Shown here: one piece after another, positions 1 to 64,000 of the stretch
Numbering within the stretch: position 1 is the first letter of the stretch
Layout: each line of letters opens with the position of its first letter
IMG/VR virus record: IMGVR_UViG_3300028920_000694
Coordinates: 40,201-104,200 of that record
Length of the DNA: 64,000 nt
Reading direction: 5' to 3' (one strand)
DNA from: a virus
Made by a program: the position numbers and the translations under genes
The notes under the pieces: model-generated
Told to the model about the DNA's origin: nothing
Databases searched by the model: none
What the model saw: only the letters and a program-made list of their open reading frames with translations

Positions 1-1
1 T

Positions 2-670
2 ATAATATATCCACTGATTGTGGATAGTATTGATTATGATACATCAATTCTTGGAGAATATGTAAATGTATCTGGAATTGAACCACCACCAGTCTTTACT
101 ATGGGAAAGTATAATGCACAGGACTATCTATTCCAGACTATGTATCCTAAACCATTCAAAATAGAGAGGATGCTTGACTTTGGAGCAGGATATGGAAGAC
201 AGATTAATCTATGGAGTCAACATCATAGAGATGACCTAACATATGTAGGAATGGATTCAGTGCCACAATCATACTGTCTTCAGAATCTATACTATAGATA
301 TGCAGATATGCCTATGTATGAATATATGGAGAAGAAGAGATTGAAGATAAAGAAGAAAGGTATCTATCATATACCTACATGGAGAACTGATTTACTTCCA
401 AGTAAGTATTTTGATATGGTGAGTGCAGTTCAAGTTATGCAAGAGATAAATGAAGAGCTAGTGAAACACATGTTAGATGAATTTAAGAGAGTTCTGAAGG
501 TAGGTGGAGAATTGTATATAAGAGACCATGGAATGGCATTTAAATATTCAGCACATAAATTAGATATAGAAGAAATACTTTGGGATATGGACTTCACACT
601 AGAGTATGAACCAGACTATGTAGATTATGAAGAGATACATGGTATACCTAGAATCTGGAGGAAGAATTAG
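2..670 (+). CDS. Class I SAM-dependent methyltransferase, probably a sugar O-methyltransferase (5'-truncated by the window edge)
   Basis: Motif I LDFGAGYGR, followed by DSVPQSYCLQNLYY and a post-II region VLKVGGELYI. The frame is open from position 2, so the GTG at 20 is not necessarily the start. First gene of a sugar cluster. Confidence 0.75.
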   Translation: MIYPLIVDSIDYDTSILGEYVNVSGIEPPPVFTMGKYNAQDYLFQTMYPKPFKIERMLDFGAGYGRQINLWSQHHRDDLTYVGMDSVPQSYCLQNLYYRYADMPMYEYMEKKRLKIKKKGIYHIPTWRTDLLPSKYFDMVSAVQVMQEINEELVKHMLDEFKRVLKVGGELYIRDHGMAFKYSAHKLDIEEILWDMDFTLEYEPDYVDYEEIHGIPRIWRKN

Positions 671-1539
671 TGAAACATATACTAGTAACTGGTGGATTAG
701 GATTCATAGGAAAGCATCTAGTGAAAAGACTAGAGAAAGAAGGACATAATATTCATATCATAGACATCAAGGGTGGTTCTAATCTATTAGATATAGATGA
801 GATAACCAATAAACATTATGATATCATCTATCATCTTGCAGCTAATGCAGATGTCAGAGGTGGAATAGATAACACAACGATAGATTTGGAGAATAATATC
901 AGAGCTACACATAGACTTCTAGAATATATGAGGATGCATAATTGTAAGAATCTAGTATTTACATCATCAGCTACAATCTATGGAGAAAGAGATGATTTCC
1001 CAATACCAGAAGATGCACCTGACTTGAGACCTATCTCACTCTATGGAGCAAGTAAACTATCTGCAGAACATCTGATAGAGGCATATTCACATATGTTTGG
1101 AATCAATGCAAATATCTTCAGATTTGGGAACATTGTTGGTGAAGGAAACACTCATGGAGTAATTAATGACTTTGTGAGGAAACTACAGAAGAATCCAAAG
1201 AAACTAGAGATTCTAGGAAATGGAAATCAGATTAAGCAGTATCTTCATGTGAATGATTGTATTAATGCATTGATGAATATATCTATAGAAGAAGGAGTTA
1301 ATATATATAATCTAGCACATGATGATACCATGCCAGTAAGTAGACTAGCATCTATAGTTATAGATGAGATGGAATTAGATGCAGAAATAGAATATACTGG
1401 TGGAGATAGAGGATGGATAGGAGATGTTCCAGTTACTATCATAGATAATTCTAAGATGAAGGAATGTGGTTGGAAACCAACTGTAAGTGTAGAAGATGGA
1501 ATAAGAAGAACTGTGAGGTGGCTAATTGATAATCAGTAG
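670..1539 (+). CDS. NAD-dependent nucleotide-sugar epimerase/dehydratase (extended SDR)
   Basis: GGLGFIG Rossmann motif, TSSATIYG, catalytic YGASK, FRFGNIVG. Confidence 0.95.
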   Translation: MKHILVTGGLGFIGKHLVKRLEKEGHNIHIIDIKGGSNLLDIDEITNKHYDIIYHLAANADVRGGIDNTTIDLENNIRATHRLLEYMRMHNCKNLVFTSSATIYGERDDFPIPEDAPDLRPISLYGASKLSAEHLIEAYSHMFGINANIFRFGNIVGEGNTHGVINDFVRKLQKNPKKLEILGNGNQIKQYLHVNDCINALMNISIEEGVNIYNLAHDDTMPVSRLASIVIDEMELDAEIEYTGGDRGWIGDVPVTIIDNSKMKECGWKPTVSVEDGIRRTVRWLIDNQ

Positions 1540-2485
1540 AACTCCATATAGAATATCATTTGCAGGTGGTCTATCTGACCTAGAAGCATATTATAAGTAT
1601 CAGGATGGACATGTAGTATCTACTACTATAGATAAATATCTCTACCTATTCGTGACTAAGAATCTAATAGGCAAGTATAGAGCAGTTTATAGAAATGTAG
1701 AAGAAGTGGATGAGATAGATGACATTAAGCATCCATTAGTAAGAGAATGTCTTAAGATGGCTAAGATAGATGAACCAGTAGAGATAATGTGTCTATCTGA
1801 TGCACCTGGAGGAACAGGTTTAGGTTCTTCATCTGCATTCACTGTAGGACTTCTTAATGCTTTATATAGATATAATGGAATCCAATGTAACAAAGCCAAA
1901 CTAGCAGAGGATGCATGTAAGATAGAAATAGATATACTAGGTGAGCCTATAGGAAAGCAGGATCAATATAACTGTGCTTTTGGTGGACTGAATCATTATG
2001 TATTTACTAAGAAGAGAATCAGAATCCATCCTATACTAGCAGATATAGAGACAATTAATAGATTACAAGACAATCTAATGTTATTCTATACAAACATTCA
2101 GAGAAAAGCATCTGATATTCTAAATAATCAGAAGAAGAATATGCATGATATAGTTCCAATAGTCAAAGATATGACTTGGATGGCTAGCTGTATATCTAGT
2201 GACTTACATCATAATACACTAGATAACATAGGTGCATATATAGGTGAAGAGTGGAATCTAAAGAAGAAGACTGGAAATGTATCTAATGAGATGATAGATG
2301 AGATAATAGATAGAACATATGATGCAGGAGCTACAGGAGCAAAGTTATGTGGAGCAGGTTCAGGTGGATTTCTGATGGTATATTGTGAACCAGCATATCA
2401 AGATGCAGTTAGAAAAAGACTATCTGATCTGACAGAGTTTCCATTTAGATTTGATGAACATGGGAGTAGGATAATACATGCCTGA
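1526..2485 (+). CDS. hddA: GHMP kinase, D-glycero-alpha-D-manno-heptose-7-phosphate kinase (HddA-like)
   Basis: N-terminus IISRTPYRISFAGG, GHMP motif PGGTGLGSSSA, IGKQDQY and GAKLCGAGSGGF, all typical of the HddA subfamily. Confidence 0.85.
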   Translation: MIISRTPYRISFAGGLSDLEAYYKYQDGHVVSTTIDKYLYLFVTKNLIGKYRAVYRNVEEVDEIDDIKHPLVRECLKMAKIDEPVEIMCLSDAPGGTGLGSSSAFTVGLLNALYRYNGIQCNKAKLAEDACKIEIDILGEPIGKQDQYNCAFGGLNHYVFTKKRIRIHPILADIETINRLQDNLMLFYTNIQRKASDILNNQKKNMHDIVPIVKDMTWMASCISSDLHHNTLDNIGAYIGEEWNLKKKTGNVSNEMIDEIIDRTYDAGATGAKLCGAGSGGFLMVYCEPAYQDAVRKRLSDLTEFPFRFDEHGSRIIHA

Positions 2486-3530
2486 AGTATCTATAATCAT
2501 ACCAACAAATAGAAGAAATAAAGTCATGATACCTAAGATAAGGAATATCCAGAGTGCACTTCTAAGGAACCATTTCAGTAGAACATTCACTAATGAATTC
2601 ATAGATTTGATTACCCAGAGAACATTTGATGTCAATCATTATCTAGAACTTACACTCAGCTCTCTATCATATCAAACATTCAAAGACTTTGAAGTTATTA
2701 TCTCACATAGATATCCAGAAGATGCTCTAGAGACAGTTAAGATGGAATGGGGATTTCCTATCAAGCTAGTAAAAGAGAAACCATCTATATGGCATGATTT
2801 AGGTGAGAAGTATCCTACACTCTGTAACAACATCAACACTGGAGTCATTCATTCTTCTGGAGAACTTCTCTGGAGACTAGATGACTTGACATTCTTTAAT
2901 AATAGAGCTTTAGAAGAATTGTGGAGTAACTGGAAGAATGGATACTATTCCACCAGTAGAGGATTCAGATGTATTGACTTTGAAGAGAAATGTCTTGGTA
3001 TGAAGGAGAGGTCAGTAAGAGTAGGACCTAATAAATATAACTGTTACTATAATGGATGGCTAGGTCAACTGAAGCCCCTGACTATGGAAGGTAATGAAAT
3101 TCCTAGCTGGATGATGTGGGGATTCTCTAGTACAATGTCTATAGATGATTTCCTTGAGGTTAATGGACAAGATGAGATATATGATGGAAGCATATCAGGT
3201 ACAGATATAGAAATCGCAATGAGGATAGCAAAGATAAATAAACAGAGGAGACTAGCTACACAGAACTTTGTATATGAGATAAATGATGTTCCATACAAGT
3301 ATATGGCCAGAGATGATGTTGCAATGAGAAGACTCTGGCAAGTGAATAATCTGACTGCTAATGATTGGAAGCCTACAGAAAAGCAGATGAAACTATATGA
3401 AAGGTGGCATAAAAAGAAACTAGGTGAATTAGATGAGTATTGGAATCAGTTCATGAATGTGCCTTATCTGGACATGAAAAAAGAGTATAAAGACAAGAAA
3501 TTGGGGAAAATAGTCTATGAAAGTGAATAA
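2478..3530 (+). CDS. Glycosyltransferase, GT-A fold (GT2-like)
   Basis: N-terminal VSIIIPT, LSSLSYQTFKDFEVII, SSGELLWRLDDL (DxD-like) and GQDEIYDG..GTDIEIAMR (GxxDED-like). Confidence 0.8.
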   Translation: MPEVSIIIPTNRRNKVMIPKIRNIQSALLRNHFSRTFTNEFIDLITQRTFDVNHYLELTLSSLSYQTFKDFEVIISHRYPEDALETVKMEWGFPIKLVKEKPSIWHDLGEKYPTLCNNINTGVIHSSGELLWRLDDLTFFNNRALEELWSNWKNGYYSTSRGFRCIDFEEKCLGMKERSVRVGPNKYNCYYNGWLGQLKPLTMEGNEIPSWMMWGFSSTMSIDDFLEVNGQDEIYDGSISGTDIEIAMRIAKINKQRRLATQNFVYEINDVPYKYMARDDVAMRRLWQVNNLTANDWKPTEKQMKLYERWHKKKLGELDEYWNQFMNVPYLDMKKEYKDKKLGKIVYESE

Positions 3531-3711
3531 TGTAGAATGTAGTCGAGGATATGCCTCAGAAATCGATTTAAAGGGGTCATACAGCCACGTAGAAGCAAAA
3601 ACTATTTTTACTAATGGTATTATACCTGTGGCATATCCAAATGCGTTAGCGTGGCTCTTTGGTGCCTTTAAATGGAAATTAGGGTTTTTTGATGAAAATG
3701 AACATAAATAA
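3517..3711 (+). CDS. Possible short ORF read through repeat copy A; may be non-coding
   Basis: The ATG overlaps the end of the GT gene and the ORF end overlaps the gmhA start, but nearly all of it is the 130-bp repeat and it has no recognisable motif. Confidence 0.2.
   Translation: MKVNNVECSRGYASEIDLKGSYSHVEAKTIFTNGIIPVAYPNALAWLFGAFKWKLGFFDENEHK
3541..3675 (-). repeat. Dispersed ~130-bp quasi-palindromic element, copy A
   Basis: The reverse complement reads CCATTTAAAGG..CAAAGAGC...ATACCATTAG...TGCTTCTACGTGGCT...CATATCCTCGACT and is colinear with copies B and C. Internal inverted arms are TTTAAAGG..AGCCACG and CGTGGCT..CCTTTAAA. Confidence 0.8.
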
Positions 3712-4216
3712 GTATTTAGATGAATTTAAGAGTGTGTTTGAAGATATAAAGAAGCAGTATAACAAGTTAGATGAGATAGTAGATATTATAAAGCAATCAG
3801 AGAAGATATACATAGCAGGTAATGGAGCATCTGCATTGATATCATCACATCTAGCCCTGCATCTGAGACAGTTAGGATATGATGCAATATCTCTAACAGA
3901 TAATGTAGGACTAGTGACTGCAGAAGCTAATGATGATGAATATAAAAATATATTTATGAACCAACTATATTCTACATCAGATAGAGGAGACATTCTAATC
4001 ATCTTCTCTGGTTCTGGTAATTCAGAGAATGTAGTGACTGGTGCAAAGTATATGATAGATATAGGAGAGAAGGTAATTGCATTTGTAGGAACAGATGGTG
4101 GAGAATTAAGTATGATGGAAGATGTAGAGTGTTTTCATGTGAATGGGGATATGCAGCACGCTGAAGATGCATTCTCAATTATATGTCACTTGCTTTTGAG
4201 GTGTTTAGATGAGTAA
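3689..4216 (+). CDS. gmhA: Phosphoheptose (sedoheptulose-7-phosphate) isomerase, SIS domain
   Basis: IYIAGNGASA, TAEAND, GDILIIFSGSGNSENV and GTDGG, as in GmhA. The C-terminal QE.H motif is diverged (QHAEDAF). Confidence 0.85.
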   Translation: MMKMNINKYLDEFKSVFEDIKKQYNKLDEIVDIIKQSEKIYIAGNGASALISSHLALHLRQLGYDAISLTDNVGLVTAEANDDEYKNIFMNQLYSTSDRGDILIIFSGSGNSENVVTGAKYMIDIGEKVIAFVGTDGGELSMMEDVECFHVNGDMQHAEDAFSIICHLLLRCLDE

Positions 4217-4427
4217 ACTTGAATTTAAATGTCCATTTTGTGATGCAGATATGGAAATTATAAGCCAGAATATTAGTATACCATTGAATTATTTATTTGG
4301 TACAAAAAACAAATTAACAGAAGAGTGGATTTGTATGAATGAAGAATGTCAATGTAGACTTGAGATAAATGCAGAATCTGTATCAATGATACCAATAGAA
4401 AGACAATGGAGACCAACAAATGAGTAA
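4209..4427 (+). CDS. Small zinc-ribbon protein
   Basis: CPFC ... CMNEEC; overlaps both neighbouring genes. Confidence 0.6.
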   Translation: MSKLEFKCPFCDADMEIISQNISIPLNYLFGTKNKLTEEWICMNEECQCRLEINAESVSMIPIERQWRPTNE

Positions 4428-5244
4428 ACCAAGAATTGGCATTTGTGGATTCGGAGTTGTGGGTAGAGCTATCCATGCAGGATTCTATACTAAAGCAAAG
4501 TTCAGGATATATGATATTAATCCAGATGTATCAGTTAATGACCTAGAAGATGTATGCATAGATAGTGAATTCATATTCATATGTGTTCCTACTCCTATGA
4601 AAGAGAATGGAGAGGCAGACACTTCTATAGTAGAAGAGACTGTTCAGAGATGTTTAGATTACATCAACCACACAGATACTATTCTAATAATCAAATCAAC
4701 TATTCCACCAGAGACTACAAAGATGCTTCAGGAGAGGCATCCAGATATACATATAGTCTTCTCACCAGAGTTCTTAACTGCTAGGTGTGCTAGACTAGAC
4801 TTCATTAATAATGCTAGAATCATTCTGGGTGGAGATATAGGAGATACAAAAAGAGTAGAGAGTCTCTTCAGATTGAGATTTCCACATACACCAATCATTC
4901 ACACAGATCCAACAACTGCAGAGATTGTAAAGTATGCAGCTAACTGTTTCTTTACCACAAAACTATCTTACTTCAATGAGATTTATCAGGTATGCCAGAA
5001 ATTAGGAGTTGATTATGAAGATGTGAAGAAGATGGTTCTACTTGATGGTAGGATAGGTAATTCACATGTTGATGTACCTGGATTTGATGGCCATCTAGGA
5101 TGGGGACAAGCATGTTTCACCAAAGACCATAATGCATTAATAAAAAAAGAAGAAGAACTAGGAATCGAACCTAGTGTTCTAAAAGGAGTATGGAAGAAGA
5201 ACGAAGAAGTTAGAGGAAAAAGATATTGGAAAAAAGGACTTTAA
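4420..5244 (+). CDS. UDP-glucose/GDP-mannose dehydrogenase family protein (short form without the C-terminal domain)
   Basis: GFGVVG, FICVPTP, IKSTIPP, SPEFL, EIVKYAANCF, GWGQACFTKD (GxGGxCxPKD-like). Confidence 0.9.
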   Translation: MSKPRIGICGFGVVGRAIHAGFYTKAKFRIYDINPDVSVNDLEDVCIDSEFIFICVPTPMKENGEADTSIVEETVQRCLDYINHTDTILIIKSTIPPETTKMLQERHPDIHIVFSPEFLTARCARLDFINNARIILGGDIGDTKRVESLFRLRFPHTPIIHTDPTTAEIVKYAANCFFTTKLSYFNEIYQVCQKLGVDYEDVKKMVLLDGRIGNSHVDVPGFDGHLGWGQACFTKDHNALIKKEEELGIEPSVLKGVWKKNEEVRGKRYWKKGL

Positions 5245-7869
5245 TTAAACTTCTGCTCTCCATGAAAATGATTGTGCATCTGGAGAAGAATGATACACAG
5301 TGATGTTTGTGGCATCCACTGTGAATGAATACATGATTGGATTTGCACCTGATGGAGATAGATTAACATAAGATGGTTTGCTTGGGCACCCATGTGCTAT
5401 AGTTCCTGCATCTGAAACATTAGCCCATCCTCTATATAAACTTTGTAAGGAACCTTTGATTGTGCCTCCTGATATTGTAGTTCCAGATATACCATCTGCA
5501 TCAATACCTGCAGCAGTCAACACACCTGTTGTTGTATCATCTGCATTATCTTTTAGATAGTCAGAAGCACCCACTAAGTTTGTATTGTTACCAGATACCC
5601 AATCTGCATAGATACCTGTCTGTGAGGAATACAGACCAGCTTTTATATTACCACCAGAGATTGCTTGAGTAGATATGCATTGTGAAGAGAAATTACCTTG
5701 GAAGTATGCATCTCCTTTAAATAGTGCATCACCTGCATCTATATAAAGTCCATAGTTATTTGTAGCACCACCAGCATAAGCATATATTCCTATGTTTGTG
5801 GTATTAGCCCCTACAGCAGTACCATTAAATCCATATAAAGTATCTAATCCAGCTTTATTAGCATGCATTTTAATAGCTTGGATAAAGTCGGTATTATCAT
5901 CTGGAGTTAATTGAACATTAACAAACCCCCTTAAAGTTCCTGTCATAGAATTATGCCCAAATGATGCTCCACCTGAATGTTGCATATGGAATGGTGAAGA
6001 AGGTGTGAACTTTGCCATATTCACCCCTAGAGAATTAGTTATTATAGAACCTCCAGAGATAGTTTGAGAAGAAAGAAAAGTCATATTATGAATACCCTTA
6101 CTATTCCAATCCTTATCAGCATTTATAGTCAAATCAGAAAGGTTAGATACTCCATCTCCCCCACCACCTATCATAGTGTTCCAACCACCACTATTAGCAC
6201 TACAAATATATAAATTTGATAATGAAGTAGTTCCAGATAACCAAAGAACTCCAGCTCTCTGTGATGGTTCATCTGTGCTTGGAATTATTTCAATCATAGA
6301 ACCAGAAAATCTGTGAGTAGTTATTCCTCTTTTTGTTAATATAAGTCTTCCACCACTATCATTATAGTTAAGTTGCATTGCTCCACTACCTTCCATATAT
6401 ACAAATGGACTATATGTTTGAGCAATATCATTGCAGTAGATATACATATCATCAGTGACTAGACTACCACCTTTTAAGACTGTATTATCATCTGATTTCT
6501 GTATACTAAATAATGCAGTATTTCCGCTTTCAATAGTAAGTGGTTGATTTCCATGAAGTCTTATATCTATATTTCCAGCATCAAATAAAGCAATAGCAGG
6601 CTGTGCATCTATATCATTAGCTAATAACTTAAGATTCTTTCCATCAATACCACCTTCAATAATAGATGTTGTTCCATCATATGTGAAATCAAATATCTGA
6701 GTAGAACCACTTTTCATAGTAATTCTACTAGGGCTATTAGTTATTAAATCAGTTAATCTTATTGATCCACCTGAAATTGATGCGGAAGAAATACCTGCAG
6801 CATTATAAATAGTCTTTGAATTCCAATCCTTATCAGCGTCTATAGTTAAATCTGATAAATTAGAAGCACCAGCACCAACACTTGGTCCATTATATACAGA
6901 ACAAGAAATAGTATGTGCTTGTAATTGACTGGATATAGATATCTTATTACCAGATAAAAGAATGTTACTACTAGCTTTTATACGGATATCACCTGGATGA
7001 GTAGCATGATCTTCACCATAAAAAGAAATATATGATTGTTCAGTTGTATAATGTCTAAATCTAGCTTCTTGGTCACTCCAACCAATCATCAAGTCTGTTC
7101 TTTTAGATGCAGTAGATGGATTAAAGATTAATATAGGTGTTCCATCTCTCCATATTCTAAATGTATGTGGAGTCTCACTACCTAGACCGACTCCAACAGT
7201 TGATGAATCGCCTACTGAGATATATTGAGTATTACTTGTATTACCCTTTATGACTATCTTCTCATCATGACTACCCCCGTATAGATTACTAGTTGTTCTA
7301 TTGTGAGTAAACTGAAATGTCTCACTACCAGTCTTATAGAAATACACATCATCATTTGTATCTAAGATTATATCTCCAGCACCATTTAATTTAATGTAAG
7401 GATATGTATCTGAACTATTCGCATTAATTATCATATCATCATTAGCATCATCACCACCGAATAAACGGCTATCATCTCCATCCACATCAAATTGGAATAT
7501 CTTAGATCCCTGTTCCTCTATATCAAAATCTCCACCAGTAGCCAAATCAATTCCAACATCACTGGCACCTTGTATTTGAATAAATGGGTAGGTATCTTTA
7601 TCATTAGCCTTAATAATCATAATAGAATCATTCTCATCTGTTCCATATATTGTAGTACCCTGCGCTTCAAGAGCAACCTTTAGCATTTGATCGCCATCAT
7701 CTTTCATTATTATCTTACTACTAGCATCTAGTATTATATCATCTGGGGCATCCATATTATACCAATCAGAACCAGTATTGTTATGTCTAATTTCTGGAAC
7801 CATTGTATTCCAATTACTATAAGTGATTGTATTGCCAGATTCCATTGAATCGTACCAATTAGTTGCCAT
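5245..7869 (-). CDS. Tail fibre / receptor-binding protein (874 aa, modular)
   Basis: Last gene of the tail-tip block. Rich in Gly/Ser/Asp, with repeated SSxxISGG and SNLSDLTI.ADKDWNSK modules. A ~110-aa module and the C-terminal domain are shared with 24439..27147. Confidence 0.7.
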   Translation of the reverse strand: MATNWYDSMESGNTITYSNWNTMVPEIRHNNTGSDWYNMDAPDDIILDASSKIIMKDDGDQMLKVALEAQGTTIYGTDENDSIMIIKANDKDTYPFIQIQGASDVGIDLATGGDFDIEEQGSKIFQFDVDGDDSRLFGGDDANDDMIINANSSDTYPYIKLNGAGDIILDTNDDVYFYKTGSETFQFTHNRTTSNLYGGSHDEKIVIKGNTSNTQYISVGDSSTVGVGLGSETPHTFRIWRDGTPILIFNPSTASKRTDLMIGWSDQEARFRHYTTEQSYISFYGEDHATHPGDIRIKASSNILLSGNKISISSQLQAHTISCSVYNGPSVGAGASNLSDLTIDADKDWNSKTIYNAAGISSASISGGSIRLTDLITNSPSRITMKSGSTQIFDFTYDGTTSIIEGGIDGKNLKLLANDIDAQPAIALFDAGNIDIRLHGNQPLTIESGNTALFSIQKSDDNTVLKGGSLVTDDMYIYCNDIAQTYSPFVYMEGSGAMQLNYNDSGGRLILTKRGITTHRFSGSMIEIIPSTDEPSQRAGVLWLSGTTSLSNLYICSANSGGWNTMIGGGGDGVSNLSDLTINADKDWNSKGIHNMTFLSSQTISGGSIITNSLGVNMAKFTPSSPFHMQHSGGASFGHNSMTGTLRGFVNVQLTPDDNTDFIQAIKMHANKAGLDTLYGFNGTAVGANTTNIGIYAYAGGATNNYGLYIDAGDALFKGDAYFQGNFSSQCISTQAISGGNIKAGLYSSQTGIYADWVSGNNTNLVGASDYLKDNADDTTTGVLTAAGIDADGISGTTISGGTIKGSLQSLYRGWANVSDAGTIAHGCPSKPSYVNLSPSGANPIMYSFTVDATNITVYHSSPDAQSFSWRAEV

Positions 7870-7885
7870 ATTTATCTACCTCTCA

Positions 7886-8410
7886 TTATAAATCTCCACT
7901 TCCACTAACCATTGCTTCTATCTTACATCCTATCCATCCTTCTGCTGAATTTGGAATTGGATGAAGAACTACATTCTTCACAAAAGCAATCGTTTCTTTT
8001 CTCATGTTCCTTAATGTGCTTGCTCCCATATCATTAGATGATGGTGTAGGCAAGAATTTGATAGTGTTCTCTGCACTCCAAGTAGTATCATACATATGTC
8101 TTCTTCCAAGTATTTTAAACAGTTCACCAACTGCACCTGGAATGATATTATCCATTAGAGTATCCACATCTGATTTTTTCATCCATGTTTCTATTATAAC
8201 AGAGTAATCTTGAACATCCCATCTGCTACACTTGACATCTAAGAAATCACTTGTTCCCATATTTCCATAATAGATAGCCAAGTCATTATCATATTTGAAT
8301 GGTGGAGAAGGTGGAAGAGCACATGGACCAAAGCAGAATCCAAAATCATCATCAAAATAATAAGGAAATGTTCTATGAGATGCCTGAGGATGAGTATCAA
8401 ATGCAGACAT
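7886..8410 (-). CDS. Tail-tip protein, paralog 3 of a tandem triplet (possibly distal-tail-like)
   Basis: Shares CSRWD..Y..I.ETW...GAVGELFKILGR...YDTTWS.ENTI with the two preceding genes. Confidence 0.55.
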   Translation of the reverse strand: MSAFDTHPQASHRTFPYYFDDDFGFCFGPCALPPSPPFKYDNDLAIYYGNMGTSDFLDVKCSRWDVQDYSVIIETWMKKSDVDTLMDNIIPGAVGELFKILGRRHMYDTTWSAENTIKFLPTPSSNDMGASTLRNMRKETIAFVKNVVLHPIPNSAEGWIGCKIEAMVSGSGDL

Positions 8411-9255
8411 TATAAATCTCCACTTCCACTAGCTACGCATTCTATCTTCACATGAATCCATCCTTTATCTCCTTCAACTGGTGAATCTGTGATATTCTTT
8501 ACAAAAACAACTTCTTTACTTCTCATATTTGATAATTGTCTATCTGGAATAGGAATTAATTCAATTGTATTTTCACCTGACCATGTAGTATCATAGTGAT
8601 GAGGTCTACCTAATATCTTAAATAATTCACCCACTGCTTGTGGAGTTATGCTATCTCTTAATGATTGCAAATCAGATTTATTTAGCCATGTCTCTAAAAT
8701 CATTCCATAATCTCCAACATCCCATCTAGAACACCAACATTGAATTACACATGAATGTCCTGTTATTAACATATCACCTGTTTCATTATCCCAAGATACT
8801 CTAATTTGTACCATACTAACTGCATTACCTGATGATGTATTTATTGCTTGAACATCACATTTAAGATTAACTATATCTTCCCATGTCCAATGAGAAGGAG
8901 CATTTGTATCTGAAGTTATATCATACCATTCAGTCCAATATAACCACATACTAATCCAATCATGAATATGATTATCTCCATCACCATCAGCAAATACTGG
9001 TCTTAATTCTACTTTATTATTATCAGTATTTCCTGGAATTTCTCTACCTCTCATTCTAATCTCTACTTTAGTTATCTTCCCATATGATATACCAGGACAT
9101 GTATTAGAATTTAATGCACATATATCTCCACTACTTCCACCAGATTCATCTCCAGCATCTCCATCTACCATATCACCTGGAACAGTTGGACCACCATCCC
9201 ATCCATTTGTTTCACTAGGATCATATCCATCAAAATAATATATCTCACTTGGCAT
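8410..9255 (-). CDS. Tail-tip protein, paralog 2, with an extra N-terminal module
   Basis: C-terminal ~120 aa are paralogous to 7886..8410; both end SGSGDL. Confidence 0.55.
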   Translation of the reverse strand: MPSEIYYFDGYDPSETNGWDGGPTVPGDMVDGDAGDESGGSSGDICALNSNTCPGISYGKITKVEIRMRGREIPGNTDNNKVELRPVFADGDGDNHIHDWISMWLYWTEWYDITSDTNAPSHWTWEDIVNLKCDVQAINTSSGNAVSMVQIRVSWDNETGDMLITGHSCVIQCWCSRWDVGDYGMILETWLNKSDLQSLRDSITPQAVGELFKILGRPHHYDTTWSGENTIELIPIPDRQLSNMRSKEVVFVKNITDSPVEGDKGWIHVKIECVASGSGDL

Positions 9256-9256
9256 A

Positions 9257-10273
9257 TTAATCTATGTCCAATCTTATTCCTTCAACTTTTATACCAAACT
9301 TATTTGGAGTCACAAATGTATCTGATATATTTCTCACAGCAACAGTTCTCTTTTCTCTAAGACTAGATAGTCCATATCCATAGATAGGTTCTAGAATAAG
9401 AGTATTTCCAGATGAATAAGTTGTATCAATGAATGTTGGCTTTCCAAGTATCTTATATAATTCTCTATATGCACCTGGAGTCACATTTCTGAATAAGAAG
9501 TTTCTATCACAAGCATCCACAAATGTCTCCATAATCACGTTATAGTTATCTTCATCCCATCTACTGTTCCAACATCTTATCTTTCTCTCATACCAAGTAG
9601 CTCCTTCTATATTTCCATCTATTCCATTAACAGAATCTGTTAGAGTGGTATTTTCCCTATCTAGAAACTTATAATGTACTGTAGGAGTTGTTGGTGTAAT
9701 TCCATTATAGATTCGATTAACCTCACTAGAGTCAAAAGCAGTGCCACTCCAAAACACAAACTCGCAGATATCACCATTAAAATGATTATTATAAGCCTTC
9801 CACTCTCCTAATCTAAATTCATGAGTAGTATCAGTAGCTGGTGTATAATTAGCACCTACTGTTTTGTTAACTTTAGAAACACCATCAACATATAATCTAA
9901 AATCTTTAGTAGAATGGTTGTAGACTACTGTACCAGTATGCCATTTACCATCACCAACTGCTGTATTAGTATCTAAACTTATACCACCAGCTGTGCCAGA
10001 ACCCATTCTAGCAAATAAATCAGTAGAACTACTAGCAACCCATATATGATAGTTATCATCATATCCACTACCAGTATCATTCTTAGCAAACAAAGTCCAA
10101 TATACTTTATCAGCTGAACCAGTCCCTCTATATCTAAATGTTACACTAGCAGTATATGAATTAGCAACAGTTAAATAGTCTGAAGTAGCAGTCACATAAT
10201 CATCTGAACCATCAAATGATAAACATCCTTGTGGAACTATAATATATTGACTACCCTTTTCTCTTACTTCCAT
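9257..10273 (-). CDS. Tail-tip protein, paralog 1, with a LamG/ConA-like lectin domain
   Basis: LSFDGSDDYV...DGKWHTGTVVY...RLYVDGV...FNGDICEF is a LamG signature; it is followed by the shared SRWD domain. Confidence 0.7.
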   Translation of the reverse strand: MEVREKGSQYIIVPQGCLSFDGSDDYVTATSDYLTVANSYTASVTFRYRGTGSADKVYWTLFAKNDTGSGYDDNYHIWVASSSTDLFARMGSGTAGGISLDTNTAVGDGKWHTGTVVYNHSTKDFRLYVDGVSKVNKTVGANYTPATDTTHEFRLGEWKAYNNHFNGDICEFVFWSGTAFDSSEVNRIYNGITPTTPTVHYKFLDRENTTLTDSVNGIDGNIEGATWYERKIRCWNSRWDEDNYNVIMETFVDACDRNFLFRNVTPGAYRELYKILGKPTFIDTTYSSGNTLILEPIYGYGLSSLREKRTVAVRNISDTFVTPNKFGIKVEGIRLDID

Positions 10274-12727
10274 CTATCCACCATATACCTTCTTCTCTAA
10301 ATCAGAGAGTTTCTTCATTATATCAAAATTCTGTTTTCCATAGTTAATCACAGTAACAAATCCTTCTTCATCAGAGATTCTTTGTGTGTAGCTCACTATA
10401 TCAAATATATCATGAATTCCAAAGTTAGTTAGATTAGATGAGAATCTGTAATCAGTCTCTATATCAGTTCTTCCATTTATTGTAATCACTCCTTTCTTTT
10501 TAGGTTTAATGTTACTTCCAGATGTTTCTATTCTGGCTCTTTCATCTGCCATCTCTTGTGTAACTATACTATCATCATATATCTTTCTTAATTGAACTCC
10601 ATATGAATTAATACTATTATCATCAGTTCTAGTTGCAGTGATTTCATGCTCATACCATCCAAGTTTAAATGCTAAATCACCTGATGGACATGCATTATTA
10701 TCCGAATAACCTAACCATGAACTACCTGACTTCAGAAGTATCTGTCCACTTGCATAATTTCTTTGATTACTTGCATAATACAACTCCCACTTTTTAGGAT
10801 TAGCATCATTTGCCCCACTAATAACTAGCCAATAATTTGCTCCAACATTCAGATTCTTTAATTTAGGAGAATCATAACTCTGCCACTCACACCATCCAGA
10901 TGGATATGGTAAATCAGATGGAATAAAAGATATGTCATTACTCCATGGTATTGGAGTTCCTGCAGGCATACCAGCTGTATATGTAGAATCTTTTGTTGAT
11001 ACAGTCACATTTTCAATGTATGGTGGATCAGATGCATCAAATGTAGTTGAATTCAGAGATGAGAATATATATTTAATTGTGACATTGGAACCTTCATCAC
11101 CTAAATCATTCTCTATTCCATTAGTTAATCCTGACCACCATCCTAATCCAAGACTACCAGATAATAAAATGTGTTGTCCAGAATAAGTTTGTGCTGATAT
11201 AGTTATGTATTGTGCTCTTTGAGTAAATGTTGTTGTTTTTATATTTCCAGTTCTATCATAGTTCTTACCATAAACAAAATAACTAGTAGGTTGATATCTT
11301 CTAGCACTATAAGAATCTTTAGTCCAAGTAGTTCCATCAGCACTGGTGTATATAGCAAAATCAGTATCACTTGTTGTATTTGGCCTAAATTCCCATGTTC
11401 CATCAGATGCTATTGGTTGATGTAATGCCACAAAGAATTGTTGTCCTGATTTAACTAATGCTCTCTGTGACCATGAAATATCAAAATGTAAATGTTGATA
11501 ATATGCACTCATAGTTGTTGATGCAGATGCAAATGCAGCAGATATATCTTTATCACATCCACTAATAAGATAACACCATACTGTCTTAGGTAATGCATAA
11601 CTGTCATTATGAACTACATATGCTTCCACTCTAGTTACTCTTGCATCAAATGAGAATGGTTTCCATATATCACTAGAACCTCCACCTGACACTTGCCATC
11701 CTATATAATAATTTGCTGTTGAATCATTTTGTGGTGCTCCACCAGCACCAGTCTGTCCTAATTTTTTAGATGAAGACTCTGTTGTAGTTAGGAATGAATC
11801 ACTTCCACCTGTAAATATGTCTGCATTGTCCTTAGTGGATGTATTTAAATATGTGTAATCTTCAAATTCATCTGTATAAACATGAGAATCTGCATCTGGA
11901 AAAATACTAAATATTAAAGTATCTGGCTCATCATCATCTTCTGTTCTATCCATGTAGAATTTAACAGCTGATAGAATATCATCTTCGGCACAAATTCTCT
12001 GTGCAATCACTGCATTTGAAGTCAATGCAAATGAATGATTAAGATTAGGTTGGGATGTTATTGTAGAATATCCTGTTCCACCAACAACTAAAACCTTATT
12101 AGTTATATCCTCATCAGCTTCCTCTAATGGATCCATCTTAAAAATATCTGATTCAGAGATAGTGAAATCATAGCTATCTCCTCTAAATTCAGGTTGATAA
12201 TAATGCATTTGTCCACTATTATCTATATAGAATTTAAATCCATCAATCTTAGTCAAATCAATAAGTGCATCACCAACTATTGTATTAGAGAAATCAATTG
12301 AGTCAGTCATTGTTGTTCCACTATTGTTCCAAATGTGTGACCCAGAGATTCCAGGACAATAATCAGCTATAAGAGAAGATGCTATATAACAGGTATTTCC
12401 AGAATATTCAGCAGAAGCACTAGTATGATATCTCCATAAATCATATGTTCTACCAACTACCTGATATATATGTGTCTTCTTTCCCTGAACAATTTCTTGT
12501 TGTATCCTAGATATATATCCATCAAATTCTAAATCATCATTTATAAAAAGAAGAACTTTATCCCCAATCAATCTATTTGTGGTGACATCAAATGCATTTA
12601 TCACTCCATTCTGAAAATATTCATTATCTGAATTAGTTATCTCAATGAGAGATATATTTCCACCAGCAGAATAATGATTTGCATCTGCTGAACCTGAACC
12701 CAAATAGATATCGTATGAGATAGTCAT
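10274..12727 (-). CDS. Tail hub / Tal-like baseplate protein (817 aa)
   Basis: Directly after the tape measure. FDGYISRI, FKFYIDNSGQMHYY, ITNKVLVVGG and SINSYGVQLRKIYDDSI..QEMA..RA match the phage tail-hub pattern, with a large inserted beta-rich region. Confidence 0.7.
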   Translation of the reverse strand: MTISYDIYLGSGSADANHYSAGGNISLIEITNSDNEYFQNGVINAFDVTTNRLIGDKVLLFINDDLEFDGYISRIQQEIVQGKKTHIYQVVGRTYDLWRYHTSASAEYSGNTCYIASSLIADYCPGISGSHIWNNSGTTMTDSIDFSNTIVGDALIDLTKIDGFKFYIDNSGQMHYYQPEFRGDSYDFTISESDIFKMDPLEEADEDITNKVLVVGGTGYSTITSQPNLNHSFALTSNAVIAQRICAEDDILSAVKFYMDRTEDDDEPDTLIFSIFPDADSHVYTDEFEDYTYLNTSTKDNADIFTGGSDSFLTTTESSSKKLGQTGAGGAPQNDSTANYYIGWQVSGGGSSDIWKPFSFDARVTRVEAYVVHNDSYALPKTVWCYLISGCDKDISAAFASASTTMSAYYQHLHFDISWSQRALVKSGQQFFVALHQPIASDGTWEFRPNTTSDTDFAIYTSADGTTWTKDSYSARRYQPTSYFVYGKNYDRTGNIKTTTFTQRAQYITISAQTYSGQHILLSGSLGLGWWSGLTNGIENDLGDEGSNVTIKYIFSSLNSTTFDASDPPYIENVTVSTKDSTYTAGMPAGTPIPWSNDISFIPSDLPYPSGWCEWQSYDSPKLKNLNVGANYWLVISGANDANPKKWELYYASNQRNYASGQILLKSGSSWLGYSDNNACPSGDLAFKLGWYEHEITATRTDDNSINSYGVQLRKIYDDSIVTQEMADERARIETSGSNIKPKKKGVITINGRTDIETDYRFSSNLTNFGIHDIFDIVSYTQRISDEEGFVTVINYGKQNFDIMKKLSDLEKKVYGG

Positions 12728-12729
12728 AA

Positions 12730-15700
12730 TTATCTAGTATTCCGATACCTAAACTTTAATTGATTTGTAAATGCACCAACATCCTGAATTCCATGAACAT
12801 TTATAGGTCCATACATATTATAATTCTCACTCATTGTATCTCCAGAATATGTCACATTTCTATTATAGGATGTTCCACCGAACACTCCACCTTTCTGCAT
12901 TCCAAGCAGATTAGAATAATGTGTAGAGAGTAAATATTTCATGATATTCTCACCATATTTACGATTAGTTCCCTCTAATGGAACAAGTGCCTCTGCTCCT
13001 TTTTCACCAAACACTCCAGCAGTTGGAGAATTAAATATTCCACCTCTTTCTCCAAATACTAGATTTCTAGCAACATTTCCAAATTCATCAAACATTGCTC
13101 CTGGATTTCTTATGGTATTCATCACAATCTCAAATGCAGTTCCTGTTGAAGTATTGATATTATTCATTAGATTAAATATATTCTGTAATTCATTCTTTAA
13201 ATCTATTACCTTGAGATTTAATTTATCAACATCGGATTGAGTATATCCGATTACTCTATCTACAGCCAACCATGCATCTTCTAATTCATAAGTGATGGTA
13301 GTACCTTCATCTGTAGCCTGTGCCATATCATTAGCTTTATCTTTTATCTTAGTAACTGTTGTAGCAACATCATTAGAAGCAATACCTATATCCATATAGT
13401 GTTCTGCAGTATCCATTGCCACATCATTGTATTCCTTCTGTTCTTTAGTTGCAGCATCTATATATTCTTGTAATTCTGCCTCTGTTATGTCACCCCTAGC
13501 ATATGCTGCCCTAGCCTTAGCTAAATCACCTTCTGCTTCTTTCCATTCTTTATACTGTTCAATTATATCTTCAGTGAGAAGTGCTTGTTCAGCTAACCCT
13601 TCAAATAATTCATCATCCAGTTTCTTTTTATCTTCTGCTATCTTATATTTCTCTAATTCAATCTTAAGTAGTTTATCTTCTAATTCATAGACATCCAACA
13701 TTGCCTCTGCTTTATATTTCTCTTTATTAGTGACTATATCCAATACCTTAGCATATTCTGACATTGCTGAATTCAATTCACTCTGAACTTCTAGTAATTC
13801 ACCCCTTCTATTTATTATATCAGTGACCTGTTCCAGAATTGCTAATTCATTCTCATTTAATTTTTCAGATAGAGAATTATATGTAGCAGTAGCAACTCCC
13901 AGTTCTTCTCTTCTAATTCTCAATTCATCAGTTACATCAGATAAATCCTGAGTTATTCTATTAGCTTGATTTAATAATAAATTATATTCCTCTTCTCTAT
14001 CAGGCCCAAGTCTATTCATTTCTTCTCTGGTGTCAATCAATCTCTGATTCAGATTCGTTTGTTTTCCTGATAATCTATTAATGTCTTTATTAATGTTATA
14101 TAGATTTGTATATGCATCAACTGCATCTCCAACTTCTGGACTCAAATCATGCATCAATTTAAGAATGTCTGATGATACACTTAATACATCACTTTCACTA
14201 TCAGCATATTTCCTTGTAGCATCACCCAAATCTATAAGTAAATCATTATATTCTTCATTTCCCTTTTTACCTTCTGCAGTTAATTCATTTAATCTATTCT
14301 GAATCCTGACTACCCTTGATAATCCATCTAACCAATCAGGTATAGCTTTATTTGAATATCTTTGTATTACAGTCATTCCATCTTCACCAGTTTTTGTTAA
14401 TTTCTCCCATGCTTCATAACTTAATGTCAAACTCTCTTGAACACCTTTAATCTTATCTATCATACCAAGTGCACTATCAATCATTGATGCAATTGAACCA
14501 ATAAATGGAATAGCTTTCACCATATCTTTTATTGTCCCAAAGAAATCAAAATCACCTTCACCACTAATAATCCCTTGGAGTGATTTTACTGATTCAATTA
14601 ATTTCCATAATGCACCAGTTAATTCTTCACCAATAGCTGCACCTAATTCCTGTGCATCACCAGCTAATTGTTTGAATTTGCCTGACATTGTATCCATCTG
14701 TTTCTCAGCAATAAATTCAGTGATTCCAGACATTTCCTTAGTGATAAGGACATAATCTTCTATTTCATCAACTGCACTCACTAGAGTAGCTGCAGCAGCA
14801 GCAGTTCTTGCTCTAAACATCTGTGAAGCATCAGCCACACTAAATTGAGCATTCTTTAATTTTCTAAGTATGTCTACTATACTATTAACTGTTGGATCTA
14901 TATCAGATAGAGTTAATCCTAATGCAGCAAGTGCTCTCTGTCCCTTATCTGTTGGAGTCAGAAGTTTAGTAAATATCATATTTAGACGTTGACCTGCTTG
15001 TGCACCCTCATAACCTCTATCAGCAAGCAATGTCAATGTAGCTCCTATTTCTCTAAAGTCTTGATTCAATTCACCTGCTATCTGTCCAACATACTGGAAT
15101 GCATTAGCCATCTTTTCTGCAGTCATAAATGAATTAGTAATCAAAGCAGTGAATGTATCTACAACCATACCAGTATCATCAAGTTCAAGTCTAAATTGTT
15201 TTAGAACTGTAATTACATATTTAACTGCTTCTTCTAGATTTGTTTGTGTAGCAGTAGCATATTGTAAAATAGGAAGTAATTCTTTAGTAGATGATATAAC
15301 TGGATCAATTCCAGCACTGGCAACTGTATACATTGCCTTAGCTACTTCTGTCATAGTGAATATGGTCTTACTAGCAAGTTCTCTAGAAAGTTTACTTATT
15401 GCATTAACTGCTTTATCAAAGCTATGACCTAAATATCCTGAAACAGCAGCAGCATTCACTACTGCACTCTCAAATTCCTTAAATATCTCTATAGAATTCT
15501 CTAGTCCTTGCCTTATAGCCATCACCATCTGAACACCTATAGAGAATGAAATGTAGTGGACAATCTTCAACATGAACTTCTGCCAGCTAAGCATATACTT
15601 CAATTGCTGTGCAAAGCTCTGTTGCATACCTTTGGTAGATTTATTTACTGTCTTGTGAATTGCAGTCATTGACTTGTTCATCTCAGCCTTGACTCGATTC

Positions 15701-15762
15701 AAGCCAGTTGTCTTTATCTGCAAATCAACATATATACTACCAGCTTTAGTTCCAGTTACCAT
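12730..15762 (-). CDS. Tail tape measure protein (TP901-type core, 1010 aa)
   Basis: N-terminus AGSIYVDL, core FESAVVNAAAVSG...EVAKAMYTVASAG, GYEGAQAGQRL, long coiled coil, and C-terminal GGIFNSPTAGVFGEKGAEALVPL motif. Confidence 0.95.
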   Translation of the reverse strand: MVTGTKAGSIYVDLQIKTTGLNRVKAEMNKSMTAIHKTVNKSTKGMQQSFAQQLKYMLSWQKFMLKIVHYISFSIGVQMVMAIRQGLENSIEIFKEFESAVVNAAAVSGYLGHSFDKAVNAISKLSRELASKTIFTMTEVAKAMYTVASAGIDPVISSTKELLPILQYATATQTNLEEAVKYVITVLKQFRLELDDTGMVVDTFTALITNSFMTAEKMANAFQYVGQIAGELNQDFREIGATLTLLADRGYEGAQAGQRLNMIFTKLLTPTDKGQRALAALGLTLSDIDPTVNSIVDILRKLKNAQFSVADASQMFRARTAAAAATLVSAVDEIEDYVLITKEMSGITEFIAEKQMDTMSGKFKQLAGDAQELGAAIGEELTGALWKLIESVKSLQGIISGEGDFDFFGTIKDMVKAIPFIGSIASMIDSALGMIDKIKGVQESLTLSYEAWEKLTKTGEDGMTVIQRYSNKAIPDWLDGLSRVVRIQNRLNELTAEGKKGNEEYNDLLIDLGDATRKYADSESDVLSVSSDILKLMHDLSPEVGDAVDAYTNLYNINKDINRLSGKQTNLNQRLIDTREEMNRLGPDREEEYNLLLNQANRITQDLSDVTDELRIRREELGVATATYNSLSEKLNENELAILEQVTDIINRRGELLEVQSELNSAMSEYAKVLDIVTNKEKYKAEAMLDVYELEDKLLKIELEKYKIAEDKKKLDDELFEGLAEQALLTEDIIEQYKEWKEAEGDLAKARAAYARGDITEAELQEYIDAATKEQKEYNDVAMDTAEHYMDIGIASNDVATTVTKIKDKANDMAQATDEGTTITYELEDAWLAVDRVIGYTQSDVDKLNLKVIDLKNELQNIFNLMNNINTSTGTAFEIVMNTIRNPGAMFDEFGNVARNLVFGERGGIFNSPTAGVFGEKGAEALVPLEGTNRKYGENIMKYLLSTHYSNLLGMQKGGVFGGTSYNRNVTYSGDTMSENYNMYGPINVHGIQDVGAFTNQLKFRYRNTR

Positions 15763-15808
15763 ATCTATCTATTCATTTATCTTTAATTTTATACATAATT
15801 CACATTTT

Positions 15809-15940
15809 CCATTTAAAGGGGTCAAAGAGCTATTCTGAGAGACCTTGCATTGCACCCTACCTATACCATTAGATAACTTTTAAAGTGCTTCAGCGTGGCT
15901 CTCTGTTAATCCTCAGCGATGTTTCAGACATATCCTAAAC
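15809..15940 (+). repeat. Dispersed ~130-bp quasi-palindromic element, copy B
   Basis: AGCTATTCTGAG at 15828, TGCTTCAGCGTGGCT 49-nt register downstream, then AATCCTCAG and TATCCT, in the same spacing as copies C, D and F. Intergenic, just upstream of the tape measure gene. Confidence 0.85.
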
Positions 15941-15961
15941 CTCATTTCCTAATATATCAGT

Positions 15962-16402
15962 TTATATAACAACCATCAGAGGTTCCCAATTACTTGGTAG
16001 TTTAGATATATTATCATTTTGAGGTTCAACTATCCATACATCTAAATTATCATCTACAAATATATTCACAGCATGTGGATATGTGAACATAGGAGTATTA
16101 GATATCAATATACCAAATGGTAAACTAGACCAGTGTTTGATAGAGAACTGTCCATATAGTCTAATACTAAAATCATCACAATCCAAATATTCAGAAATAT
16201 ATGACTCTTTATCTGTATCATCTTGTGATATGAATCTAGCATACTCTGTGAGAGATGTAAGTTTGTATTTACTATCATATATGTAGATAACACAACTCTC
16301 TCCTAATTCAGCTCTTAATGTAGACATTAATTCAGTATATTCTACATCCACTAATGGACTAGGCTTTCCTAGCTTACTCTTACTAAACCATCCTAAACAC
16401 AT
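15962..16402 (-). CDS. Papain/transglutaminase-like cysteine protease (agglutinin C-terminal-like)
   Basis: Putative catalytic triad in YLDCDDF, HAVN and IVEPQND. Confidence 0.7.
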   Translation of the reverse strand: MCLGWFSKSKLGKPSPLVDVEYTELMSTLRAELGESCVIYIYDSKYKLTSLTEYARFISQDDTDKESYISEYLDCDDFSIRLYGQFSIKHWSSLPFGILISNTPMFTYPHAVNIFVDDNLDVWIVEPQNDNISKLPSNWEPLMVVI

Positions 16403-17854
16403 TTAACTTACACCTGAATAGAAGTTCCAATCATCATAGTCAGTACAATTAACCCTAGCATTACATTGATATATTGGATATTGAATACCATTCATGCTGT
16501 TAAACATTATATAACAATTTGTATCACTATTTGCTCCATATACACCAAGATTAGGATATCGTGTACCTGTTCCAACAATTGTATTTAGAAATATTTTAGA
16601 ATCCTCTGTACTTGCAATTGATATTCCAGCTGACCATTGGCCACATCTCTCTATATGATTACCACAAACTGTTGCATTGTCTCCACCCAATGAAATACCG
16701 TTACTTCCTATATCAGCAATCACATTATTATAAATATATGTATATGAACCAGCTAAATTCATAGCATAACTAGTTATGTTTGTGAATTCACATCCTATTA
16801 CTTCAATCCAATTAGGGCTTCCAGTTACACCTCTATAAGTGTCTCTTATGATACTATTAGATATTGTTACATGATAAACATCCGAAGCTATAAAGAAACC
16901 TCTTGCAGTGCTAGCACCATAACATGCATCATCTGTTCCACACGATACCATACAATCATCAAATAATACATGTGATGTGTCTTCCATATAATATCCTACA
17001 CCAGAATCATATACAGAACAACCTGTTACTGATACATTCTGAGTTGCTTCAGCATATGTTGCAGCTAGAGCAGATTCTACAACGAAACCTCCAGAGAATG
17101 CATTATCTACAATACATCCACTTATCACTGAATCATATGTTTCCCAATACCAAACACCAAATGCAGCATAATGCTTAAGACCACTTTCATCAAATGCACT
17201 AGCTAAATCAATGAACATACAATCATGTACATTAATTTGACTTCCTTCTTTGACGAATATTCCCATATTTTGGGTATCGTATATAGTCACACTGTATATC
17301 TCAACAAATTCACATTTCAAAAGATATATACCATTAGTATAGGAATAAAAACAATCATACCATACATCCTGTCCACCACTATTTCCATCTAGGATTATAT
17401 CATGTATTGTTATATTTGCATTACCATTTGTTTGGTCATAATTTCTAATCATAGTACAATTAGCATCATCATCAAGATAAAGTCTAACATTATATAATTC
17501 ACAGTTATCACCAACATAGAGTATACCATCTTGTGTAATAAGATTATTACCACCATTAACCCATCCTGATTCGTTATCAAGATCATCAATAGCATTTTGT
17601 AGATTAGCAAACGAAGCTACCCAGTAATGTCCTTCACTATTTGAAATTAAAGTTTCTGTTGGAGGTCTATACCCTCCTGGTAGTAAGTCTGTCATCACCC
17701 CAGCTCCACCAGCACCTAGAATAGCACCAGTAGTTAGGACTGCAGCAGCTTTCTTCTTATTCCTCTTAAACCAATTTTGTATATCATCTCTAAATAGATA
17801 TATTAAACTAACTGTGATTAGTATACCTATTAATAGAATTATCCATCCTATCAT
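16403..17854 (-). CDS. Membrane-anchored right-handed beta-helix (pectate-lyase-like) protein
   Basis: N-terminal hydrophobic helix, then WFKRNKKK, then parallel beta-helix repeats (ITIHDIILDGN, INVHDCMF, VTISNSII, NNVIADIG). Confidence 0.7.
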   Translation of the reverse strand: MIGWIILLIGILITVSLIYLFRDDIQNWFKRNKKKAAAVLTTGAILGAGGAGVMTDLLPGGYRPPTETLISNSEGHYWVASFANLQNAIDDLDNESGWVNGGNNLITQDGILYVGDNCELYNVRLYLDDDANCTMIRNYDQTNGNANITIHDIILDGNSGGQDVWYDCFYSYTNGIYLLKCEFVEIYSVTIYDTQNMGIFVKEGSQINVHDCMFIDLASAFDESGLKHYAAFGVWYWETYDSVISGCIVDNAFSGGFVVESALAATYAEATQNVSVTGCSVYDSGVGYYMEDTSHVLFDDCMVSCGTDDACYGASTARGFFIASDVYHVTISNSIIRDTYRGVTGSPNWIEVIGCEFTNITSYAMNLAGSYTYIYNNVIADIGSNGISLGGDNATVCGNHIERCGQWSAGISIASTEDSKIFLNTIVGTGTRYPNLGVYGANSDTNCYIMFNSMNGIQYPIYQCNARVNCTDYDDWNFYSGVS

Positions 17855-17889
17855 TTATTTCAGTCTCCAAAATATAACATATAACATCT

Positions 17890-19851
17890 TTAAATTATAT
17901 ACCAATTAGTTCCATCACTTATAACAGTGACAGATTCATATTGAAATTGCATATCATAATCAACATCACCATCTATAGTATCACCACTCTGTCCAGATAC
18001 AGTAACAGTTCCTGTACCTATATTCTTAACAGTTATATTATCACCACTATTATGTGAGTCTGGTAGTTTAATAGTTATAGTATTAGAAGCTAGAACATAT
18101 TCTCCAACTAATGCTGAATAATTAGCAGTCTTGGTTTGTACTATATATCTATGATGACCATAGATAGTACCACCAGAGAATGCTGCTGATGATATTCCAG
18201 TTGAATCATATATGGGTTTATCATTTGCATCTAAATCTCCACCAAGTTGAGGTGTTGTATCTTCCACTACATTAGATAATCCTGCACCAGGAACTAGATT
18301 AGTGGCATTTCCTGAAACCCAATCTGCATATATTCCAGTTTGGGATGAAATCAGATTAGTTTGAATCGAACCTCCAGATATTCCTTGAGATGACAGTCCA
18401 TAACATCTTATTTTATGACTCCAACTATCTCCTGAAACAAATAATTGATAATCACGAACATCTATATTTTGAAATTCTTTGGTAGAAGACATTCCATCAA
18501 AGTTAACTCTAAAGCTTGGTTTATTATTATTTTGACTCAAAAACAATGAATAATTGGGTACAGAACTTGCTATGATAAATGGATATGTAGCAGTTTGTTT
18601 TAAATCCTTTATATAAAACCACCCAGAATTATTAACACCAAACCTATAATGAGCGTTAGAACCTGTTAATTCATAATTATCAGTAAATCTAGTAAATTCA
18701 CCAAATTGATTTTTGTCTTGTCCTATGTAAGTAGTCTTAGTTCCACTATCATAAAATGCAGATGGAACATTTAACCAAGCATCCGTACCTATAAATGTAA
18801 TATCTGTTGCACTACTATAAATAGACCAAGCGAAATTTGGATTATCAGCATTACCCCAATCATACACCACACATTTATTAAATTGATGTCCACCAGTCGA
18901 AATATTTTTAAATCCATCTGTAGTTCTACCTAAAGTTTGTATTTCTACACAATCAAAGCAAAATTCTCCCATTATAGCACTTGTTCCACCTCGAGTGAGA
19001 TTATTATCAAATTCTACACCAATTCTTGGACAATTAATCCATATGTTTTTAAACCATAATGAATTTATCCATGCATTATTATTTAGATTTCCAGTACTAG
19101 TATATATATGTATTCCTCTTGATACTCCATTTATATCAATATCTCTACACATAGTATTAAATATGCAACTTCGACTACCTGTTGCTGAATATCGAATTGC
19201 AGTAGCTCCTGATAGTATGCCATCATCCCAATTATCTGGAGATCCAGCATGGATATATATTTTTTCAACTGTAGTCTGAACTATACTAGATCTTTCCTTC
19301 CAATCATCTACATCACTATGAGAATAATGATGTACAATATTTCCAGAATACCAATTAGTTCCTGGAGTTGGTAAATGAACTGAGAAATTACCTAATAGAA
19401 TATTTCTTGTTCTATTATTAGTAGTACCTCTACGTTGACCAGTGATATAAAAACCATCATATGTACCTTCTGCAAATTTAAATTGTGTACCAGCACCACC
19501 ACCATATAAAGTAGAATGATTAGGTATATTTATAGTGGAAGAAATATTATATGTTCCAGATGCTACATATGTATATGTGAATGGAGAGAGAACACTATTA
19601 AATAATGTAGAAGCATCTACATCAGAGTTTATAATTGTTCCATCAGTTCCTCTCTTTGCATAATATGTATTACTGCTTTTATATATGATAATATCAGCAG
19701 CATAATATGAACCCCCTCCAGCTACGCTATCAGCATATGTTTTATTAGCTACATCAGTCCCAGCTACAGGTGTATATCCAGTTGTGATATGTCCACCTGA
19801 GATGGCTTGTGAGCTTACACTATCTATATTATAAAGGATTCCTTCTCCCAT
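17890..19851 (-). CDS. Tailspike/fibre with a pectate-lyase-like beta-helix
   Basis: YVASGTYNISSTINIPNHSTLYGGG (pectate_lyase_3-like start), shared ISGG modules, and a C-terminal TITIKLP...GDNITVKN...DTIDG phage fibre domain. Confidence 0.7.
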   Translation of the reverse strand: MGEGILYNIDSVSSQAISGGHITTGYTPVAGTDVANKTYADSVAGGGSYYAADIIIYKSSNTYYAKRGTDGTIINSDVDASTLFNSVLSPFTYTYVASGTYNISSTINIPNHSTLYGGGAGTQFKFAEGTYDGFYITGQRRGTTNNRTRNILLGNFSVHLPTPGTNWYSGNIVHHYSHSDVDDWKERSSIVQTTVEKIYIHAGSPDNWDDGILSGATAIRYSATGSRSCIFNTMCRDIDINGVSRGIHIYTSTGNLNNNAWINSLWFKNIWINCPRIGVEFDNNLTRGGTSAIMGEFCFDCVEIQTLGRTTDGFKNISTGGHQFNKCVVYDWGNADNPNFAWSIYSSATDITFIGTDAWLNVPSAFYDSGTKTTYIGQDKNQFGEFTRFTDNYELTGSNAHYRFGVNNSGWFYIKDLKQTATYPFIIASSVPNYSLFLSQNNNKPSFRVNFDGMSSTKEFQNIDVRDYQLFVSGDSWSHKIRCYGLSSQGISGGSIQTNLISSQTGIYADWVSGNATNLVPGAGLSNVVEDTTPQLGGDLDANDKPIYDSTGISSAAFSGGTIYGHHRYIVQTKTANYSALVGEYVLASNTITIKLPDSHNSGDNITVKNIGTGTVTVSGQSGDTIDGDVDYDMQFQYESVTVISDGTNWYII

Positions 19852-19908
19852 CTAGTTACCATCCATTTAATTTCATAATTCATTTCTTTTAGACATCCTA
19901 AACATTTA

Positions 19909-20295
19909 TTAATCATAATCTATAGTCTTTAAATGTCCTTTTTGTATATTAGAATTAAAGATATAAACTTCATTTCCATATTTTCTATATGTATTCAATG
20001 ATATGTCATTTACTAGATTAGCCTCTTCTAGAGTGATATTCAAATTCTTACCCATATCACTTACCACCAATTTGAATGTAGATGAATATGTTTCTCCTTT
20101 ACCATCCGCATTAACAGTCATAGTGCATCCAGAATAAGCATAATCCATCAGATTATCCACATACTTTCCAATAGAATTACTAGTCATTGTCAAGGCTTTA
20201 TTTCCACTATTAGCTATAATAGTTCCACTAGCAAGTATATCTCCATTAGAATCATATAGATATCCATACATAGGATATGGAAATGGAAGTGGCAT
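19909..20295 (-). CDS. Small beta-sandwich (carboxypeptidase-regulatory-like) protein
   Basis: PYPMYGYLYDSNG...MTSNSIGKY pattern; lies in the fibre block. Confidence 0.4.
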   Translation of the reverse strand: MPLPFPYPMYGYLYDSNGDILASGTIIANSGNKALTMTSNSIGKYVDNLMDYAYSGCTMTVNADGKGETYSSTFKLVVSDMGKNLNITLEEANLVNDISLNTYRKYGNEVYIFNSNIQKGHLKTIDYD

Positions 20296-22388
20296 TACTT
20301 ACCACCTATATCTAATGTCTCTTGATCTTCTACTCTTATAAATACCACATCATCTTCACTAATTGTAATTGATGGTTCCATAAATCCAACTATATAATAT
20401 TCCCATTCATAATTAGTTTCATTCCAATACCATATTTGTTCATTATCATCTAGAGTAGTGGAGATATCTGACGTAGCCATATCAGAAGCTGTTGTAGATT
20501 CATCATCTGTCCACCCAACATAATTACCACCATTATTTACACCAAATGTTAGAGTAACTTCTCTTGCATCTGAATATGTTGTTCCAGAATCTTCAGGCAT
20601 ATCTATCTCTATATCACCTACATCATCAGTTATATACACTTTAATTACCATAAATGTATCAATATTAAAATTAGTTCCAGATTCATCATGTGGATAGTAA
20701 GTTTGCCATAAACCATCATCCCCCCAAGAAGTTGCAGTCCAAGATGCTATATATTCACCATCACTCCAAGTTATCCCTTCATCATCAATGATATCAGCAA
20801 CACCAGATGCATCTTCATCATCATCTCCCAACCATATAAAATAATCAATGCCATCTGTTCTTATAGTAGATTTATATACAGACAATGTAGTAAAATGAAA
20901 AGTACTATTACACCAGCCACCCTCACCATCAGAAACATTCATGCTCCACCAATATTTTGTATTGTAACTACTGAAATTACTTGTAGGTTGCGAGATATTT
21001 GTATTATTAGCAACAGAAGTATTAGATGCAAACTGTACCCAACTACCACTACTATTACTCCACCAAGTTACATCCATACTGTCACCATTAGGGTCAGTAA
21101 CAATACCATATAAGGTAGGATTCAAAGAAATACCTATGCTACCATTCGTAGGACATTCACCAGATACCCCATCAGGTGCAGCGTTTACAATATAAGTACA
21201 ATACAACAGATATTCCCAATTAGTATTTTCAGCGTTCTTTGTATAAGGATTACTCCATGTAGGATATGTTTGATAATCTTGAGCAAACCACTTATCATCA
21301 CCCTCTACAGTATATCCTATCCTACCAACATTTTCACCACTTCCAAAACATACAACCATATATTCTGTATCATCATATACATCGACATCTTCATCTAAAG
21401 TAAAACTCACCCAGCCCCAATCTTGATTAATAACTTTTTCTTCAGTAGTCTCAATAAATGCTAATGTATCATAATCATATAAAGCACATTTAACATTAAT
21501 GTTAGCACTAGAATAAAGATATGCATGAATTGTTTTAGCTACACCATCTGATGCTGGAGTATCTTTACATGCAAATTCACGTATATTTATAGGACTATAC
21601 CATCCATATGCACCACCATTATATCCAAATTCTGGGTCAATTTCAAAACTATTACCAGACTGTAATGGGTTACGACTCATATTTTGTGTTAATCTAAACC
21701 AGAAAACATCATTGCCATTGATATTCTTAATACCATGATTAGCCAAAATTACCCCATCCTGAATTAAAGGTTTGACATCCGAGAAGTTGAAAAGCACATT
21801 ATAATCTTCAGTAGCATTAGCTGGATATGTGATTTCGTATTCATACAATGATGTTTTATTTACATAGTTTTTAACAGCAATGTCAATACCAAATGTGAAT
21901 CTAAAATAAGTATCTATAGGTGCATTATTAGTAACCTTTAATGTAATTTTTTCGCTAGTATTATCCTCAGACCTAATTCTATTTATATCAAGCCAGTTAT
22001 TAAGGTTCTCACCTTGGAACTCAGTAACCCACTCCTCGAGAATAGGATGCCAAGCCTCTAACTGCCATGCACTATGAGCCAGGAATAACTGCCAGAAATA
22101 AGACCAGTTAACTGTTTTAAATATTGTTTCACCAATACCAAAACTATCTACAGGAGGGACAATATATTCATACAAATAAGGTTCATCATCAGGTGGATCA
22201 TCAACAGGACCACCTACTGGTAATAATGATATGCTAGCTGAACCTATAGTTATTATTGATGCAACCGTTACAATCTTTTTCCAATTTCTCTTCCACCAGC
22301 CCTTCTTTGTGAAGAACATTACAAGTAATGGAACTTCTATAAATGTAATTATTAATACTAATAATAGTATATAAACTAATTCAATCAT
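20295..22388 (-). CDS. Membrane-anchored, Asn/Asp-rich multi-domain surface (adhesin-like) protein
   Basis: N-terminal TM helix, then WWKRNWKK. Contains an Ig/FN3-like module VTDPNGDSMDVTWW...YNTKYWWSMNVSDG and many N-x-S/T sequons. Confidence 0.6.
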   Translation of the reverse strand: MIELVYILLLVLIITFIEVPLLVMFFTKKGWWKRNWKKIVTVASIITIGSASISLLPVGGPVDDPPDDEPYLYEYIVPPVDSFGIGETIFKTVNWSYFWQLFLAHSAWQLEAWHPILEEWVTEFQGENLNNWLDINRIRSEDNTSEKITLKVTNNAPIDTYFRFTFGIDIAVKNYVNKTSLYEYEITYPANATEDYNVLFNFSDVKPLIQDGVILANHGIKNINGNDVFWFRLTQNMSRNPLQSGNSFEIDPEFGYNGGAYGWYSPINIREFACKDTPASDGVAKTIHAYLYSSANINVKCALYDYDTLAFIETTEEKVINQDWGWVSFTLDEDVDVYDDTEYMVVCFGSGENVGRIGYTVEGDDKWFAQDYQTYPTWSNPYTKNAENTNWEYLLYCTYIVNAAPDGVSGECPTNGSIGISLNPTLYGIVTDPNGDSMDVTWWSNSSGSWVQFASNTSVANNTNISQPTSNFSSYNTKYWWSMNVSDGEGGWCNSTFHFTTLSVYKSTIRTDGIDYFIWLGDDDEDASGVADIIDDEGITWSDGEYIASWTATSWGDDGLWQTYYPHDESGTNFNIDTFMVIKVYITDDVGDIEIDMPEDSGTTYSDAREVTLTFGVNNGGNYVGWTDDESTTASDMATSDISTTLDDNEQIWYWNETNYEWEYYIVGFMEPSITISEDDVVFIRVEDQETLDIGGK

Positions 22389-22419
22389 AATTTTCTTAAA
22401 GATATTATATCTGACATAA

Positions 22420-23559
22420 TTAATAAATACTTACTTGTGCAAATGCAGTACAATATTCTAATTGACTTCCTTGGCTACCATAAGTATGAGTTCCACTATA
22501 CATTGCCCTAATTTCTATATTACTATCTATATCAGAAACTCCTAGAGGATATCCTTGTGATATTGTAGAACTGGTCTTATAGATAGAACTCCAAGTTCCA
22601 TCTTGAGTATTCCCACTTAAGAATTGAATTTGTAAGCCAGATACACTTATACCCCCAGAATTTGCTATTCCACATTGCCAAAGATACGCTTTCTTTCCTG
22701 TTGGGCATTTCATCCTACATAGATTTAAATTCTGTCCAGAAAGTAAACGAACTGTTGGAGTTGAAAAAACAAGTGGAGGTAATTCATTCTCCCATTTAGC
22801 ATCATTTTGTTTATATACAAGAATTTCTCCACTAGCAGGAGATGTTAGATTTGTATCAGTTAGACTATCTAAATCACTAGAACCAGACTTCCAAGCAACC
22901 CAATTGGAGCCATCCCATATGAGTCCAGAATTCTCCCAATTAGATGAATCCCAACTAGAAATATCATCTGCTTGAATAATTTCATACATAGCAGTTTGGC
23001 TGGATGCTGAAAGTTTAGCGGATGATGCCTCATACCAATCATTTACTAACTTTAAATTACTACTAACTCCAACTCCTAAATCACTAGGATAGAAATTAGA
23101 TAAAGCTTGTGTAGATTTGATATAATTAGATATAATATTTGAGCTAGTCATATAATCAGTTGGGTCAAATGAACCCAATGCATCTATCTTAGTATCAAGT
23201 GCACCCGATATAGTATCTACATAAATCTTGTTAGCAGCTCCTGAATTATAGGTAGGTTGAGTTAAACCTGATATCATATCTGCATATATCTCAAGTGAAT
23301 TAACTAATATAGTCCCACCTGAAATAGTTGCTGATGAAAGATAAGCCATATTATAAATACCTTTAGAATCCCAATCTTTATTATCATCAATTGTTAATTC
23401 GGACAAATTAGATGCACCAGTTCCTCCACCTGATGCCATAGCTACCCAATTGGAACCATCCCAAATTAAACCAGAATTTTCCCATAAGGAGGAATCCCAA
23501 GACGAAATGTCTGTTGCTCCTGTTAATTTATATTCTTTTAATCTACTCATATTATCCAC
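22420..23559 (-). CDS. Modular fibre protein
   Basis: Internal duplicate DISSWDSS.WENSGLIWDGSNWVA (x2), SNLSELTIDDNKDWDSK module, and LDSLTDTNLTSPASGEILVY repeat. Confidence 0.6.
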   Translation of the reverse strand: MDNMSRLKEYKLTGATDISSWDSSLWENSGLIWDGSNWVAMASGGGTGASNLSELTIDDNKDWDSKGIYNMAYLSSATISGGTILVNSLEIYADMISGLTQPTYNSGAANKIYVDTISGALDTKIDALGSFDPTDYMTSSNIISNYIKSTQALSNFYPSDLGVGVSSNLKLVNDWYEASSAKLSASSQTAMYEIIQADDISSWDSSNWENSGLIWDGSNWVAWKSGSSDLDSLTDTNLTSPASGEILVYKQNDAKWENELPPLVFSTPTVRLLSGQNLNLCRMKCPTGKKAYLWQCGIANSGGISVSGLQIQFLSGNTQDGTWSSIYKTSSTISQGYPLGVSDIDSNIEIRAMYSGTHTYGSQGSQLEYCTAFAQVSIY

Positions 23560-24457
23560 CTATAAATTTTAACAATCTTTTATTTCCATAAAATTTCATA
23601 TGCCTATTCTTAGTATTAATAAATCCTAATATTCTTGTAGTTGACTCTTCTTCTGAAGTTATATGATATGTATAATAATCTTCATGCCAACTATCACCAC
23701 CACCATTTGGTGAATCATTATCCTTATCTGGATTATCACAAGTAAAGTTTGCAATTAGTATTCCTGAACCATTAATCGTAGCTTCAGCACCCCAATTACC
23801 ACCTCCATATGGAGAAGGATCAAGACACGAAGCTGCAAGTGGATGGTCAGCATTGGAATCACCTAATTGTGGATTACCAGACCCATATGTAAGTTGGTTT
23901 CCCCTTGTACCTGAACGTACCTTTATTCCATTTATCCACAAACCCATATCCCCCTGTGCACCACCTTCTGAGCAAAACTGAAAACTAACTACAAACCAAC
24001 CAGGTAAATCTGCATCTAGTATTTCGTGAATAACATTGTCTTGTGGTGTACCACCAGTATTATGAGTACAGCATATTTCCACACCAGTTTCTGTAGCTCT
24101 TAAAAAACCAGCTTGTGCATGTGTTCCACCACCATTGTGAAATAGTCCATAAACTTGGTCATGTGTTAACCCATCTGGAATATACAATAACATCGCTGCA
24201 TCAGTGATAATGTAAATATCCATCCACCCACTATTAGGTGGATTGTTGTTACTATTCATTCCTTCATAATCCTCTTGAGTGGATATGTCTTCAGAGCCTA
24301 CATTAGAATTATCATCATTACCTGATTCATCTCTACCGAAATTGGTACCAAGATTAGTTGAATTTAATTCCCAATAAGTATGAGGATTATGAGCTGAAAT
24401 GAAATCTTCTCTCCCATTATTAGGTGTAATAGATGCCATTAGACTACAGCCCTCCAA
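23552..24457 (-). CDS. LamG/ConA-like lectin domain protein
   Basis: PHTYWELN...WFVVSFQF...MGLWINGIKVRSG, typical of ConA-like modules. The start may be the ATG at 24439. Confidence 0.55.
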   Translation of the reverse strand: MEGCSLMASITPNNGREDFISAHNPHTYWELNSTNLGTNFGRDESGNDDNSNVGSEDISTQEDYEGMNSNNNPPNSGWMDIYIITDAAMLLYIPDGLTHDQVYGLFHNGGGTHAQAGFLRATETGVEICCTHNTGGTPQDNVIHEILDADLPGWFVVSFQFCSEGGAQGDMGLWINGIKVRSGTRGNQLTYGSGNPQLGDSNADHPLAASCLDPSPYGGGNWGAEATINGSGILIANFTCDNPDKDNDSPNGGGDSWHEDYYTYHITSEEESTTRILGFINTKNRHMKFYGNKRLLKFIGG

Positions 24458-27147
24458 CTAAAAGTTTCTGAATCAGGTGATGTATGTCTAACAGTGATGT
24501 TTGTGGCATCAACAGTAAATGCATATGATATTGGATTAGCTCCACTAGGAGCAATACTTACCCAAGATGGTTTAGAACTGCAAGTATGAGCTATAGTTCC
24601 TCCATCCGATACTTCTCCCCAACCATATCTAGTTTGATTTGAAGGGGAATATTTACCTATAAGTGTGGTACTTGCTGCATAATTAGATATGATATTTGCT
24701 GAAGTCATATAGCTTTCTGGAGTAAAAGAAACTATAGCATCTAATCTTGTATCAATATTACCTGAGAAAGCATCAACCCACGCTTGATTATATAAGTTAG
24801 CACTTTTAGCATAATTAGTGATGATATTTGTAGATGTCATATATAAATCTACACTAAAGCTATGTAGTGCTGAGTTTGCACTATGCTTCATATTAGCTAA
24901 AACCTGTGAAGAAATTCCTCTTCCAAGGGAAGATGGATAATACTCACTTCCATCTAGTAAATCTTGTTTGGTATTAATTTTTGTAGATAAAGAACCTGAT
25001 ATGGTGGATAATTTCTCACCAGATGCATTATACCAATCAGTTAAAGCTAATACTTGGGAAGATATCCCTTTACCTAATGAAGATGGATAATATCCTAGAT
25101 GTATATGTAGAGAATCTGCATCTGAACCATCTGTTAGAGTTTCTAACTCAGTTGCAGTTGCATTAGTCTTTCCAGTGAATGTAGTAAATTTAATAGTTCC
25201 ACCAGATACACTAGTACCACTTATGGCTCCATCAGCAAAAATGTGTCCAGTCACATCTAAATCATCATCATGAGCATGAACCATCTTAAGTGTTCCTGCA
25301 CCTGTTCCATCACTCATTCCTTCTGCCATACCATCGAAATGACTTGTGATTTCATCTCCTGATGCTACATTAAACCCGTAATTATTAGCAAAGTCTTCAA
25401 TATGCATATCATTGGCTAAACAGTGAACTTCTCCATTATTACCTGCAGTATCCATATACACTGCATAACTAGTTCCATTTCCTGCTGAAGTTAAATGAAG
25501 ATGATTATAATTAACGTGTTTATCTGTTCCTGCACCATGTAGATATAAAATACCACAAGTGCCATTATAAGAGGCACTCTTCATATCCATATCTACAGTA
25601 TTATGGTCAAAATAAGATTCTACAGTGAATGTGGTTGCTTCATTTACTAATGCTGCTGTATCTCCAGCATCGCTAATTTCTATCTGAAACTCATTATCCC
25701 ACATACTCCAAGTGGTAGTTCCTAAGAAATCAAATATCCAATGACTATTAGTTCCTGCAGCAGTTCCATCGAAATCATATTTTGACCAACATCTCCTCAT
25801 ACGGAATGTTGTTCCACTAAATCTTCCTAATGAACCAATATGACCATTTTCTGAATTTGAAAGGATTAGACGACAATTATCTACAGAATGTCTTCCACCA
25901 GATGCAGAAATTAGATGGGTATTATCAGTAGATGTATTGTAAGCTATAGTTAAATCTCTAATTGCTGATTTATTACCAGCATCTGAAGCGAAATAAAGTG
26001 TTCCACTTATTATTATGTCACTTCTTTTGCCTTCACCATCTAAAGATACCCAATCTTCCATCTTGATGTCTTCGGTATAGACTCCTGGATATATCATAAT
26101 GCTATAAGGCTTAGAAGAACTATTATCTGTAATTGAATCTATTGCATCTTGAATTGAAGTAAAGTGAGCACCTGATTTAGCAACAGTTACTATATTTTCA
26201 TAATCACCGGATGGAGCATAAAGACTAGTAGCATTGGAAGAAAAACCATAGAATTCACTGGCACCTGACCAAGCAACATCACTGACAGCTGCATGAGTAT
26301 GAAGAGTGGTTTCAGATCCATCTGTCAATTCCTCTAATTCCGCAGCGGTAGCATCAGTTTTCCCAGTAAATTCTGTAAATTTAATAATATTACTGGATAT
26401 AGATTGAGTAGAAATAGCTTGAGATGATAAATTGCCTTCAATATACATATCTTCTTTGAATAGTGCATTTCCAGCCTCTATATATAGTCCATAATTATTA
26501 GTGGCACCATCAGCATATCCATAAATAGCTATATTAGTAGTATTAGCACCAATAACTGTCCCATTAAATCCATAAAGTGTTGAAATTCCTGTTTTATTTG
26601 CATGCATCTTAAGAGCTTGTGTATATCCAAGACCATCGTCTGGAGTTAATTCTATATTAACAAATCCTCTAAGATTAGGTGAGACAGCTTGTAATCCAAA
26701 GGCTGCTCCAGATAAAACATGTAATGGATATAATGGATTAGTAGTACCTATACCAACCTTCTTTGATGTACCAGAGTAATATATAGAGTCCCCAACCTTT
26801 TTCCATATACCTGATGGAGCAAATCTAGAAATTGCTGATGTACTAGTTATATATAGAGTAGAGTCAAATACATCATATCCCTCTAAAGTATCTATTCTAG
26901 TATCAATTGAGCCTGATAAAGTATCTATCCAATTTTTATTGTAGAGATTGGTACTCTTAGCATAGTTAGCTATGATATTGGCAGATGTCATATAATTATC
27001 AGGTGTGAATAATGTAACACTAGATGACCATCCAAACAATGCTGTTATGTTTCCAGAAGCTATCTTACCTAATGTTGATGGATAGTAATCTCCTGGACTC
27101 ATTGTAGAGCCTTGATTACTTCCTTGCTTAATAAATATATGTCCCAT
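24439..27147 (-). CDS. Large tail fibre (902 aa) with a pectinesterase-like beta-helix
   Basis: IVTVAKSGAHFTSIQDAIDSI...IMIYPGVYTED (pectinesterase-like start), KVGIGTTNP motif, YYPSSLG and YMTS.NII.NY repeats. C-terminal domain shared with 5245..7869. Confidence 0.7.
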   Translation of the reverse strand: MGHIFIKQGSNQGSTMSPGDYYPSTLGKIASGNITALFGWSSSVTLFTPDNYMTSANIIANYAKSTNLYNKNWIDTLSGSIDTRIDTLEGYDVFDSTLYITSTSAISRFAPSGIWKKVGDSIYYSGTSKKVGIGTTNPLYPLHVLSGAAFGLQAVSPNLRGFVNIELTPDDGLGYTQALKMHANKTGISTLYGFNGTVIGANTTNIAIYGYADGATNNYGLYIEAGNALFKEDMYIEGNLSSQAISTQSISSNIIKFTEFTGKTDATAAELEELTDGSETTLHTHAAVSDVAWSGASEFYGFSSNATSLYAPSGDYENIVTVAKSGAHFTSIQDAIDSITDNSSSKPYSIMIYPGVYTEDIKMEDWVSLDGEGKRSDIIISGTLYFASDAGNKSAIRDLTIAYNTSTDNTHLISASGGRHSVDNCRLILSNSENGHIGSLGRFSGTTFRMRRCWSKYDFDGTAAGTNSHWIFDFLGTTTWSMWDNEFQIEISDAGDTAALVNEATTFTVESYFDHNTVDMDMKSASYNGTCGILYLHGAGTDKHVNYNHLHLTSAGNGTSYAVYMDTAGNNGEVHCLANDMHIEDFANNYGFNVASGDEITSHFDGMAEGMSDGTGAGTLKMVHAHDDDLDVTGHIFADGAISGTSVSGGTIKFTTFTGKTNATATELETLTDGSDADSLHIHLGYYPSSLGKGISSQVLALTDWYNASGEKLSTISGSLSTKINTKQDLLDGSEYYPSSLGRGISSQVLANMKHSANSALHSFSVDLYMTSTNIITNYAKSANLYNQAWVDAFSGNIDTRLDAIVSFTPESYMTSANIISNYAASTTLIGKYSPSNQTRYGWGEVSDGGTIAHTCSSKPSWVSIAPSGANPISYAFTVDATNITVRHTSPDSETFSWRAVV

Positions 27148-27299
27148 TTATTTTACCTTTAATTTAATTTTAATCTAAATTTATCTTAATCTAAAAACAG
27201 AATACATAGTTATCTACATTCCTATATTCCAAGCGTATCTAGAAAATGTATTTCTGCATTGGATATATAAAAACATAGAAACTGACATAGTTACAGACA

Positions 27300-27521
27300 T
27301 TATCTTCCTATTCGACCTCTTCCTTTGCTTGCTGCAGCCTTAGACTTTCTTTCCATTTCTTTATAATCTTCTTGTCTTTTCTTTGCTTCCCAGATAATTC
27401 TCTTCTCCAGAAAGCGTATGTCCATCGGTTTATCTCTTCTCAATTCACCAATTTCACTTGGAGTCCGATTGAGAATCTTACATAGCTCATATTCCAGAGC
27501 ACCAAAACCACCTTCAACGAA
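27300..27521 (-). CDS. Frameshift extension of the tail assembly chaperone (gpGT-like)
   Basis: The +1 frame, entered at TTT-CGT-TGA, is open for 73 codons and encodes LEYELCKILNRTPSEIGEL, resembling gpT halves. There is no independent SD/start at its 5' end. Confidence 0.65.
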   Translation of the reverse strand, partial: FVEGGFGALEYELCKILNRTPSEIGELRRDKPMDIRFLEKRIIWEAKKRQEDYKEMERKSKAAASKGRGRIGR

Positions 27522-27957
27522 ATTTATCTAACTCACCCTCAGAGAGTGGTCCTTGAATCGCTACCATCATCAATTCATTAATGAAACTTATCAAAGTGTT
27601 TGTTGATGTTCTATTTCCCCAGAACTCTTCATTTAATTGCTTATTCAGAGTCAATTCAGAAGCAAGTTCAACAAACTTCTTGATTGTAGTTTCACTGTTT
27701 GGTTTAGAGAGGAATATCATCATCTCACCCAATTGATTAGGTGTTGGTTTATGACAGAGTAGTTTCCTTTTAGTTGAAGGAGAGGATTTGAAGATTACTT
27801 CTACAGTATCTTCTTTATAATCCCTCTCAAGTATATCTCTTGTAGCAATCTGGTCTATGATTTCTTTTTTACTTACTCGGTCTTTCTTCTCAATCTTTTC
27901 TTTGAATTCTTTCACCTTTTCTTGATGAATCTCAGCTTTTGTTTTTTCTTCAGGCAC
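27514..27957 (-). CDS. Tail assembly chaperone (gpG-like)
   Basis: Directly after the tail tube genes; GTG start with a GGAGGTGA SD; ends ...LDKFR* at a slippery TTT-CGT. Confidence 0.7.
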   Translation of the reverse strand: MPEEKTKAEIHQEKVKEFKEKIEKKDRVSKKEIIDQIATRDILERDYKEDTVEVIFKSSPSTKRKLLCHKPTPNQLGEMMIFLSKPNSETTIKKFVELASELTLNKQLNEEFWGNRTSTNTLISFINELMMVAIQGPLSEGELDKFR

Positions 27958-27995
27958 TAATGAATCACCTCCTTCACATGCCTACCACATTAATC

Positions 27996-28454
27996 CTAAT
28001 GCCCAGCATCCGATATGTATGTATGACCAGCTGGTTCACTAAGTCTTATACCAGATACCTTATATGGATATAACACACTGAAGTTTACAGTTCCTTCTGC
28101 AATATCGCTAGCAGTTCCTAGAGTAAAATCAAATCCAGTTATCTGTGTGCTAGCAAAGTAGAAGTATAATGAATTAGAACCACAATTACCAGATACCCAT
28201 ACATGTTCACCATCAATCATGTTTCCAACTATCTTACCTACTGCTGTAGAGTGTAATTTACAAGATGTTAATGAACCATCTGCAGTGACTGCACCCTTCA
28301 TTCTGAAATTACCTTTCTCACCAATAAGTTCTTGTTCAGCTATTCCAGCACCTAATGTTAGAGTGAAATCAGATAATGCTAGTGTTGAATGAGTCATTCC
28401 ACTAATCCATACTGATGCATCTTCACCTGTGTATATTGTTGGAGTTCCTACCAT
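27996..28454 (-). CDS. Tail tube protein, paralog 2
   Basis: YTGEDASVWI...DFTLTL...EQELIG...G.VTADGSLT, colinear with paralog 1. Confidence 0.75.
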   Translation of the reverse strand: MVGTPTIYTGEDASVWISGMTHSTLALSDFTLTLGAGIAEQELIGEKGNFRMKGAVTADGSLTSCKLHSTAVGKIVGNMIDGEHVWVSGNCGSNSLYFYFASTQITGFDFTLGTASDIAEGTVNFSVLYPYKVSGIRLSEPAGHTYISDAGH

Positions 28455-28460
28455 ATCTCA

Positions 28461-28949
28461 TCACCCCGTAATTACGCCAGAAGTGTATTTGATATCTTGT
28501 GGATTCATTAATGTGAAATCCATGCTTGCAGTTGTTACTGTATCTGCATCTCCAATTGCAACTTCGTATCCAGTGACTTGACAAGATGGTAATACCCAAG
28601 CTAAATACACTACATCAGTCTTTGTAGACACACAACCTGAAATAGCAAGATATTCATACTTATTCCAAGTATCATGATTATGAAGTAAGTTATATAGCAT
28701 ATCAGCTATACCAGATGTAGCAAACTTAGCTGCAGTTAATGAACCTTCAATTGAAAGTGATCCCTGGTCAAAGTAATTTCCAGGCATACCAATCAATGGT
28801 TGTTCTATAGTTCCTCTATCAAATGTAAGAGAGAAGTCTCCTATACCGAATGTCTCATGATTGTGATAAAGTGCAGTTGGGTTTCCTGTTCCACCAGAGT
28901 GAGCAGCCAATTTAACTGTTGCATTTTTACCTGTGACTGTACCAACCAT
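28461..28949 (-). CDS. Tail tube protein, paralog 1
   Basis: VTGKNATVKL...DFSLTFDRG.IEQPLIG...SIEGSLT...CQVTGYEVAIGDADTVTTASMDF, a tail-tube fold pattern. Confidence 0.8.
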   Translation of the reverse strand: MVGTVTGKNATVKLAAHSGGTGNPTALYHNHETFGIGDFSLTFDRGTIEQPLIGMPGNYFDQGSLSIEGSLTAAKFATSGIADMLYNLLHNHDTWNKYEYLAISGCVSTKTDVVYLAWVLPSCQVTGYEVAIGDADTVTTASMDFTLMNPQDIKYTSGVITG

Positions 28950-29065
28950 TTTAATCCACCTGCCTTGTATTTAGGATAATCATTCTTTCTGACCTTTTCT
29001 ATATAAAAATAAATACATACATATCAACCAATTATTTCACTTAATCATTAAATAAATCTAACATT

Positions 29066-29467
29066 TTAATCATCATGATGGTATGTTCTACTGAATACTA
29101 GTATCTTTCTATATATTCTTCTAGCATCATCATTATCATCATTATCTGAATCTTTTCTACATGCACCAGATGCAATGAACATAGGGATTATTGTATCTGA
29201 TAAATCATATGTCTGCTTTTTACTTCTAGAAATCACATCCACCTGAGTGACTAGTTCCTCTTTTCTCATTCTGGAACCTTTTGGTGAACTCTTATATCCA
29301 AGATATCCTGTATCTGAACCACCTACTTGAGATAGAATGATACATGGAAACTTCTCTAGTTCATCAGGCCATCCATATCTAATCTCTGATTTAGAAACTG
29401 TATCTGTTATTGCAGAACAACTTTTTAGATATCCACCTAATTCACGAAGAGCATCTGAAGAAATGAT
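29066..29467 (-). CDS. Tail terminator / completion protein (non-canonical ATC/ATT start inferred)
   Basis: The frame is open 66 codons upstream of the tracked ATG (29269) and encodes IRYGWPDELEKFPCIILSQVGG...TQVDVIS, a tail-terminator pattern. No ATG/GTG/TTG lies in that stretch. Canonical position between neck and tube genes. Confidence 0.7.
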   Translation of the reverse strand: MISSDALRELGGYLKSCSAITDTVSKSEIRYGWPDELEKFPCIILSQVGGSDTGYLGYKSSPKGSRMRKEELVTQVDVISRSKKQTYDLSDTIIPMFIASGACRKDSDNDDNDDARRIYRKILVFSRTYHHDD

Positions 29468-29468
29468 A

Positions 29469-29987
29469 TCACCTCACCCTCAATGATATTCCAAATAAGC
29501 CTTGACTTATACTTTGTGTTATTTCCTGCAATATCTGTCTATGAACATATGGAGATTCAATTGCTCTAGTCAGATAATTATATCCCTTTTGGACTGCAAA
29601 TCTCTGTCTATACATTGGTGGATTCAATCCTTGCTGCTTACCTATAGGGAATGGTGGACTTGAGCCAGGTCTTTCAACCATAGCAGCTCCAATTGCTCCA
29701 AATTCAACAACTGCAGCATGTTTAGATTTACAGAATAATCTGAATTTATCTGCCATGCCTTGTTTACCCCATGTTGTTTTGCTTCTAATAGAATCTGTGG
29801 ATACTCCAAGAGATGGCCATCTACCAGTTCCGACACTCATATCTAGATATTCAATAGCAGAATCTCTAACAATGTCACATGATTTATCCAATCCAGTATA
29901 TGCAGATGAATGTATCTTCTGTACAATGTTGTCTATGTTCTGAAGAACTGTATTTAGATTACTAATCCTATAGTCTATAGTCATCAT
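29469..29987 (-). CDS. HK97 gp10-like neck/tail completion protein
   Basis: SKHAAVVEFGA and KGYNYLTRAIE motifs; gene position. Confidence 0.7.
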   Translation of the reverse strand: MMTIDYRISNLNTVLQNIDNIVQKIHSSAYTGLDKSCDIVRDSAIEYLDMSVGTGRWPSLGVSTDSIRSKTTWGKQGMADKFRLFCKSKHAAVVEFGAIGAAMVERPGSSPPFPIGKQQGLNPPMYRQRFAVQKGYNYLTRAIESPYVHRQILQEITQSISQGLFGISLRVR

Positions 29988-30307
29988 ACTTTTAACTCAC
30001 TTATTAAACATTCCTTGTGATGACCCTCTGCATCAACAATCACTTCTCTGATTATATATCTATCTCCATTAAATGTCAATTGCTCTCCCTCTCTTATTGC
30101 AGCAGATGATTGGAAGTATCCAAAGTATCTTATATCATCATGTCTTCCAAACTGTTCTAGGGTTTCATACTCTGAAACTGCAGTCATTCTACAAGATGTA
30201 TCTGAAGCAGCTGATGAATAGGTATATGTCCAATCACCCCATTCATTCTGAGATGAATAGGATGTAAGTAAATTACATTTCTGTTTGAGTAAATCATTAT
30301 AACTCAT
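29984..30307 (-). CDS. Head closure (head-tail joining, SPP1 gp16-like) protein
   Basis: QNEWGDW...EQLTFNGDRYIIREV....GHHKECLI; gene position. Confidence 0.75.
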   Translation of the reverse strand: MSYNDLLKQKCNLLTSYSSQNEWGDWTYTYSSAASDTSCRMTAVSEYETLEQFGRHDDIRYFGYFQSSAAIREGEQLTFNGDRYIIREVIVDAEGHHKECLISELKV

Positions 30308-30576
30308 TTTCTTCTTCCTTTACAATTCCTTAGATTTAAGAGAGGTCCCTTATACTTTCCTGAGTGAATAAACTCATGACACTCTTTACATACTGGAACC
30401 ATATTCCTTGGATGATGATTTCCACCACATCCAACTGGAATTATATGATGCAGATGTAGATTCCCTTTAGAGAACTTCCCACATCTCTGACATATATATC
30501 CCATACCTTTGAATATGGCATGTCTTTGTTTATTCCATCCAACTGGATATCTGACATCTGGTCTGATATATGTTAT
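30304..30576 (-). CDS. HNH endonuclease (ATA start inferred upstream of the tracked ATG)
   Basis: CQRCG...LHLHHIIPVGCGGNHHPRNMVPVCKECHEFIH. The in-frame upstream segment YPVGWNKQRHAIFK is a typical HNH N-terminus; an AGGTGA SD precedes the ATA at 30576. Confidence 0.85.
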   Translation of the reverse strand: MTYIRPDVRYPVGWNKQRHAIFKGMGYICQRCGKFSKGNLHLHHIIPVGCGGNHHPRNMVPVCKECHEFIHSGKYKGPLLNLRNCKGRRK

Positions 30577-30584
30577 AGAATCAC

Positions 30585-30968
30585 CTATAGATTAGATATG
30601 TATATCTTTAATTTATCATCCTTTACATAAGACCTAGCATTGAGAATTCTATGTGCCATATCTTCTAGTGTAACACTGATTCTGTTTGGAGAACCTGTGA
30701 TATCTAACTCATAAGAGTAATTTCTCACGGTTTCTCTTCTTAATGTGTAATGACTAGATGCAATTGAAGGTAGATTAATAATCCTAGAAACAACTAATAG
30801 GAGTGCAGGATATTTTGCATCTGATGCTGATGTAAGTTCATATACTTTCTTAATATAATCCTCTACATAAGCTATATGAGTTGCCATTGCAGTAGTTCCT
30901 AATGTTGCAGTAGGCAGACTTGGTTCAAACCATTCTCTGATTTCAGTATCTGAAATAAAATCACCCAT
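30585..30968 (-). CDS. Head-tail adaptor (SPP1 gp15-like)
   Basis: Helical N-terminus, RETVRNYSYEL motif; gene position after the capsid. Confidence 0.65.
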   Translation of the reverse strand: MGDFISDTEIREWFEPSLPTATLGTTAMATHIAYVEDYIKKVYELTSASDAKYPALLLVVSRIINLPSIASSHYTLRRETVRNYSYELDITGSPNRISVTLEDMAHRILNARSYVKDDKLKIYISNL

Positions 30969-30973
30969 ACATA

Positions 30974-31222
30974 TCACCCTATTTCTGGTAAATCTCTAAT
31001 ATCTACAGTTTTCTTTGACCTAATAGAAACATCAACAGGATAAGGATTCTGCTTTCTTTCAAATGAATCAGGATTAGTTAAACCACCACCCTTATTTCCA
31101 GATATACCATACCAATCATGCATATCAGAATCTATATTATCTTCATCAAGAAGTCCTCGTCTACGTTTCTTCTCAAATTTCTTACTGAGAAAACGTAAGT
31201 CACCTTTTCCTGTTTGTGTCAT
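30974..31222 (-). CDS. Hypothetical protein
   Basis: ORF with an SD, tightly packed in the late operon. Confidence 0.5.
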   Translation of the reverse strand: MTQTGKGDLRFLSKKFEKKRRRGLLDEDNIDSDMHDWYGISGNKGGGLTNPDSFERKQNPYPVDVSIRSKKTVDIRDLPEIG

Positions 31223-31232
31223 CTAATCAGTC

Positions 31233-31484
31233 CTATGCTTTTTTAGCATAGAATGGTATATACATACTAGCTCCACTAGCACCATATGTACTACCAGATA
31301 CAATTCTGATTCTTAGATATCCAACTGCTGGATTTGTACTAGAGACTCCAGATGGGAATATAGTTAGAAAAGATGATGTATCATATAGCAGATTATCATC
31401 ATCACTATAGAATGTTAATCCTCTGCCATCCTTTGATACACTTAATCTTTCTACTGTCTGTACTTCTATATTAGACCCTGGCAT
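31233..31484 (-). CDS. Small virion protein (head fibre/decoration-like)
   Basis: C-terminus GYLRIRIVSGS...MYIPFY is paralogous to 31497..31958. Confidence 0.45.
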   Translation of the reverse strand: MPGSNIEVQTVERLSVSKDGRGLTFYSDDDNLLYDTSSFLTIFPSGVSSTNPAVGYLRIRIVSGSTYGASGASMYIPFYAKKA

Positions 31485-31496
31485 ATTTCATCCTCC

Positions 31497-31958
31497 TTAC
31501 GTTGCCCATGTAGTGCTGCTAAATAATGGAGCATACATTGTATGCCATGTACCAGCTGAACCACTAGGTCCGACTTTCACTCTTAACCAACCACAGACTG
31601 CACCACTAGTTAAATGTGTTTTCCACATTGTTGCACTAGAATTAAAGAATTGTCCAGATGCAATCACACCATCATTTGGAAATCTCATGGATTCTGAACC
31701 AGGTGAGAACTGTAAATAATTATTGTCTGCTAATACTGTATTGCCACTATGATATGTATTACCAGAAAGAATAATTGCAGTGCTACCTTGTAGTTTGCAT
31801 GTAGGAGCAGTTACCTTAACTGTAGTATCTCCAGCAACATCTAATTGTCCATCTGCAGATGAAGATATAAGAACATCTCTATCTCTGAATGATACACTAC
31901 CACTCTTTATGTTTAATTCATCCCTGACATTTAAATAATTATATTTAGGACCAGGCAT
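31497..31958 (-). CDS. Small virion protein (head fibre/decoration-like)
   Basis: Ser/Gly-rich beta protein; C-terminus GWLRVKVGPSGS...MYAPLF. Confidence 0.45.
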   Translation of the reverse strand: MPGPKYNYLNVRDELNIKSGSVSFRDRDVLISSSADGQLDVAGDTTVKVTAPTCKLQGSTAIILSGNTYHSGNTVLADNNYLQFSPGSESMRFPNDGVIASGQFFNSSATMWKTHLTSGAVCGWLRVKVGPSGSAGTWHTMYAPLFSSTTWAT

Positions 31959-32004
31959 TTTCTTTCCTTTTATATAACATGACTAAATACTTAATGAACA
32001 TAAA

Positions 32005-32056
32005 TTCTTATTGCGAGGCTGCGAACCTCGACCCTATATAAGAGTCGCAATAAGAA
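32005..32056 (-). ncRNA. Three-way-junction RNA structure in the 3' UTR of the major capsid gene
   Basis: Minus strand reads UUCUUAUUGC [GACUC-uuauaua-GGGUC] [GAGGU-ucgca-GCCUC] GCAAUAAGAA. Both inner stems need a G.U pair, which forms only on the minus (sense) strand. Confidence 0.6.
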
Positions 32057-32094
32057 CATCTACATCAATTACCTATATACCGTGCTAATTATCA

Positions 32095-33195
32095 TCATTT
32101 GTGGTATATTTTACAGCCTGCAGATTCGTTAATGACACGAACACCGTATCTCATGAGTAGAGATATTCCTACTAGGTCATGAATTGGGTCATCATAGTTT
32201 GTGACTTTCAAATCATGTCTCATTCGTATCATGGCTAATGGTGCAGTGTTTGAGAATATGAGTCCAGTTACGTTAGTTCCAGCTGTAGTGTCTCCCCATA
32301 TTGCACTAGATGCTAAATCAGTTGCAGTACAAGTATATGGAGTTAATCCCATAAGTTTTGGAACTGTTCCACTTGTCAATGGTCCAGCTGTTCCCATGTA
32401 TGCAGCATATGCAATGTTTGAATCTTGTAGTAAGTATCCCTCTGCTGTTGGATGAGTGACTAATTTATCTACTCCACCCCAGTTCTGCTTGATGACCTTT
32501 GACCTAGCGAGTGCTAAATCAGATACTGCAATATGTGTTCCCTCTGGATTCAATGTATTTGTAGATATAGCTCTGGATGAATTTAGAATCTCATTTAAGC
32601 ATACCCTATTCAACTTGTTCTCCATAGCCATTCCTGCTTTCCTTAACTCAATATCAACAATATCGAATTGGCAATCATCTATTAACTCATTCGTAATTAT
32701 TGGTCGAATACCATACTTGGTGATTGGGATATCAACTTTTGAGTATTCTTGTGTATCAACTGTGATTGCACCAGCTTCTGCAACTTCGTATGCATAGTAT
32801 CCAGATTCTCCCTTGACTACTCTAGTAGAGTATGATTCTGCAGTTGTGATTGGTAGAACTTCTCTGAAACACTTGTATGGTTCTGCTCCATCAATGATAG
32901 TGTTGTAAACCTCTTCTTGAACAAGTGTAGATTCTGCAACAGCTTCTTCCTCTGATTGTAATAGAGCCTTGTAAGCATCCATTCTCTCATAGGGAGTGTT
33001 TAAGCCAAATGACTTATAGTTGAATGGAAATCTAACTGACTTGCCTTCGAGAGCTTTCTTGAACCATTCTTTGCCTAGCATAGACTTTCTCTCACCATTT
33101 GTTGCATTTGCATACATCAGAACCTTTGGTAGTGTCTTTGTGCTATTCCTTATGATGCTGTCCTTATTTATTTGCCTTTTACTTTGACTAACCAT
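32095..33195 (-). CDS. Major capsid protein, HK97 fold
   Basis: FREVLP...YEVAEAGAI...VDIPITKYGIRPIITNELIDDCQFDIVDIELRKAG.AM..KLN..CL. Start placed at the ATG after an AGGTGA SD. Confidence 0.95.
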   Translation of the reverse strand: MVSQSKRQINKDSIIRNSTKTLPKVLMYANATNGERKSMLGKEWFKKALEGKSVRFPFNYKSFGLNTPYERMDAYKALLQSEEEAVAESTLVQEEVYNTIIDGAEPYKCFREVLPITTAESYSTRVVKGESGYYAYEVAEAGAITVDTQEYSKVDIPITKYGIRPIITNELIDDCQFDIVDIELRKAGMAMENKLNRVCLNEILNSSRAISTNTLNPEGTHIAVSDLALARSKVIKQNWGGVDKLVTHPTAEGYLLQDSNIAYAAYMGTAGPLTSGTVPKLMGLTPYTCTATDLASSAIWGDTTAGTNVTGLIFSNTAPLAMIRMRHDLKVTNYDDPIHDLVGISLLMRYGVRVINESAGCKIYHK

Positions 33196-33251
33196 AAATT
33201 TCACCTAAATTATTGAATAAACATAATAAACATACAAACATTAAAAAATAA

Positions 33252-33656
33252 TTAGTGTAACAATACTCTTGCAGTTCCATCAGCAGTAGCTTGGTCTTCT
33301 AATGCAATTGCAGATATACCTGATGGTTGAGAACCTATATTAGCCTTGTGAGCAAACTTTCCTTCATTGACACAAAGCAAATGTTCACCAAAGCTACAGT
33401 TGTTTGAACCAGATATAATGACTCTAACTATTGCACCAGGGCCATAGACACCAATCCAGTCTCCATCAGTTTGTTTATATTCAGCAACTCCTACACAACC
33501 AGAAGCCATGTGATTTTGATAAGAGCCTGGAGCCTTGACTTGCATATCCCCACAGCATATAACTCCTTGTCCCCTATAGATGGTTCCAGAGCATTCATAA
33601 CTGAGTGGTAAAGTACCTTGTAAGCCTATCTCACTTGTTGGTCCAGTAAATGACAT
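33252..33656 (-). CDS. Capsid decoration/cement protein
   Basis: Between protease/scaffold and MCP; CSGTIYRGQGV...CVGVAEY...IGVYGPG...AIALEDQAT.GTARVLL beta-tulip-like pattern. Confidence 0.7.
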   Translation of the reverse strand: MSFTGPTSEIGLQGTLPLSYECSGTIYRGQGVICCGDMQVKAPGSYQNHMASGCVGVAEYKQTDGDWIGVYGPGAIVRVIISGSNNCSFGEHLLCVNEGKFAHKANIGSQPSGISAIALEDQATADGTARVLLH

Positions 33657-33704
33657 TCATTCACCTTTTATTTATAACAGATTTACAGTCACATCAGAAA
33701 GACA

Positions 33705-34928
33705 TCAATAACGTAAATATACTTCACCATGGTCACTAACAAATGGATCATCAAGAACTAAATCAACAGATTCATCATCCTCTTCCTCTTTAAGAGTTTT
33801 GGATTCCTTCTCTTCTTTTTCTGATTTAGTCAGAACCTCGATTTTCTTGTTTAGTGCATCTATCTGGTCATCCCTAGCCTTAATTGCAAGTTTAAGTTCC
33901 TCTATGTCATCTCCCTCACTCTTTTCAGTGAACAATCCATTTAGTTTCTCAACTGCAACATTTAGATGTTCAGAAATATCATTAACTGATTTCCTTAGCT
34001 CATCTAATTCACTAGTCTCCTCTTTAACCTCTTCTGATTTCTCTTCTTCTTTTGATTCCTCTTCAGTCTTTTCTTCTGTTTCTTCTTTAGGTTCTTCAGA
34101 TACTTCATCATCTGATTTCTCTTCTTCCTGAGGAGATAATTTAGTTAATGCAGCTTCCATATTTAGGATTGCCCTCTCTAATTTCTCGATTCTGTCCTCT
34201 ACTGAAAGTTCTACTTCCTCTGATTTCTCTTGCTCTTCAACAGCCTCAGAAGATTCTTCTTTAACTTCTTCCTCTTCCTTAGCTTCTGCTTTGACCTTTT
34301 TCTTTGACATTCTATCTTTATTTATACCACATTCATCACATACATTCTCATAAGATTTAAAGTCTAAATTCCCTTCATCATATTTAGATTTAGAGATGAC
34401 AACAAATCCAGACATTTCATTCGCTGGAAAGTTAGTTAGTGAAACCTCAAATATATTTATCTTATCTAGAACTTCTATGCAGTTCTTTCCATCAGCATCA
34501 CATCTATCATGTGAATCAAGAACCTCACATCCAATAGAGAATCCATTTATTTCACCATCAATTATCTGTTGCCAGATATCATTAGAAATCTCTGTATCAC
34601 TTCTTATCTTAGCAACAATAAAGAGCCCCTTATCATCTACATGAGTCTTTAGTTCTCCATATTCAGGTAGTATCTTTCCTATCTGGATATTCTTGTGAAA
34701 CAACATTAGATTAGCATATGATAAATCACTCATTAGAGTCTCTATTCCAGCCTTTAGAGATTCTGTTGGAATTAATTGATTCTGGCTATCAACCACAGCT
34801 AAATTAGCATATCCAGCAATTATCCTATCTCCTTTCTCTTTGCTAACTATCTTAGCCATTCCCATCAGATTCACTGGAATTCTAATTGGATGGATTTCTT
34901 CTTTCATAGTTAATTCTTTTATATTCAT
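33705..34928 (-). CDS. Prohead protease (HK97 family) fused to an acidic scaffold
   Basis: IIAGYANLAVVDSQNQLI, catalytic His (MLFHK), catalytic Ser (GEINGFSIG), EVSLTNFPAN, and an E/K-rich coiled-coil C-terminus. Confidence 0.92.
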   Translation of the reverse strand: MNIKELTMKEEIHPIRIPVNLMGMAKIVSKEKGDRIIAGYANLAVVDSQNQLIPTESLKAGIETLMSDLSYANLMLFHKNIQIGKILPEYGELKTHVDDKGLFIVAKIRSDTEISNDIWQQIIDGEINGFSIGCEVLDSHDRCDADGKNCIEVLDKINIFEVSLTNFPANEMSGFVVISKSKYDEGNLDFKSYENVCDECGINKDRMSKKKVKAEAKEEEEVKEESSEAVEEQEKSEEVELSVEDRIEKLERAILNMEAALTKLSPQEEEKSDDEVSEEPKEETEEKTEEESKEEEKSEEVKEETSELDELRKSVNDISEHLNVAVEKLNGLFTEKSEGDDIEELKLAIKARDDQIDALNKKIEVLTKSEKEEKESKTLKEEEDDESVDLVLDDPFVSDHGEVYLRY

Positions 34929-35149
34929 AACAAGCTAGTAATTATAACAGAAGCAATTAAGCCACATATTAATCCAATAGAACCACCTAAACCAGCAGCC
35001 TTAATCTGCACACCAACCATTCTCTTCTTGATGTCTTTGACATCAGTCTTGATTTCATCTATATCTTTATTGAGGTCTTCTAGTGCTTTAAGAGTTTCTC
35101 CTCTCCATTGAGCTATCTTCATATCCCACTCAGTATAATTATTTGTCAT
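34925..35149 (-). CDS. Coiled-coil plus C-terminal TM protein (XhlA/holin-like)
   Basis: WRGETLKALEDL...IKTDVKDIKKR coiled coil, then hydrophobic AAGLGGSIGLICGLIASVII. Confidence 0.55.
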   Translation of the reverse strand: MTNNYTEWDMKIAQWRGETLKALEDLNKDIDEIKTDVKDIKKRMVGVQIKAAGLGGSIGLICGLIASVIITSLL

Positions 35150-35570
35150 TGTTCTTCACTCTCTTTATTGGATTTAGAATTTCAATCACTCCAGAAACAC
35201 CATCATATATCAGTGGAATATCAGTCACCATATATTTAATTCCTGATACTGGAGAAATCCATTCTGTATTCTCTATTTGTTTAGACTTTAATGCTCTCTT
35301 TGCTGGGCAACCCTTACATGGAGAATTAATCCCCATAACTGCCTCATAACAATGCACATATAAAGAAGTATCTATTCCATACTTCTCACCCATAGCAATT
35401 GCAAGTGGATTTAGATATATAGTTTTAAAATCATTAGATATTATAACTACAGGTGATTTGACTGAATCTAGAATCAATTTGATGAATTTGAATGAAGGAC
35501 CTTCCTCATGATATTCTATCTCTTCAGCAAGTTCCTTGGTTAATCTTTTAAGTCCATCTAAATTAGCCAT
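35139..35570 (-). CDS. Stand-alone PAS-domain protein with a Cys motif
   Basis: ILDSVKSPVVIISNDFKTIYLN (PAS start), CYEAVMGINSPCKGCP, and a terminal GVIEILNPI strand. Confidence 0.8.
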   Translation of the reverse strand: MANLDGLKRLTKELAEEIEYHEEGPSFKFIKLILDSVKSPVVIISNDFKTIYLNPLAIAMGEKYGIDTSLYVHCYEAVMGINSPCKGCPAKRALKSKQIENTEWISPVSGIKYMVTDIPLIYDGVSGVIEILNPIKRVKNNDK

Positions 35571-35624
35571 GGTTCTTGTACCATCCTAGTCTCTTTAAAT
35601 TCTCAAATCCCATACATCAGTACC

Positions 35625-35825
35625 TTAACTAGTCCATTCTCTTCTAAATGGAACCCAATCTCCATCAGCATTAGTTCCTGACCAGATATACATACAAACT
35701 GCTAATGCATTTCCGTATGTAATCCCACTCGGCTTGAATCCAGTGAAATCAATTATTCCAGCTGAACTTGATATACTTGTTGATGCTATATTACTAGATT
35801 CTCTATATGAACCTATGATAGTCAT
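35625..35825 (-). CDS. Hypothetical protein
   Basis: ORF with an SD, in the late operon. Confidence 0.5.
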   Translation of the reverse strand: MTIIGSYRESSNIASTSISSSAGIIDFTGFKPSGITYGNALAVCMYIWSGTNADGDWVPFRREWTS

Positions 35826-35836
35826 CTCACTCTCTC

Positions 35837-36466
35837 TTATCTATCAACATCATCACCCCAAACTAGAGCCATATATGAATATTCACCATCTTCTTGTTTA
35901 GGCTCAATCCAGAATGATTCTTTACTCACATACATATCTTTTAGTTTAACTACATCATCTATTGGAATGTCCCACTTTAGATTAGCAACTAGTTCTTCTC
36001 TCTTAGTGTAGAATCTAATAACTCCATCTATTCTATAGTCAATTAATTCTTCAAATGGATTGAAGTCTTTGTCCTTGAGTTCTTCATACTTTTCTTTTTC
36101 TATCTCACAGAATCTTAATTGAACTAATGCAATGTCTCTGGCTTTCATCATGGTGAATTTCTCAATGCATTCTTTGCTTGCCATTTTAATGTCATCCTTA
36201 GTAACTAATTCATAAGTTCCATCTCCCATTTCAAGTAAGTAATCATATTTGTGAACATAATTAGAGAGTATTTCATTTTCCCTTTGAAGTAATTTATTAA
36301 ACTTCTCCTCAACTTGAGATATCTGTGACTCGTATTCTTTGATGGTGGTATCTAATTCATCTAATTTCTTTATTCTTTCTTCATATATAGCATTTTTCTC
36401 TTCTAGTTCCTTCTTTCTCTGAGATAACCTCTTATTCAGCTCTTTCAATGCCAAATCCTTAATCAT
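35837..36466 (-). CDS. Coiled-coil hypothetical protein
   Basis: Long heptad-rich N-terminus. Confidence 0.55.
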   Translation of the reverse strand: MIKDLALKELNKRLSQRKKELEEKNAIYEERIKKLDELDTTIKEYESQISQVEEKFNKLLQRENEILSNYVHKYDYLLEMGDGTYELVTKDDIKMASKECIEKFTMMKARDIALVQLRFCEIEKEKYEELKDKDFNPFEELIDYRIDGVIRFYTKREELVANLKWDIPIDDVVKLKDMYVSKESFWIEPKQEDGEYSYMALVWGDDVDR

Positions 36467-37103
36467 TAATTTCCTCTATAATTTCATCATCTAACATACT
36501 AAACATAGATTTTGCAAGCTCCTTAATGTCATCATTCATTTTCTTTAAATCATCAGATGTCAACTTTTCCAGATGATTCTTACTTTCACCTATAGCATGT
36601 ATGGTATCATCTATCTTATCTAATATCTCCTTAGAATCCTCTTTAGATGATAGTTTTATCTTCATGCCTTCCAAGAAGAGTAATAATTCATTAATACTTT
36701 CAGCCATATCCTTTAACATCTTTCTAGTTTCTTTAGTATCTTTAAGAATCCTATCTCGTTGCTTATGAGTCCATGGAGACTTATTTCCAAAGGCCATTAC
36801 TTTAGTTCCTCCACCACCTCCACCTAATGATACTTGGTCTACTTCATTAGTAGCAAACATGTATCTTTCACTAGTAGGTTGTGTAGCACCTCCATCTGCT
36901 CTGAAGCAATAGTTATTAGCTGGTGTATATGTTGAGAATGTATATTTGTAATATCCACCTGCAATCTCCGTCATAGTCTGTGAAGTAATTACTTGGCTCC
37001 CATCTGTCTCCCATCCATCAAGAATTGGAGATAATCCTGTAGCAGCAACACCACCAGAAGTAAAGTAAGCTACTATCTCATTTCCATATGCCATTTTAAT
37101 CAA
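36459..37103 (-). CDS. Hypothetical virion protein (beta-rich N-terminal domain plus coiled coil)
   Basis: FTSGGVAATGLSP...MTEIAGGYYKYTF...ADGG, followed by a helical C-terminus. Confidence 0.5.
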   Translation of the reverse strand: MIKMAYGNEIVAYFTSGGVAATGLSPILDGWETDGSQVITSQTMTEIAGGYYKYTFSTYTPANNYCFRADGGATQPTSERYMFATNEVDQVSLGGGGGGTKVMAFGNKSPWTHKQRDRILKDTKETRKMLKDMAESINELLLFLEGMKIKLSSKEDSKEILDKIDDTIHAIGESKNHLEKLTSDDLKKMNDDIKELAKSMFSMLDDEIIEEIND

Positions 37104-37398
37104 TAACCTTGATTATCTTACCAACCTTTCCATCATAAATAACTATGTCATCAACTTCATATTTCTCTTTTGACCTAATTGTTGCATCAGGAACAAAGTC
37201 TTGTTGTCCACTCACTGTCTGATAATCTTCAGCCTTATTTCCTTTCTTTTTCCACTGTGAATAACACACAGCACTTCTCTGTTTCATATCTGGAAATTCT
37301 TTCTTCATCGTTGCATTTCCCATGCAGGAACTGATGAATTTACTTTGAGATTGTCCAGCCCTTGGTGTTGGAAGTGGTTTTTCTACTATATCAACCAT
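37096..37398 (-). CDS. Small head-associated protein
   Basis: PTPRAGQSQSKFISSCM...KEFPD.KQRSAVCYSQW, a small domain often seen in phage head-morphogenesis genes. Confidence 0.55.
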   Translation of the reverse strand: MVDIVEKPLPTPRAGQSQSKFISSCMGNATMKKEFPDMKQRSAVCYSQWKKKGNKAEDYQTVSGQQDFVPDATIRSKEKYEVDDIVIYDGKVGKIIKVID

Positions 37399-37425
37399 AA
37401 TAATTTCTATATATCATATACATAT

Positions 37426-37734
37426 CTACATCTTATGAAAATGAGCATGGTCTCGTATTTTACGCATATGAGTCCTTAATCTCATCCCCTTACCAAACAG
37501 TTGTCTACATTCCCGAAGAATCTTACCCCAGAGTTCCTTAGGAATTTCAGTTACATGATTCTTGACCACCACCATAGGAACTTTACATGTCTTGCAGTCC
37601 AGAATCACAAATTCAGATTCAGATACCTTATCTGTGCTTTCAGGATAGTATAGTTTGGTCTTTATATTCTCTTCAGGATGAAGGAATATCTCACAAAGTG
37701 GACATCCAGACACTAGCAAAATCTTATCAGTCAT
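37426..37734 (-). CDS. HIT-like protein with a zinc site
   Basis: CPLC ... CKTC and a C-terminal histidine triad HAHFH. Confidence 0.6.
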   Translation of the reverse strand: MTDKILLVSGCPLCEIFLHPEENIKTKLYYPESTDKVSESEFVILDCKTCKVPMVVVKNHVTEIPKELWGKILRECRQLFGKGMRLRTHMRKIRDHAHFHKM

Positions 37735-37888
37735 CAGAGTTCTTTTCCAGATACCTTATAGACTTTCCTTTTTCATTCTTTATCTGAAGGTTATTCTTAA
37801 GTGCATTTGCAGAATTCCACTTGCAGTTTCCACATCCATTTGGATGATTGTTGCATACATGTATAAATGAACAAATTATTTCACTCAT
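37727..37888 (-). CDS. Small Cys-rich protein (53 aa; below the ORF-track cutoff)
   Basis: MSEIICSFIHVCNNHPNGCGNCKWN...; overlaps both neighbouring genes. Confidence 0.45.
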   Translation of the reverse strand: MSEIICSFIHVCNNHPNGCGNCKWNSANALKNNLQIKNEKGKSIRYLEKNSDD

Positions 37889-38412
37889 TTCTTAATTCGT
37901 GCTAAATCATCTGCAGGATAGGTAACAAGTGCCAGTCCAACTAATTCTATATCCTTAGCACACAGTTTCTGGTCTTCCCATTCATCCATAGTAAGAATCT
38001 CTACACTTAATCCACTAACAAAGTCTGCATCTATCATTGCAATAGCATCTTTTGATGCAGATGTTAGTCTATGTAGATATAAATCTCCTTTCAATGAATC
38101 TTTTGAGAAGTATAGATTATGAACATATCCAATTCTATTTAGAACCTTACTTGGTTCATGATCTAAATTCAGATATATTCTATCATGGTCTAAATCAAAG
38201 TATTTGCTCTTTTCCATCGCTGTATTTGCAGCCTTAGCTAATTCTTGTGGACTATAGTAAATCTCTGTTCTAGATATAGAATCAGCATATCCACCAACAT
38301 GAAGTAATTCACATTCTGAATATCTTCTTGCATCTCCACTCTTAGCAAATATCTTTTTGTTATACTTGAATGGAACCATCAATCTTCTTAATTTCTTTTC
38401 TTCTGTCATCAT
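37885..38412 (-). CDS. Second prohead protease (assemblin-like fold)
   Basis: YYSPQELAKA, His in NLDHE, IGYV, Ser in SGLSVEI, and GLALVTYPA; directly after the portal. Confidence 0.8.
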   Translation of the reverse strand: MMTEEKKLRRLMVPFKYNKKIFAKSGDARRYSECELLHVGGYADSISRTEIYYSPQELAKAANTAMEKSKYFDLDHDRIYLNLDHEPSKVLNRIGYVHNLYFSKDSLKGDLYLHRLTSASKDAIAMIDADFVSGLSVEILTMDEWEDQKLCAKDIELVGLALVTYPADDLARIKK

Positions 38413-38418
38413 ATCTCC

Positions 38419-39843
38419 TTATTCATCACTTGTAGGTTGAATCTTGGGTTTCATTTCTCCACCCCAACTCAAATCATCTCCACCTTCTATTGGTGGTAAT
38501 CCAAATGCATCACGTATCTCATTTATGGTAACAGGTTTTTGTGGACTGAATTGGAATCCTCTCATTAAGTTGCCAAACCATTTAGCAAATCCTTCCTCAT
38601 CTCTAGTAGTAACTGACCTGAATTTCATATGAACTATATTCTTTTCAAATCCAGCCTCCTCTAGAAGTGGATTTATCAAATCTGTTCTTAATTTCGTAGA
38701 TATCTTATGTTGTAGTGCTCGAATAAATCTCTCATACATAATCTCCCTAACTGAAGATGATGCATCAGAAGAACTTCGAGTACTCATCCCGATTCCTTCT
38801 TCATTGACCATTAATCCAACAATTGCCTTCTTCTGGAACAGAGTTGCCTGTTGTTCAATTCCTGGAAGTCCACCTTCATCTATAGTATCCATTTTGATGA
38901 TTGCTGGAACTATATATTCATTCTTAGCAGTTACATCCTCTAAGTCATTCTTTATCTTGTCAAATACATCCTTTGGAGGTAATGGTTCTTCTTCTGTGCC
39001 TATAGTAACCACATATTTCCTTCCACTGTGCCTAATTGCAGTGTGAAATGATGCCTCATCAACACCAACCATTCTATCTATAGTATCCTTAGATGGACCT
39101 ATCAAAGAGATGTGATATGGTGAATTAGACTGTGGAAAGAACCCTATATGGATTATTTCATCTGTATCTAGAACTGGAGTTTTCCTTCCAGTGATATTTT
39201 GCTGATATCCAGTGATTTCACCTGTTTTCTTATCCGTAATTGCTTCCATAGTGATTGGATCTACTGTAATTACATAAGAAATGTATCCTTTTGGCTTATC
39301 TCCATTAGATTGCATAGTTTTCAGCTGTTCTAGTCTATTTTGGTAGTTTCTCTTCAATTCTGGATGCTTTGGTTTGTTACTGTTCTCTTGTAATTTGCTT
39401 TGAAGCCTAGAAATTGATGGAGCAATGTATTTTTCAACAGAATCCTCTTTCTTTCTGGTGGCCATGACCTTTTCCATAAATGAATCCCCAAATACAAGTG
39501 TATAAATAACATTATCAAATAGAATACCATCTATATCCATCTCATTAAATCTTGTTTCAATGAGTTTCTTGGCATCTTCATTCTCAGAAGATAGATGATA
39601 TCCTACCATCACAGTATTACTTGCAATGTTGTTTATAGAAGCAAATATAGTTCCTTCACCCTGATAATACTTCCAATAGTTCTGTAGAACTTTCTTATTC
39701 CTTTTGAATGGACTTATTCCCTTGAGACTAAATCCACCAGTTCCACCAACACTAACTGTTTTTTGAGTGCCATCAGAATTTAGATATATACTTCTTTTGC
39801 TTCCTAGTAATCTACTATTTCTAATAGAATCAACAATTCCCAT
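38419..39843 (-). CDS. Portal protein
   Basis: After TerL; DNVIYTLVFGDSFMEKV, TVDPITM, EIIHIGF, SPYHISLIGP, and terminal TINEIRDAFGLPPIEGGD. Confidence 0.92.
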   Translation of the reverse strand: MGIVDSIRNSRLLGSKRSIYLNSDGTQKTVSVGGTGGFSLKGISPFKRNKKVLQNYWKYYQGEGTIFASINNIASNTVMVGYHLSSENEDAKKLIETRFNEMDIDGILFDNVIYTLVFGDSFMEKVMATRKKEDSVEKYIAPSISRLQSKLQENSNKPKHPELKRNYQNRLEQLKTMQSNGDKPKGYISYVITVDPITMEAITDKKTGEITGYQQNITGRKTPVLDTDEIIHIGFFPQSNSPYHISLIGPSKDTIDRMVGVDEASFHTAIRHSGRKYVVTIGTEEEPLPPKDVFDKIKNDLEDVTAKNEYIVPAIIKMDTIDEGGLPGIEQQATLFQKKAIVGLMVNEEGIGMSTRSSSDASSSVREIMYERFIRALQHKISTKLRTDLINPLLEEAGFEKNIVHMKFRSVTTRDEEGFAKWFGNLMRGFQFSPQKPVTINEIRDAFGLPPIEGGDDLSWGGEMKPKIQPTSDE

Positions 39844-39862
39844 TTATAATCTTTTTCCTTAT

Positions 39863-40159
39863 CTACTTTTTATTAAATTTATCTTTTTTGATTCCTGATA
39901 ATGTAATATCTAGTGTAGTTACCTTTCGAGTCTCTCCAGATTCATCCTTAAACTCTTGAGTATCCACAATTATATTATATTTAGCATCATCCAGATATTC
40001 TCTAATCAGAATCGCCAATACATCCAATGCATTCTTATTGTTCTTGCCCCTAGATTGAATCTTTATCTCATTTGCCTTGCTTAGAGCAAAGAAACAGCCT
40101 GTGATGTAGTGTTTTATCTCCTTTGGACCTATAAATACTATGTTATTTGAGTTAACCAT
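39863..40159 (-). CDS. albA: Alba (Sac10b) nucleoid-associated protein
   Basis: NIVFIGPK...YI...EIKIQSRG.N..NALDV...IIVDTQEF..E.GETRKVTTLDITL is colinear with the Alba consensus. Start at ATG 40159 after a GGAGG SD. Confidence 0.85.
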   Translation of the reverse strand: MVNSNNIVFIGPKEIKHYITGCFFALSKANEIKIQSRGKNNKNALDVLAILIREYLDDAKYNIIVDTQEFKDESGETRKVTTLDITLSGIKKDKFNKK

Positions 40160-40169
40160 ACTTATCCTC

Positions 40170-41714
40170 CTATATTTTTGTGAATCTATATTTATTACTA
40201 ACATGTGGAACAGTTTTCTTTGCTGATACCATTCCTACAGCATCAGCCCAATTTATAGGTTTGTTTTCATCTTCTACCCTAGAAACTTGAATTGCAAAGG
40301 ATAATGAATCAATTGTATCCTCATGTGCTCCCCTAGGATAAGATGCTAATTCATCAATCCAGTCAACTAAATCTGGATTGAGAAACATTCTTCCTGTCTC
40401 AAATAGCTGAGACAAGACCTGCACTCTACCTAATTTATCATTAACCGATGAAGATTTCACTGGAATAATTGGATATCCAACCAATCTGTCCTGTAAATCC
40501 TCAACTACTATCTTTTGTGGTCCAACCTGTTCTATTCCTATTCTTGATACAGGTGCCCATTTCATAAATAATCTTCTAATTTCTTCAGATTGTGCATGTA
40601 GAGAGAGTCTATCTCTAAATCCATCAATCACATATATGAGTCCATCCTTAATTGCAGTCATTGTAATGGTGAAATAATCACCAGTTCCTTCTCTGGAAGC
40701 TAAATCTACCCCCATAAATATCTCATATGGTCTCTCTGGTAGCTTATATGCATCAGTAGATGCTTGAATCCACTCCCATTTGATTGGATTGTCCTCTCCA
40801 GAAACGAATTCATTCTGATATTGCATCATGAATGAGACATTTCCATAGTTTCTTCTTATTTTGCAGAGTTTCTCATAAGGCATCTTTTCTTTCCAGAGAA
40901 CTTCTGGCCTTTCTTCAGGTGGAAGTCTCTGAACATATGCTTTTATGGTATCCATATACTCTGTATCAGGTAAATTCTTCACCGATTCAACATAATTCCT
41001 TATTTTGTCTGATTCAGTAACAATTGCCTGATATTTCTTGCCTCGATAGTCTGGAATCTTCATTAAATAGGAATAAAGGTCAGCTTGGTGCCATCTGGTC
41101 CCAATAACGATGATTTTCTCGTATTTTCTCTTAGACATTCGATTATATGGCTCCAACATAGGCATAATCTCATTCTCGAACTGGAAAATGAGGTTTTTTC
41201 TCTGATTCTCTGTCTTACACTTCTCTTTGTCCACCACATCGTCTAGGATAATCATATCTGGATGAGATCCTACCATCCCACCAGTGATTCCAAGCACTTT
41301 AAGTGTCTCATCCTTCCTATTCTTGGATTTAGAAACAATTAATTTCTCATTTGACCATAATGCATTTCCTCTTTGCTGTCCAAATAGGTCAATTAACTTC
41401 TCATTGCCCTCTAGATTCCTCTTAATCTCCCTCATGATGCCATTTGCCATGTCTTGATTGATAGTTATGATGAGAACCCGTATATTTGGATCCTGAATTA
41501 TCTTCCAAGTGATGTATGCAGCCACCATAAAGGTTTTTCCATGTCCTCTAGGAGCAAGTAATAGATTAGTATTATATTTCTCAATAGACTCAATCCACTC
41601 TCTATGAAAATGTTTGTAGTCTAAATTAAGAATTTCAGTTACAAATGCACCGAAATCTCTTAAATATCTAATTTTATCCCTCATCTTGAGGAATTCTTCA
41701 CCAGCAGTTGCCAT
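40170..41714 (-). CDS. terL: Terminase large subunit
   Basis: Walker A APRGHGKT, Walker B IILDD, IGTRWH, nuclease motifs GVDLA/GDY, IEQV and HEDTIDSL. Confidence 0.97.
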   Translation of the reverse strand: MATAGEEFLKMRDKIRYLRDFGAFVTEILNLDYKHFHREWIESIEKYNTNLLLAPRGHGKTFMVAAYITWKIIQDPNIRVLIITINQDMANGIMREIKRNLEGNEKLIDLFGQQRGNALWSNEKLIVSKSKNRKDETLKVLGITGGMVGSHPDMIILDDVVDKEKCKTENQRKNLIFQFENEIMPMLEPYNRMSKRKYEKIIVIGTRWHQADLYSYLMKIPDYRGKKYQAIVTESDKIRNYVESVKNLPDTEYMDTIKAYVQRLPPEERPEVLWKEKMPYEKLCKIRRNYGNVSFMMQYQNEFVSGEDNPIKWEWIQASTDAYKLPERPYEIFMGVDLASREGTGDYFTITMTAIKDGLIYVIDGFRDRLSLHAQSEEIRRLFMKWAPVSRIGIEQVGPQKIVVEDLQDRLVGYPIIPVKSSSVNDKLGRVQVLSQLFETGRMFLNPDLVDWIDELASYPRGAHEDTIDSLSFAIQVSRVEDENKPINWADAVGMVSAKKTVPHVSNKYRFTKI

Positions 41715-41776
41715 ATTGATTTAAAGAAAGTCACATAATTTACATGAAAGGTTTAAAGTCCTATTCAGAAACTTAC

Positions 41777-41965
41777 CTATTCGTCAGTCCAGCCAACAAT
41801 GAAACCGAACAAAGCACCTAGGAATATGAATATTTCTTCCCATGCTAATGAAGAAACAAATCCCATATCACCAAAGATAGCTCCACCAATTCCACCGAAA
41901 GTTAAACCGATGACTGCACCTAAGAATGCTTTAGGTATTTTCTTTACTAAATCAACTTTTACCAT
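41777..41965 (-). CDS. Small two-TM membrane protein (holin-like)
   Basis: Two Gly-rich hydrophobic helices. Confidence 0.5.
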   Translation of the reverse strand: MVKVDLVKKIPKAFLGAVIGLTFGGIGGAIFGDMGFVSSLAWEEIFIFLGALFGFIVGWTDE

Positions 41966-42134
41966 TCTATCTTTTTCTATTCATCACATTAAATATACAT
42001 ACCTGTTTGTTTTTTACGAAATGTGTCCATCACTTGTTTGTTGTAGTAGATGAGTCACCTGGCATGATATCCATGTCATAAATAGACTCTTCATCGTTAT
42101 CATCGTTTAGAGTTCTTGTATTTATTTAAGAAGT

Positions 42135-42338
42135 TTAATCATTCCAGTGCTTTGTCATATTGGTTATTAAATGCAATATACCAATAGCTAGTGTTATGTA
42201 AGCAGCGTATTCAGGTGGAAACTCTTCAGTTTCCAGAAATCCAATAGCGTATGTTAGAGTGAAAGGTATTGCAGCATATGTAAGTCCAGTGAAGAACTTC
42301 TTTACAGAAATCTTCCAGTCAAATCCAGTTCCTGGCAT
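42135..42338 (-). CDS. Small two-TM membrane protein (holin-like)
   Basis: FDWKISVKKF, two hydrophobic helices, and a charged C-terminus. Confidence 0.5.
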   Translation of the reverse strand: MPGTGFDWKISVKKFFTGLTYAAIPFTLTYAIGFLETEEFPPEYAAYITLAIGILHLITNMTKHWND

Positions 42339-42383
42339 ATATCTCCTCCATTTATATCTATTTAAGAATCTACATAAGATACA

Positions 42384-42995
42384 TCAATTATCATTAGCTA
42401 TTTTAGTCATAAGAGCTTCAATTCTTTTGAGATATCCTTCTCTGCACTCATCACAAAGATCCTTTTCTATATCCATCAATTCATTTGAAAAGTTCAGCAT
42501 AAGCACCTTCACCTCTTTATCCTTCTTGAGGTTGATATCTCCTATATTTGAAACCTGTCTGATAGTGAACTGTTGTAGAGACTCCCAGTGCTTTCGTATC
42601 TCTTCAAATCTCTTTAATTCAGCTAGATTAGCCTTGACCATATCGTTGACATTGCCACTCTCTTCAGCTATCTTTCTGACTTTCTTGAAATCCTTCTCTA
42701 GCCTATGTAGAGATTTGATTATCTTGAGGATTGCATCATTATATTCACTCTGCATCACCTCTATGATATCTTCTTCACCTTTTTCAATAATCTGAGTCAG
42801 GTTCTTTTTGTCATATCCTTGGATGCCTCTTTTGATTGCCATGTGAGATAGAGGTTCTCCAAAAGTATCATATATCAAATCATGATGCCTTTCATTTAGA
42901 ATCTGGGCAGTGACTTCCCATCCATGTCCTTCCTTTCTAATCTCACTTGCTTCTTTTTCTAGCCCTAATTCTGCTAGTTTAGATTTTCTTGCCAT
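42384..42995 (-). CDS. terS: Terminase small subunit (putative)
   Basis: Upstream of TerL; N-terminal HTH-like region (RKSKLAELGLEKEA...HGWEVTAQIL...LSHMAIKR) plus a coiled coil. Confidence 0.65.
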   Translation of the reverse strand: MARKSKLAELGLEKEASEIRKEGHGWEVTAQILNERHHDLIYDTFGEPLSHMAIKRGIQGYDKKNLTQIIEKGEEDIIEVMQSEYNDAILKIIKSLHRLEKDFKKVRKIAEESGNVNDMVKANLAELKRFEEIRKHWESLQQFTIRQVSNIGDINLKKDKEVKVLMLNFSNELMDIEKDLCDECREGYLKRIEALMTKIANDN

Positions 42996-42999
42996 ATCT

Positions 43000-44255
43000 A
43001 CTCCAAAATAAGAATTTTGCCCACCATCACCCTCGGCTTAGCTTGCCTCTCCTGCTTGACATATGGTCGAATATGAAATCATATATTCTTTTCTATATAT
43101 CCTCAATCATATTATATGTTGGGGAGCAAGGTTTATAGATATATATATTTCTCGAAGGGAGTCAATGCATGCCTTTATATAGGGGTATTTCGTTATTCTG
43201 GCCTGAAACGGGTCTAGAGATCCAGTGGAAAAGTGAGCCTGTGAGGGCTGAAAGTGTGGCGTGGAGAGAGGGACAAGAGCGGGACAGAGGTAAGTATATA
43301 TCCATTTCGTTAATTTAGAATTTTTTAACTAAGCAGGTAATTGAAATATATTCCCCCTACATATCCCTCTTTATGTTTATATATAAGCCTGAAGATAAAT
43401 ATACCCCTGCCATCCATGAATTAATATATATTTAATTAGATAAATCTAATCCTACATGCTCAACTACATATATATCTGACCATGAATATATATCTACTTT
43501 TATAGAAGTAAGCCTATATAAATGAATCTATATTCCCCCCTGTATAGAAGCCTGTATATAGAAGCCTAAGTATAGAGATAAGTATATAATTCTCTAAATA
43601 TATAATTAATTTAATTCTATTTCCCTCTATATATCTTATACTATAATTCTATTTATATAAAGCCCGTAACATTAACCCCTCTATTTACTTTTATCTTATC
43701 TATTGAATATATTTATTTAACGCTATCTTTGACCCCTAGACCTAGACCCCTACTTTTATCTAGTGTTATACATATATATCTCTATTGTTACATTTGTTTG
43801 AATACAGCATTTTTATTTAGAACAGCCCTATAAATATATGCAGAACCCAGAATTTGAATATATCCATTTTTTGAGAATACCCCGAAATTTTGCCTGAGGA
43901 AGCCCATATATAGCCCATAGAAGCAATATCTTTTCTTAGCCTTATCGTTCTTAAGCCTAAGGTTTAGACCTCTCAGAATCGCTTATATGCAATCTTTGTT
44001 TGCATTTTGATTATTATCCCCCTCTATGAATATAATTGTTTTTGAAACAAATTGATTTATACCCCTAGACCCCTTATATCTATTCAGGTATTTATATATT
44101 AGAATAGAGATATTTATCAGATTGAAAAAAATATATAGAGGTATAAATTTAATTATACCCCTATACTTATTTTAGATATTGGTATTATTTTCCTTATTAT
44201 CTGTCCCTCTTTATTCTGTGTATAAAGTGTAATTATGTTATTCCTTGATTTATCT
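43000..44255. other. Long AT-rich non-coding region (candidate late promoter / pac / genome end)
   Basis: About 1.25 kb without a credible ORF, upstream of terS; TATA-rich, with short C-tract repeats (GAAGCC, GACCCCTAG) and repeat copy F. Confidence 0.55.
43872..44000 (-). repeat. Dispersed ~130-bp quasi-palindromic element, copy F
   Basis: The reverse complement has AGCGATTCTGAGAGG, then AAAAGATATTGC exactly 49 nt later, then CCTCAGGCAAAA and GGGGTATTCT, in register with copies C and D. Confidence 0.85.
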
Positions 44256-44261
44256 ATTTTC

Positions 44262-44468
44262 TTAATCATCTATTCTCTCTAATGGAATCAATATTTTCCC
44301 TGTTTTATCTATTATATTCCTATCAATTAGTGTTTTTGCTGTTCTACCATAAGACCCCTGTAAATTCCAACAATAGCCTGTTTTGATTAATTCGCTAAAT
44401 AGTTCTAATATTCCCCTATTTGATAAATTCCCTGTTTCATATTCGATGATTTTTGTTGTTAAATCCAT
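44262..44468 (-). CDS. Conserved phage hypothetical protein
   Basis: IIEYETG.L....LELFSELIKTG.CWNLQGSYGRTA..LI motif, common in tailed phages. Confidence 0.65.
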   Translation of the reverse strand: MDLTTKIIEYETGNLSNRGILELFSELIKTGYCWNLQGSYGRTAKTLIDRNIIDKTGKILIPLERIDD

Positions 44469-44469
44469 T

Positions 44470-44838
44470 TTAAATATACCCCCTTAATGATTCTTTGCTT
44501 ATTGGGGTGAATTCCTCTTGATTCTTTGCTTCCATTACTGTTCTAACTGCCTTCATTCTTTCGATATCTGCGACGAGAAACATAAACGCTAATTCTCTCT
44601 TAGAAAATTTTGTTTCGAACAGTTCTATAACTTGAGAATCTTTTACATGATTTCTTAATGTGTATTCCCCTATTGCTTCAAATCTCTCTTGTATTTCCTT
44701 TGTATTCACATCTACAGCGATATCTGTTCTCTTTAAATCATGGTTATATGCTCTATGCCTTTTAATATCCCTAGAAGGCACAGAAGCCTTTTTATTGGCT
44801 TCTGAATTGATTTTTTTCAATGTTTCTAAATCGTGCAT
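44470..44838 (-). CDS. Hypothetical protein
   Basis: SD present; shares the FSKREL motif with 44851..45123. Confidence 0.55.
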   Translation of the reverse strand: MHDLETLKKINSEANKKASVPSRDIKRHRAYNHDLKRTDIAVDVNTKEIQERFEAIGEYTLRNHVKDSQVIELFETKFSKRELAFMFLVADIERMKAVRTVMEAKNQEEFTPISKESLRGYI

Positions 44839-44850
44839 ATTTATCTACCT

Positions 44851-45123
44851 CTAGAATGGATTATTCATTTTTTGCACTAGTAAGAAGGTTAATTCTCTCT
44901 TTGAAAAGTGTTTCTCTATGTATTCCCCGAACTCTGAAGCATTAAAATCTTGCTTATTCGCATGTATACATGCTTCTTGAATCCTATTCATTAACTCAAT
45001 CCCTTCAGGTATTCGAAAAGCAGAATCCATATTTTCTTCTTCATGTGCATATGGTAAATTTATCTCATGTGTAACTATATTTCCTGCTTCTATTATATTT
45101 TCCTTTATTGTTTCTTTTTGCAT
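44851..45123 (-). CDS. Hypothetical protein
   Basis: GAGGTAG SD; shares the FSKREL motif with 44470..44838. Confidence 0.55.
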   Translation of the reverse strand: MQKETIKENIIEAGNIVTHEINLPYAHEEENMDSAFRIPEGIELMNRIQEACIHANKQDFNASEFGEYIEKHFSKRELTFLLVQKMNNPF

Positions 45124-45129
45124 TTTTAT

Positions 45130-46125
45130 CTACCTCATTTTATATATTTGTTTAATTGTGTATATCTCTAATCCTTTGACCTCTTATCATTGACCCCATA
45201 AAAGCCTAATTAGAAGCCCGTTAACCTGTGTCCAAAGATTGATTTTTTGCGTATCCGTTTAAGAGTTGTCAGGTATCCTCTTAAACCCGTTAAACCTGTG
45301 TTCCATATGGGATATTTACTTATATACTTATGCCTGTTTTTGATTGTTAATATACTTAAGTGAAAAACTTTAAATATAAATACTTACTATATACTAAGTT
45401 AAGGTTCATGCTTAACTTATCTATATAGATTAGTGGTGACTAGAGATATGAATATTAATATATTTAGAGTTAGATATAAAGCCTTATTTCAGGCATATCT
45501 AGAGGTATTTATATATTTCATTTTATATTCTCTCATTTATTCATTTAGATATATCTTCAGGCATAGATATTTTATACCCATCTATTTAAATTCAGACCCC
45601 AAGATATATATCCCTAGAGCATTTATATCCAGAGATTTATATATATTTGTTTTTACTTTAATTAATATATACTTAAGATATTATAGAACTAGTGATATAG
45701 ATTCAGATTTATATATAAGATTCTATAGAACAATAGATTTAGATTCTAATAGATATATAGATTTAGAATTATATAGAACTAGAGATATAAGTTTTACTAG
45801 AGATATAGATATATGTTATTTTATATAAGTGGTTCTATAGTAATACTTCTATGATAATACTACTATAATACTACTTATATATCTACCCCCCTATATAGTT
45901 CCCCCCCTTCTTTTACAAAATGCTGTGTATATCGTGATTAGATTTTTGAACTCAAAACTTTTTCTAAATTCTGATTCAAAATCTTTTGCAGATGGTGATT
46001 AGATTCCCTTACAAAAGAGGATGTAGATAGTGATTAGATATTTATATTCGATCAAAAATATAAAAGTCCAAGAATAGAATACCCAAAAGTATTTAAACAC
46101 ATAACCCTTACGGTATCTCAAAATT
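45130..46125. promoter_or_regulatory. Divergent AT-rich control region (candidate origin/early promoters)
   Basis: About 1 kb without a credible ORF between divergent operons. BRE-TATA-like GAAAAACTTTAAATA at 45362, direct repeat CCCGTTAA(A)CCTGTGT x2, iterated TATAGA/TAGATT units, and GTGATTAG x3. Confidence 0.6.
46085..46098 (+). promoter_or_regulatory. Archaeal BRE-TATA promoter of the early operon
   Basis: AAAAGTATTTAAAC about 40 nt upstream of the ATG at 46137. Confidence 0.65.
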
Positions 46126-46136
46126 AGGTGAAAAAT

Positions 46137-46346
46137 ATGGAAAAAGAAAACCAAAACCAAGAAGTAGAGGCTGTTGAGAAAGAAACATTTATTTGCACAG
46201 AGATGGATTTAAGAAAGGGAATTATGGGAGAGATAGTGAAAGAGATTCAGTTATTATCCTATAGTGGCTATGAAAAGATTGATAATATAATTAAAGAGGA
46301 ATTAAAGAAGTATTACATTGAGAAATTAAAGAAAGAGGTGAACTAA
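46137..46346 (+). CDS. Early hypothetical protein
   Basis: AGGTGA SD; first gene of a TAA-ATG-coupled operon. Confidence 0.6.
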   Translation: MEKENQNQEVEAVEKETFICTEMDLRKGIMGEIVKEIQLLSYSGYEKIDNIIKEELKKYYIEKLKKEVN

Positions 46347-46583
46347 ATGCAAACATATAAAACAACTGTGGTCTGTGATTGTGGAGAGGCAATTGAATTA
46401 GAGGTCTGTTTGATGAACGCATCTTTCTATGATGCTTGTGGAGGTGTAAAAACAGAATATAAGGTGATTAAAGAATCTTGTGAATGTTCAAAAGAAAATC
46501 TAACAGATAAAATCTGGAAACAGAATGTCTATGAGGAAAAAAATAAATTAGTTGAAGATGAATTAAAGCCAGAGGTGGATTAA
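46347..46583 (+). CDS. Early small Cys-containing protein
   Basis: CDCG...C; TAAATG junctions on both sides. Confidence 0.55.
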   Translation: MQTYKTTVVCDCGEAIELEVCLMNASFYDACGGVKTEYKVIKESCECSKENLTDKIWKQNVYEEKNKLVEDELKPEVD

Positions 46584-46742
46584 ATGGACAGATATACCAA
46601 ATCAGATATAACTAGACTAAAGAATCTTCTTTATCTTTATCGTGATTATATCATAACCAATCTAGCCACCAAAGAAACAATCACTAGTGTAATTGTAGAG
46701 GTTGATGAATCTATTGAGTTCTTAATTAAGGGGTTGGATTAA
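46584..46742 (+). CDS. Early small protein (52 aa)
   Basis: Fills the gap exactly between two TAAATG junctions. Confidence 0.55.
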   Translation: MDRYTKSDITRLKNLLYLYRDYIITNLATKETITSVIVEVDESIEFLIKGLD

Positions 46743-46973
46743 ATGAAGCCAATTACATTAGAACAAGCCAAGAAATTGACTAGAGGAACAATCCTTTATT
46801 GTATGATATGTGATAATGCAGATGGAACACCTCAGAGATGGAGAGTTAATGGAAAAGTCAAGAGATGGAAAAGGAATCCAGATAGGATAGAGATACCTAT
46901 TAAAAGAGGTTTATATGAATGCTATTATCTAACAAATGCAAACATTGATTGTTTTTCTTTGGAGGCTGATTAA
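46743..46973 (+). CDS. Conserved phage hypothetical protein
   Basis: NADGTPQRWRVNG..K.WKR.P....IP.K.GLY motif. Confidence 0.6.
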   Translation: MKPITLEQAKKLTRGTILYCMICDNADGTPQRWRVNGKVKRWKRNPDRIEIPIKRGLYECYYLTNANIDCFSLEAD

Positions 46974-47156
46974 ATGAGAGAAGAAAAATACATTCTCACT
47001 CTTTATTTACCTGATGACTATCCCCAGATGACTAAAACAGAAATCTTTGGGAAATTAATGAAGTCCACATCTAAACTATACAAAGAGGCAATAGACATAT
47101 CAATTACTGACTTATCTATACAGAGCAAGATAAATGAACATCTAGGAGGTGATTAA
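46974..47156 (+). CDS. Early small protein
   Basis: Translationally coupled ORF. Confidence 0.5.
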   Translation: MREEKYILTLYLPDDYPQMTKTEIFGKLMKSTSKLYKEAIDISITDLSIQSKINEHLGGD

Positions 47157-47327
47157 GTGAAATCTTATGACATTGTTGGATATATTGAAGAATCAGATAT
47201 ATATTGTCCTGAATGTGCTAAAGATAAATCTACCCCAATCTTTGCAGGTGATGAGTTCGAATGCAAACAGTATTGTGGAAATTGTTATACTGAATTAGAT
47301 GTTAATGTATATGGAGAGGATGATTAA
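47157..47327 (+). CDS. Early zinc-ribbon protein (56 aa)
   Basis: GTG start directly after TAA; CPEC ... CGNC. Confidence 0.55.
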   Translation: MKSYDIVGYIEESDIYCPECAKDKSTPIFAGDEFECKQYCGNCYTELDVNVYGEDD

Positions 47328-47744
47328 ATGGTCAAGAGAACAGTTGAAATAGATGATACACTAGAGGAAACAGTTGAGTGTGTAAAATATGACCTCAGAC
47401 ATGACTTTATTGATTATTTAAAGGAAAATCCAGAGATAGAGGACTTTGATGAATACTACAAAGATAGCGATATGATACATGAAATAGTTGATTCTGCTGT
47501 CCCGATATATTACTCTGAAATTGATGGACTTTACTACCTCTATGGTGATGAATTTGAGGAGGCATATCAAAATGCAGGGATTGGAGATGGAACAGAGGAT
47601 AATCACAGGCAAGTGACTATCTATTGCTATCTAGAGGAACAGGCATTTGACTACCTCAGGGAACTAGAGGATTTGTTTGATGAATTCGTTGATGAGAAAA
47701 ATGGTATAAAAAAGTTGATTAAAGAACTAGAGGAGGAGAATTAA
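47328..47744 (+). CDS. Ocr (T7 gp0.3)-like acidic DNA-mimic anti-restriction protein
   Basis: IHEIVDSAVPIYYSEI aligns with T7 Ocr IHMAADNAVPHYYADI; very D/E-rich, 138 aa, early operon. Confidence 0.7.
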   Translation: MVKRTVEIDDTLEETVECVKYDLRHDFIDYLKENPEIEDFDEYYKDSDMIHEIVDSAVPIYYSEIDGLYYLYGDEFEEAYQNAGIGDGTEDNHRQVTIYCYLEEQAFDYLRELEDLFDEFVDEKNGIKKLIKELEEEN

Positions 47745-47999
47745 ATGGTCAAGTGTCCTTATTGTGATGAAGAAATAACCTCATTAACTCATTTAGTGAG
47801 TGAGGGTTATACTGCATATGATGTTGTTTCTGGGAATATCGTTGAGGAGGAAATAAACCTTCAGGAATTCATAGATTCAACAAATGTATATCATTGCCCA
47901 ATTTGTTATATGTATCTATTTGATTATATCTCTGAATCAGACCTAAAAAAACTCTATGATGGAACACTAACACAGGAGGAATTTGATAAATATGTATAG
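47745..47999 (+). CDS. Early zinc-ribbon protein
   Basis: CPYC ... CPIC. Confidence 0.6.
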   Translation: MVKCPYCDEEITSLTHLVSEGYTAYDVVSGNIVEEEINLQEFIDSTNVYHCPICYMYLFDYISESDLKKLYDGTLTQEEFDKYV

Positions 48000-48130
48000 A
48001 GATACCTATCAATCATTAGAGAATTTGTTTGTAGATGTTGCACAGTTGATTCTTGATAATTACGGTGTTTCAATTGATGACTTACATGACATTCTAAAGG
48101 ACAGATTAGAATTAATTGACTAAACAGCCT

Positions 48131-48179
48131 AAGGTGAGGGGTTTCCTTGTTTTCCTCTCACCTAATCGTTTTTTTTTTT
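48131..48179 (+). terminator. Hairpin plus T10 terminator of the early + operon
   Basis: AGGTGAGG...TCTCACCT stem followed by TTTTTTTTTT. Confidence 0.65.
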
Positions 48180-48204
48180 GAATCTTATTTTTATTCAAGA
48201 TCAA

Positions 48205-48311
48205 AATAAAAACACCAAAGAGCAATGCTGAGGCACTTTAATCTTACCCTTACCTAACCATAGGGTGAGAGAGATATGCTCTCAGAATCCATCTATGACA
48301 ATCCTCAGAGG
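48205..48311 (+). repeat. Dispersed quasi-palindromic element, copy E (arm variants swapped)
   Basis: CAAAGAGCAATGCTGAGGCACTTTAATCTTACCCTTAC...AGATATGCTCTCAGAATCC...ACAATCCTCAG; the spacer closely matches copy D. Confidence 0.8.
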
Positions 48312-48387
48312 TTCTGCTTCATCACTAGAAACCCCACATCCAGAGTGCATACTTATCGACAATTGCAGTAGAACATATAGGCATATT

Positions 48388-48521
48388 CCAGAATCTTCAT
48401 TTTAAGCCATTCTGAGCCACTTTAATGTTCACCCTTACTCTACCATTAGGAAGAAAAGATATTGCGTCAGCGTTGCTCTCTGTCAATCCTCAGGCAAATC
48501 TAGAGGGTATCCTAGACCCAG
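48388..48521 (+). repeat. Dispersed ~130-bp quasi-palindromic element, copy D
   Basis: Shares exact 12-, 24- and 13-nt blocks (AGCCATTCTGAG, AAAAGATATTGCGTCAGCGTTGCT, TAGAGGGTATCCT) with copy C at identical spacing. Confidence 0.9.
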
Positions 48522-48532
48522 ATTCTATATCT

Positions 48533-48550
48533 AAAAAAAAAAGAAAAAGA
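48533..48550 (-). terminator. Oligo-T terminator of the convergent - operon
   Basis: The minus strand reads TCTTTTTCTTTTTTTTTT just after the stop at 48555. Confidence 0.55.
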
Positions 48551-48554
48551 GAAT

Positions 48555-48752
48555 TTAATTAATGATTTGAAACGTCAATCCATATCTCTCTAGATTCTTA
48601 ACGAATCCATCATCTTTATTATATCCATTAATGTGTTCTTTTTGTTCTTCAAGATATTCAACTATATCATCTGCTGTTCCAAACCAAGCAACATAACTAC
48701 TATCACCACTATCAAATATCCTGTATATTGTTTCTAATTGACATATTCTCAT
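48555..48752 (-). CDS. Small hypothetical protein
   Basis: GAGGTGA SD; last gene of the - operon. Confidence 0.55.
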   Translation of the reverse strand: MRICQLETIYRIFDSGDSSYVAWFGTADDIVEYLEEQKEHINGYNKDDGFVKNLERYGLTFQIIN

Positions 48753-48771
48753 TCTTCACTCACCTCATAAA

Positions 48772-48984
48772 TTATTTTCTATATTTCTCCAGAATCCCTC
48801 TTGACATAGTTTCAAATCCCTTAAATATCTCTTTTCCATCATCATATGCTTTGTAATATGCTTCTAAATCATAGGGGAAATCAGGTTTCTCTTGACATTC
48901 ACAACAGAATCCTAGTTCATTTCCATCTTCACCCATCATAAATTCTTTACCACAGAGAATGCAATAATCTACATCTTCACACAT
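48772..48984 (-). CDS. Zinc-ribbon protein
   Basis: CILC ... CCEC; TAG-ATG coupling. Confidence 0.6.
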   Translation of the reverse strand: MCEDVDYCILCGKEFMMGEDGNELGFCCECQEKPDFPYDLEAYYKAYDDGKEIFKGFETMSRGILEKYRK

Positions 48985-49170
48985 CTATTCCACATCCTGT
49001 GACTTTAAATGTTCAAGTATATCCTGAAATTCCCAGTCATAGAATTCATCTATACAGACAGGATACCAACCCTCTGAATATCTATCTTCATCATTAGCCT
49101 CCTGAATGTATCTATCATACTCTCCAATCAAGAGCATAAGTTCTGATTTAGATATATCTGAAGGAATCAT
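48985..49170 (-). CDS. Small acidic hypothetical protein
   Basis: TAG-ATG coupling on both sides. Confidence 0.55.
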   Translation of the reverse strand: MIPSDISKSELMLLIGEYDRYIQEANDEDRYSEGWYPVCIDEFYDWEFQDILEHLKSQDVE

Positions 49171-49440
49171 CTAGTAATCACCTTCTTCAGTAAATACAAT
49201 CTTGCCATTTAAATATACATTGAAAACTTCAGCCTCAAAGTAATCTTCCACATGTTTCTTTGCCTCCTCTATGGATTTAGCCTCAAATTCTTCAGCACAA
49301 TTGCCATCTAACCATCCATCTGGCTCTATCCAATGGTGGACATAAGGATATGAATCTAGTATCTTCTTAATACCTTCTTCAGCAGTATCTCCCCAATTCT
49401 CTGGATTATGACATTCTGTCCAACTAATAGTGAATTTCAT
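49171..49440 (-). CDS. Small acidic hypothetical protein
   Basis: Translationally coupled ORF. Confidence 0.55.
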   Translation of the reverse strand: MKFTISWTECHNPENWGDTAEEGIKKILDSYPYVHHWIEPDGWLDGNCAEEFEAKSIEEAKKHVEDYFEAEVFNVYLNGKIVFTEEGDY

Positions 49441-49859
49441 TCTTCAACCTCCTCATCCATAAGACACATTTCATTTGGACAATAGAAATATCCTTTCTTA
49501 TCTGGAATCTCTAGCATTTCACTACCACAAGCCCAACATTTCATTCAATCACCCACCAAAGTCTTAACTCTTTTCAAATCTGGATTCATGTCTACCACTT
49601 CAAATTCAATATCATCTAGCCAGAAGGTATCACCTATCTGGAAATCAGATTTAGATACAGCATTTATAAATTCTTCTATCTTCATCCTATCACCCATCAC
49701 ACCTGAATGTAAGTTCTCTTTCTATTCCCAGAATCCTAGAGAGTGCTTGAACTTCATCATCTGAACTGTCTTTGCCATGTGTAAGATAATTCCAGAGTTC
49801 ATCAAATTCCTTCATCAATTCCTCATTAGTCATATCTTCATAATCTTTGCTCATTCATA

Positions 49860-50423
49860 TCACCAACTAGAATGATAATATAATTCATAATCATCAGGCA
49901 ATTTAAGACACCTCTCAATGATTTCAATAGTCAGTTCAATATCTTTCATATACCATTGGTCATAATCAGTAGAGCCAAAGAAGAACCCTTCCTCTGTTGG
50001 TAAGAGCCTCTGTGCAGTAGTTGAATCAACTATATATTCACCTGCTTCAAGTATAGGAACTCTCCCACTTTCCTCTATTCTATATCCATTAGTAACTGTT
50101 CCCTCTCTCATCTCTGAATCTTTAACTACCTGCTTACATAGTTCTAATAGTTCTTTTAATTGTTCTCTAGATACATAACTATCTCTGCAATCATCATTTC
50201 CATCCTGACAGTTATCCACAAACCACTTGTGTATATGATTAGCCTTTCTCCAATAGCCTACCTCATGCCTGATAGTTATACTGTCTAAGTTATCTGTCTT
50301 AATCATCTCTGGAAATATATCTCTAATCTGCTGATTCTCTGGATTAATCACTTTCTTGTGGTCTTTAGTGTAGTCATATCCTGAAATATACTTTTCTGCA
50401 TACAGATACATATCTAATCCCAT
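49860..50423 (-). CDS. Conserved phage protein of unknown function
   Basis: MGLDMY...YWRKANHIHKWF...LLPT.EGFFFGS..YD...YYHSSW, a widespread phage family signature. Confidence 0.75.
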   Translation of the reverse strand: MGLDMYLYAEKYISGYDYTKDHKKVINPENQQIRDIFPEMIKTDNLDSITIRHEVGYWRKANHIHKWFVDNCQDGNDDCRDSYVSREQLKELLELCKQVVKDSEMREGTVTNGYRIEESGRVPILEAGEYIVDSTTAQRLLPTEEGFFFGSTDYDQWYMKDIELTIEIIERCLKLPDDYELYYHSSW

Positions 50424-50591
50424 TTATTTCACCTTCTCTAATTTAGATATTAAATCTTTCAGGAAAGATATATCTTCTTTCCATTCATCATCATTATTGT
50501 AACCATCTTTTGAAGTTTCAGCAATTTCTAATTCTGTAATCATAGCCCAATAAATTCTCTTTAATTCTTCACCTGTTAAGTCTAATTCCAT

Positions 50592-50798
50592 CTATTGTTC
50601 CCCCTCTGGATAATATTCTAATCTAGTTCTACATTTAGCACATCTCTGTTCAAATTCTACATTATCTATATTAGAATCATATAGAGCATAGTAAGTTCCA
50701 TCCCATTCTCTTTGTTCTTCAATAGGCTCTGTGTACATCTCAATTATCTTATCTGGATATACTTTACATTGTGGACAATAAAGAACTTTCTTATTCAT
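50592..50798 (-). CDS. Zinc-ribbon protein
   Basis: CPQC ... CAKC; the ATG overlaps the upstream TAA. Confidence 0.6.
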   Translation of the reverse strand: MNKKVLYCPQCKVYPDKIIEMYTEPIEEQREWDGTYYALYDSNIDNVEFEQRCAKCRTRLEYYPEGEQ

Positions 50799-50917
50799 TA
50801 TTCTTTCACCTCTGCTAAAGTCATTATAAATTCCTTCCATGTAAGTCCACTTGCCTCTTTTGGAACATTCAATCTATCAAACTCTGAATCTTCTAGATGT
50901 AGTTTAATCATTTTCAT
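50798..50917 (-). CDS. Ribbon-helix-helix-like small DNA-binding protein (39 aa)
   Basis: MKMIKLHLEDSEFDRL...KEASGLTWKEFIM, a CopG/RHH pattern; GGAGG SD. Confidence 0.5.
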   Translation of the reverse strand: MKMIKLHLEDSEFDRLNVPKEASGLTWKEFIMTLAEVKE

Positions 50918-51215
50918 ATTCAAATCCCTCCTCATTAAAGAATACATCTCTAGCAAAGTATAGATATTCTTCTTCATCTTCAATGATTCCATCATCTTTC
51001 TCTAATCCTGCTTTCTCTAGAATAGGTCTAACTACTTCCCAGAGCCTATCATTCAATACTTCATCTAGATAATCCATTTCGCCTTCAACAGCTTCTTTTA
51101 TTTGTTCTTTCAAATTTCTTGGTATTTTCAATATATCACCAACCACCCTAATGCGTTTGGGGTATATAAACCTTCCTACTGACTTACCTACTGCCGAAAA
51201 TGTATATAAACTCAT
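50904..51215 (-). CDS. Acidic hypothetical protein
   Basis: First ORF of the - operon. Confidence 0.5.
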   Translation of the reverse strand: MSLYTFSAVGKSVGRFIYPKRIRVVGDILKIPRNLKEQIKEAVEGEMDYLDEVLNDRLWEVVRPILEKAGLEKDDGIIEDEEEYLYFARDVFFNEEGFEYEND

Positions 51216-51904
51216 GCTCTATTAGGGTATCAGAATGAAAGACAGAATCTCAATCATATACACCAAAGTAAATGGATTTGATGGCTTGGTGTATGTAAAT
51301 AAGAAATTACATCGTGATTCAAAAGATTCACAAAAGGTGATTAGGAATCGTGATTCAGATTCTTGGAGAGATTCTTCTGAATCAAAAACTATATATACCC
51401 CAAATGACATATAGGTATATGAAAAAACACATAAAAAAGGTGATTAGAAAATGAAGAGAAAAATGTATTCACTAGCAGAAGAAATTGGAATAGTCTTTAA
51501 GCAAGGCTGGAGGCAGATGAATGAACACCAACAGAATCAGATAGTTAAGGCTCTGACTCTGAAGAATCGAGAAGATGTAGAACATGTATTAGATAGTTTG
51601 GAGAAGTTGAAATGAAACTCACATATGAGCAAGAGGATCTGATTCTAGAGCAAGGATTAGAGAGATGGAGGAAAGAAAGAGATGAAAGTTAGGGATTATG
51701 CAGAATGTCTGTTCATGGATTGGTCTAAAGAGGCACTGGTAGATGTGATTCTGGATAAGATGACTAAAGCAGATATGATTCAGTTCATTATGGGACAAGA
51801 CTTGAATGCAGATAAGAATCTAGTTGAGTGTGATGACCTGGAGCTTGGGGATTTATGAAAAAGAAGATTCCAGAAGTGATTGAGATAGTGTTTGTTCAGG
51901 AGAT

Positions 51905-52345
51905 GTGATAATTATCCAAACATTCCTACCATATGAAGATTTTGAAGAGACTGCTAAATGTCTGGACTATAGAAGATTAGGTAAACAGAGAATTGAAGCA
52001 AAGCAGATAATTAATCTACTTGAGAAACATGACAGGGGAGAAGATATATCTAAGGAACCATGGGGTAATCATCCTGCTGTAAAGATGTGGATGGAATGCA
52101 CACTTGCCTTGAAGATATACTACAATGCAATAGTTCAAGAATGGATTGATAGAGGATACAAGAATACTCTACCTCTATATCATATAGAAAGAGGTCAATG
52201 CTACAGAATACCTGATGTGATGGGGAATCAAGAGTTCCATGATTCACACAGGTCTAATCTGCTAAGAAAGGACAAGGAGTTCTACTCTAAATATGGATGG
52301 AATGTTCCAGATGATTTAAAGTATATATGGAGAGTGAAGAAATGA
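51905..52345 (+). CDS. Pyrimidine-dimer DNA glycosylase-like protein (T4 DenV / MSMEG_6728 family)
   Basis: QTFLPY..F...A..LD.RRLGKQR.EA.QI, HPAVKMW, EW..RGY, SHRSNLLRKD..FY. Confidence 0.8.
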   Translation: MIIIQTFLPYEDFEETAKCLDYRRLGKQRIEAKQIINLLEKHDRGEDISKEPWGNHPAVKMWMECTLALKIYYNAIVQEWIDRGYKNTLPLYHIERGQCYRIPDVMGNQEFHDSHRSNLLRKDKEFYSKYGWNVPDDLKYIWRVKK

Positions 52346-52637
52346 GAAAGAGATGGAGAAGAATCATTGCTATAATCATGACACTTATTCTGATATTCCT
52401 AATCATCACTGTTCTTGGAGGAGATGGATCTTCAATCAATAGTGCAGAGATAGGTCAAGGATATGGAGTGTGAATAGAATGAGAAGAATAATGTTTAAGT
52501 GTCCTGAATGTGGGAATGTCTACCTACCTAAAAGAATACAGATATGGGTAGATATAACTACGCACCTGATTGTGAGTGTAGCAAGTTTCTTTGCTGGTGT
52601 AGTTTATTGGAGTTGATAGAATAAGGGGTGATTTAAT

Positions 52638-53222
52638 ATAACTAAAGTATATTTCACAGCAGATACTCACTTCAATCATGCAAACATCATTGCATACACA
52701 AACAGACCATATGCTAAAAAGGATAGGGATTATTTCATCCTAGATGATGGAAATGTAGTGTGGAAATCAGATAAAGTCAAATTTGATAGGTGCAGATATA
52801 TGAATGAGGATCTGATTGAGAAGTGGAACTCTGTTGTGGAACCTGAAGATGTTGTTTATCATCTAGGTGATTTTGGATTTCTCAACTCCAAAGAATATGA
52901 TGAGTTTCTTAATAGATTGAATGGAAGAATTGTTTTGTTCAGTGGAAATCATGACAAGCAGAATAAGATAAAGGGTTATCTTGAGATGGCTATGATGGAA
53001 TTTGGAAGCAAGAAGGTATTTGCACAGCATACACCACCTCAGATAATTCCTGAATGTGATTTCTGCATATGTGGGCATGTTCATGATAAGTGGAAACATA
53101 AAGTCTACAGGAAGCAACCAAATATACCAATCATCAATGTTGGGGTGGATGTTTGGAATCATCAACCTGTATCAACATTGAGCTTGTTGAAATATTATAA
53201 TGAAATATTAAAGGAGATGTGA
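52638..53222 (+). CDS. Calcineurin-like metallophosphoesterase (ATA start inferred)
   Basis: Motif I FTADTHF lies upstream of the tracked GTG, followed by HLGDF, GNHD, QH and GHVH. Only an ATA lies between the in-frame TGA (52629) and motif I, after a GGGGTGA SD. Confidence 0.88.
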   Translation: MTKVYFTADTHFNHANIIAYTNRPYAKKDRDYFILDDGNVVWKSDKVKFDRCRYMNEDLIEKWNSVVEPEDVVYHLGDFGFLNSKEYDEFLNRLNGRIVLFSGNHDKQNKIKGYLEMAMMEFGSKKVFAQHTPPQIIPECDFCICGHVHDKWKHKVYRKQPNIPIINVGVDVWNHQPVSTLSLLKYYNEILKEM

Positions 53223-53294
53223 TTATAATGAATGTCAAAAGATTAAGGGAACTAGATGAAAATCATCATCTATATAGATATTATGTAGAAGGAT

Positions 53295-53510
53295 ATGGGA
53301 TTTAGAATGAATAAGATACAGTTTATATGCCCTAAATGTGAGTGTATAGGAATCATAGGGGTAGAAGATATAGTTAATCATGCAGTCATCTGTGGAGCAT
53401 GTGGCAAGTCATTTCATCTGCTGGAGAGCCAGTGGAATGTGATGCCACAATTCGATATGTTTAGTAAGAACAATAAAAATAGGAATAACTGGAGTGATTT
53501 GAATGAATAA
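53295..53510 (+). CDS. Zinc-ribbon protein
   Basis: CPKC ... CGAC. Confidence 0.55.
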   Translation: MGFRMNKIQFICPKCECIGIIGVEDIVNHAVICGACGKSFHLLESQWNVMPQFDMFSKNNKNRNNWSDLNE

Positions 53511-53691
53511 GAAAATGAATGATGAAGTATTTAAGAAGACAGTCTTAACAAGTCTGTTGAGACTGCTTGAGGAGAGATTGATTGACTTGGAGAGATATCG
53601 AGTCTATAATGGAAGGCTGGATAAGGAGATTCTGGACACAAGGAATGATATAAATAGATATAAAAGATTGTTGGAGGAATTAGATGGTTAA
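53503..53691 (+). CDS. Small helical hypothetical protein
   Basis: Translationally coupled ORF. Confidence 0.5.
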   Translation: MNKKMNDEVFKKTVLTSLLRLLEERLIDLERYRVYNGRLDKEILDTRNDINRYKRLLEELDG

Positions 53692-53878
53692 GATAGGAGA
53701 TAAGATAAAGACTGAGCATGGAAAGACTGGAACAGTGGTGGACATACATGACACAGATGATGGAAGATACGTGATTCTCTACAAGAAGAGGAAAAATCTA
53801 CGTGCTTTAGTTGAAGGTGATGAGGAATTCAAAGTCATTAGAGGAACCAAAAACTATATAAAGGACAATAAGTTATAA
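53684..53878 (+). CDS. Small SH3/KOW-like beta protein
   Basis: KIGDKIKTEHGKTGTVVDI pattern. Confidence 0.45.
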   Translation: MVKIGDKIKTEHGKTGTVVDIHDTDDGRYVILYKKRKNLRALVEGDEEFKVIRGTKNYIKDNKL

Positions 53879-53895
53879 AAGGACAGTGAAGAGAA

Positions 53896-54834
53896 GTGAA
53901 AAAGAAAAAGATTGAATTTAAGGTGAATGAAGATTATTCTAAATGGTGTTTTAGATTAGATGTTGCAGACTATGGTAGACTAGAAAAAAGTATAAAGAAG
54001 AATGGAATCAAAACAGAGCTTCATGTTCTTCCTGATGGAACCATTCTCTGTGGGCATCACAGATATGAAATAGCCAAGAAACTAGGAATTCCAGATGAAA
54101 AAATTCCATATAAAATAATTGATTTACCAAATGAATACGATAGATTACTTTACTTAATTGATGATAATCTATCAAGAAGACAATTAAATCTAGCACAGAA
54201 GATTAGATTAGGAACTCAATATGAAGAGATTGAGAAGGTGAAAGCGAAACAGAGACAGAAAGAACATGGTGGAACAGCACCTGGTAAGGAAAAAGACACT
54301 TCGGGAAATATTTCCCAGAGTGATACAGGTCGAGCAAGAGACAAAGTCGGAGAGAAGATAGGGGTATCTGGTAAGCTCTATGATATGGGTAAAACAGTAA
54401 TGGAAGAAAACCCAGAAGATTTCAAGAGAGCTGAAGCTGGTGAAGTATCTATTAGTAAGTTATATTCAGAAATTCAGGAAGAAAAAGCAAAAAAGAAGAT
54501 ACAAGAGATGAAAGAGAGTTGGAGTAGGATTAATACTGAACCTAATCCTAAAAATGATTTAAGAGAGATTTATCGAGTATACTATGAAGGGCTATTTGAA
54601 TTTGGAGAGGCATTAGTTGATGCACTCTCTAACTTTGAATTCATCACGAAAGAGGAATTTATGGGTGGTGAGGAAATTAATCTAACGAAGATAACTAAAT
54701 CTATTATAGATGATGACTACTTTATAGATGAGAAGGATAAGTCACTTGAATTACTCAAAAATCTAACAAAGAAAATGGAGAATGCAATCAAATCATGTAA
54801 GAAAATATTAAAATATAATGATATGGAGGAATAA
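53896..54834 (+). CDS. ParB/Srx-like domain protein with an HTH
   Basis: RLEKSIKKNGI...TILCGHHRY.IAK.LG, DNLSRRQLN..QK, RARDKVGEKIGVSG. Confidence 0.85.
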   Translation: MKKKKIEFKVNEDYSKWCFRLDVADYGRLEKSIKKNGIKTELHVLPDGTILCGHHRYEIAKKLGIPDEKIPYKIIDLPNEYDRLLYLIDDNLSRRQLNLAQKIRLGTQYEEIEKVKAKQRQKEHGGTAPGKEKDTSGNISQSDTGRARDKVGEKIGVSGKLYDMGKTVMEENPEDFKRAEAGEVSISKLYSEIQEEKAKKKIQEMKESWSRINTEPNPKNDLREIYRVYYEGLFEFGEALVDALSNFEFITKEEFMGGEEINLTKITKSIIDDDYFIDEKDKSLELLKNLTKKMENAIKSCKKILKYNDMEE

Positions 54835-54835
54835 A

Positions 54836-55087
54836 ATGTTCTGTAAAGAATGTAAAACATTGATGTATCCAAAAGAAGATATGTTTATATGTCCAAAATG
54901 TGGATTGAAAAAGAAAAAGAATAAGAGAATTCAGATTATTTCTCATCAACTTGAAACTGAAGAGATAGAAGTATATAATGACAACCCAATTAAGAAAAAG
55001 ATGGAAGAGATTGATGAGGAGATAGATGGATATTTCTTTAAGAAACATGAAAACAAAGATAAAAAAGAGGAGATTGATGAAGAGTAA
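54836..55087 (+). CDS. Truncated TFS/RpoM-like protein (N-terminal zinc ribbon only)
   Basis: MFCKECKTLMYPKEDMFICPKCG matches the archaeal TFS N-ribbon (FCPKCG.LM.P....VC.KCG). The second ribbon and the catalytic DE hairpin are absent, replaced by an acidic tail. Confidence 0.7.
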   Translation: MFCKECKTLMYPKEDMFICPKCGLKKKKNKRIQIISHQLETEEIEVYNDNPIKKKMEEIDEEIDGYFFKKHENKDKKEEIDEE

Positions 55088-55655
55088 ATTTAAAGGCAGG
55101 TCAACTAGAACGAGTGGATGGGAGACACAAACTAATTATGATTGGATGCTTTCAGATTTGGATGTTTCTAGTCTACGATTCTTAAGTGATGAATATACAA
55201 AGAGGATAAGAGATTTTTCTAATCATTTTGATTTAGGAGACAAAGAAACCCAACATGAATATCAAGAACTCTTACAGAGAAAAAAGATGATTATTGAGGA
55301 ACTGGATCATAGATATATGGACATTTACGCTTCACCATCATATCAGGATAGAGAAAAATATTTTGATTCAGAGACTGGTTTAGTTCTGGATGAGAATAAT
55401 AATATTCTATATGGAGTATCACTTAATGAAAATGAGGATGATTATGTTTATCATCACATAGAGACTGAGCATAGAACTGAAGGCTCATATGATACATCTA
55501 AAGATATATTTGATGACATCACAAATGATATAGAAATAATACCTATGAAAGTTGGAAAGAAAGTAATTGGATTAAAAGTAATTGAGAAAGAAAGAAGTCT
55601 CAAAGATGTATACAGTGATTGGAACTATTACGAGAATGAAGAAGAAGAGAACTAG
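55077..55655 (+). CDS. Acidic hypothetical protein
   Basis: GAGGAG SD; overlaps the TFS-like gene. Confidence 0.55.
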   Translation: MKSKFKGRSTRTSGWETQTNYDWMLSDLDVSSLRFLSDEYTKRIRDFSNHFDLGDKETQHEYQELLQRKKMIIEELDHRYMDIYASPSYQDREKYFDSETGLVLDENNNILYGVSLNENEDDYVYHHIETEHRTEGSYDTSKDIFDDITNDIEIIPMKVGKKVIGLKVIEKERSLKDVYSDWNYYENEEEEN

Positions 55656-55956
55656 TATTGATAAAGGTAGGACTATATTAACAACAACAACGAAAGAGAT
55701 TGTGTTTGGACCCAAAAGAGCAGAAGAGATAGAGGTAGTTAATGAAGAACCTAGGTCTGCTAGAGCAAACAAAAGGAATTGGGATATGTGGAAATTTGCA
55801 GAGGAATTGAATCCAGAGGAGATTCAGTTTCTGATAACAAGAAGAAAAGAAAAATTAAGATATGAAACTAACACAGATGAGGTTAGGAATTTGAGGACTG
55901 ATATAAGCATTCTTGAGGATGCATATAGAATAATTAAACGTAGGAGAAAGAAATGA
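55582..55956 (+). CDS. Hypothetical protein
   Basis: ORF within the operon; start uncertain. Confidence 0.45.
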   Translation: MRKKEVSKMYTVIGTITRMKKKRTSIDKGRTILTTTTKEIVFGPKRAEEIEVVNEEPRSARANKRNWDMWKFAEELNPEEIQFLITRRKEKLRYETNTDEVRNLRTDISILEDAYRIIKRRRKK

Positions 55957-56168
55957 AATTAATCAAGACAGTATTTGAAGGAGTGGATGATGGAGTTGGA
56001 TTGTTAATTGCAGGACTAATTACAGTTGCAATCCTTCTGGTGATTGGAATAGTGATCGGAATGATAGAATATTGGTTGCTTGGAATTGCATTTCCAGAAT
56101 ATGTTACCTTTGGGTGGCATTGGTGGAGATTTCTTGCATTGGGATTATTATCAATTGTATTTGTATGA
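55953..56168 (+). CDS. Small membrane protein
   Basis: Two long hydrophobic segments. Confidence 0.55.
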   Translation: MKLIKTVFEGVDDGVGLLIAGLITVAILLVIGIVIGMIEYWLLGIAFPEYVTFGWHWWRFLALGLLSIVFV

Positions 56169-56180
56169 GGTGAAGAAAAA

Positions 56181-56906
56181 ATGGCTAAGTTTTTAAATCC
56201 AGAAGATTTGAATAAGATATTGAAAGAGAAGAGGAAACCACAATACTTCTTTCAGAGGACAAGAAAGACAGATAGAGAAGAGTTTGCAGACTTCTATGAG
56301 AATGATGACTCAGTGATTATTACATTCACTACAAACATAGCAGAGATAGAACCAAATAAGGAAGACCTAATAGGTAGAATATGGGAACCTAATCTAAAGG
56401 ACAAGGATGGGAATCCTAAGATAGACAAGTTCACAGGCAAGGTGATGGAGGCATGGTCTAAGTTTGAGGCTAAGTGTGTCATCAATGATACAGAGATAGT
56501 ATATGGATTCGGAAGTGATTGGGCTTCTCTACTTAGGGGAGTTGCTAATGAGATGCTCAAAAACGACATCAAAGACTTGACTGGAACCAGATGGAAGATT
56601 AGATGTATAGATATCAATAAGTATAACTGGGATATAGAATATATAGGCAAGGGAGATAAACCTGCACCTAAGCCTACAAAAGAAGACAAAAAAGATGATT
56701 CAACATATGATAAGGCAGTTGAGGCAATAAAGAGGATGGCACAGAGGAACAAGGCAAAGATACTTGCAGGATTAGATGAGGATGAATTTGCACCTGCTAT
56801 TGGATTGATGATTGAAGTGGATCCAAAGGAGATTCAAAAGATGATTCCTCAGTTAATTGAAAATGATGTAATTTCTGTTGAAGAAGATAAGATATATATA
56901 CAATAG
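56181..56906 (+). CDS. Putative single-stranded DNA-binding protein (beta-rich N-terminal domain plus C-terminal winged helix)
   Basis: Beta-rich N-terminal domain, Lys/Pro linker, and C-terminal DPKEIQKMIPQLIENDVISVEEDKIY wHTH, the layout of RPA32; lies in the replication block. Confidence 0.45.
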   Translation: MAKFLNPEDLNKILKEKRKPQYFFQRTRKTDREEFADFYENDDSVIITFTTNIAEIEPNKEDLIGRIWEPNLKDKDGNPKIDKFTGKVMEAWSKFEAKCVINDTEIVYGFGSDWASLLRGVANEMLKNDIKDLTGTRWKIRCIDINKYNWDIEYIGKGDKPAPKPTKEDKKDDSTYDKAVEAIKRMAQRNKAKILAGLDEDEFAPAIGLMIEVDPKEIQKMIPQLIENDVISVEEDKIYIQ

Positions 56907-56919
56907 GAGAAAAAAGAAA

Positions 56920-57549
56920 ATGGAAAAGAAAGATGGCATAGTTGCAGTTCTGCTAATCATTGCATTGATGATTGGAGGAGTTGCTCTATGGATAGGAAAC
57001 ATAAATGATGAAGAGTTTAGAACAAACCTGAATGAAATAGAACTAACTCCAGGACCAGAAGGAATTCCTGGAATACAAGGACCTCAAGGTGAGAAAGGAG
57101 ATAAAGGAGACACTGGAGATACTGGACCTCAAGGACCACAAGGAGAACAAGGTGAAAGAGGAAAGAGAGGACCACAAGGACCAGCAGGTGAAGATTTAGA
57201 ACCTAATGAAGCACCTGTCATATATGTAAATGATTCTGCTAGTTATGTTGAAGGATGTTGGTGGAATGATGACTTTGTATTCTGCATAGATATATCCACC
57301 ACAGATTTAGAGAATGACTACAGAAAAATAACTGTGTATTATAGATATGACACAGAAGATGAGTGGAACATCCATGAATCATATCCATTCTTAGATGATG
57401 AAGCATACCTAAGCATTTGCAAAGAGAAGAGTGGCAACTGCTATTGGGGTGAGAAGACAATCCACTGGTTGATTGAAGTTATGGATGGAGAGAATCTGGT
57501 ATATCTAAACTGGGACACAACCTTGCTTAAGGAACATTGTCCTGATTAG
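56920..57549 (+). CDS. Membrane-anchored collagen-like protein
   Basis: N-terminal TM helix, about 16 consecutive Gly-X-Y triplets, and an Ig-like C-terminal domain. Confidence 0.8.
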   Translation: MEKKDGIVAVLLIIALMIGGVALWIGNINDEEFRTNLNEIELTPGPEGIPGIQGPQGEKGDKGDTGDTGPQGPQGEQGERGKRGPQGPAGEDLEPNEAPVIYVNDSASYVEGCWWNDDFVFCIDISTTDLENDYRKITVYYRYDTEDEWNIHESYPFLDDEAYLSICKEKSGNCYWGEKTIHWLIEVMDGENLVYLNWDTTLLKEHCPD

Positions 57550-57732
57550 ATGTGGAGCAGACTAGTAGCTTATGGAATGTGCATAGGAATAGAGATAATG
57601 GTTGGGCTGATTGGTTCACCATTTCTCTTGCTCTATACAGTATATCTAATATTTAGAGGAATGTTTAAGTATGAAAGAGGCATTTCTGGGTTCACTTCCA
57701 GACTTGCTTATAAATAAAAGGAGAAATGAAAA

Positions 57733-58662
57733 ATGAGTAATGATGTAGTTATCCGACACCATCATGATTCGGATGGTATCACCACAGCATTCTTTACAGC
57801 CCATCATCTAGACTGGAACTGTAAATTAGAGTGCTGGGATGGGAAGTTTGGAGAAAGTAAAGGACTTAAGAAAGGAGACTGGATGGTAGACATGCATCCA
57901 ACAGAGATAATTCCTGGAATGAATATAGTAGACCATCATGGAGAATATGGTCTGGTGACTAACTATCACCTAATCTATGGACCAGAGCCTGCTAGCTTTC
58001 TAGCATGGAGAGAGTTCAAAGAAGATATACCTAAAGATCAGTGGTGGAAACTCTGCATTGGAGTAGTTGGAGATGGACAGCCTGAATTGATTCCTTATGA
58101 AGTATTTGAATCATGTCCTAGACTATTAGTTCCACACAAGACATGGGGTGGAGCCAAGAACTATGGAAAGGATGTAGCTTTGTATTTCTATCCAACATAC
58201 AAGATGCTCTCATCACCAATCAATAGACTGCTAAAGACAGGCAATTCAGATGGTGCATTGAGATTAATCACAGAGGCAAAGTCACCAATAGATATACTTG
58301 AGGATAAAGAAGCAGGTGTTGCTAAGACTACACTCAAAAAAGAAAGAGATATAATTCTTAGAGATTGTGATGTGAAGAAATTTAACAATCTAAATCTAGT
58401 ATTATTCTATTCTAAATATAGAATGCAAGGTGAAGTAGCATCTATTATAGAAGGCATAGATAACATCACTACACTAGCAATCAATGTAGAGAGTGGTAGA
58501 GGCAGTCTTAGAGGAGAACTTGCACTCTACTGGAAAGAGAAACTGAAAGGACTAGAGTATCTAAACATAGATGGGCATCCTGGATTCATGGGAGCCAGCC
58601 TAGATATGAAGAAGAAGAACCCTGAAGGACTAGTGGATGACTTGATTAGTTTGTTATCCTAA
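57733..58662 (+). CDS. DHH-family phosphoesterase/nuclease (RecJ/GAN-like) with a DHHA1 domain
   Basis: HHDSDG, VDMH, VDHH, IGVVGD and GHPGFMGA motifs. Confidence 0.8.
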   Translation: MSNDVVIRHHHDSDGITTAFFTAHHLDWNCKLECWDGKFGESKGLKKGDWMVDMHPTEIIPGMNIVDHHGEYGLVTNYHLIYGPEPASFLAWREFKEDIPKDQWWKLCIGVVGDGQPELIPYEVFESCPRLLVPHKTWGGAKNYGKDVALYFYPTYKMLSSPINRLLKTGNSDGALRLITEAKSPIDILEDKEAGVAKTTLKKERDIILRDCDVKKFNNLNLVLFYSKYRMQGEVASIIEGIDNITTLAINVESGRGSLRGELALYWKEKLKGLEYLNIDGHPGFMGASLDMKKKNPEGLVDDLISLLS

Positions 58663-58685
58663 ATTAAAACAACAAAGGAAATAAT

Positions 58686-59246
58686 ATGGAAAAAAAACAT
58701 TTATCAATAGTTGGATATGGAAATAATCGTGCTGAAAATGATTATTATCCAACTCCAAAAGAAACTACTGAAGCGTTATTGATTAGAGAATCTTTTGATG
58801 GCAGTATATGGGAATGTGCTTCAGGTGATGGATGGATGGCTAAAGTTTTAGAGAATTGGGGATATGATATTTATTCTTCTGATATTAGAACTGATAATAA
58901 TGTTTATGGTGATAAAGGGATTGATTTCTTAAAAACTAATAAATTTGTAGATAATATAATTACCAATCCGCCTTATAAATATGCAAAAGATTTTTTAGAA
59001 CATAGTTTAAAATGCTCAAGAAAGAAAGTAGCATTATTATTAAAATTAGTATTTCTTGAAAGTGTAAATCGTTATCCACTTTTTATGTTGAATAATCTTG
59101 AACATATTTTTGTGTTTTCTAAAAGACAAAAAATATATCGTTTAGGTGAAGTTGGTAAAAATTCTGGTTTGATTGCTTATGCTTGGTTTGTTTGGAATAA
59201 GAATTATTATGGTAAACCAATGATTGATTGGATAAATGAAATATAA
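58686..59246 (+). CDS. Phage-type DNA (probably N6-adenine) methyltransferase
   Basis: NDYYPTP, IWECASGDG (SAM-binding) and IITNPPY (catalytic). Confidence 0.85.
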   Translation: MEKKHLSIVGYGNNRAENDYYPTPKETTEALLIRESFDGSIWECASGDGWMAKVLENWGYDIYSSDIRTDNNVYGDKGIDFLKTNKFVDNIITNPPYKYAKDFLEHSLKCSRKKVALLLKLVFLESVNRYPLFMLNNLEHIFVFSKRQKIYRLGEVGKNSGLIAYAWFVWNKNYYGKPMIDWINEI

Positions 59247-59593
59247 ATTAGAATAACATAGGAATGATTAATATGGAAGAAGATTTGGAATATAAATTGG
59301 ATATAATTATGGGAATGTTGAAATCAATGAATGAACAATTGGATGAAATTGACGCAATTAGAATACAATTAGATAGGTTTGAAGTTAAAATAAATAACTT
59401 ACCCCCCAAAAACACAAGTTAAAAATAAATCCAGAAAGGTTTGATAATGATTAATAAATTAAAAGGACAAAGATAAAATGAATGAGATAGTTAAACTATA
59501 TTTGAAAGAGATTGGTTTTGTTACTTCGATGTTGGTTTTGGCTTTCTTGATTATGTGGACTTGGAAATAATAAATTAAAATAACAACTAAAAG

Positions 59594-59637
59594 GTGTTAC
59601 ACAAAACAAAAGTTTTATATACTAATAAGTGTTACAC
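59594..59637 (+). promoter_or_regulatory. BRE-TATA promoter bracketed by two GTGTTACAC near-palindromic operators
   Basis: GTGTTACAC at 59594 and 59629 flank AAAAGTTTTATATA; ATG at 59650. Confidence 0.6.
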
Positions 59638-60229
59638 TATATTGATAATATGAAAAAAATATTTGTTTGTGAGTTCTGTGGGTTCAAAACAGAACCAAAA
59701 GAAGAAGCAGGTCTTACAGCATTTCGTTGTATGAAATGTTGGAATTGGAATGATATTGCTGATATGGATAAAGAAGTAAACAGAGTGACGATAAATGAAA
59801 TGTAAATGTGAAAAGCAGATGAGTAAGGTTTATGTTCATCATAATCAACATCATCCTAAAGGTCAGTGGGAAGTGATTGGTTTTTATTGTAAATCGTGTA
59901 ATACGATTAAATTAAATTACAAAGACATGGTTTAAAGGAGAAATAAAAAGATGAAATTAAAATGTGAATTATGTGGTGCTGAAATAAATCATATTGATAC
60001 AAAATTTAATTGTCCATATTGTAAAGTTAGAATGTGGAGGGTTATTAAGATTTAAATTAAAATGAGGTATAAAAATGTTCGATATGTATTGTCCGTTTTG
60101 CCAAAAAACAATGGAGATAGTTAATGAAAAGGATATTTTTTGGTGTCCTAATTGTAAGAGGAAATGGTGGATAACATTATTAGAGCAGTATATAAAATAA
60201 ATTAAAACATCATATAAAAAGGTGATTTA

Positions 60230-60568
60230 ATGTTGATAAAAGGGAATGAATTAATAAGATTGTTTGAAAAACAGATATATGATTTACATTTCTGGAATAT
60301 ATTTAAAAAGAAAAAATTAAGAGAGAGGATTGATAGAGTTCATAACTTTGATTATTATGATAAAAATACTAATGGAACTTATAGGATTGTTGAATTTTTT
60401 GATCCAGATTTGTTAGTTAGAAATAGGATTAAATCTAAACTGATTGTTGATGGTAATGAGTATATTGGTAAATGTTTAAACTGTAAAATAGGTGGAATAT
60501 TTGAAATTGATCCAATTGAAAAAATAGGTCAATGTTATCGTTGTTTTACTGAATTTAAACTATCTTAA
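60230..60568 (+). CDS. Hypothetical protein with a C-terminal zinc ribbon
   Basis: AGGTGA SD; CLNC ... CYRC. Confidence 0.6.
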   Translation: MLIKGNELIRLFEKQIYDLHFWNIFKKKKLRERIDRVHNFDYYDKNTNGTYRIVEFFDPDLLVRNRIKSKLIVDGNEYIGKCLNCKIGGIFEIDPIEKIGQCYRCFTEFKLS

Positions 60569-60991
60569 ATTAAAAGGATATAGATAATATGAAAGAAAGT
60601 GAATATATGAAAGGATATTTAGATGCTGTTAATGACATAATTCTACAATGTAAGAATTATCAAGTTATGATTGAAAAGATAAAGAATATGGAATTACAAA
60701 AATAAATTATTAAGACAAACTTTAGAGGAATAGATATGAATAGAATATGGTGTGAAAAATGTGATGCTGAGATGGATACAATTTATGCTGATGGTGTTTT
60801 TCGTTGTGTAGGATGTAATGGTATTGTATATGAATCATAAATTAGCCAAACAAACAAATGAAGATGAGAGCAAAGAAGAGAATCAGAATGATTAAAACAA
60901 CAAACAAAAGATACGTAGCAAAAGTTGATGATATATAAATCTTACCTATGTATGAGAATGAATGTTTGTTATAATTATAAAAGGATAAAGA

Positions 60992-62053
60992 ATGTGGATA
61001 GAGGAACTCTTCTATGACTCGATGGGAACAGCCAGAACCAGAATCCTTAGCGATTCAGGCAAGGAATACATCACCAACATCAGAAAGGATTGGATATCTT
61101 GGTGTTCCTGTCCTAGTTGGATATACAACAAACTCCCCTGCAAGCACATAAAGTTCCTGTATTCAAAATTGGAGAAAGAAAAAATGGTTGATAAATCAGA
61201 TAAATTAGTTAGGATTCCAACTGAGAGTAAGATAATTGATGATATGATTGGAGGAGGATTCCCCCAGAAGTTAATCACTGCTATCTTTGCTCCACCTGCA
61301 ACAGGAAAGAGTTGGTTAGCCTATCAGGCAGGTGTGAGTAACATTAAGACTACAGGTCAGGAGACTCTACTCATAGATACAGAAGGAATCACTAGAGAGG
61401 ATTTAGATAACATCCTCACAAAACTATCTAAGAGATATGATGCAGATGCTAAGACAGTGAAGAAGAAGTTCAAGATGATAAAGACATATGATGATCCTAA
61501 TGCTATGTCGATTCAGAAGCTACTCATGATGTTCGGATTCTTTGTGAAGCTAGAGTTAAGTGAGAAAGGTAAATATAAAGTAACATTCCAGCCATATGAC
61601 CAGACACTTAAGGTGAATGAGTTAGAGAACATCTCTATGATTATCATAGACTCTCTAACTAAACCTATCAAGGACTCTATTGGAAGTGAGACAGCAAACC
61701 TACCTGCGAGAGCTCAGATAGTAGAGAGAATGTTCGGGAAGCTCTATCAGATAGCAGAGTTATATAACATTTCAGTGATTGTGAATCATCATGCATCTGT
61801 TCCACCACCAGTGGGGTATGTTAAAGCACCTTATGCATATGGGGGTAATCCGATCTACTATAACTCTAAGTATATTCTAGAACTCTTTGACTCTACTAAA
61901 GCAGAGAGAGATATCAAGTGTGTGGAGAACAAGAAGAAGACATGGGACCTTGAAGCCAGAAGAATCAGATTGGTTAGAAGACCAGATGAACAACCCACTG
62001 GAGAGAAGGTTCCTATCAGATTAAAGAAAGATATTGGATTCGTGGATGAATGA
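60992..62053 (+). CDS. SWIM zinc finger fused to a RecA/RadB-like ATPase
   Basis: CSCPSWIYNKLPCKH (SWIM CxC-xn-CxH), then IPTESKIIDDMIGGG, Walker A APPATGKS, LIDTEG, Walker B IIIDS, PYAYGGNPIYYNSK. Confidence 0.85.
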   Translation: MWIEELFYDSMGTARTRILSDSGKEYITNIRKDWISWCSCPSWIYNKLPCKHIKFLYSKLEKEKMVDKSDKLVRIPTESKIIDDMIGGGFPQKLITAIFAPPATGKSWLAYQAGVSNIKTTGQETLLIDTEGITREDLDNILTKLSKRYDADAKTVKKKFKMIKTYDDPNAMSIQKLLMMFGFFVKLELSEKGKYKVTFQPYDQTLKVNELENISMIIIDSLTKPIKDSIGSETANLPARAQIVERMFGKLYQIAELYNISVIVNHHASVPPPVGYVKAPYAYGGNPIYYNSKYILELFDSTKAERDIKCVENKKKTWDLEARRIRLVRRPDEQPTGEKVPIRLKKDIGFVDE

Positions 62054-62337
62054 GAACAGATAAGTATTTGTGGGATAAAGTAGTTATGAATATCTACAGG
62101 CAAATGTTCAAGGAAGCAGAGCCTTCAGCAGACTTTGATGAATTGATTGAAATCGGTGAAACAAAGCAGGATAATTTCTTTATGAATTACTATCTTCATC
62201 AAGATAGACAACAGGAAATTATAGATGAATGGTGCAAGAAATATAGATGCAGTAAATTGGAGAAACAGAAGATAAGTGTAGAAGTGAATTTAGGATGTGC
62301 ACCAAATACTGTTAGGAGAGAAGATAATGAAACCTAA
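62050..62337 (+). CDS. Hypothetical protein
   Basis: Translationally coupled ORF. Confidence 0.55.
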   Translation: MRTDKYLWDKVVMNIYRQMFKEAEPSADFDELIEIGETKQDNFFMNYYLHQDRQQEIIDEWCKKYRCSKLEKQKISVEVNLGCAPNTVRREDNET

Positions 62338-62506
62338 ACCTATGCCACATTTTGATGAGATACACATAGAATTCTATGATGTGGATGAAATGAATCTTTG
62401 GCTGGATGATGCTAAAGAAGGATTGATAGCAGAATTACAAGAAGGATGTTTGGATGAAGAATCTAAAGAGTATATGAGGAAGACAGTAGAGAAGTGGTTA
62501 TCTTAG
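62327..62506 (+). CDS. Small hypothetical protein
   Basis: Start inferred at MKPKP after a GGAG SD; the stop abuts the eS17 ATG. Confidence 0.45.
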   Translation: MKPKPMPHFDEIHIEFYDVDEMNLWLDDAKEGLIAELQEGCLDEESKEYMRKTVEKWLS

Positions 62507-62788
62507 ATGGCAGTTAGGCAGTTCTATATCAAAAGAATATGCAATGAAATCATGAAGAAGTTTCCTGAAATGGCAACAGAAGACTTTGAATTGAACAAGC
62601 AATTAGTTAATGAAATTACAGATGTTCAATCTAAGAAGATAAGAAATAGAATAGCAGGTATGTTGGTCTGCTACAAAAAGAATGAGAATAAGGTGTTTAT
62701 CCCACCTAAGACTGGAAAGCCTCGAAAGAAGAAGGGCTGGAAAAAGAAGGAGAAGAATCGTTTAAGAAGAAGGAGAAGAAATAAATGA
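62507..62788 (+). CDS. rps17e: Ribosomal protein eS17 (S17e) homolog with a basic C-terminal extension
   Basis: VRQFYIKRIC.EI...F....T.DFE.NK..V.EITDV.SKKIRNRIAG is colinear with archaeal S17e (IR...VKR.A.E.......FT.DF..NK..V......SK..RN.IAGY). Confidence 0.88.
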   Translation: MAVRQFYIKRICNEIMKKFPEMATEDFELNKQLVNEITDVQSKKIRNRIAGMLVCYKKNENKVFIPPKTGKPRKKKGWKKKEKNRLRRRRRNK

Positions 62789-63012
62789 AGAGAGAGGCTG
62801 AAGAGAATGGATATGGTAAATATCGGGTGCTTAATGTAGGCAAGAGAAAGAAACCAACTACTATTAAATACTATGTCACGTGTGGAGAGTGTGGAGAGAT
62901 GGTATCATTCACCAGTTCACCAACCATGAGAGAAGAGTTCATGAAGAACACGTATATGCCTGTCTGTCCTCATTGTGGATGCATAATCAGCAAAAAAGAG
63001 AGGAATCGCTGA
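62785..63012 (+). CDS. Zinc-ribbon protein
   Basis: CGEC ... CPHC. Confidence 0.6.
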   Translation: MKREAEENGYGKYRVLNVGKRKKPTTIKYYVTCGECGEMVSFTSSPTMREEFMKNTYMPVCPHCGCIISKKERNR

Positions 63013-63138
63013 GGATTGATTCTTAGCCATTCTGAGAGGTTTAGATGTTAGGAGGTATAATACCATTGGCAGAAAAAGATATTGCGTCAGCGTTGCTTAT
63101 ATGCAATCCTCGAGCAAAATTAGAGGGTATCCTCGACT
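63004..63138 (+). repeat. Dispersed ~130-bp quasi-palindromic element, copy C
   Basis: Exact blocks shared with copy D at identical spacing; inverted arms GCTGAGGATTG / CAATCCTCGAGC. Confidence 0.9.
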
Positions 63139-63151
63139 GGAAGTGTGAAAT

Positions 63152-63361
63152 ATGAAGATTGGAGATAAAATGAAGGTTCTAGGCTTTGATTGTGGAGCCA
63201 GAGCATACCATAAATTCAATGTGATGGGCATCAGAATCGGAAGCATTCTAGTTCTAGAGGCAGTTCAGCCTCATGGTCCATATACATTTAGAATGAAAGG
63301 AATGAAGTTAACAATAGGTAGAGGTTTGCTTGAGAAATTAAGGTATGAGGTGATTGAATGA
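63152..63361 (+). CDS. feoA: FeoA-like SH3-fold protein
   Basis: MKIGD..KV......A.....VMGIRIGS.L.L....P.GP.......KLTIGRG, the FeoA consensus. Confidence 0.8.
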   Translation: MKIGDKMKVLGFDCGARAYHKFNVMGIRIGSILVLEAVQPHGPYTFRMKGMKLTIGRGLLEKLRYEVIE

Positions 63362-64000
63362 TTATCATAGACGATAGAAAGGAAACAGATACATATGAAG
63401 GTCTCAAGAAGAGAGGCATTCTAGATGCAGAGGTTCAAAGAATAGAGGTTGCAGATGTGCTTCTGGATGATGGTGTTGCAGTAGAGAGAAAGGGACATGA
63501 CTTGTTTGGATCTCTAACTACTGGAAGAATCTGGGAACAGTTGAATGGACTTAATGAATATGAGCATCCAATCCTCTGCATAGTTAATGAGAACATCTGG
63601 AGAGATATGTATTACATCAGAAGCAATTGGATACATAAGTCCTATCAAGGATTCCTAACTACTCTGGCACTGAGATATCCAAAGCTAAAGGTGTTTCAGT
63701 TCGGGTGCATGGAAGACTATCTTGATTTCATTGTTGCACTGGATAAGAAAATACATAAGGAAGGTAAATCTACAAGACCAACACCGATTCATCGAAAGAC
63801 TAAGAAGATTCAGGTGAGAATGGAAGACTGTCTAGCTATGGCAGATGGGATTTCTATAGGCAAGGCAAAGATTCCACTTAAGAAATACAACACTGTATAT
63901 GATGTAGCTAGCCAACCACTTAAGGAGTTAGAGAAGATGGATGGCTATGGTAAGAAATTAGCAAAGAATCTATATGATTTATTGCATGGTCAATATAAGG
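63358..64000 (+). CDS. ERCC4/XPF (Hef-like) structure-specific nuclease with an HhH2 domain (3'-truncated)
   Basis: IIIDDRKE, VAD..L...VAVERK, GRIWEQL, then GISIGKAK and DGYGKKLAK HhH motifs; frame open to the window end. Confidence 0.9.
   Translation, partial: MIIIDDRKETDTYEGLKKRGILDAEVQRIEVADVLLDDGVAVERKGHDLFGSLTTGRIWEQLNGLNEYEHPILCIVNENIWRDMYYIRSNWIHKSYQGFLTTLALRYPKLKVFQFGCMEDYLDFIVALDKKIHKEGKSTRPTPIHRKTKKIQVRMEDCLAMADGISIGKAKIPLKKYNTVYDVASQPLKELEKMDGYGKKLAKNLYDLLHGQYK

What the first reader, a model, noticed from the sequence alone, without database searches (positions are those of the whole stretch)
1..64000. Apparently novel archaeal siphovirus carrying a set of host information-processing genes
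Seen: a complete HK97-type head-and-tail module together with archaeal-type eS17, Alba, TFS-like, RadB-like and ERCC4 genes, GGTGA SD motifs and BRE-TATA promoters. Inference: the host may be Thermoplasmatota (MBG-D/E2-like), because the WWSMNVSDG-type Ig module, the agglutinin-C-like protease and the collagen-anchored proteins resemble surface proteins I associate with that group. I cannot place the virus in a named family.
Basis: partly seen in the sequence, partly recalled or inferred. Interest (0 to 1): 0.6.

Follow-up and report, generated by a model that had tools for sequence, protein, structure and literature searches.

The report
Large archaeal tailed virus, undescribed family
The window is the middle of a nearly complete, roughly 115-kb genome of an uncultured tailed virus of archaea from marine sediment; it belongs to a widespread virus family that I could not match to any described one, the three large genomes compared all carry their own ribosomal protein eS17 and chromatin protein Alba, and its host group is still unknown.

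Summary
Pfam, PHROGs and PDB searches confirm TerL, portal, S78 prohead protease and an HK97-fold capsid protein. They also confirm eS17, Alba, a SWIM-RadA paralog, a short XPF/ERCC4 nuclease and a collagen-repeat protein. The "TFS-like" gene is only an insignificant zinc ribbon and is absent from relatives. BRE-TATA promoters could not be verified.

The window is bases 40201-104200 of a 115,333-bp IMG/VR record from marine sediment. It is not a singleton. TerL relatives (44-57% identity) lie on 11 IMG/VR contigs, including genomes of 138 and 155 kb. Those two share 30-41% of their genes with this virus in conserved order, including eS17, Alba, RadA, XPF, PolB and a 20-40 kb glycan-synthesis cluster.

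The nearest described viruses are haloarchaeal Haloferuviridae, at 25% capsid identity; the portal has no match. This supports an undescribed family-level lineage of archaeal Caudoviricetes, probably siphoviruses.

The Thermoplasmatota host inference has no support. The host phylum is unresolved, and the tools gave no access to Thermoplasmatota, Asgard or Thermoproteota genomes. I found no eS17 in 50,697 deposited phage and archaeal-virus records or in the papers searched. The scan also noted a viral eS17 on another genome (e1-5827566).

The parts
2..5244 (+). Last six genes of a ~39-kb viral glycan-biosynthesis cluster: SAM methyltransferase, NAD epimerase/dehydratase, GHMP kinase, GT2-like protein, SIS/GmhA-like isomerase and UDP-glucose dehydrogenase-like protein.
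   Evidence: Pfam. The cluster continues upstream to genome position ~6.4 kb. Its genes are conserved in G074 and G075.
5245..12727 (-). Distal tail, fibre and adhesin genes of 874, 174, 281, 338 and 817 aa. The 338-aa protein (9257-10273) has a Laminin_G_3 lectin fold.
   Evidence: Laminin_G_3 60 bits. N-terminal parts are conserved in the much longer G074/G075 orthologs.
12730..15762 (-). Giant tail protein with a tape-measure-type domain, 1010 aa here and 2020-2082 aa in relatives.
   Evidence: PhageMin_Tail 99.6 bits; orthologs.
15962..24457 (-). Baseplate and tail-tip proteins of 146, 483, 653, 128, 697, 379 and 301 aa. The 697-aa protein carries the Ig-like module with WWSMNVSDG.
   Evidence: Position and partial conservation. 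No Pfam or PHROG function was found. Motif located.
24439..27147 (-). 902-aa protein at the canonical tape-measure position, directly after the chaperone pair.
   Evidence: Gene order. Ortholog G074_169 is 1014 aa. No family match.
27300..27957 (-). Tail-assembly chaperone pair. The downstream frame (27300-27527) is conserved but has no start codon of its own, as expected for a frameshift extension.
   Evidence: Ortholog alignment begins 26 codons before the first canonical start. Position is between the tube candidate and the TMP candidate.
27996..28949 (-). Candidate major tail (tube) protein of 152 aa and a neighbouring 162-aa tail protein.
   Evidence: Position, and 46-52% identity to G074/G075 orthologs. 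The AlphaFold model failed at pLDDT 38, so the fold is not shown.
29066..31958 (-). Small head-tail connector and completion genes. Two of them start at ATT/ATC and at ATA.
   Evidence: Conserved in G074/G075. Start codons examined.
32095..33204 (-). HK97-fold major capsid protein.
   Evidence: Pfam. 52-66% identical in five related IMG/VR records. 179 protein clusters match at E <= 1e-10.
33705..34928 (-). Prohead serine protease (S78) with a C-terminal scaffold-like extension.
   Evidence: Peptidase_S78 54.5 bits.
37885..38412 (-). Second, weak S78-like head protein.
   Evidence: 19.5 bits, below the cut-off of 21. Its G075 ortholog (38% identical to it) is 31% identical to a protein of the G765 provirus.
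38419..39843 (-). Portal protein.
   Evidence: phrog_9232, E 1e-20. 70% identical on contig L018.
39863..40204 (-). Alba-family DNA/RNA-binding protein, encoded between TerL and portal.
   Evidence: Same position in G074 and G075, 45% identity.
40170..41714 (-). Terminase large subunit.
   Evidence: Pfam. 11 IMG/VR relatives at 44-57% identity.
42384..42995 (-). Candidate small terminase or late-operon DNA-binding protein (inference from position only).
   Evidence: Lies upstream of TerL. Conserved in G074 at 28% identity. No family match.
46128..48123 (+). Run of small, acidic or zinc-finger early genes, including a weak Ocr-like ORF at 47328-47744.
   Evidence: ORF list. The ocr match is 18.8 bits, below the cut-off of 25.
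51905..52345 (+). Pyrimidine-dimer DNA glycosylase (T4 endonuclease V type).
   Evidence: Pyr_excise 73.3 bits. Present in G074 at 54% identity.
52632..53222 (+). Calcineurin-like metallophosphoesterase that starts at ATA behind GGGGTGA.
   Evidence: Pfam. Start codon examined.
53896..54834 (+). ParB-like nuclease or partition protein.
   Evidence: phrog_12047, E 9.5e-22.
54818..55087 (+). Zinc-ribbon ORF.
56878..57549 (+). Membrane-anchored collagen-repeat protein.
   Evidence: Collagen 36.4 bits. Sequence inspected.
60992..62053 (+). SWIM zinc finger fused to a RadA/Rad51-type recombinase core.
   Evidence: 41-48% identical in G074 and G075.
62507..62788 (+). Ribosomal protein eS17 with a Lys/Arg-rich C-terminal tail.
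   Evidence: Present and syntenic in G074 and G075. Viral-type homologs at 56-71% identity.
63152..63361 (+). Small FeoA-like (SH3-like) protein.
   Evidence: FeoA 26.5 bits. Conserved in G074 and G075.
63358..64000 (+). Short-form XPF/ERCC4 nuclease. The gene ends at window position 64008.
   Evidence: 41-45% identical in G074 and G075.

Best explanation
The window is the central 64 kb of a near-complete genome, about 115-120 kb, of an uncultivated tailed dsDNA virus of archaea (class Caudoviricetes). It is probably non-integrating and has a non-contractile tail. It comes from marine sediment. It belongs to a diverse family-level clade with genomes of about 115 to over 155 kb that is common in public metagenomes and that I could not match to any described family.

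SHOWN.
- One long minus-strand late operon encodes TerL, Alba, portal, protease, HK97 capsid, connectors, chaperones and tail genes.
- Plus-strand early and middle operons encode a replication and repair set: family-B DNA polymerase, primase-like protein, RNase H-like exonuclease, class II-type RNR with an intein, Dam, SWIM-RadA, short XPF, DenV and ParB-like nuclease. They also encode ribosomal protein eS17.
- One third of the genome is a glycan-biosynthesis cluster.
- eS17, Alba, RadA, XPF, PolB and the glycan cluster are conserved in order in two relatives of 138 and 155 kb.

INFERRED.
- The virus replicates largely with its own machinery and uses recombination-dependent replication and repair (RadA + XPF).
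- The viral eS17 enters host 30S subunits to keep or bias translation during infection.
- Alba, made with the packaging proteins, coats or condenses the viral DNA.
- The glycan cluster decorates virions or remodels the host surface.
- The lectin and Ig-bearing fibres bind host surface glycans.

The host is an archaeon that does not use the salt-in strategy. Its phylum is unknown.
For: Viral hallmark genes:
- Identified.

Record and source:
- The record identity, 115,333 bp, comes.
- A second assembly of 114,570 bp carries a 99% identical eS17.
- Two marine-sediment studies hold the DNA.

The clade:
- There are 11 IMG/VR TerL relatives at 44-57% identity.
- MCP is 52-66% identical in five records.
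- The six MCPs are monophyletic with support 90/97.
- 179 MCP clusters match at E <= 1e-10, and the 120 listed are all at least 47% identical, on contigs up to 155 kb.

Gene sharing:
- The three large genomes share 30-41% of their ORFs at a mean 41-46% amino-acid identity, with synteny.
- This lies within the 20-50% range quoted for one archaeal Caudoviricetes family. Different families share under 10% (criterion as cited in bioRxiv 10.1101/2025.02.15.638363, read).

Completeness:
- The genes at the two ends of this contig are neighbours in G075, about 400 bp apart, and in G074, about 3.6 kb apart.

Archaeal signature:
- eS17 is conserved and syntenic in all three genomes.
- Alba is conserved in all three.
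- The best solved relatives of PolB include the Pyrococcus abyssi family-B polymerase.
- The best solved relatives of the recombinase are RadA.
- XPF is the short archaeal type.
- The nearest described MCPs are haloarchaeal siphoviruses.
- The nearest cell-linked head module is a ~25-kb provirus in a complete McrA-positive archaeal genome: MCP 33%, portal 28%.

Lifestyle and host type:
- No integrase and no sheath were found in the three genomes.
- Proteome median pI is 6.0-6.7, unlike salt-in halophiles.
Against: - There is no direct host link: no CRISPR spacer match, no provirus of the clade and no tRNA.
- The only organism label found for a clade member is an NCBI MAG called 'Actinobacteria bacterium' (P0180, 64% MCP identity).
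- The closest described TerL sequences are bacterial phages.
- The siphovirus call rests on gene order and on absence of a sheath match in a very divergent lineage. The tail-tube model failed, and the tail proteins have no PHROG match.
- CheckV rates the record only 68% complete.
- Described archaeal virus groups that are missing from the collection searched could not be compared by sequence. Examples are the Asgard viruses of up to 117 kb from deep-sea sediment (bioRxiv 10.1101/2021.07.29.454249), magroviruses and Bathyarchaeia viruses.
Confidence: 0.8

Rival explanations
1. One reading: the host is a member of Thermoplasmatota (MBG-D/E2-like).
For: - The marine-sediment source fits that group.
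- In the Atlas structure search with the Ig-module half of the 697-aa tail protein, the two first rows are archaeal surface-protein clusters whose commonest phylum is Thermoplasmatota.
- The best solved Alba relative is entry 4z9e, at 43.6 bits against 37 for the next. From memory, which I could not check here, this is the Thermoplasma volcanium protein.
Against: - The Atlas matches have TM of only 0.37-0.40, on a model with pLDDT 0.58. Bacterial and viral clusters score the same or better in the same list.
- The agglutinin-like hit is below its cut-off.
- A 6-bit difference among a dozen solved Albas says nothing about the host.
- The nearest Atlas clusters for eS17 are labelled Nanobdellota, Uroviricota and Bathyarchaeota, not Thermoplasmatota (leads only).
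- No Thermoplasmatota genome could be searched.
Confidence: 0.15
2. It is a member of an archaeal virus group that is already described but is absent from the deposited-phage collection searched here. Examples are the Lokiarchaeia/Helarchaeales viruses of up to 117 kb from Guaymas sediments, or a family in a recent archaeal virus catalogue.
For:
- A 2026 catalogue lists 3708 archaeal viral genomes of up to 188 kb (PMC13465236).
- The clade is abundant in JGI and ENA data, so others have probably met it.
Against: - None of the papers read mentions eS17, Alba or a glycan cluster of this size in such viruses.
- No deposited record matches portal, eS17 or RadA.
- I could not compare sequences with those studies.
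Confidence: 0.15
3. It is a bacteriophage, with a bacterial host such as Actinomycetota.
For: - A relative's 68.6-kb contig sits in NCBI MAGs labelled Actinobacteria/Actinomycetota bacterium.
- The nearest described TerL sequences are Bacillus and other bacterial phages at 24-27% identity.
- DenV, Dam and ParB-like genes are common in phages.
Against: - eS17 and Alba have no place in a bacterial cell, yet both are conserved and syntenic in three genomes that are only 41-46% identical.
- PolB, RadA and XPF are archaeal types.
- MCP and portal are nearest to viruses and a provirus of archaea.
- Viral contigs are often mis-binned into MAGs.
Confidence: 0.04
4. The record is a chimera, or a provirus with flanking host DNA. 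On this view the sugar genes at window 2-5244 and upstream are a host cell-surface island.
For: - 39 kb of sugar-metabolism genes is unusual for a virus.
- CheckV gives 68% completeness.
Against: - The same cluster lies between the RNR and the tail fibres in G074 and G075, with many orthologs at 30-59% identity.
- GC content is even across the window, 0.28-0.38 with no step.
- Viral genes flank the cluster on both sides.
- There is no integrase.
Confidence: 0.03

Closest known systems
Haloferuviridae (Kirjokansivirales): Halorubrum tailed virus 4 and Haloferax tailed virus 1
   Same: They are archaeal siphoviruses with an HK97-fold capsid. They are the best MCP matches among described viruses, at 24-25% identity over about 70% of the protein.
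   Different: - Their genomes are 35-38 kb, against about 115 kb here.
- Only MCP and TerL are detectably shared.
- They sit on a long separate branch in the MCP tree.
- Their hosts are salt-in halophiles, whereas this proteome is not acidic.
Hafunaviridae haloarchaeal myoviruses that encode ribosomal protein eL21 (Liu et al. 2021, PMC8651126)
   Same: They are archaeal tailed viruses that carry a ribosomal protein gene. That paper reports them as the first such cases.
   Different: - The protein is large-subunit eL21, not small-subunit eS17.
- It is present in four isolates of one family.
- The viruses are myoviruses.
- Here eS17 carries a basic tail and is kept at the same position in three genomes that share only 30-41% of their genes.
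Phage-encoded ribosomal proteins bS21 and bL12 (Mizuno et al. 2019, PMC6375957)
   Same: They are small, peripheral ribosomal proteins carried as single viral genes. Experiments showed that they enter host ribosomes (abstract read).
   Different: They are bacterial proteins in bacteriophages. S17 does not occur in that paper's text. Incorporation of the viral eS17 is untested.
Head-tailed viruses of haloarchaea and Nanohaloarchaeota from Danakil lakes (bioRxiv 10.1101/2025.02.15.638363)
   Same: Their genome maps list Alba, ERCC4-type nuclease, RadA or RecA/RadB-like protein, PolB and RNR. A set of host-type information-processing genes is therefore a known theme in archaeal tailed viruses.
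   Different: They come from a hypersaline habitat and have halophilic hosts. No eS17 is listed. I made no sequence comparison.
Asgard archaeal viruses from deep-sea sediment (Fenrir, Nidhogg, Ratatoskr, Skoll; bioRxiv 10.1101/2021.07.29.454249)
   Same: They come from marine sediment, have Caudovirales-like structural genes and genomes of up to 117.5 kb, and carry their own methylation and glycosylation genes.
   Different: That text mentions no ribosomal protein or Alba.
About 25-kb provirus in G765, a complete 2.47-Mb McrA-positive archaeal genome
   Same: It is the nearest head module found inside a cell genome: MCP 33%, portal 28% and small S78-like protein 31% identical.
   Different: - It is integrated and about five times smaller.
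- GC is 44%, against 34% here.
- Apart from the three head proteins, only one weak match outside the provirus (a RadA-like gene, 33% over 87 residues) was seen in the 80-kb region.
- It lies outside the clade in the MCP tree.

Membership tests
Caudoviricetes (tailed dsDNA viruses, realm Duplodnaviria) | HK97-fold major capsid protein | tested here: met
   Phage_capsid 35.6 bits and Phage_capsid_4 37.7 bits, both above their cut-offs.
Caudoviricetes (tailed dsDNA viruses, realm Duplodnaviria) | Terminase large subunit and portal protein | tested here: met
   Terminase_6C 38 bits. Portal matches phrog_9232 at E 1e-20.
Caudoviricetes (tailed dsDNA viruses, realm Duplodnaviria) | Capsid maturation protease | tested here: met
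   Peptidase_S78 54.5 bits.
Siphovirus morphotype | Long non-contractile tail: tube and tape measure present, no sheath | tested here: inconclusive
   - The gene order is tube candidate, chaperone pair with a frameshift-type extension, then a 902-aa protein.
- PhageMin_Tail scores 99.6 bits.
- No Phage_sheath_1 match in three genomes.
- The tube protein model failed at pLDDT 38, and the tail proteins have no PHROG match.
Virus of archaea | Direct host link (CRISPR spacer, provirus, isolate) | not testable with these tools
   - No spacer database was available.
- No clade member was found in 401 sampled genomes of one archaeal phylum or 301 of another.
Virus of archaea | Conserved genes that work only in an archaeal (or eukaryotic) cell | tested here: met
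   eS17 and Alba are present and syntenic in three genomes. PolB, RadA and XPF are archaeal types.
Haloferuviridae, or any family present in the deposited-phage collection | About 20-50% of proteins shared with members (criterion cited) | tested here: not met
   Of six proteins tried, only MCP (25%), TerL (at most 27%) and PolB (25%, one halovirus) have any match. Portal, eS17 and RadA have none.
Same family as IMG/VR records G074 and G075 | About 20-50% of proteins shared and monophyletic hallmark genes | tested here: met
   30-41% of ORFs are shared, with synteny. The MCP clade has support 90/97.
Ribosomal protein eS17 (PF00833) | Match to the family model above the curated cut-off, and to solved archaeal eS17 | tested here: met
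   39.9 bits against a cut-off of 22.8. E 1.8e-13 to archaeal S17e over residues 3-56.
Ribosomal protein eS17 (PF00833) | Incorporation into 30S subunits | not testable with these tools
   This needs an experiment.
Alba (PF01918) | Full-length similarity to Alba proteins | tested here: met
   Pfam gives 23.6 bits, just under the cut-off of 25. phmmer gives E 2.5e-10 to 11 solved Alba sequences over residues 20-106.
TFS / RpoM / RPB9 | Significant match to the N-terminal zinc ribbon, and presence of the C-terminal catalytic ribbon | tested here: not met
   17.7 bits against a cut-off of 25.2. Best PDB E-value is 0.12. There is only one ribbon. The gene is not conserved in relatives.
RadB | Short RadA paralog that groups with RadB and not with RadA | tested here: inconclusive
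   The Rad51/RadA core is clear. The best solved matches are RadA, at 40.8 bits; RadB 2cvf scores 27.5 bits. The N-terminus is a SWIM finger, which RadB lacks. No tree was built.
XPF/ERCC4 nuclease | ERCC4 nuclease domain, followed by the C-terminal region seen in the short archaeal XPF | tested here: met
   ERCC4 41 bits. It aligns over residues 23-214 with the 214-219-aa XPF chains 2bhn and 2bgw.
Thermoplasmatota-infecting virus | Specific similarity of virus genes to Thermoplasmatota genes, or a spacer or provirus link | not tested
The only indirect look gave sub-threshold matches.

The most novel reading that the evidence does not exclude
This is a core member of an undescribed family, possibly order-level, of large (115 to over 155 kb) siphoviruses of uncultured sediment archaea. 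Their conserved toolkit includes a virus-specific eS17 with a basic tail that enters host ribosomes, an Alba protein made with the packaging machinery that coats the viral genome, and a 20-40 kb glycan factory. That would make eS17 a new kind of virus-encoded ribosomal protein, the second kind reported for archaeal viruses after eL21, and a conserved lineage marker.
Probability: 0.35. Interest if true: 0.7.

Novelty: new member of a known kind. Interest (0 to 1): 0.5.

Why it matters
Few families of tailed viruses are known for archaea outside haloarchaea and methanogens, and sediment archaea are mostly uncultured.

A family with genomes of 115-155 kb, found in many metagenomes, would add a major branch to the archaeal virome. 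Its members devote a third of the genome to glycan synthesis. They also keep their own ribosomal protein eS17 and chromatin protein Alba.

The conserved eS17 gives a concrete, testable case of ribosome manipulation by an archaeal virus. The Alba gene inside the packaging operon suggests virus-directed chromatinisation of the packaged or injected genome.

None of this overturns current ideas. It extends known themes: viral ribosomal proteins, auxiliary replication genes and virion glycosylation.

Tried and rejected
1. Host phylum from eS17.
- Word-based search found only four viral-type homologs.
- The genome-collection scan returned ten loci, mostly Nanohaloarchaea and Woesearchaeota. That bias follows the peptide pattern EDFEENK used for the scan.
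- All 70 genomes of the Nanohaloarchaeota phylum give only 29-46% identity.
- The exhaustive representative search shows cellular-type eS17 at no more than about 56% identity and carries no taxonomy.
- The viral eS17 genes differ greatly from each other, with 38-51% identity over about 50 aligned residues, but are syntenic. This looks like an old acquisition that cannot name the present host.

2. Provirus or mis-binned relatives.
- TerL in 301 genomes of G004's phylum found only 26-29% matches.
- MCP in 401 genomes of G003's phylum found one distant provirus. I take that phylum to be Halobacteriota from its McrA pattern. This is an inference.
- Other archaeal phyla could not be reached.

3. 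RNR as a host marker. All 120 best hits are short viral-type RNRs without organism names.

4. I looked for isoleucine at the start position of N-terminally over-called eS17 representatives and found none that were convincing. I dropped the lead.

5. Tail-tube fold. The model had pLDDT 38 and was unusable.

6. De novo promoter motif search found no positioned motif.

7. Negative searches: Rfam, tRNA and CRISPR-like arrays.

8. A guess from the sequence that 57733-58662 is a DHH phosphoesterase had no Pfam, PHROG or PDB support. I dropped it.

9. IMG metagenome identifiers of related contigs are not in the paper library.

11. Use of the unpublished genome G004.
- It served only as the centre of the search.
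- I also looked at two of its eS17 loci.
- The negative result and one passing remark about those loci rest on it.
- No conclusion on the virus's identity depends on its sequence, and none of its sequence is reproduced.

Full report
WHERE THE WINDOW LIES

The window is bases 40201-104200 of a single 115,333-bp IMG/VR virus record, classed linear and 68% complete by CheckV. Two marine-sediment metagenome studies of 2019 hold the DNA almost word for word. A second assembly of 114,570 bp carries a 99% identical eS17.

GC is even at 0.28-0.38. Strand skew follows the operons: plus to 5.2 kb, minus from 5.2 to 45 kb, mixed from 46 to 52 kb, and plus from 52 kb on. There are no tRNAs, no Rfam matches and no CRISPR-like arrays.

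CHECKING THE OBSERVATION

The head-and-tail module is real:
- TerL, S78 protease and HK97 capsid pass Pfam cut-offs.
- The portal matches PHROG 9232.
- A 1010-aa tail protein carries a tape-measure domain.

Four of the five "information-processing" genes hold:
- eS17 scores 39.9 bits against a cut-off of 22.8. Its best solved relatives are archaeal S17e, E 1.8e-13.
- Alba is just under Pfam's cut-off, but it matches eleven solved Alba sequences over its whole length, E 2.5e-10.
- The recombinase is a SWIM finger fused to a Rad51/RadA core.
- The nuclease is a short XPF, alignable end to end with the 214-aa chains 2bhn/2bgw.

The fifth does not hold:
- The "TFS-like" ORF is a single zinc ribbon below every threshold.
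- It has no counterpart in the relatives.

Other points:
- The collagen-repeat protein and the WWSMNVSDG motif exist. The agglutinin-like hit is sub-threshold.
- Shine-Dalgarno pieces of GGAGGTGATC precede 28% of genes, against 6% background. This sequence suits bacterial and archaeal 16S rRNA alike.
- I could not verify BRE-TATA promoters. TATA-like octamers are enriched between genes, but they show no preferred distance from starts.

THE REST OF THE GENOME

Upstream of the window lie an RNR large subunit with an intein and then about 39 kb of tightly packed plus-strand sugar genes. Window 2-5244 is the tail of this cluster. These genes include:
- at least four NAD epimerases/dehydratases;
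- GT1, GT2 and GT4 transferases;
- five radical-SAM-type proteins, three of them confirmed as radical SAM/SPASM by Pfam;
- a carbamoyltransferase;
- a GHMP kinase, a SIS isomerase and a UDP-glucose dehydrogenase.

Downstream lie:
- an RNase H-like exonuclease, a weak primase-polymerase match, Dam and a GT1;
- a 776-aa family-B DNA polymerase, whose best solved relatives include the Pyrococcus abyssi family-B polymerase.

IT IS NOT A SINGLETON

TerL patterns found 11 IMG/VR contigs at 44-57% identity. They include records of 137,847 bp (G074) and 154,999 bp (G075), both rated 87% complete. Their capsid proteins are 52-66% identical to this one. Both large records carry eS17.

I fetched both and compared all ORFs.
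- This virus shares 73 of 188 ORFs with G074 and 78 of 188 with G075. Mean identity is 41-46%, and gene order is the same.
- The shared set includes TerL, Alba, portal, protease, MCP, connectors, tail genes, PolB, primase-like protein, SWIM-RadA, eS17, a FeoA-like protein, XPF, GT1, RNR and much of the glycan cluster.
- Alba lies between TerL and portal in all three. eS17 lies between RadA and XPF in all three.
- This level of sharing is what is quoted for members of one archaeal Caudoviricetes family: 20-50% within a family and under 10% between families (text read).

A search of 5.8 billion proteins found 179 MCP clusters at E <= 1e-10. The 120 listed are all at least 47% identical and sit on contigs of up to 155 kb. 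The lineage is therefore common and diverse.

THREE CONSEQUENCES

1. The sugar cluster is viral, not host DNA or a chimera. It sits between the RNR and the tail fibres in all three genomes.
2. The record is nearly whole. The genes at its two ends are neighbours in G075 (about 400 bp apart) and in G074 (about 3.6 kb apart). A second assembly has nearly the same length. The genome is therefore about 115-120 kb. CheckV's 68% probably reflects larger relatives.
3. eS17 was acquired once, long ago. The three viral copies are syntenic but show only 38-51% identity over about 50 aligned residues.

RELATION TO DESCRIBED VIRUSES

I searched 50,697 deposited phage and archaeal-virus genomes.
- MCP matches only ten records. 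The best are Haloferuviridae siphoviruses of haloarchaea, at 24-25%.
- TerL matches bacterial phages at no more than 27%.
- PolB matches one halovirus and one marine virus at about 25%.
- Portal, eS17 and SWIM-RadA match nothing.

In an MCP tree the six clade members group together with support 90/97. They stand apart from Haloferuviridae, from a short IMG/VR contig and from a methanogen provirus. The tree has only 11 rows and an arbitrary root. I left out the other haloviruses and two other Bacillus phages.

No sheath and no tyrosine integrase were found in the three genomes. Together with the order tube candidate, chaperone pair, 902-aa protein, this favours a non-integrating siphovirus. The tail proteins are so divergent that absence of a match is weak evidence, and the tube model failed.

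ARCHAEAL OR BACTERIAL HOST?

The archaeal reading rests on:
- conserved eS17 and Alba, which have no role in a bacterium;
- archaeal-type PolB, RadA and XPF;
- capsid and portal kinship with haloarchaeal viruses and with a ~25-kb provirus in a complete, McrA-positive 2.47-Mb archaeal genome, at MCP 33% and portal 28%.

Against it stands one label. A relative's capsid protein (64% identity, 68.6-kb contig) is filed by NCBI under MAGs named "Actinobacteria bacterium". I read that as mis-binning, but it is the only organism name attached to the clade.

WHICH ARCHAEA?

This is unresolved.
- The proteome is not acidic, with median pI 6.0-6.7. That argues against salt-in halophiles, even though the eS17 pattern scan returned mostly Nanohaloarchaea. 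That return is a bias of the pattern.
- Cellular eS17 is at most about 56% identical, and the hits carry no taxonomy.
- The ESM Atlas places the viral eS17 nearest to clusters labelled Nanobdellota, Uroviricota and Bathyarchaeota. These are leads only. They do show that viral-labelled eS17 records already exist.
The Ig module gives TM 0.37-0.40 to two Thermoplasmatota surface-protein clusters. Bacterial clusters score as well in the same list, and the model is poor.
- I had no route to Thermoplasmatota, Asgard or Thermoproteota genomes.

HOW IT MOST LIKELY WORKS

Shown: the gene sets and their order.

Inferred:
- Fibres with a concanavalin-type lectin domain and Ig-like modules bind host surface glycans.
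- Small acidic and zinc-finger early proteins at 46-48 kb act first. One is a weak Ocr-like ORF.
- The virus replicates with its own PolB, primase-like protein, exonuclease and RNR. It uses SWIM-RadA and XPF for recombination-dependent replication or repair, and DenV for UV-type lesions.
- eS17 is a peripheral small-subunit protein. It is supplied by the virus and enters host 30S subunits, as shown for phage bS21 and bL12 (PMC6375957). It either keeps ribosome supply going after host shut-off or favours viral messages. Its basic tail may add RNA contacts.
- Alba is co-transcribed with terminase and portal, and it coats viral DNA for packaging or protection.
- The glycan cluster decorates virion proteins or alters the host envelope.

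My confidence in the individual inferred roles is modest: about 0.4 for eS17 incorporation and about 0.3 for Alba as a packaging partner.

COMPARISON WITH WHAT IS KNOWN

- Ribosomal proteins in viruses are known. Examples are bS21 and bL12 in phages (PMC6375957) and eL21 in four haloarchaeal myoviruses, which were reported as the first in archaeal viruses (PMC8651126).
- Alba, ERCC4 nucleases, RadA-like proteins and PolB are listed in genome maps of other archaeal tailed viruses.
- Glycosyltransferase loci of about 5 kb are described in Asgard viruses (PMC13700489).
- What I did not find in print is eS17 in a virus, Alba inside the packaging operon, or a 20-40 kb glycan cluster in an archaeal virus. 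The library lacks most subscription papers, so this is not proof of novelty.
- The scan itself noted a viral eS17 with a basic tail on another genome (e1-5827566).

VERDICT

This is an ordinary kind of entity, an archaeal tailed virus, from a lineage that appears undescribed at family level. It has three unusual conserved features. The host guess does not.

Use of the unpublished genome G004:
- It was the centre of the search, and I looked at two of its eS17 loci.
- The negative result and one passing remark about those loci rest on it.
- No conclusion on the virus's identity depends on its sequence.

Noticed in passing
window 29066-29473(-), 30304-30591(-), 52632-53222(+); G075:36651-36947(+): Three genes have no ATG, GTG or TTG where their orthologs start. 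Instead they have ATT/ATC or ATA a few bases behind a strong GGTGA-type ribosome-binding site. The eS17 gene of relative G075 likewise has no canonical start before codon 66 and most likely starts at ATA behind GGAGG. Standard gene callers truncate these genes.
   Followed up: partly
window 39863-40204(-); G074:12118-12378; G075:148169-148441: The Alba gene lies between the terminase large subunit and the portal gene in all three large genomes. This places it in the late packaging operon, not among the replication genes.
   Followed up: partly
genome 6389-45444 (window 2-5244 is its end): About 39 kb, one third of the genome, is one plus-strand glycan-biosynthesis cluster. It has five radical-SAM-type genes (three confirmed as radical SAM/SPASM by Pfam), at least four epimerases, a carbamoyltransferase and heptose-pathway-like genes. 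Shorter versions are conserved in G074 (about 20 kb) and G075 (about 32 kb).
   Followed up: partly
window 12730-15762(-) and 24439-27147(-): There are two tape-measure-like giants. One lies at the usual position after the chaperones and has no family match. The other lies 9 kb downstream and carries the PhageMin_Tail domain. The second is twice as long (2020-2082 aa) in G074 and G075.
   Followed up: no
genome 2329-4533 (L004): The RNR large subunit is interrupted by an intein. Its intein-free relatives of about 500 aa (at least 50% identity, 120 clusters) all lie on contigs of up to 171 kb without organism names. This looks like a virus-specific short RNR lineage. G075 carries a different RNR, only 39% identical.
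   Followed up: partly
window 43300-44260 and 45124-46127: Two stretches of about 1 kb lack convincing ORFs. The second has the lowest GC of the window (0.28) and lies at the switch between the divergent late and early operons. It may hold the origin or the main promoters.
   Followed up: no
protein P0180 (NCBI MBE3094896.1, MBE3114595.1): A capsid protein 64% identical to this virus's, on a 68.6-kb contig, is filed under MAGs named Actinobacteria/Actinomycetota bacterium. This is probably a viral contig binned into a bacterial MAG.
   Followed up: partly
G765:C1:~1917000-1943000 (L060-L061): A provirus of about 25 kb lies in a complete McrA-positive archaeal genome. Its capsid, portal and small S78-like protein are the nearest cell-linked relatives of this clade, at 28-33% identity.
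   Followed up: partly
window 58686-59246(+): This 186-aa ORF has an NPPY motif typical of N6-adenine or N4-cytosine DNA methyltransferases but no Pfam match at E 0.01. Together with the Dam gene downstream of the window, this would give the virus two DNA methyltransferases.
   Followed up: no
L054 (G004:C48, unpublished genome): In a Woesearchaeota MAG, Alba and eS17 genes lie side by side on a cellular-looking contig, and a second eS17 copy lies on another contig. This rests on an unpublished genome, and no sequence is reproduced here.
   Followed up: no

What the first reader, a model, noticed from the sequence alone, without database searches (positions are those of the whole stretch)
29066..52660. 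At least three genes seem to start at ATA/ATC/ATT codons
Seen: (1) Tail terminator: no ATG/GTG/TTG between an in-frame TGA and 66 codons of conserved-looking sequence; ATC 29467 or ATT 29464 follows GAGGGTGAGGTGA. (2) HNH: ATA 30576 follows AGGTGA, and the conserved YPxGW segment lies upstream of the first ATG. (3) Metallophosphoesterase: the catalytic DTH motif lies upstream of any canonical start, and ATA 52638 follows GGGGTGA. The PDG gene (GTGATAATTATC-CAA) may be a fourth case. Inference: SD-driven non-AUG initiation is used routinely, possibly to tune expression, and might be linked to the viral eS17.
Basis: partly seen in the sequence, partly recalled or inferred. Interest (0 to 1): 0.65.

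Follow-up and report, generated by a model that had tools for sequence, protein, structure and literature searches.

The report
Non-ATG starts in an archaeal virus
In a large uncultured archaeal tailed virus and its relatives, about 1 gene in 25 most likely starts translation at ATT, ATA or ATC behind an unusually strong ribosome-binding site, so gene finders cut these proteins short; this looks like a habit of the host ribosome, not an effect of the virus's own ribosomal protein.

Summary
Observation confirmed. The tail terminator (ATT 29464, not ATC 29467), HNH (ATA 30576), metallophosphoesterase (ATA 52638) and very probably PDG (ATC 51914) have an Ile codon exactly where orthologues have ATG, 4-6 nt behind GGTGA (GTGA for PDG). 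The bases recur in independent assemblies (three for the named genes, two for PDG), the N-terminal segments are under purifying selection, and frameshift or readthrough does not fit. About 6-7 of ~175 genes (~4%) do this, and relatives do it at other genes. Across 31 tail-terminator orthologues the start column holds only ATG (24), ATT (4), ATC, ACG or TTG. Non-ATG starts arose about four times and carry much stronger SDs (median -12.8 vs -6.9 kcal/mol). This fits SD-compensated weak initiation, as shown for Staphylococcus AUU/AUA genes. Tuning is plausible for the tail terminator only. A link to viral eS17 is unsupported: a relative lacking eS17 at the syntenic site and cellular Asgard genes show the same starts. 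The scan found this habit before in cellular archaea (Loki, Bathy, Thermoplasmatales); I found no earlier viral case. There are no translation data and the host is unresolved.

The parts
29066..29464 (-). Tail terminator gene, 132 aa, start ATT 29464-29462
   Evidence: PHROG 78 tail terminator E=7e-7; Pfam Tail_completion_gp17 weak; orthologue start column; family length 132 aa
29468..29475 (-). SD GAGGTGAT of the tail terminator; contains the TGA stop (29471-29469) of the upstream gene
   Evidence: sequence; anti-SD duplex -13.6 kcal/mol
30304..30576 (-). HNH endonuclease gene, 90 aa, start ATA 30576
   Evidence: PF01844 E=1.5e-9; orthologues: 14 ATG, 1 TTG; public calls give 66 aa
30580..30586 (-). 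SD AGGTGAT of HNH, overlapping the end of the upstream gene
   Evidence: sequence; -9.0 kcal/mol
51914..52345 (+). Pyrimidine dimer glycosylase gene, 143 aa, probable start ATC 51914; the in-frame GTG 51905 lies inside the SD
   Evidence: PF03013 E=2e-20; orthologue MQTFLPY in the same column; SD -10.9 at ATC vs -3.1 at GTG
51899..51909 (+). SD-like GGAGATGTGAT of PDG
   Evidence: sequence
52638..53222 (+). Calcineurin-like metallophosphoesterase gene, 194 aa, start ATA 52638
   Evidence: PF00149; PHROG 547 E=5e-40; five closest orthologues start with ATG at or next to this column; public calls give 140 aa, without DTH
52625..52632 (+). SD GGGGTGAT of the phosphoesterase; its TGA is the in-frame upstream stop
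   Evidence: sequence; -13.2 kcal/mol
62507..62788 (+). Viral eS17 with a basic C-terminal tail (context for the proposed link; not needed for the ATH starts)
   Evidence: PF00833 E=5e-10; absent at the syntenic site in G003

Best explanation
These are intact genes translated from near-cognate AUU/AUA/AUC codons by the host's ordinary initiation machinery. A long SD (GGAGGUGAU-like) pairs with the 16S 3' end (AUCACCUCC) and holds the 30S so that the codon 4-6 nt after GGUGA lies in the P site. There Met-tRNAi accepts a codon with one mismatch at reduced efficiency. An SD overlapping the upstream stop probably helps by termination-reinitiation in some cases. ATG-to-ATH changes are tolerated when the SD is strong, so they arise here and there across the family. 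At the tail terminator they recur often, which suggests that low output is favoured or at least harmless. Shown: sequence, orthologous column, conservation, SD strength, recurrence. Inferred: that ribosomes start there, the efficiency, and any benefit.
For: The orthologue start column holds only near-cognate codons: ATG 24, ATT 4, ATC 1, ACG 1, TTG 1 of 31. SD is stronger with non-ATG starts: median -12.8 vs -6.9 kcal/mol, Mann-Whitney p=1e-4 (rows not independent), and in the same direction in three close-relative contrasts L153/L120, L124/L123 and window/L144. The segments upstream of the first canonical codon are under purifying selection: dN/dS 0.20/0.74 (terminator), 0.39/0.69 (HNH), 0.31/2.4 (phosphoesterase), 0.18/saturated (PDG). 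Orphan strong SDs point at ATH in 10 of 10 cases. Relatives do the same at other genes, supported by homology: G001 ERCC4 and Zn-finger ATA, G002 34771 ATA and tape measure ATA, G003 ATC, G005 ATT. Spacing matches the P. abyssi model mRNA GGAGGUGAU-UUAA-AUG (PMC6237735). S. aureus AUU/AUA starts need extended SDs and give about 10-30% of AUG output (PMC13009471).
Against: The host is not identified, so its anti-SD was assumed to be the archaeal consensus. A review lists only AUG, GUG and UUG as archaeal starts (PMC7531240), and aIF1 is reported to disfavour non-canonical codons (PMC6237735). For PDG and the gene at 64580, an in-frame GTG three codons upstream cannot be excluded.
Confidence: 0.85

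Rival explanations
1. The weak start is specifically selected at the tail terminator to keep a low-copy virion protein scarce within a strongly expressed late operon (dosage tuning). This is an addition to the best explanation.
For: ATH/ACG at 6 of 30 terminator starts vs 4 of 142 neighbouring-gene starts in the same loci, Fisher p=0.002 (two of the four are unresolved weak-SD calls). About four separate origins; one clade swaps among TTG, ATT, ACG and ATC without returning to ATG.
Against: 24 of 31 orthologues keep ATG, and near-identical proteins differ (L153 ATT vs L120 ATG). ATG versions have weak SDs, so net output may simply stay constant (compensation). Rows are phylogenetically dependent.
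Confidence: 0.35
2. The proteins are made by frameshift or readthrough from the upstream gene.
For: Five of six ATH/ACG terminator starts are in the +1 frame of the upstream stop. The family does appear to use a +1 frameshift at the tail chaperone.
Against: The codons before the stops (AGG, ATG, GTG, GGG, CGA) share no shift site. The +1 offset follows from the TGA in GGTGA serving as the stop. The phosphoesterase frame has three stops (TGA, TAG, TGA) within 8 codons upstream of ATA. Orthologues are separate genes with their own ATG in the same column. The SD strength difference is not predicted by this model.
Confidence: 0.04
3. Viral eS17 with its basic tail remodels the mRNA exit channel and enables or boosts AUH initiation on strong-SD viral mRNAs.
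For: eS17 sits at the end of the archaeal exit chamber that holds the SD duplex (PMC7531240), and the eukaryotic eS17 extension contacts mRNA (PMC7005279). G000, G001 and G002 carry eS17 and ATH starts.
Against: G003 lacks eS17 at the syntenic site (record about 80% complete) but has ATH starts. Cellular Loki-type aIF1 genes start at ATT. No test links the two.
Confidence: 0.07
4. Assembly errors or recently inactivated genes (start lost, N-terminus not translated).
For: HNH, phosphoesterase and PDG are accessory genes that could decay.
Against: The same bases occur in other assemblies and strain variants. dN is below dS across the N-terminal segments. The tail terminator is a structural gene expected to be essential. 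Random loss would not come with stronger SDs.
Confidence: 0.04

Closest known systems
Staphylococcus aureus AUA/AUU starts with extended SD: infC, cvfC1, ccpN, citZ (PMC13009471)
   Same: AUH codon behind a strong, extended SD; reduced initiation (about 10-30% of AUG there)
   Different: Bacterial and shown by Ribo-Ret and reporters, four sites per genome, mostly conserved. Here the machinery is archaeal, about 4% of genes in a virus are affected, the sites are mostly not conserved gene by gene, and there are no experimental data.
E. coli infC (IF3) AUU start with autoregulation (own knowledge; mentioned in PMC13009471)
   Same: AUU start behind an SD
   Different: No feedback loop here: the virus encodes no aIF1/SUI1 and the genes are not initiation factors.
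ATH starts in uncultured cellular archaea (Lokiarchaeia, Thermoplasmatales SG8-52-3, Bathyarchaeia), from earlier notes of this scan, not published work
   Same: Same codons, same GGTGA spacing, similar share of genes; I confirmed ATT at Loki-type aIF1 genes
   Different: Here in a virus, including a structural gene with repeated independent switches.
Translational coupling by termination-reinitiation in archaea (PMC6728339)
   Same: SD inside the upstream gene end and start close to the stop (gaps of 0-8 nt in 4 of 6 G000 cases)
   Different: Described for AUG/GUG/UUG overlaps. Here there is no overlap, the start is near-cognate, and the phosphoesterase and PDG starts lie 21 and 55 nt from the upstream stop.

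Membership tests
SD-led near-cognate (AUH) initiation | No ATG/GTG/TTG upstream of essential N-terminal sequence | tested here: met
   for terminator, HNH and phosphoesterase; for PDG only the SD's own GTG
SD-led near-cognate (AUH) initiation | AUH codon in the column where orthologues start | tested here: met
SD-led near-cognate (AUH) initiation | Strong or extended SD at canonical spacing | tested here: met
   spacing 4-6 nt after GGTGA as for ATG genes; consensus anti-SD assumed
SD-led near-cognate (AUH) initiation | Coding constraint on the segment between AUH and the first canonical codon | tested here: met
   dN below dS for all four genes
SD-led near-cognate (AUH) initiation | Initiating ribosomes or N-terminal Met mapped at the codon; reduced efficiency against AUG | not testable with these tools
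   uncultured virus, no translation data
infC-type autoregulated weak start | Gene encodes a start-codon fidelity factor and the weak start is conserved | tested here: not met
   no SUI1 in the virus; the starts are mostly ATG in orthologues
Programmed frameshift or readthrough fusion | Conserved shift or readthrough site and no own start in orthologues | tested here: not met
   for the three named genes; met instead by the tail chaperone ORF 27300-27527

The most novel reading that the evidence does not exclude
The virus family repeatedly evolves a weak near-cognate start (ATT/ATC/ACG/TTG) with a compensating strong SD at the tail terminator as a selected way to set virion-protein stoichiometry. 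In the most extreme version (probability about 0.07) the viral eS17 tail also biases ribosomes toward these strong-SD starts.
Probability: 0.3. Interest if true: 0.6.

Novelty: new member of a known kind. Interest (0 to 1): 0.42.

Why it matters
Practical: public gene calls give the tail terminator as 67 aa instead of 132, the HNH as 66 instead of 90, and the phosphoesterase as 140 aa without its metal-binding DTH motif, so viruses of these archaea are systematically mis-annotated. Conceptual: reviews list only AUG/GUG/UUG as archaeal starts. The tail-terminator series is a natural experiment, one gene with five start codons in which SD strength tracks codon quality. It makes the SD-versus-start-codon trade-off in archaeal initiation testable with a few reporters. 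Surprise is moderate: the mechanism is known in bacteria, and the scan has already seen the habit many times in cellular archaea.

Tried and rejected
ATC 29467 as the terminator start: rejected (orthologous column and family length point to ATT 29464). ATA 27527 behind GGTGA as a further start: rejected, because all five relatives keep TTT-CGT-TGA without a start or SD there, so it is a +1 frameshift ORF. Host assignment failed: eS17 is at most 52% identical to sampled Asgard genomes, its best PDB matches are the chains of 6SW9 and 4V4N, there was no terminator relative in 400 Asgard genomes (uninformative), and the TFS and Alba searches gave unnamed contigs. One genome-contig scan was wasted on a gene I mistook for eS17. 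A census of 400 kb from five GC-richer Asgard genomes had too few strong SDs to be informative. A pooled codon model dropped the HNH and phosphoesterase genes, so those counts omit them. Literature searches found no report of AUH starts in archaeal viruses; in the HFTV1 Ribo-seq preprint, 'non-canonical' refers to start-site position. The sigma-70 promoter scan does not apply to an archaeal host.

Full report
Context. The window is bases 40201-104200 of a 115,333-bp virus record, G000, 34% GC. It has head-tail genes (capsid, terminase) and archaeal-type eS17, Alba and RadA genes. The host is archaeal but unresolved.

Observation. All three sites are as described. The tail terminator frame opens after a TGA at GGT GAT ATC ATT TCT, and its first canonical codon is 65 codons after ATT 29464. 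HNH has ATA 30576 with YPVGW at residues 10-14 and the first ATG 24 codons on. The phosphoesterase has ATA 52638 with DTH at residues 9-11 and the first canonical codon 40 codons on. PHROG and Pfam matches cover these N-terminal parts. Contigs from Logan SRR8554434, ENA ERZ27252234 and JGI 3300030616, up to 24 SNPs from the window, have identical bases at the three sites, and two of them also cover PDG. Gene callers there give 67, 66 and 140 aa products. Assembly error is thereby very unlikely, although I could not lay reads.

Orthologues fix the start. Most terminator homologues are 132 aa, exactly the length from ATT 29464. In 31 distinct DNA orthologues the same column holds ATG 24 times, ATT 4, ATC 1, ACG 1 and TTG 1. 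HNH orthologues start with ATG (14) or TTG (1). The five closest phosphoesterases start with ATG at or next to the ATA column. The PDG orthologue begins MQTFLPY where G000 has ATC CAA ACA TTC; the GTG three codons upstream is the GTG of the SD and has almost no SD of its own. The stretches upstream of the first canonical codon have dN well below dS, so they are under coding constraint.

More than chance, and family-wide. A census of G000 gives ATH candidates at 29464, 30576, 51914 and 52638, two just beyond the window (64294 ATT, 64580 ATA) and one ambiguous case upstream of it: about 6-7 of about 175 genes. 5' GGTGA motifs without a canonical start point at ATH in 11 of 12 cases against 9% inside genes. 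At the strictest SD score, starts in seven viral records are ATG 24, GTG/TTG 5, ATH 10 and other 0. Relatives use ATH at different genes, backed by homologues with ATG: G001 ERCC4 nuclease and Zn-finger, G002 34771 and tape measure, G003 48704, G005 15688, and a tail-tube gene in L125.

Mechanism. ATH codons lie 4-6 nt after GGTGA, like ATG starts and like the P. abyssi model mRNA (PMC6237735). At the terminator, non-ATG starts have anti-SD duplex energies of median -12.8 against -6.9 kcal/mol for ATG (p=1e-4, rows related). The tree gives about four separate origins, and three close-relative contrasts go the same way. This is the arrangement shown experimentally for S. aureus AUU/AUA genes, which give about 10-30% of AUG output (PMC13009471). 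I infer that the SD duplex positions the codon in the P site and that Met-tRNAi accepts the mismatch. SDs that overlap the upstream stop may add termination-reinitiation (PMC6728339). Initiation itself is not shown.

Tuning. The terminator is a hot spot: 6 of 30 ATH/ACG against 4 of 142 at neighbouring genes in the same loci (p=0.002), and one clade moves among TTG, ATT, ACG and ATC without returning to ATG. That fits selection for low dosage. It also fits simple compensation, because the ATG versions have weak SDs. For HNH, the phosphoesterase and PDG the ATH is private to this lineage, which looks like tolerated drift.

Rivals. Frameshift or readthrough fails: there is no shared shift site, three stacked stops lie upstream of the phosphoesterase, and orthologues have their own starts. 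The same tests do flag a probable +1 frameshift at the tail chaperone, so its ATA 27527 is not counted. The eS17 link has structural plausibility only (PMC7531240; PMC7005279). G003 has RadA abutting ERCC4 with no eS17 between them and still has an ATC start where five orthologues have ATG. Low-GC Asgard aIF1 genes have ATT behind GTGA with no canonical start, so cellular archaeal genes show the same pattern with no viral eS17 involved. The virus encodes no aIF1.

Known and new. SD-led AUH initiation is known in bacteria. An archaeal review names only AUG, GUG and UUG, and my searches found no published archaeal-virus case. Earlier notes of this scan report the habit many times in cellular Loki, Bathy and Thermoplasmatales genomes; they are leads, and I checked only the aIF1 claim, in part. 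Verdict: real, a new viral member of a known kind, with one useful addition, the terminator series showing SD and start-codon compensation. Interest 0.42.

Noticed in passing
window 27300-27957 (-), site 27525-27514: The tail assembly chaperone ends AAA TTT CGT TGA and a 75-codon ORF follows in the +1 frame. All five relatives keep TTT CGT TGA (two as TCC TTT CGT, the PA-X-type motif) with no start codon there: probable +1 frameshift.
   Followed up: partly
L084:2495-2779 and L084:2781-3446 (genome, just beyond the window end; window numbering 64294 and 64580): Two more ATH starts in tandem: a 94-aa ORF with no ATG at all (ATT right after TAA) and an RNase_H_2/exonuclease gene (ATA; GTG inside the SD). 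Both are kept in a 97.8%-identical sister virus.
   Followed up: yes
G002:C1 92886-99257 (-): The 2,100-aa tape measure gene of a relative appears to start at ATA (GGAAGGTGATATT ATA GCT TCA CTT), matching MATIG of G001.
   Followed up: partly
window 62507-62788 (+): Viral eS17 with a Lys/Arg-rich tail; also in G001 and G002 (long basic tail in G002), absent between RadA and ERCC4 in G003.
   Followed up: partly
window 27957 (-): The tail chaperone starts at GTG behind a perfect GGAGGTGAT (-20.9 kcal/mol). GTG/TTG starts in the family also have stronger SDs than ATG starts (median -10.1 vs -6.2).
   Followed up: partly
genome C1 about 1-45400 (window 1-5244 and upstream): About 45 kb of co-directional genes upstream of the window, ending in the putative sugar-modification cluster at window 1-5244; almost none shows an ATH start except one ambiguous case. 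Not annotated here.
   Followed up: no
L204-L210, L195-L196 (Asgard genomes): aIF1 genes of low-GC Asgard genomes have ATT/ATA in the start position, several with no canonical codon upstream of the Cys motif.
   Followed up: partly
L116:1406-2041: A sister virus carries an extra gene with a PF10127 (RlaP) hit between RadA and the next gene, absent from G000.
   Followed up: no

What the first reader, a model, noticed from the sequence alone, without database searches (positions are those of the whole stretch)
54836..55087. Viral TFS lacking its catalytic ribbon: candidate RNA polymerase modulator
Seen: a TFS/RpoM-type N-terminal zinc ribbon and linker, then an acidic tail in place of the C-terminal ribbon and its Asp-Glu hairpin. 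Known: the N-ribbon docks TFS on RNAP, and the non-catalytic Sulfolobus paralog TFS4 is a potent RNAP inhibitor induced by virus infection. Inference: a virus-encoded dominant-negative or redirecting factor for host RNAP.
Basis: partly seen in the sequence, partly recalled or inferred. Interest (0 to 1): 0.7.

Follow-up and report, generated by a model that had tools for sequence, protein, structure and literature searches.

The report
Viral half-copy of host TFS
A large tailed virus from marine sediment carries the RNA-polymerase-docking front half of its probable archaeal host's transcript-cleavage factor TFS, without the catalytic back half, so it may compete with or modulate host TFS on the polymerase, though it is a single untested occurrence.

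Summary
Window 54836-55087 (+) is an 83-aa ORF with a GGAGG ribosome-binding site. It has one C4 zinc ribbon (C3, C6, C19, C22), a diverged linker and a 33-residue Lys/Glu/Asp tail (net -5). There is no second ribbon and no acidic catalytic hairpin.

Generic libraries give only sub-threshold TFS/RPB9 hits. A profile of 61 cellular full-length TFS proteins from Thermoplasmatota genomes matches residues 1-50 at 49 bits (E 6e-14), while every other zinc-ribbon ORF of the virus scores under 10 bits. The ribbon is 79% identical to the best cellular TFS. Twelve of the 15 highly conserved columns are kept. No trace of the C-ribbon survives in any frame of the 115-kb record.

I read it as a host-derived TFS fragment, not a TFS. 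Its architecture parallels crenarchaeal TFS2 (C-ribbon replaced by a Glu-rich helix) better than TFS4.

RNA polymerase binding is inferred, not shown. The gene is a singleton. It is missing from a close relative in another sediment sample and from six related viral contigs. Its tail overlaps the translation signals of the next gene. First-reader notes elsewhere in this scan describe similar ribbon-plus-acidic-tail proteins in other genomes; I did not check them.

The parts
54825..54829 (+). GGAGG ribosome-binding site, 6 nt before the ATG
   Evidence: Read directly from the sequence. It supports the start at 54836 rather than the upstream ATG at 54818. Nearly all the cellular TFS also begin MFC (92% Met at position 1).
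54836..55087 (+). Whole ORF, 83 aa plus stop (P0001): TFS-derived protein without the C-ribbon
   Evidence: The lineage TFS profile gives 49.1 bits over residues 1-50.
54836..54919 (+). N-terminal C4 zinc ribbon of TFS/RPB9 type plus the KKKK stretch (residues 1-28; Cys codons at 54842, 54851, 54890, 54899)
   Evidence: 22 of 28 residues are identical to the TFS at L014:823-1125. 19 of 28 equal the consensus of 61 cellular TFS, with one residue never seen in them. AlphaFold2 pLDDT is about 92. The first 84 nt are up to 81% identical to cellular TFS genes.
54920..54985 (+). Linker remnant (residues 29-50), strongly diverged
   Evidence: 3 of 22 residues equal the consensus and 6 are never seen in cellular TFS. 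Residue order still adds about 6 bits over shuffles, p about 0.007. Scored alone it is not significant. The model is coil at pLDDT about 62.
54986..55084 (+). Lys/Glu/Asp-rich tail (residues 51-83, net -5) with the peptide EEID occurring three times (57-60, 61-64, 78-81); predicted helix 51-77 at low confidence
   Evidence: No similarity to the TFS C-ribbon.
55016..55028 (+). GAGGAGATAGATG: an RBS-like motif plus ATG (55026) inside the tail coding region; a possible start of the downstream ORF in another frame
   Evidence: Only two copies occur in the window, against 0.02 expected.
55067..55079 (+). GAGGAGATTGATG: the second copy; RBS-like motif plus ATG (55077), in frame with 55026
   Evidence: The last codons of the TFS-like ORF double as translation signals for the next gene.
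53896..54834 (+). Upstream gene of the same operon: ParB-like nuclease (312 aa)
   Evidence: phrog_12047, E 9.5e-22. It lies in the same segment that a related virus lacks.
55026..55655 (+). Downstream ORF of unknown function (209 aa from 55026, or 192 aa from 55077); it overlaps the tail by 62 or 11 nt
   Evidence: No family match above threshold.

Best explanation
The gene is the N-terminal half of a cellular transcription factor S (TFS). It was captured by a tailed virus from a Thermoplasmatota-type host and has lost the whole catalytic C-terminal zinc ribbon.

Shown here: the zinc ribbon is a close relative of Thermoplasmatota TFS and keeps almost all of its conserved positions. The linker is recognisable but has drifted. 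The C-ribbon and the acidic catalytic dyad are absent.

Inferred: the ribbon still docks between the jaw and lobe of the host RNA polymerase, as the TFS4 and Rpb9 ribbons do. The protein cannot deliver catalytic carboxylates to the active site, so it would occupy the TFS docking site without stimulating transcript cleavage. That would compete with the host's TFS, a single match in nearly all genomes sampled, and so slow, arrest or re-tune host transcription during infection. The charged helical tail may add a contact or may have no role.
For: 1. Homology:
- A TFS profile from 61 cellular proteins scores 49.1 bits, E 6e-14, over residues 1-50. The other zinc ribbons of the virus score under 10 bits.
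- 152 of 197 genomes of the class hit with P0001, nearly always once, in open frames of about 100-110 aa. These are the TFS genes. E values reach 1e-12 and identity reaches 58%.
- Those genes pass the TFS_arch cut-off at 89-99 bits in the five genomes tested.

2. Constraint:
- 12 of 15 columns that are at least 90% conserved in cellular TFS are kept.
- The ribbon has one novel residue in 28 positions; the linker has 6 in 22.

3. Gene-like features:
- It has its own RBS and abuts or overlaps the genes on either side in a + strand operon.

4. Module logic from the literature:
- The TFS4 N-ribbon binds between the upper jaw and lobe, and its N-terminal linker adds strands to the jaw (PMC8448823).
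- Yeast Rpb9 Zn1 plus linker (1-52) is functional on its own (PMC9638876).
- TFS2 is a conserved cellular paralogue with the same ribbon-plus-Glu-rich-helix design (PMC5715097).

5. Dependence on host polymerase:
- No RNA polymerase or TFB gene was found in the 115 kb held.

6. Fold:
- The ribbon is modelled at pLDDT about 92 and the tail as a helix.
- Foldseek's best rows are nearly all RPB9, RPA12 or TFS4 N-ribbons, none with a significant E-value.
Against: - No binding or activity data exist.
- The protein is a singleton. Only itself was found among 5.8 billion proteins at its length. No viral relative turned up in IMG/VR. No TFS-like ORF lies within 10 kb (or to the contig end) of the recombinase gene in six related viral contigs.
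- A related virus in a second marine-sediment study skips 53863-55319 and has 425 other letters there. The gene is therefore dispensable or recently gained.
- The linker, which in TFS4 makes the jaw contacts, is poorly conserved.
- The tail may be incidental. It is purine-rich DNA carrying two RBS-plus-ATG motifs for the next ORF.
- TFS4-type inhibition needs a C-ribbon tip, which is absent here.
- A global inhibitor would also hit viral transcription unless it is timed.
Confidence: 0.5

Rival explanations
1. It is a decaying remnant. A host TFS gene was picked up, then a deletion removed the C-ribbon. The reading frame now runs on through purine-rich DNA that serves the next gene's translation start. 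The product has no selected function.
For: - The protein is a singleton.
- It lies in a segment that is absent or replaced in a close relative and was not found in six related contigs.
- The linker has drifted: 3 of 22 residues match the consensus and 6 are novel.
- The tail contains two copies of an RBS-plus-ATG motif in frame with the downstream ORF.
- A 33-codon open run after the break has a chance of roughly 8% at this base composition (my estimate from 34% G+C).
Against: - The ribbon keeps every invariant position and has only one novel residue in 28, while the linker beside it drifted. This uneven pattern points to selection on the ribbon.
- The ORF has an intact RBS and start, and abuts or overlaps both neighbouring genes.
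Confidence: 0.25
2. The ribbon is only an anchor and the tail is the active part. One version: an acidic-tipped helix reaches into the polymerase funnel, as Gre or DksA coiled coils do in bacteria. Another version: a charged helix tethers a further viral or host protein to the polymerase.
For: - The tail is predicted as a 27-residue helix ending in an acidic motif.
- TFS2 has a comparable Glu-rich predicted helix (PMC5715097).
- The protein atlas puts P0001 nearest to clusters of 80-84-aa archaeal proteins that carry only the RPB9-type ribbon. Feature scores are 0.92-0.93, and TM is 0.58-0.59 to a cluster of 84-aa Thermoproteota proteins. This is a lead only.
Against: - Helix confidence is low, pLDDT about 58.
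- The tail is mixed-charge and low in complexity.
- Its sequence is partly dictated by the next gene's RBS and start.
- No relatives exist to show that the tail is conserved.
Confidence: 0.15
3. It is a counter-defence decoy. The fragment occupies the TFS site so that a host inhibitory TFS paralogue, of the TFS4 kind induced on infection, cannot shut the polymerase down.
For: TFS4 is induced by virus infection and competes with TFS1 for the same site (PMC5715097).
Against: - In the 197 genomes sampled from the probable host class, almost every genome has a single TFS match.
- The weak second matches I inspected were other zinc-ribbon proteins.
- TFS4 is reported only in Sulfolobales (PMC5715097).
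Confidence: 0.05
4. It is a generic small zinc-ribbon protein, common in archaeal viruses, that resembles TFS by chance.
For: - The virus has about 17 other CxxC...CxxC ORFs.
- Generic models score it below their cut-offs.
- Unrelated cellular ribbons reach 17-21 bits on TFS_arch.
Against: - The lineage profile gives 49 bits against under 10 for all other viral ribbons.
- The ribbon is 79% identical to a cellular TFS, and the first 84 nt are up to 81% identical.
- The best-scoring match in 152 genomes falls in a TFS-sized open frame.
Confidence: 0.03

Closest known systems
Cellular transcription factor S (TFS, also annotated RNA polymerase subunit M) of Thermoplasmatota, e.g. L014:823-1125
   Same: The N-terminal C4 ribbon matches at 22 of 28 residues, followed by a KKKK stretch and a recognisable linker. 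The best matches come almost only from this phylum.
   Different: The TFIIS-type C-ribbon and the conserved acidic dyad motif are entirely missing. The total score is 25.8 bits against a cut-off of 64.75. The gene is encoded by a virus.
TFS2 of Crenarchaeota (Sso0605; PMC5715097)
   Same: The architecture is the same: the RPB9/TFS-type N-ribbon is kept and the C-ribbon is replaced by a Glu-rich segment predicted to be helical. Neither has a tested function.
   Different: TFS2 is a conserved cellular paralogue of another phylum. The ribbon of P0001 is nearest to TFS1-type genes of Thermoplasmatota, so the likeness is probably convergent. No TFS2 sequence was available here for a direct comparison.
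TFS4 of Sulfolobales (PDB 7OQY chain Y; PMC5715097, PMC8448823)
   Same: It is a TFS-family protein that lacks cleavage residues, is linked to virus infection, and has an N-ribbon that docks between jaw and lobe.
   Different: TFS4 keeps both ribbons, and its inhibition depends on the basic tip of the C-ribbon. P0001 has no C-ribbon. The NCBIfam TFS4 model matches only residues 2-39 at 25.6 bits against a cut-off of 120.
Eukaryotic Rpb9 Zn1 plus linker
   Same: It has the same ribbon family (top Pfam and PDB hits). A construct of residues 1-52 is functional in yeast (PMC9638876), which matches the 1-50 retained here.
   Different: Rpb9 is a stable polymerase subunit with two ribbons, and it is eukaryotic.
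ATV RIP (ORF145), a virus-encoded inhibitor of archaeal RNA polymerase (PMC8448823, PMC9501531)
   Same: It is a small protein of an archaeal virus that acts directly on host polymerase although the virus needs that polymerase.
   Different: RIP is a helical bundle unrelated to TFS, and it plugs the DNA channel.
LigD phosphoesterase fused to a TFIIS-type ribbon in tailed archaeal viruses (L097:4398-5204; reported for Asgard viruses in 10.1101/2021.07.29.454249)
   Same: It is another case of a tailed virus, probably archaeal, carrying one half of a TFS/TFIIS-type protein.
   Different: It keeps the opposite half, the C-ribbon with the acidic motif, fused to a DNA-repair domain.

Membership tests
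TFS (NCBIfam TIGR01384; Pfam PF02150 + PF01096) | N-terminal C4 zinc ribbon of RPB9/TFS type | tested here: met
   Four Cys are in register. There are 17.9 bits to PF02150 (below the cut-off) and 49.1 bits to the lineage TFS profile. 12 of 15 conserved columns are kept.
TFS (NCBIfam TIGR01384; Pfam PF02150 + PF01096) | Linker homologous to the TFS linker | tested here: inconclusive
   With the ribbon held fixed, the real linker beats all but 21 of 3000 shuffles. Scored alone it is not significant, and only 3 of 22 residues match the consensus.
TFS (NCBIfam TIGR01384; Pfam PF02150 + PF01096) | C-terminal TFIIS-type C4 zinc ribbon | tested here: not met
   There is no Cys after residue 22 and no PF01096 hit. 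The tail scores -2.1 bits against the C-ribbon profile. No C-ribbon occurs in any frame of the record.
TFS (NCBIfam TIGR01384; Pfam PF02150 + PF01096) | Catalytic Asp-Glu dyad at the ribbon tip | tested here: not met
   The motif is invariant in the 24 cellular TFS aligned and absent here.
TFS (NCBIfam TIGR01384; Pfam PF02150 + PF01096) | Score above the curated cut-off | tested here: not met
   25.8 bits against 64.75. Cellular TFS reach 89-99 bits.
TFS (NCBIfam TIGR01384; Pfam PF02150 + PF01096) | Binds RNA polymerase and stimulates transcript cleavage | not testable with these tools
   This needs biochemistry.
TFS4 (NCBIfam NF047723) | Two ribbons, with a shortened C-ribbon carrying a basic tip | tested here: not met
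   There is no C-ribbon. Only residues 2-39 match, at 25.6 bits against a cut-off of 120.
TFS2-like ribbon-only paralogues (PMC5715097) | RPB9/TFS N-ribbon followed by a Glu-rich predicted helix in place of the C-ribbon | tested here: met
   The tail has 13 acidic residues of 33, and a helix is predicted for 51-77 at low confidence. The atlas places it nearest to clusters of 80-84-aa proteins that carry only the ribbon (a lead only).
TFS2-like ribbon-only paralogues (PMC5715097) | Sequence homology to TFS2 itself, and conservation as a family | not tested
P0001 has no relatives of its own form.
Generic zinc ribbons (Csl4, TFIIB ribbon, Zn_ribbon_3 and others) | A better match than to TFS | tested here: not met
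   These score 15-17 bits, all below the TFS and RPB9 hits.

The most novel reading that the evidence does not exclude
This would be the first virus-encoded, TFS-derived effector of an archaeal RNA polymerase. The ribbon anchors it on the jaw and lobe. The acidic-tipped helix enters the nucleotide-entry funnel, as Gre or DksA coiled coils do in bacteria. That would make it a viral, independently evolved counterpart of the uncharacterised crenarchaeal TFS2, and it would suggest what TFS2 itself does.
Probability: 0.12. Interest if true: 0.8.

Novelty: new variant of a known kind. Interest (0 to 1): 0.55.

Why it matters
- A 2022 review states that none of the archaeal viruses sequenced by then encode homologues of RNA polymerase subunits. 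The only virus-encoded polymerase inhibitor it describes, RIP, is unrelated to any host factor (PMC9501531).
- A virus that carries the docking half of the host cleavage factor would be a natural dominant-negative probe of the TFS site.
- It would also link viruses of uncultivated sediment Thermoplasmatota to their hosts through a captured gene.
- It offers a tractable 83-aa handle on ribbon-only TFS paralogues such as TFS2, whose function was untested when they were described.
- If it proves to be a decaying fragment, it still documents host-to-virus transfer of a core transcription gene.

Tried and rejected
- **Complex prediction.** P0001 with the Rpo1'' subunit of the genome holding the closest TFS, plus Zn, gave no verdict (score 0.02, mark 0.32). 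It counts neither for nor against binding.
- **Sequencing runs.** No RNA holder is listed, so nothing can be said about expression.
- **Close relatives.** The word-indexed search found only the protein itself. Scans of IMG/VR with P0001 and with the ribbon alignment found no relative. The upstream ParB-like gene also gave none. Megablast against phage records found nothing.
- **Related viruses.** Six contigs were reached through the SWIM-RadA gene. None has a TFS-like ORF within 10 kb (or to the contig end). The one weak hit is a 33-aa generic ribbon.
- **Exhaustive phmmer over 1.84 billion representatives.** There were five hits besides the query, and four were TFS N-terminal pieces. One is a frameshifted full TFS (L007) and one sits on a 507-bp contig.
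- **Profile search of 5.8 billion proteins.** Among the 120 best rows listed (of 175 matches), the hits are full-length TFS. The few short ones are pieces that stop inside the TFS sequence, all on contigs of about 1 kb or less.
- **Residual C-ribbon in the tail.** Rejected. MAFFT's apparent alignment of D75 with the catalytic Asp is forced.
- **Foldseek against PDB.** No significant E-value.
- **Truncated TFS paralogue in candidate hosts.** The weak second hits I inspected were other zinc-ribbon proteins, one of which looks like a ribosomal protein.
- **Literature.** I found no paper on TFS-like genes in archaeal viruses in the library searched.
- **Scan's own index by sequence.** Nothing found.

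Full report
**What is there.** Window 54836-55087 (+) is an open frame of 83 codons plus a stop. GGAGG lies 6 nt before its ATG, and that ATG follows the stop codon of the upstream gene by one base. The protein starts MFC and carries CxxC-x12-CxxC at C3, C6, C19 and C22, followed by KKKK. It has no further cysteine. Residues 51-83 hold 13 Asp/Glu and 8 Lys, net -5, and the peptide EEID occurs three times.

**The carrier.**
- The window is bases 40201-104200 of a 115,333-bp linear IMG/VR record that CheckV rates 68% complete.
- It is a tailed virus with a large terminase, a prohead protease and a tape-measure protein.
- It also carries a SWIM-RadA recombinase and a pyrimidine-dimer glycosylase, a ribonucleotide reductase with an intein, and a long sugar-biosynthesis block.
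- Earlier notes of this scan call it an archaeal virus from marine sediment. The only runs that hold it are marine sediment metagenomes.
- No multisubunit or T7-type RNA polymerase gene and no TFB gene was found in the part held, so transcription probably depends on the host enzyme.

**Is the ribbon TFS-like beyond chance?**
- Generic libraries point the right way, but below their thresholds:
  - Pfam Zn_ribbon_RPB9 scores 17.9 bits, against 15-16 for other ribbon families.
  - NCBIfam TFS_arch scores 25.8 bits and TFS4 25.6 bits, against 17.0 for Csl4.
  - The best PDB sequence matches are RPB9 chains at E about 0.2.
- On their own these are weak. Unrelated cellular ribbons reach 17-21 bits on TFS_arch, and the virus has about 17 other CxxC...CxxC ORFs.
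- The decisive evidence came from relatives:
  - An exhaustive phmmer run over 1.84 billion representatives returned four short proteins that are TFS N-terminal pieces.
  - Scanning one genome per prokaryotic species with their alignment returned 80 loci, nearly all from Thermoplasmatota genomes. In the 61 where my filter recovered it, the match is the start of a full-length TFS of about 100 aa with both ribbons and the acidic dyad motif.
  - A profile built from 61 of these proteins, without P0001, scores P0001 at 49.1 bits over residues 1-50. That is E 6e-14 among 1551 six-frame ORFs of the virus, and nothing else in the virus exceeds 10 bits.
  - In 197 genomes of that class, P0001 finds a match in 152, nearly always a single one, in frames of about 100-110 aa, with E down to 1e-12 and identity up to 58%.
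  - In the five genomes tested, those genes pass the TFS_arch cut-off at 89-99 bits.
- The scan patterns were derived partly from P0001, so the phylum assignment is somewhat biased. It agrees with the unbiased phmmer result and with short contigs in both sediment runs. Those contigs match 54829-54918 at about 80-85%, and the overhangs shown for some of them read on as cellular TFS genes.

**Where homology ends.**
- In the ribbon (residues 1-28), 22 residues are identical to the TFS at L014. Nineteen equal the consensus of the 61 cellular proteins, and only one is never seen among them.
- Twelve of the 15 columns that are at least 90% conserved are kept. The first 84 nt are up to 81% identical to cellular genes.
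- The linker (residues 29-50) is much more diverged: 3 of 22 residues match the consensus and 6 are novel.
  - With the ribbon held fixed, the real linker order still beats all but 21 of 3000 shuffles.
  - Scored alone it is not significant.
- From residue 51 on there is no similarity to the C-ribbon (-2.1 bits; half of the shuffles do as well). No C-ribbon remnant exists in any frame of the 115 kb, so a frameshift or assembly artefact is excluded.
- AlphaFold2 models the ribbon at pLDDT about 92, the linker as coil (about 62) and residues 51-77 as a helix (about 58).
- Foldseek finds nothing significant, but its best rows are almost all RPB9, RPA12 or TFS4 N-ribbons.

**How it most likely works.**
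- From the literature:
[quoted passage not shown] The first part of the linker adds two strands to the jaw, and the C-ribbon sits in the funnel (PMC8448823).
  - Cleavage needs the Asp-Glu pair of the C-ribbon, and TFS4 inhibition needs that ribbon's basic tip (PMC5715097).
  - Yeast Rpb9 residues 1-52 (Zn1 plus linker) are functional alone (PMC9638876).
- P0001 keeps just this 1-50 module and conserves the ribbon far better than the rest.
- My inference is that it still docks on the host polymerase, cannot stimulate cleavage, and so competes with the host TFS, a single match in nearly all genomes sampled. The result would be to lower or re-tune transcription.
- This is inference only; nothing here tests binding.

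**Why caution is needed.**
- The protein is a singleton.
- Six related viral contigs reached through the recombinase lack any TFS-like ORF nearby.
- A 6.4-kb contig of a close relative, from a second sediment study, matches 53800-53863 and 55319-56200. It replaces the 1455 bases between, which hold the ParB-like gene, this gene and the start of the next ORF, with 425 other letters.
- The tail coding region holds two copies of GAGGAGATWGATG (55016 and 55067; 0.02 expected). Each is an RBS-like motif plus an ATG, in frame with the downstream ORF. Part of the tail may therefore simply be the neighbour's translation signals read in another frame.
- A decaying captured fragment thus remains a serious rival. 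The uneven conservation (ribbon tight, linker loose) argues against pure decay.

**Comparison with known systems.**
- It is not a TFS by membership: the C-ribbon, the dyad and the cut-off score all fail.
- It is not TFS4-like in mechanism.
- The closest architecture is TFS2 of Crenarchaeota, where the C-ribbon is replaced by a Glu-rich predicted helix and the function is untested (PMC5715097).
- The protein atlas places P0001 nearest to clusters of 80-84-aa archaeal proteins that carry only the RPB9-type ribbon (a lead only).
- First-reader notes elsewhere in this scan describe similar cellular proteins (unchecked).
- Its ribbon is nearest to ordinary TFS of Thermoplasmatota, so the likeness to TFS2 is probably convergent.
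- Scanning IMG/VR with full-length TFS found only giant-virus TFIIS-like proteins and one tailed virus with a LigD-phosphoesterase-TFIIS-ribbon fusion, which keeps the opposite half.
- I found no paper describing a TFS N-ribbon gene in an archaeal virus. A 2022 review states that archaeal viruses sequenced so far encode no homologues of polymerase subunits (PMC9501531).

**Verdict.** The polymerase-modulator role is plausible at about even odds and is untested. I class it as a new variant of a known kind.

Noticed in passing
L097:4398-5204 and L097:7725-9983: A 113-kb tailed virus (IMGVR_UViG_3300033149_004566) encodes a LigD 3'-phosphoesterase domain fused to a TFIIS-type C-ribbon with an intact acidic motif. 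Next to its large terminase it also encodes a Mu-F-like head protein fused to a TFIIB cyclin repeat. A ligase/TFIIS-ribbon fusion was reported for Asgard viruses (10.1101/2021.07.29.454249).
   Followed up: partly
window 55016-55028 and 55067-55079: There are two copies of GAGGAGATWGATG, 51 nt apart. They are the only two in the window (0.02 expected). Each looks like an RBS plus an ATG in frame with the downstream ORF, so that ORF has two possible starts (209 or 192 aa).
   Followed up: partly
window 53863-55319: A related virus in a second marine-sediment study (run X2, 6.4-kb contig) has 425 other letters in place of these 1455 bases. The ParB-like gene, the TFS-like gene and the 5' part of the next ORF therefore form a variable cassette.
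   Followed up: partly
window 54829-54918: Several short contigs in both sediment runs match this stretch at about 80-85%, and the overhangs shown for some of them read on as cellular TFS genes. Organisms with closely similar TFS genes therefore co-occur with the virus.
   Followed up: no
L005:142-366 and L007:1183-1439: In two small metagenome contigs a NUDIX gene is followed directly by TFS. In L007 the TFS is split by a frameshift. In the 507-bp L005 the ribbon and linker are followed by unrelated sequence with no C-ribbon, which may be a second truncated form or an assembly artefact.
   Followed up: partly
L177:1192-2610: Rpo1'' (RpoA2) of the genome with the closest TFS has a Lys/Pro-rich N-terminal extension of about 100 residues. 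In the rpoA2 searches the open frames around the match were 390-620 aa against a 367-position model, so the extension may be widespread.
   Followed up: no
window 39968-40144 (-): There is a weak Alba-like match (24.2 bits, just under the cut-off of 25) in a 113-aa ORF beside the terminase gene.
   Followed up: no
L002:2329-4533 and G000:C1:6000-44000: The ribonucleotide reductase large subunit carries an intein. A block of roughly 38 kb holds mostly 200-350-aa genes, including epimerases/dehydratases and a carbamoyltransferase, which suggests viral glycan synthesis.
   Followed up: no
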